Shown here in pieces: positions 1 to 54,460 of a stretch of DNA of 54,460 bases. The notes beneath the pieces are model-generated. The model was not told where the DNA came from. It did no database searches and was given only the letters and a program-made list of their open reading frames with translations. The position numbers and the translations under genes are program-made. Where the stretch lies: contig MQRK01233262.1 in assembly GCA_001938485.1 (NCBI GenBank), positions 1 through 54,460 on the forward strand, given 5' to 3'. The first letter of the stretch is position 1; each line of letters starts with the position of its first letter. The DNA is from Girardia tigrina (lineage: Eukaryota).

Positions 1-22
1 ATTATATAAATTATATATACAC

Positions 23-26
<4 letters not shown>

Positions 27-68
<42 letters not shown>
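27..68. repeat. (TA)n microsatellite; similar tracts at ~13179-13220, ~13296-13335, ~25081-25102, ~25766-25801, ~40750-40860, ~54443-54460
   Basis: Direct dinucleotide runs. Confidence 0.95.
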
Positions 69-71
<3 letters not shown>

Positions 72-380
72 CATATTTTTTCTTCCTACTAAAAAATTGT
101 GTTTTCTTGGAAATGTTTACAATAGAAATTTAAATTTTGATTTTACTCAAAATTTTTTAACTTAACTAAAATTTCTAATTAATTAATTTATTTTTAAAAG
201 CATATTTCTTTAATTAATTTTGGTTAAGTTCGATCAAGATGTAAATTATTTCAACCAGAGCTTTTATGCAATTAGAAAGATAAAAGATATCAGATATATA
301 AATCATTATTTTTCTTATGCCATGTAAAAAAATATTTGGAAAATTTTGTTAAAAAAGTTAAAAGTTTAAATTCTTGACCA

Positions 381-562
381 TTTTACAGTTTTTTACCTCA
401 TTTACAATTCTTATTATCAAAACAAAAACAATTTTTTGGAGTTAAATTGCAATTCTAAATTGCAATTTAGTATACAAAAAAATTGAATTGCAATATTACT
501 CCAAAAAATTGTTTTTGTTTAGATAATAAGAATCGTAAATGCGGTAAAATAAAACTGTAAAA
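381..562. repeat. Foldback inverted repeat (~75-bp arms)
   Basis: 381-455 (ttttacagt...attgcaattc) is the near reverse complement of 485-562 (gaattgcaat...actgtaaaa). Confidence 0.85.
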
Positions 563-1036
563 ATATATCAAAATACGGTCAGTAAAGTCATAAAATATTG
601 TCACCCTGAAAGAAATCAAATTTACTCGTTAGAGGAATACGATTATTTATTCACAAAAGAATTGTCGGAACAGTGCAACCATATTAAGATCGTTAGGGCT
701 TTTTCAAAAAGGGATCTAAATATTTTAAAGAATAATATCTTTGAAGATGATACGGATGTGTATGAAATGTTACAAAAGAAATTATTTAAAGAGTATCTCA
801 AATTAAATCCATCTGATACATTTCGTACCACAGAAAACATACCGGCTTGTAATTCTCTTATTTGTAATCCATTATTCCTTCATTCTATTAATCTTAAAAT
901 ATATCCAAACACATCATCAAACTTAGATGAGACTAATGAAAATAATCCAGTAACATGAATATTTTAAACGATAATGGTTGCTGTTTTAGTAATTAACAAA
1001 TACATATGTTGTTAATAACTTGGCCAGTAGTATATA

Positions 1037-1705
1037 CACAACCCTCGCAAAAGTATCTGACCACCCTGTATTATTTTATGTATTAAAGTACACGTCTAAT
1101 TATTTTAATATTAAAATATAAGTAAAACTCAATAAAAATAAAGTTTCCTCACAAAAATATACTATAGTTCAAATGAAAGTTGAGACTATAAAAATATTGT
1201 ATAGTTTATGGAGATCATTTTTAAAGATGAAGGATCGTGAAATAACTGAAACTTAGCGTAGTATTTTATGTGGCCGTCATTTAAGTGAAAAGTCTTCAAC
1301 ACAGGCAGTAGCCTGAACGGGACACCCAACAACTACTATAACAGACACAATTCACTTATTCAAAACGAGAGGAAATGTTCCTTCTCTACTCAGTAGTAAA
1401 TATTCTCTCCTAATTTCTAGCAGATGGAAGTATGTTTGAAGAAGCTAATGAAGAGAAGCAAAAGTACTTCCCTCGCCTTTATCACACCACCAGTCTTTAA
1501 ATGGACCATAAAGAGACATCATTATGAAACGAGTTAATATGGAAAAGCTTGCAAGAAAAAACCATATTTTAGCGTGACAAAAAAGGACGAAGATTATCGT
1601 GGTCAAACGAGCAAAAGACTTGGACGCAGCAACAGCTGATTAACATCGTTTGGTCTGACGAGTCACTCTTAACGTTATTCATATCAGATGGCTGCTTGTG
1701 GGTTT
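1037..1705 (+). mobile_element. Tc1-family DNA transposon remnant (left TIR plus N-terminal transposase)
   Basis: TA followed by CACAACCCTCGCAAAAGTATCTGACCACCC resembles a Tc1 TIR. Broken frames give ARKKP...KDWTQQQLINIVWSDES...SDG, the first D of the DD34E triad. Confidence 0.8.
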
Positions 1706-3849
1706 AATATATAACATTATCCTTTTTTTGTGAAAACCTATCACAACGTAAATTTTTATTACAACCACAAAAATCGCAGAATCAAGACTTTCTTTCATCA
1801 AAAAGGCTTACTATAGAAGTTTAAAAATCAAATATTATATAAATATATTAACGTTAAAATAAGAAACCAGAATCTTCGTTCCTACCAACCTCTTATGACA
1901 AAACTAAAATACTAAGAAGTTATTATATCAAAAATATTTGATTGATGAAAAAGTTATTTTTATATATATTAAAGCCTTTATTGAAGTAACATTCTAAAAA
2001 CACATTTTTCCATTCGATATATTTTAACAAAAAGTTACAAAAGACAACGAAGTGCCTGTTTTTGAACATTACCTAGTAAACTAGATGTATATGAAACAGT
2101 TGAAAACGTTTACTTGAATCTTGAACAGTTGGAATTTTAGTAAATAAACAATTGTGATGTTTATATCAATTTAAAATAAATGAATTTCAACAAGGCGAAA
2201 ATACCTAATAAAAAAGATCCTTGGGGGGTGGATATCAATTAAAACAAAGAATTGACCCCGGTCCCCCGTAATGAATTAGATTACATGAAAAATAAATTAT
2301 CATTTAATTTACATATTTTCTTTTTTTTAATAATTCTAAATTTAAAAATAAATATTGTTTTTAATTAGTTAAATATTTTTAAATATGATACAAATTTTAT
2401 TTTTAGAAACTTTTTTTTGTATTTGATTTCAATTAAATCAAAAATGGTAAATAAGATAAATATATAAATTTTATTAAAATATTAAAAAAAAACAAAAAAA
2501 TCTTTTTTGTTATATTTTTTGATAATAATTATATTGATGTTATAATAATACTTTATTAATGATCCCTTTATAATATTTTCATAAGAAATTATGTCAACCC
2601 TTTGGAGATTTTTATCCCCCAGTATTAGAGGATTCTTATCCTTCTTTCCATATAATCTGAACCATGTTCTGACGCTTAATGTTTTGGAAATTAAGTTTTT
2701 TTATAAGCCGCAGGAGAAGATTTATATTTTTGTATTTATTTGATGTCTTAATATACTTTTTTATTTAACATTAAATGATAGAATTTTTATGTTTTTTGAT
2801 AATTTGTGTATTTCATCATAAATGGAGGACCATTAATTATTCGTACCCTCAATCAACTGGACAGCATGGAAGCATTATAAAGAGTCACACGAAATTCACA
2901 ACAAAAAATAAATAATGAAATTCAAATAAATCAATTATCAATTATAAATGTTTTGAAAATAAGTATAATTTAATTTTTTTAATATTAATTAAGAAATTTT
3001 AATGAAATTTCATGATTCAAATTAATTAAAACGAAAATTACAGAAGAACTGTAAACTTCCATATATTTACTAAATGAAAAGGTTACAATCAGAATGTTAT
3101 TGCTAGATACTTACCTGTATCGTGTGCAACTATCAACATAATTATAAATGGAGTTCCACGAAAATAATGAAAAGCCCCTTCCCAAAAGAAAACCAAAATC
3201 TTCAAAAGTAATAGCGCAGCTTCTATCATTTGAACACGAGTCAACTCGAACTATTAGACAGCATCATGCTATTTTCCAATACCCTCTAATGTTCAATGCT
3301 AACATTTCAATTTCTTAAGCTTTTTTGTCGAAAGTACTCGGATTGAGCAATCGACAATTTTAAATCTGTATTATTTACAGATATACGTCCATTTCTCCTA
3401 TATAATAAGATTTGTGGATAACATTTTTCACATCCTCCTGGGTCAAATTCTAATGAAAAAGCTGTGCCTCTTCTACAGTGAATAACTCACCAGAAGTTAT
3501 GGTATGTTTGAAGAAAAATGTTTGTTGAAAAATTTTAATCAACAAACAACAATTTATCAATATGCACGATTCTGGAATGTATTTGAAATGTTTTTATATT
3601 TATTAAATGTTTTTATTTTATAAAAATAAAATAAATTTAAATTTTTTTAAATGCTTTTTAAATGCTTTAAAAGTAGGCCTACAATAGGCCGCTCTTACAG
3701 GCCGCCTACTGACTAAATTGTTTGTGATTGTGCCTCCATTTCTGTTTCTCTGTTTTCATGTTCTCGTTGATTCTACGCTCAGTCAGCTAATGAATAAATG
3801 AATAAAAAGTATAATCTTGATTTAAGTTACAAACCAATGAAAATGGTGT

Positions 3850-3970
3850 TTTGTCCCTAAATATAAATAATATGTGAATAATTATATGTGAATAAATTAT
3901 ATGAATAAATTATATGTGAATAATATAAAATATATATATTATGTGATTTGTCCCTAAATCAAATAATAGA
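3850..3970. repeat. AT-rich minisatellite (aaattatatgtgaat-like units) bracketed by a duplicated ttgtccctaaat
   Basis: Direct short repeats are visible. Confidence 0.6.
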
Positions 3971-4329
3971 TGTCAAACTTTGTTAGTCAGTTTTAGAGGA
4001 TACATTGCTCAACCGGATGCATAAACGTCAGTGTAATGTGTCTCAACATAATTCATCCCCCAGCTAAAAGACTGAAGCAGTCATTCAATGGTTTCAGGAT
4101 CCAGTTTCATTGATACAGTCATATACCAGTAGAAATCTATGGCTGTCATGAAAAGAAGCTTTCTATCTTGTACATCTCATCTAAATCTAAGGGAAAATTT
4201 ATCACATATGGTACCTTGAAGTGACCGCAAAACTGTTTCAAAGAATAATTTTATCGATTCCAAGGAGAATCAAAGAAGTTCCTAAAAATAATGAAATTCC
4301 ATAAAGTATTGATTATTGTCTACTTGTAG

Positions 4330-4668
4330 TAGGGTATTTTAAAGGCCATTTAAGGTGTGCAATGTACACCCAACTTGGTAGATGTACACCCAAAATTTTA
4401 GAAATTTTATAGGTAAAGCATGGGTTCATTAAAAATACACACACTGCTATTCTAACCACTCTCTTTCACTCTTGCACATACACGCTCCTACACAAGGCCA
4501 TTTGTAATTATATACTTATTTAATAAGTAAAAGACATTCTTTTGTTCTTAACCCTTTAAATCCAGTGTGCATTTGTGATGTAACAATTTTTGAGTAAAAA
4601 TATATATATTATACTGTACACCAACATTTTCTTAGGGTACACCCAGTTGGAAACTTTAAAAAACCCTA
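4330..4668. mobile_element. MITE with ~15-bp TIRs and a target-site duplication
   Basis: Ends are TAGGGTATTTTAAAG and CTTTAAAAAAACCCTA. Both ends overlap the direct repeat ctacttgtagta (TSD of 7, 9 or 11 bp depending on boundary). Four subterminal gtacacc repeats. Confidence 0.8.
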
Positions 4669-5142
4669 CTTGTAGTATACCTAACACTTTTTCTAACTTC
4701 GTATGTTTCTGAAACAAATAAATTCGTTTGTCTATCTAAAAAATTATAATTTATTTGATATTTTTGGTAATAATTTGAAAATTTTATTAGTATGGCGAAT
4801 ACTGTAGATATAAATTGAAACCCTTAGAATTAAAATATTTATTTTACTCAACATTGAATTCAATTTATTTTTGACTTCTTCTTTTTGTTAAGGGATTGTT
4901 ATATATAACTGTTGACACAAATAAATTTTAAAAGGATACTAAGTAAAAAAGTCACATAGTTCTAAGAGATGTTTCCGAAATTCATATGACCATATTAATG
5001 CTATAACAACTTTATCCTGATTTTAAAATAACTTATTCAATGAGTATTAATATAAATTCTTTTTCTTTTTTCAAATATGTTAACGTGCAAAACTAATATT
5101 AAACATAATTTATTCCAAATCATAAGAATAAGTTAATAAATA

Positions 5143-5460
5143 CAGTGGTATACTAACAGTTAAGACCACCGTCGCTTTTCAAATTTCTTATGATATTTGC
5201 CAGTAACTCATTTCATAGATATTTATTGTATCAAATATCAACATTTACACAAGAAACAGTAATATTTTGTCGCCCCCCTCTGAGCTTTATTAATGGGTTT
5301 AAGATGCTCTGACATGGAGTTAATACAAGTCAAGCAAAGTTCTTCCTGATTTCCTTCACCCGAGCAAGCTTTATTGCTTTCCTAAACTCAGCCACAGAGG
5401 AAGAATCCTTTCTTGAGACTTTTTTCTCGAACATCATCTATTTGTTCTCCATCAAATCAA
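5143..5460 (-). mobile_element. Tc1-family transposon 3' remnant with TIR
   Basis: Minus frames give INSMSEHLKPINKAQRGATKY, matching the Tc1 C-terminal SMP.R...VI.AKGG.TKY motif. TA|CAGTGG...TAAGACCACC end at 5141-5170. Confidence 0.75.
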
Positions 5461-6899
5461 TTGAAAGAAAATTAAATAAAATTGGATAATTTTAATATAC
5501 ATTATATAAGTTAATAAGTGCGGAAAAGTACACATAAAGCATATATATAAAAGAAAATATGTTTACATTTTAACATTTGGAGTTAAGGGAAATTTTTCGT
5601 GACGGCGAGATGCGATTATTGAATTTTATTTATTGGATATTTTATAGATAATCAATGATAGAATTTCTTCCCAGACTCACTTCTTCGTGTATTCCGCCAG
5701 TCGTCGAGTTCTTCTTATCAAAATTTGGCATTAGTCGCCGATATTCCTTCAATGTATTCCTTTGATATCCGAGTCATACAGAAATAACTTTCAACTGTTT
5801 TATGTCGTGCAGCTTTACACTCCACCGCTCCGAGCGCCGATCAATAAACTTTTAATAAATTAAACATATATTTTGGTGCATTTGCTTCAGAAAATAAAAA
5901 AAATATTATACATAAAAGTATTTCAAGTTCAATTTTTTAGTACTGTTTTTAAGAAAAATTTTCATTAATAAATACGGATTATTAAAATAAAAATATAAAT
6001 AATATAATAAAATTTTTTTAATGGAAATCAAAGTAAACATATATTTTTATGAAGGTAATTCGACTTTATTTGAGATGAAAAATGTTCAACCTTTGGTATG
6101 AGGTTGGATAAAGTTTTGAATATGGTGAGTCAAATTATTAAAAATAGTTTATATTTATGTAGTTTTTAAAGTAATTTTCTCTACATAAAAAGTCAATTAT
6201 TTGCAATATAAGGCAAGTACTTAGAAGCTACTTGGAATTTCATATCGTTGAACCAGAAACAAAATTTATTTTGGTGCCATCAAATTAACCTGAATTCTGA
6301 TCTCATTATTGTGTTGCGCTTATTTTATTGATTTTTATTAATTATTGTAATTTTTTATTATTAAATTTTTATTCTATAATTCAATTTTATTAATAATTGA
6401 TATTGTTTTAATTTGTACAATTACTTTTTTTCTTTTTTTTTATCTTTTTATCAAAATTGTAGTTGTAGTAATTTTTTAAAAAAATATATGTTTTAAAAGA
6501 AGCAGATTATTATTTTTTCATTACCGAAAACCGATTTTTATAATTTTACAAAAAATCGAATGATCAATTTCTTCAATTTGATTCTCGGGGAATTCGATCC
6601 GAGCGCTTTTGAGTTCAACAACTAAATCGTAATCGATACCATCGTTAACAAAACGATAGAGTCAACCCAATCAATCGAACCGACGGAGACCGATTTCACG
6701 GAACACAACACTCATAATTAAATTAAAACATTATTACCATTTGTGGTCGCTAGAAAAGTTAACATGTTAAGCGGCCATTGAATAGATTATAAAAATACGA
6801 TTCTCAAGAATAACCTGGGAACCAATTATGATTTAAAATATGTTATGAAAACATAAGATAAATTAAAATAGTACTTATGTAAGTCCCATGCTCAACTGT

Positions 6900-7010
6900 T
6901 CTAAATATCGTCTCGCAATCACTCCCGCACACGACGAGAGGCTGTAATTGCAGGTGTGGGATCTTGGATCGAGTAGAGAGTACAGTTTATCATTTATTTA
7001 CTACATGTAT
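6900..7010 (+). pseudogene. Rab/Ras-family small GTPase relic (G3/switch II region)
   Basis: HDERL*LQVWDLGSSREYSLSFIYY resembles the Rab motif KIKLQIWDTAGQERF...YY. In-frame stop present. Confidence 0.45.
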
Positions 7011-7629
7011 TTACTGTACAAATTTATGCACAAAGGTAACACTTTTCTATTCAATTCATTTGAAATAAGATTCATTTTTATTGAGATGCCTTCGACATAT
7101 CTTCCTTTAAGCCTCAAACTCCAAGTTGTTTTCGTATTTCCATTGCAGTAACAGACAAAACTCATAAAGATTTTCAAAATAAATTGTGTAACTAATAGCA
7201 TCAACGTTTTCTTCAATGGAATGCATAGCTTGACTAAAATCAATAACTTTATCACGTGACAAAAAATCAGTGTGTTTGGGATTCAAATATAGTTACTATA
7301 TTGTTAATACCAATTAATTATCTATATCTATATGTATATATATGAATATATTTAATGGTTACTTTCATGGTTACTCTCTCTTTCCCATTCGCCTTGAAAA
7401 AAACTAAGAAACATAACTTTTTTGTGATTCTAATTGTTTTTTTTATTTTTGTAGCTTTACAATGAAAATTTTGCAAAAATTTTAGTTGGAAATTAATTTA
7501 ATGGTTTTTTTTTAAAAAAATATTAATGCGAAAAAATGGCAAAGAGAATTTGTTTAAATGGATCAGATGATATTGAAGGTTGAAAATTTGAAATGAATAA
7601 ATAATCGATCGAAATGTTCTTTACTTATC

Positions 7630-7965
7630 ATTTTCTTTGGAGTTTTATCGAGATGAAATGAATCAGCGATTTGAATAACAAATTCGAGAGTGTCTCGAGT
7701 AAAACCGGGCTCTCCTGATGCAGTTATTTCAGTATTTACGAGCCACAAATCGACGATCTAATTGTCGAATACCACAGGAGAGTCTCTTGCTTAATGGAGA
7801 CTTACCACATTCGATTTGATTTTTCTATTCTGCTGTATCCTGCTGCGACTGGTAAATGAGTACAGGCACACGGATGCGAGCAAGGCGAAGCAATTTTTTA
7901 ATGACATTAGGCGGTTGATTTCTGTGTGGTCAAACGAGACCGATGAGGATTTACAGTTGGAAGAT
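7630..7965 (+). pseudogene. Cullin (CUL5-like) repeat-region relic
   Basis: Three frames join to LEFYRDEMNQRFE*QIRECLE*NRALLMQ / YEPQIDDLIVEYHRRVSCLMET / CCILLRLVNEYRHT...NETDEDLQL. This is colinear with remembered CUL5 LQIYRDNFEKAY...EEEKRALRYLET...CCVNALVTSFKET...NETEKLHL. Confidence 0.55.
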
Positions 7966-8789
7966 CTTTCAATTGACGATGTTGTATCAGCTAATTTCAA
8001 ATATTCGGTGAAAAATATCGACCTAGAAAAAGAAGATCACGAACATCAAATTAAAATGGGCCCAGCACAACCAGAAAGTTTCCCTGCGCAATCCTGTTAC
8101 CTCCGTCCGATTCTTGGGGCAACCTGAGTGTCGGACAGATCACAGTGTATGTGCGATTATGTATAACATGACTAATATTTTTATTCTAATTGCCGAAAAA
8201 AGCATTTTGAAAATTTCACATTTTAATAATAAAAACAATAAAAACAATATAATGAGTGACTTTTGCATTTAATAGAAAATTAACATTTTTGTACAAATAT
8301 AATAAATAACTTTCATATTCTAATAAGATTCAATGATTAATTACGTTTGTTTTGATTTGTTTTTTTTTATTTTAATTGATTTCGAAATTGCAATTTTCTG
8401 TAATTATAAAATTTTAATTAGTTTCTCTTACGTGATTTCGGTAGATTTAGAATTTCTATTTTCGATATCCTTTGATTTGTCTTTTTTTCGGTCGGATCAC
8501 TTTTTATTTCAATTACATAAATTACGATTCGGTTTTTGATTTGAATAAATCCATTTCGTTTAGATTTATATATTTTTTAATTAATTTTTTTTTCTAAAAA
8601 TTATTTAATAATTATTAAATTGTAAGAAATAATTTGATATTTAGATACATAAATTATGACATTCATTTGACGATATAATTTGATTAAATCAATTTAAAAG
8701 TACAATCTTCGGGAAGTTAAATATTCTTTTATTTTATTACTATAAATTTTATTAAATAGTTAATTTGTAACTTTATAAAATTAGTAAAA

Positions 8790-9390
8790 CATGACCAAAA
8801 AGTGGTCATCCACTCTTCACACATTTTAAAATATTTTTTTTTAAACGACAGATTCCATGAAACGTCAGTAGGCTGTAAATACATTGTATGCCCCTCAGAA
8901 ATGCATACAGTATATGCTTTAGAGAATGTTATCATTTCTTTTTTATCATCCTCCAAATAGGAAGGAAATGGAACCCAAAAAAGCATTCTTGGACAAAACG
9001 ATAATATTTCATTGTAGACTCTGATTTCATCCATTAATGTATAGTAAAAGCAACATAAGCACTCATACTTCCACGTACTTCCAAGAATTTCACCAAAATT
9101 AGCCATTTTATACGTCTTCCCAATATCAGAGCAATTAAAATATAATCTGAATCGTAATGCTACACAATACTGAATAAAGCTTTTAATCGTATTTTATATA
9201 TCCTCTAGAAGTACTTAAGTTTTTTTTCGATAGACTAGACCATTCCTGTTAAAGAAGTTTTCAATCCATTCATGGCTTATCTTGAATATTGAATCGTTAG
9301 ACATAGACTTATCTTTTATGCAACAGATACATAAGGAACTTATGTATCCTTCTTGTTCACCTTTGTGGATTCCAATGATACGATGATTTA
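8790..9390 (-). mobile_element. pogo-like transposase remnant (CENP-B HTH plus DDE_1)
   Basis: FKISHEWIENFFNRNGLVYRKKT and ISEGHTMYLQPTDVSWNLSFK motifs. Confidence 0.75.
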
Positions 9391-9899
9391 TTATTAAATA
9401 ATTAATTTGTTTTGATAATTAACATATTTTCAATATATTTATTAAATTTATATTTTACAAAACGTTTTATTCTTTTTATTATAATTTATTATTAACAAAT
9501 GTATTAATTAACTTAAGCTTTTTGATACATTCTGTGGTGCTTAGGACGGTTTTACCGTTGTACGTTTGTCGGGGTACCCCTGTTTTCTTCTAAGTTATAC
9601 CACATTATTTTGAAAGATAATTTTTATGATGTTTTTTTTAGTTTCGAGAGAGTATAATTCTAAATACGTTTTTTTAATAATATTAATACTAAATGATGAC
9701 ATTTCCTCACGGATATAAGAAAGAAACGAATCGAAAGCAAAACTATTTTTAATGACAAGATATTATTTTTGTTTTTATTTAACACATTTAAAATAAAATT
9801 ATGTAAAATTACTTCTCAACACGGATAAGTACTAATTGGTACACTCTCATGAGTAGTTTAAATAAGTTTAAAGAAATCACAAAGCAAAGACATGTAAAT

Positions 9900-10379
9900 C
9901 TTAATTTTTTTTTAAAAATCCTCTCAAATTAGTGCTCACAGAAATCCCACGATGAGGAGTTTGTCCCTCTTTCATAACACTTGAGAATAGTTAATGTTCA
10001 CAAAAGATCCTGAGCTTCCAGCATGATTTAGTGAAATGTTCATATTTTTAAAAATGATCTTATCAACTACTTATAGCTGCTTCATTTTTTAATGGTAATT
10101 TTTTGAGGATTTGTATTTTTTATAATTTTCACATGGTTTTATCATAAAAATTTGCATAAAATATAGTAAGAGACAATCAACATTTTCTATGATGATCCAA
10201 GACGAAAAAAGTATTGTTTAATTAAACATTGAAGCATAAGCACTTCAATGCACAAAATGGGATAAACAATGAAACTTGAAACTGAAAAAATATAAATCTC
10301 AGGTACATTGTAATACACGTTTTTATTCATTTATACTACCCCAAGAATAAGCAAGTATGAATTTTTATACGACCCTGTA
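9900..10379 (+). mobile_element. Possible Tc1/mariner 3' remnant with right TIR
   Basis: Ends in TTTTATACGACCCTG|TA, a CAGGG-type TIR with TA. The coding signal is very weak. Confidence 0.35.
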
Positions 10380-10479
10380 TTATTTATTCATAATAAATAA
10401 ACGAAACATTTCTACAAACAATTTTGTCTTTATTGATTAACTGATCGATATTCTAAGTAACATATTGATTATCATTTTT

Positions 10480-10945
10480 GTCTAACAACTCTCCTTTCTA
10501 TTTTTTGTGATTATAAGCAACATCACAATTTGAATGTAAACATTTATTGACAACACAAACGGATTTTTCACAACAATACTCAGTGGTCATCTGTCTTTGA
10601 TTAATATAGTTTTTGTTTACGTTTTCAAATCTAAAAATCAATTAATGGGAAAATTTTAATATTAACTTTTAATTTCTCAAACTTTTATTGGATAAAAAAG
10701 TATTAATTAATTTTTAAAATAAACATTATTTTTTAAAATATATTAAATGTAATAAGTTAAAATTGTTTACTAAAAATATTATTAAAATTTATAATTATAA
10801 AACTTTAATTAATTAGTACTTAAAATTAATATCATTACATTCAAATAATCAATCAACAACATATCAATCCCATCTGAGTAGGAGAGTCACAAATCTAAAC
10901 AGCATACAAACAACAAACTTACAACATTCCAAGTTTTCCCTCACA
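10480..10945 (-). mobile_element. Gypsy 'TGTGAGG' family 5' fragment (putative 71-bp LTR, leader, gag start)
   Basis: Near reverse complement of 47111-47536. Encodes MTTEYCCEKSVCVVNKCLHSNCD. Confidence 0.8.
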
Positions 10946-11539
10946 GTGATAACTATTTTATTTTTCTTTTTATTTAGAGTAATTTTTCTTTTTACTCCTG
11001 TTAATTTTTGTCTTAAATTATAGTTACTAAATTACTATTATTTTTATTATTATTTTTAAAATTATTTCATTGTGGAGTAAAAATGGATTTTGAGCTTTAG
11101 TAAATTACCTTCAAAGTTATATTTTGTATCATCATTAATGACCGTACGACATTGAAATCCACTGTTAATATTCGAATGTTAAATATGATATTTCGTCATT
11201 TGACCTTTTTACATCTTTACATTGAAAGATTTTCAAAAAAATGTTTAAAAATGGTTAAAAATTTTAAAATTGATCAATTAGTAATCCACACAAGTTCAAG
11301 ATCTTCATTCAAATTGACTTACTTTTTGAAAACATTTTTTAATATTATTTATTTATTATAAAAGTTTAATGATTTGAAAGTAAATCAAAGCAACAATATT
11401 TTTATTGAATTGTTGAAAACCTTTAGAATTTTCGAAAGTGATATAAATATCTATTAAACTTATATTACAGGTAAATTGTAATTTGTTCGTCTTTATATAA
11501 ATAAAAAATTCTTTTAATTTCATCCAACTCCTAGTGCTG

Positions 11540-12360
11540 ATATTCGAATATTGATTCTCCGAGTCTTGATCTTAATAAGACAACATTTTTGCTTTATAAT
11601 GCTCGGCTCCTTTTCGGTATTTTAAGTGAAGGTAAAAGTTTGATAAATAATTTATCCACGACTAAAATTGTGGCGTTATTGATTTACTTTTTTTCAATAT
11701 AAATGTAACTGCCTTGTGATCCGTAAACAAGGGAATCGTTTTCCGTAGATATAGTGATTAGAATGTTGACAGAAATAATGTTGACGATTCTTTATGAGTA
11801 ATGCTGTTAACTTTTTTACGATTCTTTAGGGAGGATAAACAATGCAAAATGTTCCTCCAACTTCTGACCTTATTTCTTTGGGATAATACTGGTCCAAAAA
11901 CTAATATTTCTGTATAGAAAATTGTTCTTCACGTCTGGAAATCCTAGAATTGGTTGTTTTATTAAAGCCTTCTTTATCTTTGCAAACTCTATGTCTCATG
12001 CGTCTGCTCACAAAAACTTTTGTTCAATCCACAAAATTTCTAAAATATCATGGCTTTCGTTGCGAAGTCCTTAATAAATTTTATGTAATAGTTACAACTG
12101 TCTTGGAAGGTTTTACAATTCTTTACACACTTGGGAAATTAGAATTACTGTAGAGCTTCTACGCTTTTAGGATACGATACTTTTGAGACAATTAGACCTG
12201 CTTACTCGATTTGATCAAATATTTTATCTATAATTTCAAAACTTCTGACCAAAAAATATTAAAAAATAAGTATATCATCTCCTCTGTCTGTTTTATTTTT
12301 CCGAACACTTTTGTCATGATTTCCTGAAACACTTCCTGTGTCGCTAAATTCCATCTTTCA
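11540..12360 (-). mobile_element. Highly degraded Gypsy pol fragment (RT end and connection)
   Basis: ATQEVFQEIMTKVF resembles APATFQRIM; TFQDSCNYYIKFIKDFA resembles SFLGL.NYY.RFI.NFA. Confidence 0.65.
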
Positions 12361-13123
12361 AAACGTAATATATTATTAAATTTTAATATTTATTCTTTTA
12401 ATTTTAAATCGTTAAAAATTTTTTATCAAATTCCCCTTAAATCTTACAAATTTAATTTTTACAAAGGCTTATGATTTTTTACATCCATTTTCCGATTTAA
12501 ATTATTTAAATCTCAAACAGTTAAATAAAACTTAACCAATTTAACAAAAGCCATTGTGGCAGAGAGAGCTTCTACTGTTCCGGAACGGCGGCTGGAGCGG
12601 TGGATCGCTGAGCAGAGTGCGCGCCTAAATCGGATAGACCAGCGAATAGGCGGACTTTGTGAGGTTGAGCTCGATTGGCAGGAAGAACAAACGGAGTAAT
12701 TTGCCGCGCGTTGTCGTGTCAGGCCAAACGCCACGTACAGTTGGCCGATTTAAAAATCAAGTGAACAAGCATATACGAACAATTACTTTTCGTTTACACA
12801 ATTTTAATTCGAAAATTGTTTTCACTACACTCCTCTTAGTTTTATAAATAGTATTGTAACTGTTTTTTGAAAAATTCACTTTTATTTTTGTGACTATTTT
12901 TCAAAAGAAATTAAAAATTTTGGTTAATAAACTTTTTGAATTCTTCAGACACGGTTTACAAAATATATATATTTCATTCAATATGTATTTTTGCTCTAGT
13001 AAAATAGAAAAACTTTAGGGAAAAGTTTACTCAGTTTATCACATCAAATATTAATGAGATTAAACCATAACTGCTTATTTTATGACTGTCAATGAATCAG
13101 TCAAAGAAATTATTACGATCCTC

Positions 13124-13175
13124 AAATAATATTTACTCAACTTTCAAAATTTTTGTTTTATATGATTATACATAA

Positions 13176-13223
<48 letters not shown>

Positions 13224-13292
13224 CAAAAATAATTTTGTTNAAATAATATTTACTCAACTTTCAAAATTTTTGTTTTATATGATTATACATAA

Positions 13293-13338
<46 letters not shown>

Positions 13339-13355
13339 CAAAAATAATTTTGTTA
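13124..13355. repeat. Tandem duplicate of ~115 bp around a single N; probable unmerged contig overlap
   Basis: 13124-13239 is repeated at 13241-13355 and differs only in (TA)n length. Confidence 0.8.
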
Positions 13356-13519
13356 ACGCTTTTAAAGAATTTGATCATATTTCAGAGATTCTTCTTTCAT
13401 TATTAGCAATTATATTTGTTAGTTATATTTATTAATTACTTCCCTTTTTCTTTTTTTTATAAATGTTACCTTTTTATAAAATTATTAAAAGGGAATAATG
13501 TGATTAAATATTTATGGAA

Positions 13520-14821
13520 TTCTGTTTCATGTAATTTCTCAGAGTCATTTCTCTTCTTGCTTCTCTATCTTCGATGGCATTGGCGTAAGCTAGATCTGAA
13601 AGTTTCTTTTTTTCCTAGTTTTTTCTCAACTAGTTTTTCCACTAGTTCGTCAATCTTTTTTTTAGTACCGTTTAACATGAATTCTATTTCTGCCAACATT
13701 TCTACCCAATCTCTATGAATTTCATCCTTTAATCGTATATTTATGGCGTCTCTTATTGTTTTGAATTGCCTTTCTATGATTATGTTAGTTTTATGGTGAT
13801 AAGGACTTGAATAGACTATCTCCGTCTTAAATCTTTTCTTCGTTTCTTTAAAGAGTGCTGATTTGAAAGTTTTTTCTTTATCAACGTGTATCTCCTTTGG
13901 GGGTCCGAATTTCCAAATCCATTTATCCAATATTACCTTTCGTGTAGTCTTCTCGGCTTGGTGCAACTGCGGTCAAGCTGATGTACCTACTAAATTGATC
14001 GATTATTGCGAAAATGTATTGGTATCCATTCATAGACCTTCTGAATGGTCCGCAAAAGTCCATGTAAATGTTTTTAAATGGTTCGTCGGCAGATTGTTTA
14101 ATGTGTTTCTTTTTCGTTTTTGCCATCAGTGTCTTCCTTTTCTGGCAGTTTGTGCAACTTTATACGATGTTCTTTATTTGTTGTCTCATTTCATACATAT
14201 CGAAGTCATCTTTTATGTAATTGTAAACTTTCTTACTTCCTGCGTGGCATAACATTTTATGTATATCTTCTATAACGTCTGTTCTCTTCTTCAGAGGAAT
14301 CCAATATTTGTTATCTCTTGTCGTCACCATATTGTTTTTTAGAAGCCATTCTTTTGTCTTTCCCATTCTAACATTTTCTTTAATCTGTTCTATTTCTTTA
14401 TCATTTGTCTGCCCAATGAACTCTTCTGAATCTTCAGTTAATGCAAAAATTCTAGTTTTAACTTTTCCTTTTTAAGCGTCATCGAGCATTGTCTGACATT
14501 TTACACATAGTTCACATGTATTTCTCGACATTGCGTCTGCATTAGCGTGTTATTCGCAATTGCGGTATTCCATCCTCATGTCTAGTCCACTAAGGTAGTT
14601 TATCCAATTTTGGAATTGTAGAGTTATTGGGGTCTAAATAGAAACTTCTTTCCGTATAAGAAATGTTTGAAGTGTTGGGTGAAGTAATAGATTGCCAATA
14701 ATTCCTTTCTTGTAATACAGTATCCCAGTTCGTGTTTGTTCATCTTGTGGGATCCATATGCAATTACTCTTTCTCTTTCGTATCCATCCTTCTGTGCAAG
14801 TACCGCCCTATTGTATCAAAA
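13520..14821 (-). mobile_element. Gypsy pol remnant (RNase H, integrase) fused to a gag fragment
   Basis: VIAYGSHKMNKHELGYCIT; HKMLCHAG (HHCC); YMDFCGPF...IIDQFSRY; FGPPKEIHVD...SSPYHHKTN. The last ~140 bp match gag at 34460-34594. Confidence 0.9.
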
Positions 14822-14829
14822 CTATTGTA

Positions 14830-16710
14830 TCAAAAAAATGTATTTTTTTCAGACTTCAGTGAAGTTCCTTGGATTCCAAATCAATTCCGACGGCATCACT
14901 CCTATCCAAGATAGGATAAAAGCAATCTCGGAACTCGCATTGCCTGTCATAGTATCCCAACTCAGGAGTTTTATCGGCATGGTAAAATTCTATCATCGAT
15001 TTTTATCAAATGCTTCTGAAATTCTTGCACTACTGGTTTCTTTTTCATCAGGACCTAAGACTCTCAAACTCAATTGAACTGAAGATTTAACTTCCCGATT
15101 TTTCAAAATTCAGAATAAAATTCTCCATTGTCCAACTCTTATGTTCTATGACCCATCATTACAGTTACAGTTAACCTGCGACGCTTCCGATATTGCAATT
15201 GGAGCTGCATTGCATCAAAAGAGGGAACAGACCATTGAACCTATTTAATTCTTCTCTCGAAAACTTTCAGACACTGAAACCTGATATTCAGCATTCGATC
15301 GAAAACTTCTAGCAATTCATGACGCTGTTTCACATTTTTCACATTTTCTTTCAGGTCACCAATTTTAGATATTAACCGATCACAGGCCGCTGGTGCACCT
15401 TATCCAAATGAAAAACCCGTCACCTCGACAACATCGACAGATTTTATATTTATCACAATTTGATTTTGCAGTTTCACATCTTCCCGGCAAGGAAAATGTT
15501 GTTGCTGATTTTCTATCCAGAAATCCAGTTTCAGCAATATAACTTCTCCTAGATTCAGCTCTCGAGTTACTTCAGTCTGAAAATCTTTCCAAAGAAGAGA
15601 TCACTGATTTCCTAAATCATTATATCGACACTGATGGTAACTTATGATTCTGTGATCTCGGTGTCCGAAGAATCATCGTTCCTACCGGTTTACGCAGGCG
15701 CATCTTCGAAACATTCCTCAAATTTCACCATTCAGGTCGAAAAGCAACATTCGAGCTGATTCATACTCGTTTTGTCTGGCCAAACATCAGACGTAATATC
15801 AAGACGGTGCCAAGAATATACCGATTTCCAAAAACAGAAAGTAACGCGGCATATTAAACCACCAGTTATCAGATTACCAACAGGCAATCGTTTTGAGATT
15901 GTAAATCTAGACATTGTCGGTCCACTACCACCTTTAAATGGATGCTCTTATATTTTAACAATGATCGATCGGAAAACAAGATGGCCTGAAGCAGTTCCAA
16001 TCTCATCAATTTCTGCTGGAAATTTTGCTAGACATTTTGTGAACACTTGGATTGCTCGGTACGGTGTACCTTCTCATGTTATCACGGATCAAGGTCGGTA
16101 ATTCCAAAGCAATTTTTATTAGGCTCTTACAAAACATCTTGGTTTCAAACACGTCCATACGACTTCGAATCACCCACAATCGAACGGTCTTGTCGAGCGT
16201 TTCCATCGAACCTTTAAGACTTCTCTACGTTATTTAGGTACCTCTTCAAACTGGCATGATTGTCTTCTACTCGTGTTATTAGGTTGGCGAAGTACTTTTC
16301 AATCATCTACAGGGACTTCTCCTAGTGTTATGTTATTCGGAGCTGGAACAGCTTTCCCTGATGAGTTTTTTAGAGAAACGATTAATACTGATCTCGAAGC
16401 TCTACATGCTGCCATAAAACACTTCCTCTCCTCTGATACAAACCCATCTTTTGGCAACTCTGCCCAGAAATTAACTCATCTGCCAAGTTCAGTGCTCTCA
16501 GCCAAGTATGTCTGGATCCGTTAAAAAGATACCCATCATATGAAGCCTTGTTATACTGGACCATTTCCGGTTATTTCTATTAAAGGTAATGTTGCAAAAA
16601 TTAAAATTCAGGATGCCGAACAAACCATCAATCTCGAGCGTCTGAAGCAAACATTCGGTTTTTCCCAAGACGAGAAGCATCCCGAACTCCTTTCTTCTCC
16701 AAGGAGGCTA
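14830..16710 (+). mobile_element. Gypsy pol remnant (RT end, RNase H, integrase)
   Basis: VKFLGFQI; QLRSFIGMVKFYHRF; LTCDASDIAIGAAL; ILTDHRPL; VNLDIVGPLP...IDRKTRWPEAVP; YGVPSHVITDQG; HPQSNGLVERFHR; YTGPF. Confidence 0.95.
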
Positions 16711-16990
16711 TGTGGTGATGTCATTCCTCACCACATTCAGTAATATTGAACTTCAATGATGTCAAATCCCATGACATCACTAGAGTTCAAATTCCGGTGA
16801 TTTCATATGTCATGACATCACCGGAATGTACTATTGCAATGTCAATTTCAATTGCATCAACTGACCCCGGGGACATATTATATATTATTGCCTTAATATA
16901 AAAGGGGAAGACTTCCAAGTTTAATAGGTTAGCAAACCCCAATCAATATTTTATATAATAAATTTTATTATCTAGTTTTCGTTCTTTACA
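16711..16990 (+). repeat. Putative 3' LTR (~280 bp) of the plus-strand Gypsy element
   Basis: Follows the purine tract aaggagg. TGT...ACA ends, with internal TATAAAA and AATAAA. The second LTR is not in the window. Confidence 0.7.
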
Positions 16991-17324
16991 GTATCCTTTA
17001 AATATAACAATTTTCCCACAGGATTTAATAAAAATGAATTAGCTGTAAAATATATTTTATTTTAAATACATAGCAAATAATTATGAAAGAGAAAGTTATA
17101 ATATAATTTTTATTTTGTGAATATAGTTTATGTTAATACTTTTATTTATTGTGATTAATTTTTTTTCTATTTTATTTTTTATTAATATATATTAGCCATA
17201 TTTCGGTATGGCTTTTTGTCATCCGATTTTTTCGATTCCTATTTTCATTTTCTTTATTAATAATATGAATTTTAAAAATTTTTGAATAATTTCTAATATT
17301 TAAGTCAATAAATCAATAATTTGA

Positions 17325-17922
17325 TCAATTTTTGTCTATTTTCAAAGTCTCAAAAAGATCCCTTTTGAGGGGTATGGGGTATAACCCCAATAAATACATT
17401 ACTCTCGGGTCGCTTGGGAAATTATTATTATCAATTACCGTTCTCTGGATCAATAAATCACACGCAATAGAAAAGTAAATTTCAATTATTGTTATCTCAT
17501 CATTATATTTCACTTGTCATATAATTGTCGGTTTGATCATACCTTAGATTTTCACTCTAAAAATGTTATGCTGTCTTTTCGTTCCGATTCTGCTCCGATT
17601 ATGGACCCACACAATCATCACATCGAACCACTCCGTGTTTTCCAACTTCTCGGCAGTTAGAATCGCCTCGTTTAACTGCACCACACGAGTATCATTCGCC
17701 GCTCGCATCCTCGTCAGTAGATCCGTATCGACCGCCCACCGGAGTTGGTCGTGCCTGCCTATCACCTCGTAATACGCAGCCCTACCGCTTGTTATTATCA
17801 CATTCATCAATTTCTCTTTAATTTCGTCTTCAACACAATCGATTTGATAGGAAACGCCTATCGAGGTATTCGTTAAAATGTTTCTTCAAATCCTTCTTGT
17901 GAAAAAAATTTTTAACGGGCAT
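17325..17922 (-). pseudogene. PSMD6: 26S proteasome non-ATPase subunit Rpn7/PSMD6 pseudogene (N-terminal half)
   Basis: Starts MPVKN (cf. MPLEN). Core EKLMNVIITSGRAAYYEV...LRWAVDTDLLTRMRAANDTRVVQLNEAILTAEK...SRIGTK aligns with DELMAAVRDNNMAPYYEA...[33 protein letters not shown]...CRIGDK. Later YDQT and GLYPIPLKRD. Several frameshifts and stops. Confidence 0.8.
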
Positions 17923-20900
17923 ATTTTCGTTCTTTTCAAATACCGACAGTAAAATCACAAAAAAAATAATTTAAAATGAATAATAACAAATATCAGATTC
18001 TAATACAATTTATTTTCAAACTTTCAGTTTCTTATTTAAAATAACAACAATAAATTTATAAAAACTTTTTTAATAATTAATTTTTTTAATTATAAAATAT
18101 TATCAAATCAATAATAAATATTTATATTTCTTGTCAAAAAAAATATTCAACAGATATCACAAGAATATTAATACATGTTTCCACACAAGGAAAATGCTTT
18201 TGAAGCCTTTATTATAAAGCTAAAAATGCAAATTCATTTAGCGAATATAACATAAATCAGGAATATAATACAAACAGATTGTATAAATATTAATATACAG
18301 AGTTTTCCAGATCAATCAATTTTACCATTTTACAATTAATAGCAAACGAAATACAAGTATTAAAAACCAAAAAACCTATGCAAAATAAAAGCCCAAAGTG
18401 CCTTGATTCTCGATCAACTACCATGCTCTCTAACCAAGTTTATAGAAAAATGTTTTGACTGCGAAACTCCATTTTCATTAAAATGCTGTCAATTAAAATA
18501 AATGGTCAATCAAAACAAATTTTTTAAGTACTAGTAATAAATATTGTTCACAATAAAAATTATTAAAACATTGTGAATTTTTTATTTTATACCGAGTCTT
18601 AGAAGTTATTTGTTGTGAGAGAGTAGAAAGACCTCATTTTCCGATCAAAAATCACCTCGAAGGGAGAGAATCCAGTGCTTCTACAAATTGTATTTCTTAA
18701 TCCAAATTCAACAAAAAATCAATTCAAGCCTCTTCCCATTCACATCCAGATGACTTCGCTGTTGCGTAAAGCATGTCTTTTGCTGTACCAAATAGTCTCT
18801 CAATTACCCCGTCACCTTGAGGATAATATGGTGAGCTCCGATATTATCTAATTTCGAGAAGAGCACAAAGTTCCTGTACGATCTCGCTCTCAAAAGCAGT
18901 CCCTCTATCTGAGTGTATCCTGTCCGGGATTCCAAATTGCACGATCCATTTGTCAAATATGGATTTGCATATCGTTTTCGCAGTTTTTTTGAAGCGATAT
19001 CAGCATGGGGTATTTTGAAAAGTTATCAATAATTCCCAAGATGTATCTACATCCATTTTTACTTTCTGGAAGTGGTCCTTTTACATCAATAGATATTGTT
19101 CCAAAGGGGTACCCTGCATTTAAGGATCCATGAGCCTTATTTGTGTCTGGTCGTTGATTTTTTCGGCTCTGACATTCTTTACATTTTCCTATTCTTATTC
19201 TAACATCAAAAGACATACCTGGCCAGTAGAATTTATCCTTTACAAGAGCTGTTGTTTTGCTGACTCCGATGTGTCCATGCAACATATGGGCATGACCGAT
19301 GATTTCATTTCTTCTATTTTTTTGCAAAAGAAGTTTATAGTCTCCTTTAAATCGCAAGTCCTCCCGATTTCTCCATAGCACCTGGGCTTCTCTTTCTGCA
19401 TTCTGAAGTTCTCCAGGATATTGATCTTCAACGTTTTTGTTTTTCATAAGTTTAATTATCAAAGCCAGATTATTATCATCCGTCTGACAGACCTCTTCTT
19501 CTTCCATTGCTATCTGCCGGCAGTAGACAGCAGCTTTTTTTATCATTTTGATTTTCATTGTAATATTTAACATTTCGTTTTGCCTTCGGATTTTCGTGGC
19601 TCATTGCACATTGTTGGCATTGGGATAGAGCATCCGCATTCTTATGTTCTTCTCCTTTCCGGTATTGGATATCAAAGACACTCAATTCATTGAGCCATGA
19701 ACTAAATTGACTTGTACTCGGTGTTTTCCTATTCATCATTCAGCATAGAGCTTTGTGGTCAGTTCTTATACTAAATCTTCTTCCAAATAAATAGTGTCTA
19801 TACATTTTTGTATATTTATAGACACTCAATAACTCCCTTGCAAAAAATTGTCACTTTGCTGGTGCAATCTTTAGACCGGCTTCTTTACTTTTGGAAAATA
19901 CTTTTCGCAGTCTGACTAAATGCTCCTCTTATGTCTTCCCAAAAACTAGAATATCATCCAAATATATCAAGCATTCCCTCAAGTCTTCTTCCTTTAATAT
20001 CGCTTAAATAACTCTTTGGAACGTTCCCGGCGCTGCCGCTAAGACCATTGGCAACCTCAAAAACTCCCAATGTCCTTTTCTAGTACTAAACGCTATTTTC
20101 TCTCTATCACACTCTGCAAGACTGTTATAATATCCTGCAGCCAAATCAATTGTACTAAAGTGCTTCGCTCCTCCCAAGGTATCAAAAAGCTTTTGTACGT
20201 CAGGAATTGGAAATGATGGAACTTTAGTCTTTTGATTTAGTCTCCGGTAATCTACTGTAAGTCGAATATCTCCGTCCTTTTTTCGTACAATCACTATAGG
20301 AGCGTTCCACTCTGATAGACTTGGTTGAATATTATTTTTCTGTAGCAATTGTTCAACAAACTCATCCACTTTTTCTTGGAGCGCCACCGGAATTCTCCTT
20401 GTTTGCTCCTGTATCGGGCCATTATCTTTAAGCTCTATTTTATGCTCAGTGTTCCGCGCCAAGCCTATATCATATTTAGACCAACTAAATACGTCTCTGA
20501 ATTCTTTCACTAAACTAATAATATTGTCTCTATTTCTATCATTCACACATCTAAATTGGGATAAGAGACACTCACTTTCAGGCGCTTCTCGTGTAATGGT
20601 AGCTGTTACAGTCTGAGTCTCATAGGGCACATCTGCTTCCGACTCCTCAAACAGTGCCCTTTTAATTTAACTGATTTGTTGGGACTGCCGTATCTGAATT
20701 CACCTTCGAAACGAATGAAACGAAAATTATTCCACTATTAACACCATTATTATCGAGATCAATCTTAATCCAAAGACTCTTCATGCTCCATATCCCAAGA
20801 ATTATATCCGGGCTCAATCCATCCACAACAAAGAAATTTCAACTTTTCCCTTTAGCACCCAATTCAACTATCAGGGATACTTCCGCTCGTACAGGCGCTG

Positions 20901-21119
20901 TAAATCCATCTGCACACTTGATTTTTCTGGATGAACGTCTGGCTTTCAATGTTTTATCTGAATCTTGGAACTTCATTAGCATGTCATTGCTGATAGTATT
21001 CACTTCGGCTCCGGTGTCTAATAAGATCTTTTTACTGTTCCCATTGATCCGACCGTAACACATTGGTTTGTTCTGATCTTTTACTTTATAACTGCTCTTC
21101 TTTATTCGAAGATTATTCT

Positions 21120-21785
21120 GTTCCTTTTGTTAAGGTTTCGAAAAATACTTATGAACACTTTTGATAAAATTTTATGTAAAAAAATTAAAATAATTCTTTT
21201 GCTAAAATTATTAATTTCAAACAAAATAATATTTAGTTTATCAAAATTTGGAATTGAAAATTAAAAATATTTTAGTCTTTGTTTTATTATATCAATTTTA
21301 AAGGCTGATGAAAACCACTATATAAACAGCAGCAAATTTTATTTAGTTTGCCCAAAAATTTCTAATTTAAAACTACAAGAAGTAAGAATCGTAAAGTTTA
21401 TTTTTATTTTTTTATTCGATTAATATTCCTCTATTGAAAGTTCTGATCGATAGTACCCTGTAGAGGAGAAGTGATCATTGTAATTTTCAATTGTTTACGG
21501 TTATCGTTCGTCTAGAAGATTTAGAGTTTGAAAATAAACAAAATATCCGAATATCCGTTTGTGAATACGTCTATTGATACTATTGAATTGAACAATATAA
21601 AGCTGTGTGCTATTTTGTGTTATTGAAAAATAAAGTATTTGGAAAAAGAATTTTGTGTTCATTTATTTATATATTTATGTTGGAAGTCCTTTCTGATTAA
21701 TTGGAGTCAGATTTCAGATTAAAGATTAACGATTAAAGATTTAAGATTTGTTTTTAAAAAATAATATTTAAATTAAAGATAATTT
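21120..21785. other. AT-rich insertion separating gag from protease
   Basis: Abrupt composition change inside the Gypsy element. Patchy similarity to 32580-32770. Confidence 0.5.
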
Positions 21786-22832
21786 AATACCCAACACTTT
21801 TGTTTCGGAACTGTTTCTTTCACCGCTCTGGCATACGACTTCTTTGCATTTGAAATATGACAAATTCTCGGTTTTTCTGTACCTCTTCCCGTGTCTGTTT
21901 CACTTTCATTACTGGATATACTGGCAGACTCGACCACGTGGACTGATTTACGTTTTCCGTTTAGACAAAATTTATCTATATGCCCCTTTTCGTTGCATTT
22001 TTTGCAGAATCGAGACTTTTTACAGTCTCTCAAAATGTGACTGCTGCTCCCACAATTCCAGCATCCAATTGTTTCTTTGACAGGATTTCTAGTTCTATTA
22101 TCGCCTTTCCATTGACTCGATTGACTTTCTTGATGCAGACCTTTTACCGTTTCCTGCAATGAGGTAATACGTTTGTTCAGTTCTGAAATTTCATCCCTGA
22201 GCATTCGAATTTCATCATTCTCGGACAGCACATTTACTGTTGCCGCCATCTCCTGGGTTACACATTCTTTTTTTATCATCTTGAATGCTTCATCCAAAGT
22301 TTTAGGCTGCAACACTTTTAGTGCTTTTTGAGCTATGTCATTCATTAAACCATTTATAGAAACTTGGAGAGTTTTTGGCTCTCTTTCTTCGGAGGTCAAC
22401 TCCGGTAATTCTTTAAAACAATGAATTCTGGCTTCTTTCATAAAGTCCTTCATTGGCTGGCCATCCTTCTGTCGAATGCCGTTTAGTTTCATCCACGATG
22501 AAATATCTGACTTCTTTCGTCCGAACAGCTTCAAAAAAGTTTCCTTGAGGATGGAACGAAACCAAATCCTCGAAACCCTTTTGGTTTTGGGTGTAACCCC
22601 ACTGCGACTTCAGAAAACACTGAACATCTTCTTCCAAGTATTCCATGAAGAATTCAGCTTGTGTTTCCTCCGATATTTTAAGTTGCCGCATAAATGCATC
22701 CATGCATTTCAAAAATTGGGCAGCATCGTTCCCTTCTTCGAATGTTTCGGAGTTTAGGCGGAGTCCTTTTTCAGGATTCTATTCAAAATTACTTCAAGTA
22801 ATTTCGACTGGTGATCTCCACTATCGGCTTTG

Positions 22833-22850
22833 ATCCTGCTCATGACGCCA
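22833..22850 (-). promoter_or_regulatory. Primer-binding site, tRNA-Ser-like
   Basis: TGGCGTCATGAGCAGGAT (18 nt) is complementary to a tRNA 3' end ATCCTGCTCATGACG-CCA and lies 4 nt from the LTR end. Confidence 0.8.
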
Positions 22851-22854
22851 CTAT

Positions 22855-22973
22855 TGTGAAAGAGAATATCCAACTAAGAAAAATATATTTGAATTAACAA
22901 TTTACAATAATGATTATTAAAACACACACACACACACATTACAATACATTAATATTTACATAATTATTCCACA
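22855..22973 (-). repeat. Putative 119-bp 5' LTR with an internal (TG)n tract
   Basis: TGTGGAA...TTTCACA inverted termini directly upstream of the PBS. Confidence 0.7.
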
Positions 22974-23375
22974 TTATTAATCGAACTACGAAGAAGGATC
23001 CGACAACAATCTTAGTGGTATTATCCGCTCCAATACTGACTGCGTAACTAGTTTCTTCATTTTTGACGTCGTTAAATAAGAGCTAGAGTAAATTAATGTC
23101 AGACATTGAGCACACCAGGTTTCAACATTTTTATAGGCAACCATACCTTAAAGCAAAACAAAATGTATTAATCAGAAGTCGACGTTAAACTATTTTAAGC
23201 TTTTATTAGTTTATTACAAACCATTATTGTTTAAAGAAAAAATGCTTCGAAATTGATTGAAAGAGTTGAATTTAAAAAATTATTTAAAAGATACCTATTA
23301 AATTATTAACTAGTAAATTTTATAGAAATTAAAAATATAATAAAAAAAATTTCACAAATATAAAGAAACATTTAT

Positions 23376-24755
23376 TTAAAAGTAAAATGTCGAATCTGTT
23401 TTTTGGTGCAGTGAAGGAAGGACGTTGCTGCACTCCACAAACTGTATATTTTCTTCAGGAAATTCGCAGTAAAAGTTGTTATAAATTTTGCCTGTTAAAG
23501 TAATTATTTTGGTATTGTAATCATGGAGTTGGATATCTTCTAACAACTTTTTGATTTTTATCATTGATTTGTTTTGGGATTCTACCTGTAATTCCTCACA
23601 GTAAGTTAGAGCGTCTAAATAGGCACTGAGAAAAGTCTCTTTCATTTGAATATTTCCGTCATTAAATAGTAATATAATCTTTACTAAATTATCACCTTTG
23701 AAAACTTCTGATATTTGCGACCAATCGCCCTTCTTTAGAATGTTACCATAAATATTCATAACCTTTTCTCGCAATTTAATATTAGCATTATTAACAAAAT
23801 TGTTCACATTTTCCTTTAAGAGCGGAAGAAGAAGCGGTTCGAGTACTATTTCTTTATAACCAGTTATATTTTCAAGGATATCCAACACCATTTGGTGAAC
23901 TCCTGCGTCAGTTTGATTCAAACCTAGTTTGAAAATACTGAAACAGTCTCTGAAAAGATGTATAGAAACGATTTCGCTGTTGCATTTAGAAAGATACTTC
24001 AGCAATTGCAAATATAATCTAATGTGACAGTTTTTGAAAACCTTTGAAATTATTTGTGTTTGCATTACTACGTGTAGATGCTGGCAATTGTGGCAAAGGA
24101 AATTTAAAGAATGGCAAATATTTTCATGTACAGATTCTGTTATAAAATCTGCAAATTTAAGTAACAACGAAAATATAAAAGACAAGTCTGCTTCATGAAG
24201 GTACTCATGACGCTGACAGATATACGCTACGACCCACGAGACTTCAATCAACACTTTCTCGTCGGTTTCTTTTCCGACTATCGCTTGTAAGATGTTCGCG
24301 AAATTGTTCGACAGTAACATTTGCAAATATAAAATATTACATCCGATTAGGTTGCCAAAGATGATAAGGCAATCTTGTCGGAAAATTGCGGAAGATATTA
24401 ATGTTGTAAGTAACGAGATAACAGAGTTATGTAGCAAGTATCTTTCATTATCCTTTTGAGCAGATAAATATCGAATTATCATTACAGTTTTCATTTGAAT
24501 ACTCTGATCTCCACTTTCCATACCCTTTATTAGACATTCTTGAAGATCTCTATCATTTATGGGATTGTATTTCACACCCTCCGTATCGATTTCCATTTCG
24601 TTTAATTTGGAGGTTCGTTCGATTATTTGATAAATCTCATCTAAATAATTAAAGTTGCTAAATTGTTCGACATTTCTTTCGTTATTCAATTTTCTTTTTT
24701 TATTCAAAAATAATTCCTCGTTTGATTCGACCGACAAATGTCTTTTACCTTTCAT
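23376..24755 (-). CDS. Divergent importin-alpha-like ARM-repeat protein (459 aa, single ORF)
   Basis: Basic IBB-like N-terminus (KRHLSVE..ELF..KKRKL...RNV). ARM-like GNLIG, SWVVAYI and ENITG. C-terminus DIQLHDYN...IYNNFY...STFYF resembles importin-alpha LQNHEN...IEKYF...TFNF. Confidence 0.8.
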   Translation of the reverse strand: MKGKRHLSVESNEELFLNKKRKLNNERNVEQFSNFNYLDEIYQIIERTSKLNEMEIDTEGVKYNPINDRDLQECLIKGMESGDQSIQMKTVMIIRYLSAQKDNERYLLHNSVISLLTTLISSAIFRQDCLIIFGNLIGCNILYLQMLLSNNFANILQAIVGKETDEKVLIEVSWVVAYICQRHEYLHEADLSFIFSLLLKFADFITESVHENICHSLNFLCHNCQHLHVVMQTQIISKVFKNCHIRLYLQLLKYLSKCNSEIVSIHLFRDCFSIFKLGLNQTDAGVHQMVLDILENITGYKEIVLEPLLLPLLKENVNNFVNNANIKLREKVMNIYGNILKKGDWSQISEVFKGDNLVKIILLFNDGNIQMKETFLSAYLDALTYCEELQVESQNKSMIKIKKLLEDIQLHDYNTKIITLTGKIYNNFYCEFPEENIQFVECSNVLPSLHQKTDSTFYF

Positions 24756-25760
24756 TTGAGTTTTTATAATTCTTTTTTAATTTAAATATATTTATTGAAA
24801 CAAATTAAATTTGATTTCTCCTTAATAAGAATTTGAAAAATTTTAATTTTATTATATAATATTACATTTAATTATATTAAATAGTGTTTTTTTTACAATT
24901 TCGATTTAAATTTTTGATCTTTAACATTTTTAAATATTTGAGTTGAAAGTATTAAAAATATTCGATTTTTATTTTTAAAAAATTAAATAGAAATTTTTTT
25001 TATAAAATTTTAATATTCAACCTTCACATTTTAAATTAAATTATTTAAATTTCTAAAATTTAAATTATATTTTTAAAGTTATATATATATATATATATAT
25101 ATATTAGTAATATTTTTAATATTTAAATGAAGATTTTTTTTATTTGAAGATTTTAATTAAATATTATATATAAAATTTATTTAATAAAAAGTTTTTTTTA
25201 TAAATTTATATATTTAAGCATAACATTTTTAATTTGGTTATTAAATTATATTAAAAAATTTAAATTATATTTTTAATGTTTTTTATATTATTATAATTAA
25301 TACAAATTTTTTAATAAATAATCATGTTTTATAATATTGATAAATTTAAAGAATATTGTAAAATGTAATTTAAATAATCTCGGCAAGTTATTTTCAAAAG
25401 ACAAATAGCGCACATTTAATAAGTATTAATATTAATTTGAACTTGGGTCCAAACAATACGTACAAATACCCTTTGAAGCAATGTTAATTTAACGGTGAAC
25501 TTATATAAAATTTGCTCTTTAAGTATTTTTGGTTGAGTAATCAATTTTCTTTATTCTTCAATTTTATTGAAAGTATTTCGATTTACTGTAAAATAAATAA
25601 ATGATCATTGTCTTTGTATCTAAATGTGAAGATGACTGTATATATGTCGAAATTAATAAAGTAATTTATCTTTTAATAATTAAATTTTGATAATTTTAAG
25701 TTAAGGTTTAATATAATATATTTTATGAAAATGTTGTTTTTTTTAATTTTGAATATATAT

Positions 25761-25804
<44 letters not shown>

Positions 25805-26307
25805 AATAATATGCTTTAAATTAATGTTATTAAAAATATTAAAAATTAAAGATTTATAGCTTCAATTAAAAAAATGTCATTTAAAAAAATAATAAGTAAA
25901 AAGTTTTAAGTAATACGTGTAGTTATTAATTTCAACTTCAGTCAAAACAATTTATACAAATATGCTCCGTAGCGATGTTAATTTAATTATTTTGTTAGTA
26001 AATAGAAAATAAAAACAAATACTTAATATTAATTATTAAATCTTAATTAATAATATTTTCAGTAAAATTTCAGAAGATTGAGTTTGTGAATTGATTTTAA
26101 GCTTAATTTGGATTTGAAAATTTATATATGATTAATGAAAAATTAAAATACTTTATTTCGTGTTTGTTTTAAACAATTATTTTGGATAAACAAAACATCA
26201 AACTAATCAAACTTTTTAAATTTTTGATTAAAAAATACTTGCACTTTTAATGATATATATATATATATATACAAAAATAACACCATTTTAATTTTAAATT
26301 TTTATTG

Positions 26308-26345
26308 GAAAACATGTTTCGCCACTGTTGTGGCATCTTCAGTTC
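26308..26345 (-). ncRNA. Minimal type-I hammerhead ribozyme (inverted copy)
   Basis: GAA-CTGAAGA-T-GCCAC aaca GTGGC-GAAACATGTT-TTC on the minus strand; only the loop differs. Confidence 0.8.
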
Positions 26346-26786
26346 TGTATTTAATTAGAAAGTGATTGTTTATATAGAAAGATGACTATTACGTCACAGT
26401 GTGTTACGTCAAAATACTCTAATATGATTGGACGAATCACTTTGCACATTTAGACTAAGTTTAAGAAACTTTATCAAGAGTGCTTCAGTAATTGGGTATG
26501 TTCTGCAATTCTAGTACGGAGTTGCAGAACATACCCAATCAAGTAGAAAAAGCTCAATTTTGGACCACATAGTGAAATGTCATGGAACTCAAAGAAGGGT
26601 ATTTGATAATGATTTTCGGGTTTTGATTAGTAACTTTGATCACAATTATGAAAGGACAATTACTGAAGCACTCTTGATAAAGTTTCTTAAACCTAGTCCA
26701 AATGTGCAAAGTGATTCGTCCAATCATATTAGATGTGACGTAATGATCATCTTTCTATATAAACAATAACTTTCTAATTAAATACA

Positions 26787-26824
26787 GAACTGAAGATGCC
26801 ACAAAAGTGGCGAAACATGTTTTC
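26787..26824 (+). ncRNA. Minimal type-I hammerhead ribozyme
   Basis: GAA-CTGAAGA-T-GCCAC aaaa GTGGC-GAAAC ATGTT-TTC: CUGANGA and GAAA core boxes, stem II, palindromic stem III, 3-bp stem I. Confidence 0.8.
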
Positions 26825-29464
26825 CAATAAAAATTTAAAATTAGAATGGTGTTATTTTTGTTTATTGACGAAATTGCCATTTGATTTAAAGAAACTTTAT
26901 ATATATATATATATATATGTGACATTTAATTCTACAAAAATAAAAGTTGTAATTGATTTTCGCAAAATGTCTGAAAATTATTTACATAAAGCAAATATTA
27001 AATTATTTGGGTACCAAATTTTCTTGTGAATTATTATGAATATGGAAACTGAAAATTCTGAAAGAAAATCGTTAATGCCTCCAATTTTGTTATATCACAA
27101 CCTGTAAAGGCGAAGAGTTTGTTAAATTATCCGACTTGGATGGCTAAGAACGATGTGTGGATTGTCTTTTTGTTCTTTGCTATGATTAGATTAAGCGATG
27201 TCTACAATTAATTTTTTCATGTTCTTTTGATTTTCATTTATTTATTAAAATGATAAAATCATGATTATCGAATAGAAACATGTTAAGAAATAAATACATA
27301 AAAACAGCTTGACCCGAAATTTCCGAATTTTACAACATTAACTATAATATCATGATGAACTAGAGAGGTACTTGACTATTTTCATTGGAGATATTATGAG
27401 TCTACATGGATTTAGTGTGGCACGATTTTGATCCCTGATTAGTGTAAGTTACGGATACTCAATGGAGATCCAAGTCAAATAGTTTGTTGGGTTAATAAAT
27501 ACAAAAATAAAATTGAAAAAATAGAAACTCCACTTTAGTAAAAGATTCACAATCACTTAAATCTTTTTCCACGTGTACACGAAAAGCAATCTTCTGCAAT
27601 TTTATTAAAATATTTTTAACTTTTTTTTTAAGTTTTTATTTATTAGTTTTAATCTTAGATTTAGTAACAAATAATTAAATTATCATTCTTTCAATGTGTA
27701 TTTGTATATATTGTTTGGACCGCAGTTGAGATTAAAAACAATATTTACTAAATGTGCGTTATTTAAATAACATTTTAAAATATTTTTTGACTGTATCAAT
27801 GTTTCAAAATAATTTTTAATTTGTATTAATTATTTTATATAACATTAAAAATATACTTTAAATTTTAAAGGTTAAAAAATATAATTATTTTTTGAATAAA
27901 ATTTTAATTTAGTCAAACTTCGAAATCATTTTACTGGATTTATTGAAGAGTTCAATAACTAAATTATTAATGCAAGAGCTAAATTATTGCAAATATTAAA
28001 TTATTTCCGTCTCTAAATAAAAAATATAATAATATCTCAATAAATTATTTTGCTCAATAATAATCTTTTTAAATATTATTTTTTTAAAAGACATTTTTTA
28101 TAATTAATTGTAACTATAAATCTTTAATTTTTGAAATTTAATAACAATAATTTCAAATATTTTACTCAATATTTTTTTAAAAATATGAAATAACCATACA
28201 ATATAATATATTAAACCTGAATTTTAAATTTTCAGAACTTAATTTTTTAAAGATAATTTAGGCATTTAATTTCGACAGATTTACCGTCATCTTCACATTG
28301 ACATACGAAATTGATATTCATTTAATTATTTTTTGGTAAATCGAAATACTTTCAATAAAATTGAAGAATAACAAAATTCGATTACTCAACAGAAAAAAAC
28401 TTTGAGAGCAAATTTGATGTAAGTTCACCTTTAATATTTCTTGATCAAGGAAAAATACTTTAATAATACTTAATTCAATTCGCGAACACAATCTTCTGCA
28501 AGTTTATTAAAAATATTTTTTAAATTAAGTTTTATTAGTTTTAATTTTAAATTTAAAAAATGCTACATTATTTAAATGAGATTTTTAAATAGTCCTTAAA
28601 TTTATTATATTTTTATAAACTTTTTCAATAAAAATAATATAAATAAAACCTTAAAAATATTATTTAAATTTCAGAAATTTTAATAATTTAATTGAAAATG
28701 TGAAGATTAATTATAAAAATTAAAAAAATTATAATGCCTTATTTTTCATTTTTAATTTAACTTTTTCTTATATTAAAGTATTGTATAATTTTAATAATTT
28801 AACTTAATTTAATTTTTAAAACTTCAAAAAACGTTATGTTTGTGATTTAATGTTGAAAAAATGTTTTTATATTTGTGGTTTTTCATTGTTTCAAAATAAA
28901 AAAAACACCACAATTAAATCGAAAACATTAATTTTTATTAAAAATTAAAAAAAAATAATTCAAAAAATATAATATAATTTAAAAATTTAACTTTATTAAA
29001 ATATTTTTTTATAAAAATTCAAAATTAATTCAGAAATTAAATGCAAATAAAAATTTAACAGAACTTTTTATTAAATGATAAAATAAATATTCAAAAATTT
29101 TTTTAAACATACAAAATCGATTAAAAATAAAAAAATATAATTTTCTTAATTTTAGTCTGTCCTTTTCGTTGTGTTGTGCTTTTGTCAGGTCATTTAATTC
29201 CTTAAGAATAATGTCGAACTCAAAATTTGTTAAAGGTTATTTTATGACTTGTCAGCATCAAACACAGAAATAAAAATATTTACAAAAAATATGTTCACAA
29301 AATTGACATTTTCATTAGAAATTAGTTTCATTCATTAAGATTATTTTATTTGGAATGCTTTTTGAACCACTGTGAAAAATATCTTTATTAAAAAAATTGA
29401 AATTAACAATAAAATAAAATAAAATTTGTTTAAATAAAGATTATATATTATCATTAAAAATATA

Positions 29465-32408
29465 ATGGAAATTGAAAATTCATTATTGAACTCGAAAATC
29501 TTTTCCGACATCACAAATACAATTGTGAATGTAGCGGAAAGACAACCGGAAATACAAATAGCAAAAGAGAATGGAGACTCTACGAATGTTTTTGAACGAC
29601 TTGAGGAAGAATGGAAAAATTTGAAACAGATTCCAGTTACAACCTATAGCAAAGTTTCGATTGACTCAAAGATTTGTCATATAGCGTCGTTTGAAGATGT
29701 GGATAAAAATGCAAAAGGACTTTATGAAGCGATGAAGGCTCGAGAACGTTATATGAAGCTGTCTCACCAAACATTTAATAAAACGACGGGACGATTTTTG
29801 AAAATCGAAAAATTGTGCTCAAAACATTTTGATCATAAATGTAGTATCAAAACATTTTCTTTGAAAAAGTTAGAAAATGTCGATTTCTTTCCGCATCATT
29901 CGTTAGAAGATCAGTTTAATTTCGAGAAAGGAGTGATGACAGTCTCAAATTCCACTTCCGAATTCAAATTTGAATGTCCTGTTTCTTATGAAGATTTTAA
30001 GAAGGATTACTACAATATAGTACATCTTTCTGCTGACGGTCCGCTAAAAACATTTTGTTTTAGTCGTCTAAGCTTCCTGAAGTCACAATTCGATATGCAT
30101 AAAATCATAAACGGAAACATGGAGTCCACTGAGTTGAAGACTAATTCAAATAAAGATTTTTACAACATTCAGAAGGTTGATACTCATATCCATGCTTCAT
30201 CGTGTATGAATCAGAAACACCTTCAAAGATATATAAAGAATTGTATAACACAAAATTCAGGTGAAGAAGTCATGGTTGATAAAAAGACTGGAAAAGTGTT
30301 AACNNNNNNNNNNNNNNNNNNNNNNNNNNNNNNNNNNNNNNNNNNNNNNNNNNNNNNNNNNNNNNNNNNNNNNNNNNNNNNNNNNNNNNNNNNNNNNNNN
30401 NNNNNNNNNNNNNNNNNNNNNNNNNNNNNNNNNNNNNNNNNNNNNNNNNNNNNNNNNNNNNNNNNNNNNNNNNNNNNNNNNNNNNNNNNNNNNNNNNNNN
30501 NNNNNNNNNNNNNNNNNNCATATATCGATGATACCAAATATCAAAGTGCAGAATTTCGACTGTCAATCTATGGAAGAAGTATAAATGAATGGGATAAACT
30601 AGCCAAATGGGTTACATCAAATAAGGTTCATTCAGAAAATGTCAAATGGATGATTCAAGTACCAAGACTTTATGATATCTTCAAAAAAACCAAAGCAATT
30701 AGTTGTTTTCAAGACATAATTAANNNNNNNNNNNNNNNNNNNNNNNNNNNNNNNNNNNNNNNNNNNNNNNNNNCATCATTCGTTAGAAGATCAGTTTAAT
30801 TTCGAGAAAGGAGTGATGACAGTCTCAAATTCCACTTCCGAATTCAAATTTGAATGTCCTGTTTCTTATGAAGATTTTAAGAAGGATTACTACAATATAG
30901 TACATCTTTCTGCTGACGGTCCGCTAAAAACATTTTGTTTTAGTCGNNNNNNNNNNNNNNNNNNNNNNNNNNNNNNNNNNNNNNNNNNNNNNNNNNNNNN
31001 NNNNNNNNNNNNNNNNNNNNNNNNNNNNNNNNNNNNNNNNNNNNNNNNNNNNNNNNNNNNNNNNNNNNNNNNNNNNNNNNNNNNNNNNNNNNNNNNNNNN
31101 NNNNNNNNNNNTATAAAGAATTGTATAACACAAAATTCAGGTGAAGAAGTCATGGTTGATAAAAAGACTGGAAAAGTGTTAACCTTGAAAGAAGTTTTTA
31201 ATTCGGTTAATATTGAAGAACACGATGTAACTGTTGATCGACTTGATGTACACTGCGATCACAACACATTTCATCGGTTCGATACATTCAATTCTAAATA
31301 CAATCCGGCTGGTCATCCAGATTTGAGAGACGTATTCTTGAAAACCGATAACTATACAAACGGTAAGCATTTCGCGGAAATCATCAAGGAAGTCATGGCA
31401 TATATCGATGATACCAAATATCAAAGTGCAGAATTTCGACTGTCAATCTATGGAAGAAGTATAAATGAATGGGATAAACTAGCCAAATGGGTTACATCAA
31501 ATGAGGTTCATTCAGAAAATGTCAAATGGATGATTCAAGTACCAAGACTTTATGATATCTTCAAAAAAACCAAAGCAATTAGTTGTTTTCAAGACATAAT
31601 TACAAATTTCTTTCTTCCTCTTTTCGAGGTGACAAGGGATCCCTCAAGTCATCCGGAATTACATTCGTTTTTAGAAAATGTGAGTGGATTCGACTCAGTT
31701 GATGATGAATCAAAAACAGAACTGACCGATCTCCACAAGACTGACCCATATCCCGATCAATGGCAATCTAAACATAATCCTCCATACGCCTATTACTTAT
31801 TCTATATGTATGCTAATATGGTGGTTTTAAATAATTATCGTCGTTTAAAAGGTTTATCAACATTTAACTTTCGACCACATTGTGGAGAATCAGGATCTCC
31901 AAAACATCTTGCAGCTGCTTTTCTTCTTGCCGATAATATTAGTCATGGAGTTTTGCTACGTAAAACACCTGTTGTTCAGTATTTATATTACCTTTGTCAA
32001 GTGGGAGTAGCTATGTCTCCTATTAGTAACAACTTCTTGTTCCTTGAATATACAAGAAATCCATTTTACGATTACTTTTCTAGAGGATTAAATGTTAGTC
32101 TTAGTACTGATGATCCATTACAATTTCATTTCACAAGAGAGCCTCTTATGGAAGAATATAGCATGGCGACACAGATATGGAAGCTGACACCGACGGACAT
32201 GTGTGAATTAGCTAAGAACAGTGTTTTGATGAGTGGATTCAGTGCTGAAACTAAAGAAAAATGGCTTGGAAAAGACTATAACGATGAAGGAGTAAAAGGA
32301 AATAACATTTCCTTGTCAAATGTTTCCAATATAAGACTCTCCTACCGTCATGAAACATTGTGCAATGAACTGGTCCTGATACTAAGAGCATTGTATCCAG
32401 ATCTTTGA
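29465..32408 (+). CDS. AMPD: AMP deaminase (about 687 aa after removing the 880-nt duplicated overlap)
   Basis: KVDTHIHASSCMNQKHL, TFHRFDTFNSKYNP, GFDSVDDESK, FRPHCGESG and SLSTDDPLQFHFT motifs. No introns apparent. Confidence 0.95.
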
Positions 32409-33539
32409 TTCATCTGTGTATTTTATTAATAAAATTATATAAAAATAAAAATTAAAAAAATATTTTAAACTTTGTTACACAATTAAACAAAAAGAATTTT
32501 ATAAAAATATTTTCATTTTTTCTAATAAGTTTAGAAAATTCACAAATATGATAATATTTTGCACTTTTAGGAAATAAAATTTATGAACACTAAAATATTT
32601 TATATTGTTTATTTTATAATAATATATTCTAGCTTTTAATTATCAAACTTTGGAATTATCCATTTTAACAGAAGAGTTAACTAGTAAATTAACAGAAAAC
32701 ATTTTTTATATCCAATCTTTATGCAGACTGAACTTTATTAAGCCAACAGAATTTCTTTTGTTACCTTAGGTAGAAATGAAAATTTCATAAAACAATTGGC
32801 AACTCCAATTTGTTATTAATTAGTTACTAATAAAATATGACATGTATTATGCATAATATGCATATTTAGCATGTTTTGTTTAGTAATGTTGTCTGCTTAT
32901 ATTTACTTACACAAATCATAGATGTGTGATGCATTAATTAAAAATACATAAAGCCATTACGCAATCATAACAGACAGGGAGACGTGATTTAAAACTGTAA
33001 TTTGACGCCAGCTTTTTAGAATGAGCATATCTTAACATAAAATTCTTTTCCAAACATTTTAATGACGCAATTATAATGCGTGAAAGGGACTTTTATTTTA
33101 TGAAAATCTAATCAAAACACGGAAATTTTATGCAATTATCTCTTTATCTGTTGAGAAAATTTAAAAATACAATAGTCTATTCTATCCTGAATAAATTAAC
33201 AAAATTGTAATTATTTTAGCTAACCTATTATCTAGTTAACAGTTGTAGAATGGATAAACTTGTCAAGGTTATGTGTATGTGTTCAACACACTGTGTTCCT
33301 AAGATGACACCGAATGACATGATTGCAAAATTCATTTCCAAATTAGGCATTCAAATTGTCACTTTCAAAACATGTCCCAAATTATGTCTATAAATTATAG
33401 ATTATTATTGACTATAATAATGAATTTTTTATTTTTAATCAGTTTTTCTTTACTAATTGAAACAAATTTCATAAATCAGATCAGAATTCATTTTTGGATT
33501 GCAATTTCATTTTTAAATTTTGATTGGTATACCGGGTAA

Positions 33540-33895
33540 TATAAACTGATTATCAGATGAAGATACAACAGCAAAACGGAGCCGAAAACAGGGATAAGAA
33601 GAGGTCAAGAGAAGCATAACAGAGGAAATAGGGTGGCGCGTGTCTTAAGTTTCTGATGCCTGCATAAACATTTAGTCAACCACAAGTAGGGAGTTCGATT
33701 GTGAATCTGGAAGCTGAAAGCACATTGTTGTCGGAAACTGTGAGATATAGTCGAGGAAAGAATGCAAGCGAAGAAACAGAAGAGTCAAAGGAAGGAAAGT
33801 CAGATGACGAGCTCAAGTTAGAAACAGGAGGAAACTATTAGTCCAATTCTGAAGCAGTAGGACCCCACAACCAGAACCTTGAAGACGAAAAAGTA
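33540..33895 (+). mobile_element. Possible Gypsy integrase low-complexity C-terminal tail
   Basis: Purine-rich acidic stretch ending PEP*RRKST, resembling the usual RRSTR tail. Abuts a minus-strand gag. Confidence 0.35.
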
Positions 33896-35375
33896 CTGGA
33901 GGTTGCCTCCTTGTTTCCCTGTACGTTTTGAAATTTTTCTTGTTTGTAATATTTTCTCTTCTTGTTAGACTTCCTCTTTTATTCGATCTTTCCAACATTC
34001 TTTCCCACTCGTCATCGGAGTCTTCTAATTATGCTACTTGGTCTCTTCTATTCTTATATCCCATCCGACATATGTACTGTGTGTTTGTGTATTCTTTTCG
34101 TTCATTTCTTCTATTCCCTGTGTCTTCTCTTCCAGATTGTTCGCGTTTTTTAAATCTGTTTGGATTCTCATAACATAGTGTTCTTCCATACCCTTTCTTA
34201 TTACAATGGTTGCATTTAACATTTGGACATTCCCTTCTCACATGTCCTTCTTCATGGCAGGCCCGACATGTGATCCTTCTCGCATTAAAAATTCTTCTTG
34301 GTTCTTCGATCTTTCTCTCTTCGTATCTTGGTCTCGGTCTTCTTGTTCTATATTTTACTTTCTTCCATTCTTTATTTTCCTTTGTCGTATATGCGTCCAC
34401 TCTTATATTCCTGTCTTTCAGCTCAAATTCGTAAATTTTCTCCTGGATATTTTTTATATCTTCTGCTTTCATGAATTTCTAAGAATCATTTTTCTTCTTA
34501 CTTCTCTATCTTCGATGGTATTGGCGTACGCTAGATCCGAAAGTTTTTTTCCTAGTTTTTTCTCAATTAGTTTTTTCACTAGTTCATCAATCTTTTTAAA
34601 TACTTCTGATGGATTGTTTTCCCAGATTCTAATCTCTACAAGCTTCTTCTATATGCACTTCTCATTCTTGTTCCCAGCTGCATCCTTGTGTTTTCTCATA
34701 TTTGTTTATCGCTTCTAATGTCATCAATGCTGGAACTAATATTGCTTTTCTTTCTTCATTAAATCCCAAAATCTTTGAATATCTCTCAAAGCTTATTAAG
34801 AATTCTTCTAATTTTACTTCTGACCCATCGAATGTCTCCGGTCCCTTGATAACTGGTGTCACGTGGTCGTGTGTCGTCATATTAAGAAAATTTAAACAAG
34901 TTCCGTTTGAATTTTTCTTACAATCGCTATTAGAGCCATTATGACTCTCAGAAAGTCTTTCATCTTTTGTCATCCTTCTAATTGGTTTTATTATTTCTGT
35001 TTTTAATCATGATTATTCGAACAATTTTTCTAAGTTATTTTTTAAAAATATTTAACCTCTAAAAATATTAATTAAAAAATAATTATTTTTACAATTTCTC
35101 AGTAAATCCCAAAATAATAAAAATGTCATCAAATTATTAAATATGCATTTAATTTAAATTTTACTAAAAATATTAAACTTAATTTTAATTCTGAAAATTA
35201 AATATATGAATTTATCAAATGATTATTTTAATTATTTTCGAATAGTCAATAGCTTTAAATTTAAATATCAATTTCCAACTGGGTGAGAGAATCACTATTC
35301 TTAGTTCAACATTCTCAAATCAACGAACAGCATTAATACATTTACACATTCAAACAATTTAAAATATTCCTCACA
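33895..35375 (-). mobile_element. Gypsy 'TGTGAGG' family: putative short LTR, leader and gag
   Basis: HDHVTPVIKGPETFDG; CRACHEEGHVRRECPNVKCNHCNKKG; GGGAAAC slippery site at 33913-33919. Confidence 0.9.
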
Positions 35376-37519
35376 ATCATGACCCATAATATGCTTAACA
35401 AATTAAAAGTTGATTATATTGTTTTATTATTTAATTAATATTTTAAAATAAAAAAAAACTATAATCAAATAATCATATTAAATCTATTTTAAACGGAAAT
35501 CACAACAATTTAAAAATAATATAACCAATTTCAATTGAAAACAAACATATTTATTATTTTTTTATTAAAAAAAGTGATTATTGTAATGATAGAATTTATT
35601 AATATAAATAAAAATAATTATCATTCTTATCAATAATTTTAATTAATATTAATAAACAGTAGAAAATTAAAGAAGCCATTTATAATTAGTGAAAAACCAG
35701 AAAATATTGCCGACATAAAAGTTTTATTTTTCATAAATACACATAATGTTTATATAATTAATAATAATTCTGGGAAGAACGTTCGTTAAACTTGGTGAAA
35801 AATGTCAGAAAAACCGAACAAACTGTTGAACATTTCATCTCTAATTGGAACTGGTCAGATTTTATTCCAACAGCAAACAAAACGAACCCAAAACTGGTAA
35901 AATTGAATTAAGTTAATGAAATGCCATAATATAAATTACAATTTCGTTCTTCTTTTACTTACCAGGTGTAGTTACAACATATCCTCCAGGTCAATGGAAA
36001 GATGTATTTCTCTCGAATTGTGATTCATTTTGCTTGCAGCGAAGGATAAAAGTTTATGTCCATGACTCACTATGAAACGTCAATTAGGGGAAATAAATTA
36101 GGAATGTAGTTTTTTTAGGGAAAAAGATATTGGTTTAAGATTTGTAAGTATGATTATCTGCAAGATTGGCTACACATGTACTTCTAACTTAGATACAGTC
36201 TATATGGAATGTACAATGTTCAAATTTATTTTGACAGTCCATTTTGATTCATTAATTTTCAGCACTTGAAGAAAAAGTTGATTAATTATTTATTTTTTTC
36301 AGACGAAAATTGATAAAAGAAGAAACACGAAATGCGCCAGAAACGTCTCACATGTTGGTAATCTTAAACTGACCTTTTATGCAATTAATAATTCCTGACA
36401 TTTTCCCTTGATTGGGATTTGTAATTCTAACGGATTGTGTTGGGAAACGTTTTATAAAAATTAATTATCTAGTAAAACAAAAAAATCAAATGATTTTCGA
36501 CTGTTCAATGAAAAAAAATTTAAATTAAATTAAATAATTAAAATTATTTTTAATTTTTTTAGACGAAAAAAAACACCGTTTAACTTTTTAATGTAATATC
36601 TTAATTGAAAAATTTTTTTTTAAAATAAAATTACACAAAAATTAAATTGAATTATAAAACTTTTTAATGGCAAAAAAATCAAAATAAATTCTGTTTACAA
36701 TTTACAATTTCTAATCTGATTTATTAAGGATCTTCATTGAATATTTACAATTATTTTTTTATTATTAATTTTATTAGTGTTATTAATATTAAATAATTTC
36801 ATAAAAAATTATGATAATATTAAATTAAATTTAAGTGGAAATAAAAATTGTTTTGAAATGTGTTGAAGTTTCGATTTTCATTAATATGTCAAATTTCATT
36901 ATAAAATTATTAATTATTAATTAATAATTAATATAATGATTTTTTTATCATTTAACGCAAATGAAAATAAAATAAATTCATCATAAAATTAATTTTTACT
37001 AGATAAAAAAATTAATTTAATATTTTTTAGAATAAATTTTTTTTATTACTAGTTAGAATGAAATTTATTAGTATTTTCATAGCTTTTTTAATGCAGCCGG
37101 ACTTCCTAAAAAAATCGGTTCATGTATGGCTACCTGTGGGACCCTGCCATAATCACTATTATCTCAAGCAGAATGTCTTACACGTCTTGATAAATTTAAT
37201 TTTTACAAAAATAATAATCTCATGTGTAAGAATATACTCATGAAATGGTCAGGAAGAAGGGCTCCTTTCACAACAATCACACCGAAACAGCAATTAATCA
37301 CTTCAAGGGAATATGATTTAAGTAAGAAATTAAATGAAATTATTTAACAGTTTTTACTTTTTCAATAAAAAGGGATATTTAATACAAAATATTTTTAAAA
37401 TTTTTTATTTGGTCATTTTAATAATGACTGACTACTTATAAGCTTCATTTGTGGTTTTAATGAAAAGCTCAAAGAACAAGAGAAGAAGAATATAATGAAT
37501 AAAAATTGTAAATAGTAAT

Positions 37520-39722
37520 TGTGAGGAATATTTAAATGTTTGATGTTTTCTGTTTGAAAGTTGTATGTTGATTTGGAATTGTCTCTCCTGCCCAGATGGA
37601 TGATTAATGTTTTAATTCTTATTATCTAAAAATATGTAATGTTTAAATTTATTTTTAATTTCAAATAATTTTTAAATTTTAAATAAGTTAATTAATTTTT
37701 ATAATATTTAATAAATAAATCAAATTAATATTTTTTAAATAATTAATAATCATTTTAATTATTATCCAATAAGTTTTGAGTAAATATTTTAATAAAATAT
37801 TTATTTCCCCATTTCCTAAATAAATAATGAGAATTATTTCATTAATCAATTTCGTTTAGAATGCAAATGTACGAAAGTTTTGACAAAGATTGTCTTGAGG
37901 ACAATCAAAATTGTTGTTTAAATAAAAATATAAAAAAGTCAAATTGGTGTTCCTAATATGGCGACACACGACCACGTGACTCCGAATATCAAAGGTCCAG
38001 AAACATTCAACGGATCTGAGACAAAAGTGGAAGCATTTATAAAGAATTTCAACAGGTACACGAAGATAATGGGATTTTCGGAGGAAAGAAAAATCCTTTT
38101 AGTCACGCCATACATGACACCAGAGGCAATAATCAAGTATGAAACATACGAAGAAAAATTAAGAGCAGCGTTCTCCAAGGAAAAAACCGTACTAGATATA
38201 ATGAAAGAAATGTTAGATTTGAGAATTGGCTCCAGCGATCCCACAATAAAATTTAGAAAGGTAGACGAACTAATAGAGAAATTGGTAAAGAAAAAGCTAG
38301 GTAAGAAAGAACTGTCGAATTTAGTATACGCTAACTTGATAGATGATGATGATGTACAAAAACAAATAGCCTTTCAAGGTATCACGAAATCTGATGAGAT
38401 TGAAGAAATACAAACAAGAATGTTCGAACATGAGAAAAAGAAAAGAAATGAACCAGTGGCAGCATATAATACAAAAAGAGAAAATGAATGAACAACAAGA
38501 CCGTGGAATAAAAAAATTCCAGAAGATACAAGAAGAAATTTTAGAGTCAGGAAAATTACTTGTTGGGCATGTCATGAAGAAGGACATGTTAGAAGAGATT
38601 GTCCAAATTTGACATGTAATCATTGCAATAAAAAAGGGCACATAAGAACACAATGTTATGAAAACACGAATAGGTTTAATGAAAGCGAGCAATGACAACG
38701 GGATAATGGAAGAAATCCATGGGAAAATGATAGGAAAAATTACTCGAATCAAAGATATAGAGACCGGCCGACGTACACAAATAGGAAATATTCAGTAGCG
38801 GAATTGGACAAATTAGACGATGAATTGTATGAAGGAGATAACTCTTCAAGACGGGGCTATATCGACGAAACCAATAGAAAAGAAGATTCTAAAAGACAGG
38901 AATATCCCAGAGGTTTCAGAAAATTCAGAGATGATCAGGGAAACGAGGATGCACGATCACAGGGAGAGGTGATCAGTGTGCTTCATTAGAAAGTCAATGC
39001 AGATGTATGTTTGATTGTACGTATGAATGTGTGTGTGATTGTATTTTTGATTGTATGTATGAAAATATTCCTCTAGAAATGTGTGAATTAGATAGTTTGA
39101 ATAAAGAAAATAATGAAAAATGTGATAGCATGGATTTTGAAAAAGAAAGAAAGGAAAGAAATATTACAACAGATATATTAAAAATAGCAAAGTTTGACAT
39201 AAATTATAAAAAAAATTGAAAGGACGGCCAAGTTTAGAATTTCGTATATAAGATAAAAATGTTCAGTGCCTTTTAGATACAGGAGCCCGAGTGAATGTCA
39301 TTAAAGCGGATTTAATTAAAGGTATGAAAAATATTCAGATTAGAGAAACAAGAAAGCGTATTCACTGTGCGAATGACTCAGAACTTGTAAATTATGGGAC
39401 TGTACAATTAAAGGTGATAATAGAAAGGGTACAGAAAACAATAGAGTTTTATGTTGTCAAAGAAATAGATCCGGAAATGATTGCTGGTATAGATTTTTTG
39501 GATAAATTTGGAATAAAACTGAAGAAAGAAGCATCAAATATCGATAGGATATTGTCCATTAGAGATAGCCCTTCTGATGAAGATAGATTAAAAAGAATAA
39601 GAGAATTGTACAATAATACAAGTGAAAATGAGCTAATGGAACTTTTAACGAAGTACAGATCAATATTCATGGCTGATAAATGGGATATTGGAAAAACTTT
39701 GTTAACCAAACACAAGATAGTT
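37520..39722 (+). mobile_element. Gypsy 'TGTGAGG' family: putative 75-bp LTR, gag, protease, RT start
   Basis: HDHVTPNIKGPETFNG; CWACHEEGHVRRDCPNLTCNHCNKKGH; CLLDTGARVN; IFMADKWDIGKT. Confidence 0.95.
38938..38985 (+). promoter_or_regulatory. -1 programmed ribosomal frameshift signal (G GGA AAC plus stem-loop)
   Basis: The heptamer is in the gag frame, followed by gcac-gatcac/gtgatc-a-gtgt. The -1 frame is open into ORF 39007-39219. Confidence 0.8.
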
Positions 39723-39799
39723 AATTTTCAATTCGCCAAATAATTCATAAAAATTTATATTTAAAATTTTAATAAAAATTCAATTATGGTGCTGGCCTC

Positions 39800-40125
39800 C
39801 AGATCGAGGTGTGAAGGCAAACACCCGTTTCTCGTGCGAGAAACAGTCACTCGGCGGAACAAATTGACCTGTCTAGTATCGACCAGAATTCAGAGTACCG
39901 CTGAGTAACGCTTCCCGTACCGAGTCCCCGTTGCAGTAACAGACGATAACACTCGATGTGGTGAATTGTTCTATCGGTTCATCGACACACGGCCCGAGTG
40001 CGTGGTCGGTGAGGATGTAGGGATCCGCCATGCATCGCGAAATGATGTGAGGCAATTGCGCATGGGATCTGACCGATTGAGGCTGCTTCCGCACAAAGCG
40101 GTTCGAATAGTTATTCATGATAACT
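39800..40125 (-). pseudogene. GC-rich gene relic, possibly Sec1/Munc18 family (Vps45-like) C-terminus
   Basis: LGP...VIVCYCNGDSVREALLSGTLN resembles LGP...[21 protein letters not shown]. Weak match. Confidence 0.35.
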
Positions 40126-40821
40126 TTAAAATCAATATTAAAATCCGTTCAAAATTAAAACGAGAATAAAGCGGAGTCATTTATTAAATTCATTCAGTTC
40201 AATTCAAAAATTGTGTCAATAATTACGAAAACATTAAAAAATACATCATGTCTTTTGAAATTAAAAATAATTAAAAAAGGACTTTAAAAATCAAATACAA
40301 AAATTAAATAATTATGTAAAACAAAAAAGTACAAAAAAGTCAATTCCATTTACAGTACCAAAAAACTATTTTTCAACAAATTTTAATTAACTTTGATTCA
40401 AATGATTTTTAAAATTTCCTCGTACTATGGGATCCGGAAATGAATAGTAAATATATTATATATGAATGATGTACATAATTACTGACCCAAATTCATAATA
40501 CAACTTCCTCCGGTTAAATAAATATAATATTTGATTGCTATCTGATCTAAACAATAAGATTTACGATATAAAAGATAACCGAATCAAAGTAGAATTTGAT
40601 TTGAATTTTCGATGATGAATTAACAAACAATTTTATAAATATGCGATTAGGTTTGTAAAGTTATTGTTAAATTTTGTTATTTGTGTATGCTTAATTTATT
40701 TAATATAATTAGAATTTAAATTTATTTGTATTTATATCATTCTACACTTTATATATATATATATATATATANNNNNNNNNNNNNNNNNNNNNNNNNNNNN
40801 NNNNNNNNNNNNNNNNNNNNN

Positions 40822-40866
<45 letters not shown>

Positions 40867-41539
40867 GATTATTTTTTTATAAAAAATGTATTATTGAAAA
40901 TTTTCAAGAGTTATAATTTAATATTTGAAAATTTTAATATAAGTTCTAATAATATTTTTATTTATTTTAATTATTAAGATATTATTGGATAATAATGGAA
41001 ATGTTTTTATTAATTTTAATAAATACTTAAAGATTTGAAACAGAAGAGATTATATTTTACAATATTATCAATGATCAAGAACCTTGCTCGATCGATTAGA
41101 TTGTGAATGCTCACTATACTGCGTTTTGATATTAAGATTTGTCTCTCAGATATAAGTATTTAGAGATTCCCACCAAACTAGAGAATTTCTAGTAGTCCTG
41201 ATAGGCCTCCTCCGGGCTCAGAAATTATCAGTCAACGAGATATTTTCAATTTCCCTGTTAGAAAAGGATCCTGAAAAAACATCGCAGAAAAAAATATTGT
41301 GGTAATATTTAAATATAGTAATTTTTTGCTGAAATTGAGATAATATTTAATTATGGTAATTTCTTACTGAAATTGTAATGCAAAGACATCGCGGGAAAAT
41401 ATTATAAATTTTATCGAGGAAATATAAAAATATATTAAAATTTTTGATGATACCAGAGCTATATCTCATGGTAAGGTACTACAATATTATTCCCCACGAC
41501 CCAAAAACCCCCCAATCATGGTGCTGCAGCTCCTCTGCA

Positions 41540-41655
41540 CACGCTCTGTCATCAAAGAAGTTCCAACAGTTGCAGATGAAATTGCCAAATTATCGGGAAC
41601 CAGAAATTTTGTTGTGAAAGCTCAGCTTCTAGTAAGAGACTGTCGATCGGGACGC
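41540..41655 (+). pseudogene. Succinyl-CoA ligase beta subunit N-terminal fragment
   Basis: ADEIAKLSGTRNFVVKAQLLVRDCRSG versus the family motif A..IAKKLG.KD.V.KAQVLAGGRGKG; the glycine loop is destroyed. Confidence 0.6.
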
Positions 41656-42849
41656 ATTTCTATGATCCCAAACGCACCCGATCCTTATCTTTGGAAATCA
41701 GATAAAATAACAGAAACGAAAGAGAAAATAACTTCTCTGAGCATTCCAATTCTCCAACAGTACATGCAGCTGCTTTTTTTCGCCAACTTCTTTTTAACAT
41801 CTTTGTTGTGGACATTGAAAAAGCTTTCTCTCATATGGATCAATTGGGGATATCAGAGCACGAATTCATATGAAAATTGCACTTTAACATTCAAATAATT
41901 AAACGACGTAATTTATTCTTCAATCCACGTTTATGACATAAATTAGTTGCAAATATTTACTCTTTTTATCTTTTTTGTGATCCTTTTGAGAGTTGGATGA
42001 AGTTTTTGGGGAGTTTCTGTATTGGAAGACGAGTTTTGTGAAAGGGCAAATGTAAATATAGGGTTAAAACCATCATTGTAAAATATCAACTTGTAACATG
42101 GAAACTAAGTTTTGAGTTTCTATAACTTTAAATTTATACGACATATATTGATTTTTTCTTAATTGAATGTTTATTTATATTAGTTTTCTTCTTGATCTTT
42201 GGGCCTCAAAAAGTTGTATATTTGAACTATATCGTCTTGTAGTCGCAAAATATAACGTTAATATTAACGAATTCAAACACAAAACCCTACATCAATCTTA
42301 AAAATTAATAAATCCCTTGACTTTACAAACTTCCAACTCTTACTTTTAAAATATAAAATGAATAATGTAAAATGTTTTCATTATTTTTTTCATTTCTAAC
42401 ATTTATGCAACTTTTTTTATATAACAAATCAGAAATAAATTTTACTGTTATTATTTTAATCAAATGAGTCTTGTTGTTAATTAACTTTTGACATTTTAAT
42501 AAATGTAATTTATTTGTTTCAATTAAAAGTTTCAAGAAAATTTTATTTTTTTCGTTTCACTTAATTAATTTAAAATTTGATATTCTTTTATTATTGAAAA
42601 AATATCCAATTTAATGTAGTGATATTATGAAGAAAGTCTGTTAGGAAGAATATTAGTATTATTAAATTACTATTCAAAATTAAAATCATTCAAATAAATA
42701 ATAATGATACAAATAGAACTTGTAATAGAGAAGATCGGAAACAAACAGCTATCAAATCAAAATTTAATTACTTATCAAAATGACAATCGTGGGAATAGGT
42801 TTTTCGAAATAGATGACAAAGTGTTAGTAAAAAAGGTCTTCTAGTCGTT

Positions 42850-44390
42850 TGTTTTGCTCTTGCAGTTTCATGTCTTTCTCCACTGTCACAACTGACTTCT
42901 TGATAGTTTTTTCCAGTTTGATTCCGAATTTATGCATCACATTAACACCTCCAATGACTGCCGGTCGGATTGCTTTCACCACTAAAAAATCAACCGCATG
43001 TCACTCTTCTTTCCATTTCAACTTCAATGTCATTTTTCCCAAACACTTATGGCCTTCTGAAAACGCTCCATTTAGTATCACTGGGCTCTTTTCTAATCTA
43101 GGTTGTCCGATTTGCAACCAAACCTTCTCACTAATAACTGAAACACCCGCTCCACTATCCCACAACATTAATACATTGTGATTGTTCAGCTTAACATCGC
43201 TCCCCTATCTACCATCTGACCCCTCTACTATCTCTGCAATTCGATTTTTTGGATATTTTATGCCGACTCCACAGACGAAATGCTCACCATGGAGTCTATG
43301 GTGTTTAAATCATCTTCATATTCATCTTTATATGATACGATATCCACGTTGTCTTCATTGTACACATCTTTGATGCATACTATATTAACATTCTTAATAT
43401 GATTACAGTTTCTGAACCCATGTCCACTTTTTCCACAGATTAAACAACGATTATTTAAAGGATAATCTTTCTTCAAATGCCCATGTTTTCCACAGCAATA
43501 ACAATCCCCTCTGGTTACATGCTCCTCTTCTGGAGTTGAAAGTCTCTTTATTTTGCAATGTACCTTCCTTGCTTTGTACCAAGCCGAATGCACCGGGCGA
43601 TTATATTGTTGTTTATCTTCTGAAATTCTACTGGATCCTTTCTCATTACTTTTATTAAATCTTTCCGATGATATTCTACGTTCCGTTCTTAATATTGGCT
43701 GTCTATCATTTGATTCATTCAATCGAGCTGTATTTCTGTAATGTTCTCATATCTTGTAACTTGATATTTGTCTTTCTTTGCCATTTCTGCATACGATGTT
43801 TTGACGGCTAAAACATCATTTCTTTCTTCTTTTCATATGTTGTCCTCATAAATCTTAGCTACCGCTCTCATTTCGTCCACCGATATGTTAGGTTGAAAAC
43901 AACTCGATCCTTCAGAACTTGAGATTTTATCCGCTTTTTCAAAAGTTTATTCAAAATTTATTCATTGCTGTGTTTCCCAAAATTTTCAATTGTTTTCTGG
44001 AACCAATTTTTGGATTCCACATCTAACATTGGTTTCTTACCCTCTTCTGTTGCATTCATCCAAAGAATTTTTGCTTCGTCTATCAACAAATAGTTAGACA
44101 TTTCCGAGAATATTAACCCAAAAAATTCTGAGCATTGGCATATGTCTCTATACCATATTTGACCATCTTCAGAATCCACTCCATTGTACTCCTTTATTTT
44201 CTTCTCGAGGGTTTCCTTAAAGATTGATGGAAGTTCTAGTTTAGGAAGCCTCAAAACTTTTATTGAACACCAGCGTGGTCGCCAGTTAAATCCCCAGGTT
44301 CATATCTTCAGGATTCATAATATCAACAAGTAGAATTTATTAATTATTTACAATCTTTTTAGAATACTTAAACAAATAATAATCACAACT
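42850..44390 (-). mobile_element. Gypsy element (putative 107-bp AGTT...AACT LTR, tRNA-Arg-like PBS, gag, protease)
   Basis: PBS TGGCGACCACG at 44274-44284; knuckles CYCCGKHGH and CLICGKSGHGFRNC; LWDSGAGVSVIS. Confidence 0.9.
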
Positions 44391-45420
44391 GTTATTGTTG
44401 TGGAAAACATGGGCATTTGAGGAAAGATTATCCTTTAAATAATCGTTGTTTAATCTGTGGAAAAAGTGGACATGGGTTCAGAAACTGTAATCATATTAAG
44501 AATGTTAATAAAGTTTGCATCAAAGATGTGTACAATGAAGACAACGTGGATATCGTATCATATAAAGATGAATATGAAGATGATTTAAACACCATAGACT
44601 CCATGGTGAGCATTTCGTCTGTGGAGTCGGCATAAAATATCCAAAAAAAATCGAATTGCAGAGATAGTAGAGGGGTCAGATGGTAGATGGTGGAGCGATG
44701 TTAAGCTGAACAATCACAATGTATTAATGTTGTGGGATAGTGGAGCATGTGTTTCAGTTATTAGTGAGAAGGTTTGGTTGCAAATCGGACAACCTAGATT
44801 AGAAAAGAGCCCAATTATACTAAATGGAGCGTTTACAGAAGGCCATAAGTGTTTGGGAAAAATGACATTGAAGTTGAAATGGAAAGAAGAGTGACATGCG
44901 GTAGATTTTTTAGTGGTGTAAGCAATCCGACCGGCAGTCATTGGAGGTGTTAATGTGATGCATAAATTCGGAATCAAACTGGAAAAAACTATCAAGAAGT
45001 CAGTTGTGACAGTGGAGAAAGATATGAAACTGCAAGAGCAAAACATCATGAAACATGATGAATAGAATTTGGGATTTACGGACATTGTTATCCATAAATT
45101 TGAAACAGAAGGTAAACCGATTTTTCTGAATCCAAGAAGGCAATCGATTCATTTATAAATTCAAATCGAAGGATTTTTGAAAGGATTAAAAAAAGTAGGA
45201 ATAATTCGGAAATGTAAAAGTGAATGGAACTCCCCGTTAGTCATTACGCAAAAGAAAGATGGAGGTATTCGAATTTGTTTAGATTTCAGAAAATTGAATG
45301 ATGTATCATAGATAGTTTTGTTTCCAATGCCAAGCTAAGAACATTGGTAGAGATTTGTCTCTTAAAAAGATAAGAAAATGCATTGATCCGATAGATATAA
45401 AATGGCCTTTTAGGAAATTA
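44390..45420 (+). mobile_element. Second copy of the same Gypsy family (gag end, protease, RT start)
   Basis: 44390-45045 is the near-identical reverse complement of 42850-43503. It continues into SEWNSPLVITQKKDGGIRICLDFRKLN. Confidence 0.9.
44584..44628 (+). promoter_or_regulatory. -1 frameshift signal (T TTA AAC, 6-nt spacer, stem-loop); also on minus at 43265-43309
   Basis: The heptamer is in the gag frame, followed by the stem gactccat/gtggagtc. In the minus copy the -1 frame is the protease frame. Confidence 0.8.
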
Positions 45421-47110
45421 AAAACATATTTTTGGTCCCATATAATGTAATCAGATTTTCAACAAATCAAGTATTATGAATATAGATTAAAGTTTGTTTA
45501 GTATGTGCTGTATGGTTACAGCTTGGTTATCTAATATAGGGTATAGTTAAACTATAACTCTCGATTGCTATAGCAGCCACAAAAATAATTTTTATATCAT
45601 GATGTAAGAGTACATGCAGTTTAATATTTTTATCTCCTCTTTAAAATGGAAGATTGGAGAAGAACAGCGCCATCAAACAATGATATATACGATAAAATAT
45701 TTATAACATACCAAGAAAAACCTGATGATACAAGCACAGGTAACAATAAATCATATGATAGATTTGTTTATCCCCAAGGAAAATAGTTCTCAACTACATT
45801 TGAGAAGTGAGAAATCTGGTCAGATAATGAAGAATATCAATGAAATGGTAGAAAACCCATGAACTATGACGTTTTCATAAAAGAAAATGGTAGCAAAATA
45901 GGGATGATGTGATAAGATGAAAAGTGTCAATATGGTGCATGAGTTACCACCCCATTTGAGTCTAAAAAAAGTGGTGAACAATCTCAGTTTGAAGGGCTAC
46001 AGAATACTTTCAGGATATTATTTACAAATTTGATCATGTCAAAAGATCAATATCAAGTATTCAAGTTGAGCATACTAAATTATAATGCAGAAGATAGTAG
46101 TATTAAATGAACAATAATTATCAACTATAATAATCAAATTAATCAGTAAATGAAAATAAAATTCATTGTCAAAACAATAAAGAATAATAAAAATTTTTAA
46201 AGAATTTAATTTACAAAAATATCCATTTTTTACGTTTTTTGATTTAGTAATATTTGTTTTGAAAAAAATTAATTTCCAACAGAAAAAATATAAAAAAAAC
46301 GTAATTAGTAAAAATATTTTCAGTTTATAATTAATGTTGCAGTCGAAAGAAACCAAATTGGATTTTTTAGAAGACGAAATAATATTTTTTGTCATTTTGT
46401 CGCACTTTGTGAATCTTCCATTTTATTTTCCAACAGTATTATTTTAATATTTTTTTCTTATTTATTAATTAGAATATATATATCAATAAAATTTAATTAT
46501 AAAAATTAGATTATTAATTAAAATATTAAACATTCAAAAAATAAGTTCAATTTCAAAGGAAATATAATCAATTGGTTTTTGTGATAAAATTCAAATATAT
46601 TAGAAATTAATTTATATTAATTATTTATTATTAATTGTATGAAATTTAATTATTTTAAAATTTTTTCCTTACTAATGTTTGAAATTTTAATATTTTAATT
46701 TTTTTTATTTAATTTATTTTTTTGAAATTAAATTAAGTTTTATCTTCGATCGAGAATTAATTTTTTTATTCTCGAAATCGTTACTTATCAAACAGCAGTT
46801 TCAATCATAGGGTCATCAAAACCCATTTGCTTTTACTAATTTTCTGATTAAGATTTTCTATGAGAAGACTCGCTTTTCTTTCATGAGATTTGATAGAACT
46901 TTTGCACTATATGTATTCATAAACCGTCGGTTAGGCTGTATAATGATAATTAACTGACCATTTTGTTTAAACATTTCAAATAAAACACTTCGTAGCAAAT
47001 CGTTTGAATACAATTGAGATCATTGAATGGTAACTCCTCCACTTGAAAAGGACAAATTTAATGATAATCACAGTCTACCAACAATTACAGAGAAGACTTT
47101 ACATGGCATT

Positions 47111-48270
47111 TGTGAGGGATAATTGTGAATGTTGTAAGTTTGTTGTTTTTATGCTGTTTAGATTTGTGACTCTCCTACTCAGATGGGATTGATTATTTGA
47201 ATCTAATGATATTAATTTAATGATATTAAATTAAAGTACTAATTAATTAAAGTTTGATAATTATGAATTTTAATAATATTTTCAGTAAACGATTTTAACT
47301 TATTAAATTTAATATTTTTCAAAATTAATGTTTATTTTAAAAATTACATAATGTCTTTTTATCCAATAAAAATTATGAGAAATTAAAGTGTAATATTAAA
47401 ATTTCCCCATTCATTAATTTTTCATATTTAAGTATTTAATCAAAAACTATATTAATCAAAGAAAGATGACCACTGAAAATTGTTGTGAAGAATCTGTTTG
47501 TGTTGTAAATAAATGTTTGCATTCAAATTGTGATGTNNNNNNNNNNNNNNNNNNNNNNNNNNNNNNNNNNNNNNNNNNNNNNNNNNNNNNNNNNNNNNNN
47601 NNNNNNNNNNNNNNNNNNNNNNNNNNNNNNNNNNNNNNNNNNNNNNNNNNNNNNNNNNNNNNNNNNNNNNNNNNNNNNNNNNNNNNNNNNNNNNNNNNNN
47701 NNNNNNNNNNNNNNNNNNNNNNNNNNNNNNNNNNNNNNNNNNNNNNNNNNNNNNNNNNNNNNNNNNNNNNNNNNNNNNNNNNNNNNNNNNNNNNNNNNNN
47801 NNNNNNNNNNNNNNNNNNNNNNNNNNNNNNNNNNNNNNNNNNNNNNNNNNNNNNNNNNNNNNNNNNNNNNNNNNNNNNNNNNNNNNNNNNNNNNNNNNNN
47901 NNNNNNNNNNNNNNNNNAACCAAAGATATAAAAAGCGTAGTTACCAATATGTACGAACTACGTAAAATGGAAAGTGAGGAAACAGTGGCAGCATATACGA
48001 CGGTAAATAAACAAGATAATTGGAAAACCGTAACTGGACGCAAAGCTATACACAATGAAAGAACCCCACATAGACATTACGAACAAAACAATAGGAACCA
48101 AGGAAATAATGGATTCAAACCGAAAAACAATTATTACAGAACCGTAAAATGTTATGCATGTCAAGAAGAAGGCCACATAAGAAGAGATTGCCCAAATGTG
48201 AAGTGTACCCTTTGCAACAGAAATGGCCATTATAGAACTCAATGTTATCTCAACAAGAATTCTAAATTGA
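47111..48270 (+). mobile_element. Gypsy 'TGTGAGG' family: putative 71-bp LTR, leader and gapped gag
   Basis: Same 5' motif; CYACQEEGHIRRDCPNVKCTLCNRNGHYRTQC. Confidence 0.9.
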
Positions 48271-49099
48271 TAAAATAAAGTCACAATTTATACTGGTAAA
48301 CCCGATCAAATCAAATTAACAAATTAAATTCGTACAAGAAAATTGCTCGAATTTTAATTTTTTCCATTATTAATTTAGCACCGTAAATATTCTAAAAAAT
48401 AACAGCAATATGTTAATAATGGCTATAGGAATATACAGCTAGGCATAAGATTTCAAATAATATCTAACACTAATACATTTAAACTTATATACATATCAAA
48501 TAACAAAGAGATAAACAAGGTATAAAGCTCAAAAACCGCATTTATTTTTCGACCAACCTAATATTAAAATTATTATAATCAGAAAATAATTTAATTTAAA
48601 TATACGAGAGCAGGTTAAAAAAACGAAAGACAAAATAACGGTAGTCAAAATATCGACAAGTCTGATGACAAAGAAATCACATAGCAAAATGCATTAATGT
48701 TATAAAAGAAATAAACATAAATTGAAAATTTTTTTAAAACGGTAGATTATATATAATTCATTTCAAATATTTCACTAGTTCAGTACTGCAACGTCTATTT
48801 ACTACAACAATTATTCTATTTTCTCTTTGAAGGATACTACTTTGGTGTTTTTAGATATTATTTCACATATTTTTTCATATTAATTATTTAAAAATAAGAA
48901 AATTTATAAGTTATAGTATTTATTTGCAACACGAAAAATTTTCAAGAATTTAAAATGTATTTCGAATTTTTAAATAACCGAATTTTCTAATTTTAAATTT
49001 TTATGATCATTTAAACAGTTATTTATAATAAGAACATCAATTGAGTTTTCACTACATTTATTTATATCACAATTTGAATTGCCACTAGACCAATTCTTC

Positions 49100-49436
49100 G
49101 TAAAACTTGTGTAGCTCGTCATCGTTCTTGATTGATAATTTTTTTAATAATATTCTTTAACGTCTTATTATTCAAACAAAATTAAATTACAATTTAATTA
49201 TTACAAAAAATAATTTAAACTTTAAATTAAAAATAAATTTTATTTTAAAAAAAATTATTAAAATATTATTTATGAAATATTAATTTAATTTTAAAATTGA
49301 TGGTTTAATTTTTAATAATTAATTAAACAATCACACGTTTTAAAATATCAATCTTCCATCTGGGTGGGAGAAACGCAATCCTAAAACAGCATTTAAATTA
49401 ACATACAATAAACACGATTCAAACATATTCCTCATA
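49100..49436 (-). mobile_element. Gypsy 'TGTGAGG' family solitary 5' end
   Basis: TATGAGGAATAT...TCTCCCACCCAGATGGAAGATTGAT followed by an AT-rich leader. Confidence 0.65.
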
Positions 49437-51184
49437 ATCTATATTACTATTTTTCTGTCGATGTTTATAGGTTAAATTTATTTTAATTTAATATAATTGC
49501 CAAATTTAAATTTGTTAAATTTTATAATAAATTTTTCAATAAACAAAGAACATAATTATTGTAAAATAATGAATGTTTATTTTGATTTTAACCAATAAAA
49601 TTCATAGTAACTATTTTTAGAAATTTTTCAAGTTCCAATTAGTTTCGATATGCAAAATTACGAAAGTTAAGATAATATTTGTGATAGTAACAAAATTATT
49701 GACATTTTGCATAGTATTTGTTAAATATATAAATTATTAATCTGTATTTCATAACAATTAAATAACGTCATATTGAAATTAGTTTTTGAAAGGGTTTTTT
49801 TTAAGTTCGTTATATTAATACTTATTTAAAAGTTAGATCCAATTTTTTTGTTTACTTTTTGAATGAATAATGTACAATTTGTGATTGAAATCTTACAAAA
49901 AATAATCAACAATTAATTTTAAAATTATATTATTTGTTTAAATCCAAACTAAAAATTTTCATCAAAAATTTATTGGGATTTTAATTATATCATCATTGAC
50001 ATGTGTCGTAATCAGAGCAATGATTGATGTTCTCCCTTGTGGTCTGAGAATGGTTGAGAGTAGGTCTAATAGATATTAATCTGGTAACATAATTGTCTTC
50101 CCTCGAGATTGATTGACAATGCTTCTAACATTTTCTTACGGGGAGGAGAAGGTAAACTTTATTATAAATGAATGTTTGAATGTGGTCGGAATTTGTCATT
50201 ATTCTCAACATTTTATTGTCACTAGAAATACATAATTATGACCTATTCATGGTCGAACAAGTTGCTTTACACTGATCCGAACATGACTTCATTGTTACAT
50301 TCTATAAAAAGAGGGTAATATATATTTGACAAATATGTTATAAAAAATAATATTAAAAAATATTAAATATCTTTATTTTGTATTTTAGTCTGATTTTTCT
50401 GTTCTAAATAATAAAAGTATAGAAAATAATGTCAAAGTCAGGAAATATATTTTTTATTTTGTTAAAAGACCATTTTATCTTGCAGGAAGAATTTGGCTCA
50501 ATGAGAGGAATAATAAAATAGTTAATAATATAACTAATATAAAATTGTTCATATCTTTCTTTTTGTCATAAACTTTTAAATATTGTTTATTTAAGTGACA
50601 TTTATCGATTTCGGTTAATGTAGTGACATAAATAATATATTCATAAATATAAATTTATATAAACGACAAGTAATAAAAAACTATTATTTCTTTTTTTCTT
50701 TAATTAAACATAATTGATATAATCAAAGTCAAAAAAACAAGTAAAAAATATTTGAAAATAAATTGAATTAAATATATACGAATTAAAATTTAGATATATT
50801 TAAATGTTGTAAAAGAAATTTTAAAAAAATTATAAGATATAATTAAACTGATAAGAATTAAGAAATTTTTGGGATGGTTTTAAATTGTTTATACAAATTA
50901 AAATGTGTAATGTATTTCAAAAATTAATAAAATTAAACGAAACGATTAAATAATTATAAATTCTGTTACAATATAAAAGTATAAAATTTGATTAAAGATA
51001 AAATAATTAAATATTTCATAATTTTATCTTAATTACAAATTGATAAAATTTATTCAAAACAAAATTTATAAAATTAAAATAAAATAAAATCAAAAATATT
51101 ATAAGTATTTTTATTTTTACCGGTTTAAGATTTATAAAATAAATTGTTTCTCAAAAAAATAATTTTGTTTAAATATTAGTGTGG

Positions 51185-51440
51185 TCAGAACAGTTGTAGG
51201 GGGTAACCGTGCTCCGGGCAACTTAACTGTGGAGAACCCGCCCACTCCGGATTTGGGTGGAACTGCGCGTCCTCGTCGTAATTAACCGAAACTGAGCTCG
51301 CGTCATCCTCATTAAATATCGATTTCTGTTGCTCATTATCACCATTTAAGGTTAAGAACGACCGATGGAAATCATTATTGAATTTATCGATTGATTTACT
51401 GATGGTATTTGCCCGCCGATATCCATTGAGAGAGAAATTG
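51185..51440 (-). pseudogene. B-box zinc-finger (TRIM-like) gene relic
   Basis: Open frame GYRRANTISKSIDKFNNDFHRSFL...SPQLSCPEHGYPLQLF*. This gives C-x2-H-x7, with TGA at the position of the next Cys. Confidence 0.55.
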
Positions 51441-51699
51441 AAAAGGAAAGAGAGAAATAAAAAAATCTATTAAAATTTACTCGAAGTTTAATTTCATCAA
51501 ATTGTTGTAATTCACATCACTAATAGGTAATTTTAAAAGGTTTTAGAAAAACGGGGATTCGTGTTTCCTGGCAATATACATAGGGTCATAAAAATAAATA
51601 AAATAAAAAACATATACATTTAATTATCTTTTATCATATAATCAGTAATTTTTGTTCGTTTTGTAGTTTTGATTTTATATCACTCAAATTTTTCTTCAA

Positions 51700-53777
51700 A
51701 TCTTTCAAAGAATTAGACGTTGTATTATTAATTTCGTTCTGTAATAAAAATTTTTCTATTAAATTAAGACTGTGTAATGCATCTTTGATTGTTATTTTTT
51801 CTTCATCGCACTTAACACAGTCTTTGACATCAACAGTATTATTCTTTCAAATATAGAATATCATCATTTTCAACTTCCAACATTAAATTTTCATCGTACA
51901 TGTTATCAAAGTCAATGTATTCATTCGCACTTAAATTGTTCGTTCTGGGAAGTTGATTTAATAATTCTTCTATTTCATCAACATATTTTAAATTATTAGA
52001 AATATTTTTTGTAAGGAATAGTAGCTATATTTTAATATAGATATTTTAATTTCAATATATTTTTAAAGTCGTAATTACATTAAAAACACGCTTATTAAAA
52101 TTCTATATATATTATTATATACATATTTATAATACGGTTAAATTTAAAAATTGTAAAACTCCTAAAAAAAGAAATTTGTTTAAATATTCAAAAAATTAAA
52201 AACGCACATTTTTTTATAATAAATTTTATGGACTCCAATTTTGATGAGGTTTGCGCTGCAAACAGTTTTTCTAACATTTTATTGCAACTTTCATTCAAAT
52301 CATCAACTAACAATTTTCTATACACCCTCGTCATATACTATCCCAAGACCATTTAGAAAGCATGATGCTTTTTTTAGATCTACCATTTTAAAACTTTCAA
52401 CCACACTCTTCTCGCACTCGAACTCAAACAAAACATCCCTAAGTAAATATTTTCTATATATCGCTTTAAATGATCTTTTAATTCCTGTAATAATTCCAAT
52501 ATCGAGCGGTTGATAAAATCCAGTTGGGTTTCAAGGTAAAAATAACAACTTAACCTTGGTGTATTCGGAGGTTATTTTGTGCGAGGGTGAAGAGAACCAC
52601 ATTTCTGTTTTGTTTTTTTCATTTTTAAATTGAAGAAATGCATCCATGACTTGAAGTTGGCATTTTTAAGCTATGCTTTTTTCGAACTTAAATAATGACA
52701 TAATGAATTTTTCTCGAAGCATTTAAAACATCTCGGATTTTCATATTTACACCATTTAAGGTTAAGAACGACCGATGGAAATCATTATTGAATTTATCGA
52801 TTGATTTAATTTTATTGTTAATTCTGTTTTTTCGCTACCATCTGAATTAACATAAAACTTTATAGTAATTCTTTCCTTTAATTTTTTAAATACTTTTATC
52901 GCCTTTTTCCCCAGAGTTTTACTTATTTCTTTGAAATTTAAACCGGTTTCGTCCATGTTAAATAAATTGGTTCAAATTTTTTTCAAAATAGCCTTAAGAT
53001 TCCTAAAGGATTCCTCATGATTGCTAATACCCACACCGGCTGTTTCTCCCGACAAAACTTTCAACTTAATATTATTACGAGTTTTATATCGATGAAGCCA
53101 ACCATTACTAGCTACAAAGTTATTTAGATTTAAAACTTTTGAAAATTGTTTCGCTTTGATTCTTAAAGTATCTTCTGTAATAATAAAATCCCTATAAAAA
53201 CACTTTTGTCCATTCAATCATCATTTTATCCAGCGCTTCGTATTTCGGCTTTTTAAATATACAAACATTATCTTTGTTTTCAATGAAGTCTTTAATATTT
53301 TTATATTTATTGTTTAATATATCTCCAATTGAACGCCTTGAAATTTTCATGCTAAATTCGGCCAAAAACAATTGCTAGTTCTTGCTGTGAACAGTTTGTA
53401 TTGACATTGGCATAAACAACTATTTGTCTCTTTTGTAAAATTTTTAAAAAGTTTCTCTTCTTCTTTTCGTTGGGAGTCTTGGCGTTTAATGAATATCTGA
53501 CATCGGTATGGTTGGATAGAAGCACTTTATTGGCTTTTAATTAGAAATGATAGAAATTCATACAATCCATCAAAAATTCATTAAGCAAATCAATTTTTTA
53601 AAATATTTATTAACGTCAAAAGAATTTAAAATTTTTATTAGACAGCATAGTATTTTAGTTTAAAATTCGTCAATTTTTAAGTGTTTTTTGATTATTAAAA
53701 TGTTTACAATTTTTTTAAAAAATGGCAATGTATGAGGGGGCGCAATATATAAATGGCGCAATATCGGGGGGTGACTG
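51700..53777 (-). mobile_element. Tigger/pogo transposon remnant with left TIR
   Basis: TA|CAGTCACCCCCCGATATTGCGCC end; FVASNGWLHRYKTRNNI; NMDETGL; KERIT...NSDGSEK; KYENPRCFK; YQPLDIGII. Confidence 0.9.
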
Positions 53778-54460
53778 TATCTTCTTTTAAAATAAACTTT
53801 CTGTTACCAAGTTTAGTCATTCAATATATTTGGTACATATGATAATTACTATTATTTTATATATTACATTAAAATTTATTAATATGTGTAAGATTCGATT
53901 ATTTTTATCTTAACCATTTTTTTCATTTTTTGTATTGATTCTTTTTGAGGCCAAAATTTGATTTTTTTTAAATTTGAAATTTTGTGAAAATTATCAACTA
54001 TTGTCAATTATGTACCTTTTAACCAAAGAATAATCTTATTATCCACTATCAGATCTGTTGGTTATCGAAATTCAAAGTAAAATTCACAATCTATTATGTG
54101 TACGATCAATATATTATTCAAAGATCAATTTCTTATCACTGTAGTATATATTTGATTAAAAAAGAGTTTGGGGATTTGTATAATCCTGATAAATCTGTCA
54201 ACTCACTTTTACAACTGCATCGTACAATAATTTTATTGCTATGTTAAATAATTGGTGAACGTATTTCATAAAATTTCATTATTATATATTATTTTATTCT
54301 ATAAAGTGAATATTAATCCGAAAATTATAATTAACCATTTTTAGACATTTACAATTATTATTATTTAAAAATATAAAAAACCAAATAAAAATTAAAGATG
54401 AACAATAAAATTTCTATAACAATAAAAAATATATTTATAAATTATATATATATATATATA

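Follow-up and report, generated by a model that had tools for sequence, protein, structure and literature searches.

The question raised by this locus of Girardia tigrina is where the short GC-rich islands dispersed in its AT-rich DNA came from. Nine of them had been located in the window (the whole stretch of 54,460 nucleotides analyzed) by a first-pass annotation, which took them for eroded, intron-free relics of unrelated housekeeping genes. All nine were recovered at their positions, with a GC content of 39-57% against 16-31% in the 300-bp flanks, and CpG occurs at 4.3-9.5 per 100 bp, compared with 2.0 in the window as a whole. The best 200-bp stretch of each island lies between the 82nd and the 100th percentile of the window, and in islands 2 and 3 (82-83rd percentile) the GC level is not above that of Gypsy coding stretches. 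The reading as gene relics holds for islands 6 and 8, which are demonstrably gene-derived (2/9), but not for the islands as one class. Islands 2, 4, 7 and 9 are LTR-type repeats, and a search for parent genes found none for any of the four. Islands 1, 3 and 5 are single- or low-copy and could be assigned to neither group. TSDs and shared flanks had been described as absent, which is contradicted by our results: six islands (2, 4, 6, 7, 8 and 9) are contained in families of dispersed repeats, in multi-copy units that have fixed TG...CA ends and 5-bp TSDs, and exact 5-bp TSDs are present in the window itself at islands 2 (CTCAT) and 4 (CAGTG). We consider it likely that these six islands are the GC-rich parts of LTR end-repeats with such ends and TSDs, two of them with host-gene pieces (spliced in the case of Rpn7) that were probably copied into the LTR by a template switch of reverse transcriptase and then probably spread as solo LTRs.

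Gene names and the single- or low-copy islands

A six-frame Pfam scan of the islands gave no relevant match in 48 frames, and an Rfam search gave no match. Two of the gene names proposed earlier were confirmed, Rpn7 for island 6 and succinyl-CoA ligase beta for island 8, the latter through fuller copies and a host exon. The Rab-like name amounts to a hint without firm assignment, all four PDB matches being to Rab3 (best E 0.16, Rab3D). For CUL5, the islands were compared with 45 loci from a cullin search; these cover the host cullin genes, and CUL5 itself, only in part, and gave no genuine match. The sole match in that comparison is an island-7-like repeat inside a CUL5 intron. The names B-box and Vps45 found no match either, and the B-box motif is not conserved across the copies of island 9.

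Island 1 (5600..5845, no strand assigned) is a single-copy GC-rich stretch. DNA and protein searches returned only the island itself, with no Pfam, PDB or cullin match. Island 3 (6876..7004, forward strand) is also single-copy, no second copy being found by search, and from its PDB match is possibly a decayed Rab-family piece. Island 5 (12553..12724, no strand assigned) is an older low-copy repeat fragment, with two matches across the island at 71-73% identity and a third partial copy; no Pfam match was detected in 18 frames of the three copies. Contigs of two public runs span island 1 with its flanks and likewise connect islands 3 and 5 with theirs, which argues against contamination.

Bel/Pao-type and other LTR-type units

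Island 4 (7273..8142, forward strand) is a solo LTR from an element of Bel/Pao type, complete at 870 bp, with the TSD CAGTG at 7268-7272 and 8143-8147, a frame of ~180 codons in its 3' half and a U5 hairpin at its end. There are 5913 candidate copies, and among 15 two-ended copies the TSDs are exact in 11 and have one mismatch in 4. A PBS directly follows 3 of 4 pattern matches, and ubiquitin and DUF1759 are found downstream in relatives. The presence of a PBS and a Bel/Pao-type ubiquitin-Gag region after copies of island 4 identifies the island as a solo LTR. Nine PBS-bearing loci were scanned, with ubiquitin in 6 and the Bel/Pao Gag domain DUF1759 in 5; at one DUF1759 locus (L256) the LTR end is 89% identical to that of island 4 over 98 nt. 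An aspartic protease was also seen in PBS-bearing loci, with a score below the cut-off. Some ubiquitin-Gag copies contain HSP90 or LRR pieces in frame, representing internal cargo in relatives. The PBS starts TGGTAGCAGAG, which we take to resemble the 3' end of the initiator-Met tRNA and not the Arg/Gly type. Genome-wide, the PBS-type pattern gave 469 matches against 25 for the control, a count that includes antisense copies within U5. Extension of 20 PBS loci revealed no paired LTRs around gag-pol, as contigs or elements ended before pol or the 3' LTR, and recovered no RT, integrase or full two-LTR element. Several copies of island 4 keep the frame open, and its third-position excess is mild (0.088 vs 0.065). 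The frame had no match in PDB, and a search for longer homologues found none; the best Atlas match (0.88) is below the useful level, and a search of 1.84 billion representatives returned only two proteins similar to the LTR end and one repeat protein.

Island 2 (6307..6710, forward strand) is a complete 404-bp unit of solo-LTR type, AT-rich in its 5' part and GC-rich in its 3' part, with the TSD CTCAT at 6302-6306 and 6711-6715. From 232 candidate copies 40 were scored, and the TSDs of eight distinct two-ended copies are exact in five and have one mismatch in two more. No empty-site joint for islands 2 and 4 was present among 15 of the 85 joints listed. Island 7 (39785..40233, reverse strand) is a unit of solo-LTR type, truncated at its 5' end, from a Gypsy-like superfamily, and has 974 candidate copies. 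In relatives with the same terminus, the next features are a PBS of tRNA type and a Gag with weak similarity to DUF7041. The TSDs of the family are weak (one exact and one near among four), and codon-position bias is absent. Island 9 (51180..51536, reverse strand), also a 5'-truncated solo-LTR-type unit, has 865 candidate copies. Its four two-ended copies have two exact TSDs and two with one mismatch, and its third-position excess is 0.24 vs 0.15; no PBS was found after its copies. Searches for homologues of islands 7 and 9 gave nothing. A candidate PBS beyond the AT-rich end of the superfamily of islands 7 and 9 was rejected, the matches being mostly flanking DNA.

Host-gene pieces inside LTR-type units

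The unit of island 6 (17413..18416, reverse strand) is an LTR-type element with its 5' end at 18416; the outermost 3' end is lost beneath another repeat (~17170-17409). Its 5' terminus is common to its copies and resembles that of island 4, and five two-ended copies of the tail family show two exact TSDs and two with one mismatch. Inside the unit lies a captured 5' piece of the Rpn7/PSMD6 mRNA (17579..17926, reverse strand), in which exon 1 (17926-17785) and exon 2 (17784-17579) abut and the intron is absent. Identity is 78% over 137 nt to parent exon 1 (L285) and 69% over 205 nt to parent exon 2 (L027), while the ~70% identities of the 5' UTR are at the noise level for AT-rich DNA and were excluded. 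The codon-position values for Rpn7 had been computed out of frame and were likewise set aside. Exon 1 of the parent runs up to a GT donor (4/21 matches), and exon 2 begins after CAG; these exons are on different contigs, and only the frame and the splice phase link them. The alignment score of the window copy is 317 against the exon-joined parent and 117 against the intronless paralog, and an intact intronless Rpn7 retrogene is present at L026. The GC-rich exon of the parent has a GC3 of 0.94 and is on a 1.3-kb contig; in the tree, the GC-rich parent is sister to the low-GC paralog of the host (100/99) inside the flatworm clade.

About 20 Rpn7 copies were found, with many stops and frameshifts and a drift to AT. 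The GC content of the piece is 72% in the parent and 54% in the window, with 43 GC-to-AT changes vs 6 in reverse in the window copy and 463 vs 49 across 11 related copies. The proposed erosion is real for the core of an island such as the Rpn7 piece, but the AT-rich edges are mostly not products of decay: they are mostly the original AT-rich 5' part of the unit and the 5' UTR/exon 1 of the gene itself. A direct search for a PBS after Rpn7 units gave no matches. An assignment of island 6 to the neighbouring Gypsy, as its LTR, was rejected, since a second copy of the locus without the Gypsy keeps the Rpn7 unit.

Island 8 (41554..41710, forward strand) contains a piece of succinyl-CoA ligase beta and forms the 3' end of a unit of LTR type, with 158 candidate copies. 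One copy (L129) shows 76% identity to the window island over 159 nt and 86.5% to the host ligase exon over 52 nt. Fuller copies contain CDK and ELOVL pieces upstream of the ligase piece, and L129 matched ELO (E 2.7e-26) and Pkinase (E 4.2e-11) in Pfam. The ligase piece extends past the acceptor site of the parent, whose upstream exon was searched for and not found. Its PDB match is weak (E 0.76), the TSDs of the family are poor (one exact and two near, of eight), and a direct search after ligase units detected no PBS.

Islands 6 and 8 have the same kind of ends, both with host-gene pieces, and their LTR status rests on ends and tails common with PBS-bearing relatives. One tail is joined to different upstream content in different copies. 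Domain matches to other cargo were found in 4/13 PBS-bearing sister LTRs: a PP2A-type phosphatase (E 2.6e-14, PDB), tubulin (4e-5), RWD (5e-4) and BTB (0.018). The LTR 5' end was not located in the two strongest PBS-linked cargo matches (L273 and L269); it was located in L360, L262 and L260, where the cargo match is weak or tentative. TG...CA termini are present in the units, some copies having TA or other decayed first bases. The cargo in the window lies inside single TSD-flanked units and not between two LTRs. It consists of 5' pieces ending in a TG...CA-type tail; poly(A) and 3'-end retention are absent. The capture of host pieces is a widespread process in this genome.

Origin of the cargo and related systems

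Element capture or retrocopying, one of the options first offered for the islands, is supported by two of the nine islands, 6 and 8. The process would begin with the packaging of element RNA together with a host mRNA. The first short cDNA (R-U5) may land on the host mRNA and not on the 3' end of the element, copy the mRNA toward its 5' end and switch back to U3, giving U3, a sense mRNA piece and a constant U5 tail. The next round would copy the altered LTR to both ends, and mosaics such as CDK, ELOVL and ligase may be built over further rounds. Recombination between LTRs would leave solo units flanked by TSDs, whose cargo then would decay toward AT, as observed for Rpn7. That the cargo appears GC-rich follows from the contrast between host exons, in some of which GC3 is >90%, and a background of 28% GC; these native exons are a further lead, as is the ubiquitin-Gag fusion.

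TG...CA ends with 5-bp TSDs also fit Ginger/Pack-TIR-like or LTR-derived small elements. The units of islands 6 and 8 could be non-autonomous elements of this kind, either LTR-derived or DNA transposons, keeping only integrase-type ends and moving singly and not as solo LTRs. This agrees with the lack of PBS matches after both units and of any two-LTR element; however, zero PBS among ~20 Rpn7 copies is expected at the rate of island 4, with a handful among thousands of candidates. Furthermore, the ends and tails match PBS-bearing, Gag-linked LTRs and the Rpn7 cargo is spliced, and therefore passed through RNA. We regard this origin as unlikely. Quite improbable is the insertion of ordinary processed pseudogenes by a LINE into existing LTRs that then amplified. 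The intact retrogene at L026 indicates that retroposition by some machinery is active, but what the Rpn7 cargo retains is the 5' end, start codon included, and not the 3' end, poly(A) and an inner TSD are not visible in the alignments, and unrelated cargoes adjoin one common tail.

The pieces might also be retained because they are useful, serving perhaps as templates of small RNAs or encoding, within the LTR, peptides that act on host genes. The open frame of island 4 with its mild third-position excess, and the stronger excess of island 9, are in line with this. However, neutral decay of GC3-rich cargo predicts the same excess, and the Rpn7 copies, full of stops and frameshifts and drifting to AT, make such retention very improbable. 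An origin from contamination, or from a high-GC genome that is foreign or ancient, is scarcely credible. The GC-rich Rpn7 exon on its short contig could suggest it, but this exon groups with the host paralog inside flatworms, its parent is a spliced native gene, and other GC-rich exons are embedded in AT-rich contigs. As the GC-rich exons are native, a foreign genome is ruled against, and the TSDs and the public-run contigs around islands 1, 3 and 5 also oppose it.

Capture into the LTR, the reading we prefer, permits a broader proposal, to which we give somewhat less than an even chance. In a flatworm Bel/Pao clade the LTR may be a swappable cassette, whose constant U5 tail repeatedly gains the 5' ends of host mRNAs, with cargo differing per subfamily, and the formation of solo LTRs may scatter gene starts and in-frame mosaics through the genome. 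The ubiquitin before Gag in the same clade may be, by analogy with pestiviruses, a host-cleaved linker that lets captured protein pieces ride the polyprotein. LTR-internal capture would offer one testable mechanism for the numerous scraps of host genes in this large flatworm genome, and gene capture would be shifted from between LTRs to inside LTRs, where cargo is doubled each round and survives as solo LTRs. Captured copies could be a source of piRNAs that target housekeeping genes, could bring about exon shuffling and could lead gene annotation astray.

In our literature search, which covered sources other than Repbase Reports and most subscription papers, neither capture of mRNA inside an LTR nor Bel/Pao elements with a ubiquitin-Gag fusion were found to be described. 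In LTR-mediated retroposition in metazoans, according to the relevant part of Tan et al. 2016 (PMC5131818), the retrocopy takes the place of some of the internal ORF sequence that two LTRs enclose. Common to that system and ours are sense pieces of mRNA that are partial, lack introns and poly(A) and are joined to sequence of an LTR element, as well as chimeras of several genes (there including one by a Pao element) and further amplification; the Rpn7 cargo is likewise intron-free and its parent contains an intron. Here, in contrast, a single LTR-type unit has the cargo between its 5' terminus and its U5 tail; the unit is TSD-flanked, solo and present in tens to >100 copies. Bel/Pao elements, or Belpaoviridae (PMC8742986; sections of PMC3118150), share LTRs of 0.2-1.2 kb, a PBS after the 5' LTR, a DUF1759 Gag, CCHC knuckles and an aspartic protease. 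They differ in that here a ubiquitin domain precedes Gag, some copies having in-frame HSP90 or LRR pieces. The PBS found here, in our reading of initiator-Met type, also departs from those for tRNA-Arg or tRNA-Gly given in the ICTV profile of Belpaoviridae (PMC8742986). The giant Gypsy elements Burro/GYPSM1 are planarian LTR elements with host-derived domains, one of them Ubi2/SUMO-like, but they belong to the Gypsy lineage, exceed 30 kb and keep stable domains inside the polyprotein; LTR capture is not described in the section on these elements (PMC6431247). Cytopathic pestiviruses, in the part of PMC13517609 concerned, fuse cellular RNA pieces and ubiquitin in frame into the polyprotein, often as mosaics, but are RNA viruses that do not integrate. 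The TRIMs Cassandra, Helenus and Ajax, as outlined in part of PMC10886601, have host-RNA-derived sequence within their LTRs and 5-bp TSDs; they carry one fixed 5S or tRNA piece, whereas the cargo here is changing and derived from protein-coding mRNA. If true, the swappable-cassette LTR would correspond to Pack-MULEs in an animal, working through RNA and on a genome scale.

The islands as dispersed repeats

The window has a GC content of 28% without N over the whole 54-kb contig, within an assembly of 1.43 Gb and 255,254 contigs, and decayed Gypsy-type coding sequence fills much of it. The nine islands, numbered in coordinate order, were all confirmed (9/9) as exceeding their flanks in GC and CpG. 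Islands 1, 3 and 5 are joined to their flanks by contigs of two public DNA runs, in which read depth over island 4 is orders of magnitude above that over these three; both runs come from one study, and one may be the assembly's own source. The observation made in the first-pass annotation is genuine, although it was misread in part. Because a six-frame Pfam scan of the islands gave no relevant match, the gene names proposed there were tested via genomic copies.

Most of the islands are repeats. Searching their DNA against the genome, with at most 40 candidates given scores per search, returned 5913 candidates for the stretch with islands 1-5, where all 43 non-self matches listed fall on the unit of island 4, a solo LTR. 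Candidates numbered 232 for island 2, 974 for island 7, 865 for island 9, 158 for island 8 and 514 for the island-6 region, some of the last owed to an adjoining repeat; the Rpn7 5' part of island 6 alone had 21 matches. Two to three distant copies exist of island 5, and none were found for islands 1 and 3 among the matches listed.

Copy edges are sharp in alignments, with a TG start, a CA end and 5-bp duplications outside. At the 20 loci examined for island 4, 15 copies are two-ended, and their target-site duplications (TSDs) are exact in 11 and near-exact in 4. The corresponding exact and near-exact counts among two-ended copies are 5 + 2 of 8 at 12 loci of island 2, 2 + 2 of 4 at 11 loci of island 9, 1 + 1 of 4 at 11 loci of island 7, 2 + 2 of 5 at 26 loci of the island-6 tail family, and 1 + 2 of 8 at 28 loci of island 8. 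In the window itself, full units with preserved TSDs are seen at islands 2 and 4, contrary to the earlier statement that none were found. A short additional piece of the island-9 family lies at 52724-52807.

Other features of the window include an intronless AMP deaminase (29438-32408, plus strand, E 3e-212); some of its stretches recur identically on either side of N gaps, probably through duplication in the assembly. An intronless 462-codon ORF (23379-24764, minus strand), ARM-repeat or importin-alpha-like by eye, has a second copy 95% identical and no match in Pfam or PDB. A very abundant AT-rich repeat of ~430 bp is present twice (10518-10945 and 47111-47536), with depth above 1 million in the public runs X1 and X2.

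Primer-binding sites and Gag

The six islands in units with fixed ends (2, 4, 6, 7, 8 and 9) are of LTR type. The end of island 4 runs into one common primer-binding sequence (PBS) in three of four pattern matches, and the PBS-type pattern occurs 469 times, including some antisense copies inside U5, against 25 for the control. Downstream of PBS-bearing LTRs, a ubiquitin domain was found at 6 and a DUF1759 Gag at 5 of the nine loci scanned, together with a weak protease match. At L265 and L262 (L numbers are loci elsewhere in the assembly), HSP90 and LRR pieces precede the ubiquitin in frame. Ubiquitin with a Gly-Gly end stands immediately before Gag in the Bel/Pao-type loci L265:1490-2575, L262:1302-3920, L268, L273, L255 and L133. 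The LTR end (window 8076-8142; L113) carries a GCAA-loop hairpin and a near-complement of the PBS, and in L113 LTR end and PBS are predicted to form one hairpin with a raw energy of -36 kcal/mol.

The 5' termini of islands 6 and 8 resemble that of island 4 and their tails (constant U5 ends) are akin to those of PBS-bearing LTRs; a search for PBS-bearing copies found none for either. Island 7 is a member of another superfamily, in which a different tRNA-type PBS is followed by a Gag-like frame (5 of 20 loci viewed; DUF7041, E 8e-4, below the cut-off). Island 9 has the outer terminus common to this superfamily, and a PBS search gave none. Gypsy-like Gag frames downstream of the PBS at L193, L194, L204 and L208 contain, before a capsid-like part, a segment ending in Leu-Leu-Gly-Gly, ubiquitin-like by eye and lacking a Pfam match. 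L149-L152 form a tandem array, possibly TRIM-like, of ~340-bp units each ending in CA and the PBS sequence.

Host-gene pieces inside LTR-type units

The genome has two Rpn7 genes, one intronless and low in GC (GC3 0.39), the other GC-rich (GC3 0.94), lacking the N-terminus and beginning behind a CAG acceptor. The missing exon 1 was recovered in 4 of the 21 matches, with a GT donor at its end and matching phase. Island 6 (minus strand) has exon 1 joined to exon 2 (78% over 137 nt, 69% over 205 nt), scoring 317 against the GC-rich gene versus 117 against the intronless paralog. Its cargo is spliced host mRNA, and the Rpn7 label holds. The exon-2 cargo in the window has fallen from 72% to 54% GC, with 43 GC-to-AT versus 6 AT-to-GC changes; across 11 copies of common descent, among them another copy of the window locus, the counts are 463 versus 49. 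Several islands had been described as open cores with edges decaying to AT; in island 6 the core itself decays toward AT, and the AT-richer side is inherited, since exon 1 of the parent gene has only 42% GC. At L002, a second copy of the locus, the Gypsy-type insertion of window 18610-22974 is absent, and the Rpn7 unit is retained together with the ORF next to it. The intact intronless paralog (L026:1309-2472), 72% identical to the spliced gene, has its own pseudocopies (L031, L032). At L033 a central Rpn7 piece abuts a decayed piece, which we take to be Hsp60-like.

Island 8 is what the window has of a mosaic's tail; its fuller copies elsewhere have an ELOVL piece upstream, with a CDK piece as well at L129. 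The ligase piece, correctly named succinyl-CoA ligase beta at first pass, matches an exon of an intron-containing host gene (86.5% over 52 nt in L129) and continues beyond the exon's acceptor without intron sequence; the upstream exon was looked for and not found. The remaining names fared worse. No island had a cullin match (0/9) in a comparison covering CUL5 in part, copies of island 9 do not conserve its B-box-like letters, nothing spoke for Vps45, and the Rab label of island 3 is left with a likeness to Rab3 at E 0.16.

Cargo capture is a general process in this genome. A single tail of 80-105 nt is joined to Rpn7 pieces at differing junctions and to unrelated sequence, and 50 PBS matches fall into 17 clusters by upstream sequence. 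A scan of 27 frames from 13 LTRs of these clusters, part picked by eye, gave a PP2A-type phosphatase (Pfam E 2.6e-7, PDB E 2.6e-14), tubulin (4e-5), RWD (5e-4) and BTB (0.018), and nothing in 7 of the 13 LTRs; two coiled-coil matches look spurious. The LTR cargo of L260 and L354 may resemble HECTD1 and cyclin. Family searches for ELO and for cullin both gave dozens of broken pieces whose ends cluster at one position of the profile, and an in-frame mosaic that joins CUL4-like, CXC and ThiF pieces (L309:1273-3162, a 630-codon frame) recurs in ~40 cullin-search matches.

A foreign, higher-GC genome had been offered as one source of the pieces. They are not foreign, because other native genes, too, have GC-rich exons within AT-rich contigs (a second ligase gene, an ELOVL) and the tree pairs the GC-rich Rpn7 with its host paralog. 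In this tree of 38 proteins, 36 of them hand-picked from 120 listed matches, the two genes pair at 100/99, adjoining four further proteins, within a clade that also contains trematodes and cestodes. This position makes the host a flatworm, probably a free-living triclad. Native exons of very high GC3 in this AT-rich genome (L027, L107, L131 and L299; 0.94 in Rpn7, 0.77 in CUL3) often lie on short contigs or beside gaps, and GC is lower in other exons of these genes.

A proposed route into the LTR and its known relatives

LTR-type ends, TSDs, PBS and a Bel/Pao Gag for the clade, sense spliced cargo and AT-ward decay are all observed. Of the eroded, intron-free gene relics first proposed, the spliced and decaying Rpn7 piece of island 6 and the ligase piece of island 8 remain; most islands are LTR-type repeats. 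Host mRNA may be co-packaged, the first strand would jump onto it, the cargo would be copied into both LTRs, and solo LTRs would form afterwards. Such a route would account for the constant tail right behind varying cargo, including the start codon for Rpn7.

Bel/Pao families have been reported from a planarian (PMC3118150, whose available text does not contain 'ubiquitin'), and the PBS here is unlike that in the ICTV profile of Belpaoviridae (PMC8742986). The accessible portions of PMC11410931 and PMC6739440 make no mention of gene fragments or bimodal GC3. Judging from extracts of the sources, the Burro elements of planarians have host domains within the polyprotein (PMC6431247), LTR inserts of RNA origin are already known for 5S and tRNA pieces (PMC10886601), and a review on plants notes entry into an LTR for retroelement sequence only (PMC13317346). 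The explanation is a known process, in a form apparently undescribed so far: the LTR-mediated retroposition of Tan et al. (PMC5131818), as far as the available part describes it, works in a similar way, whereas here the cargo lies inside the LTR.
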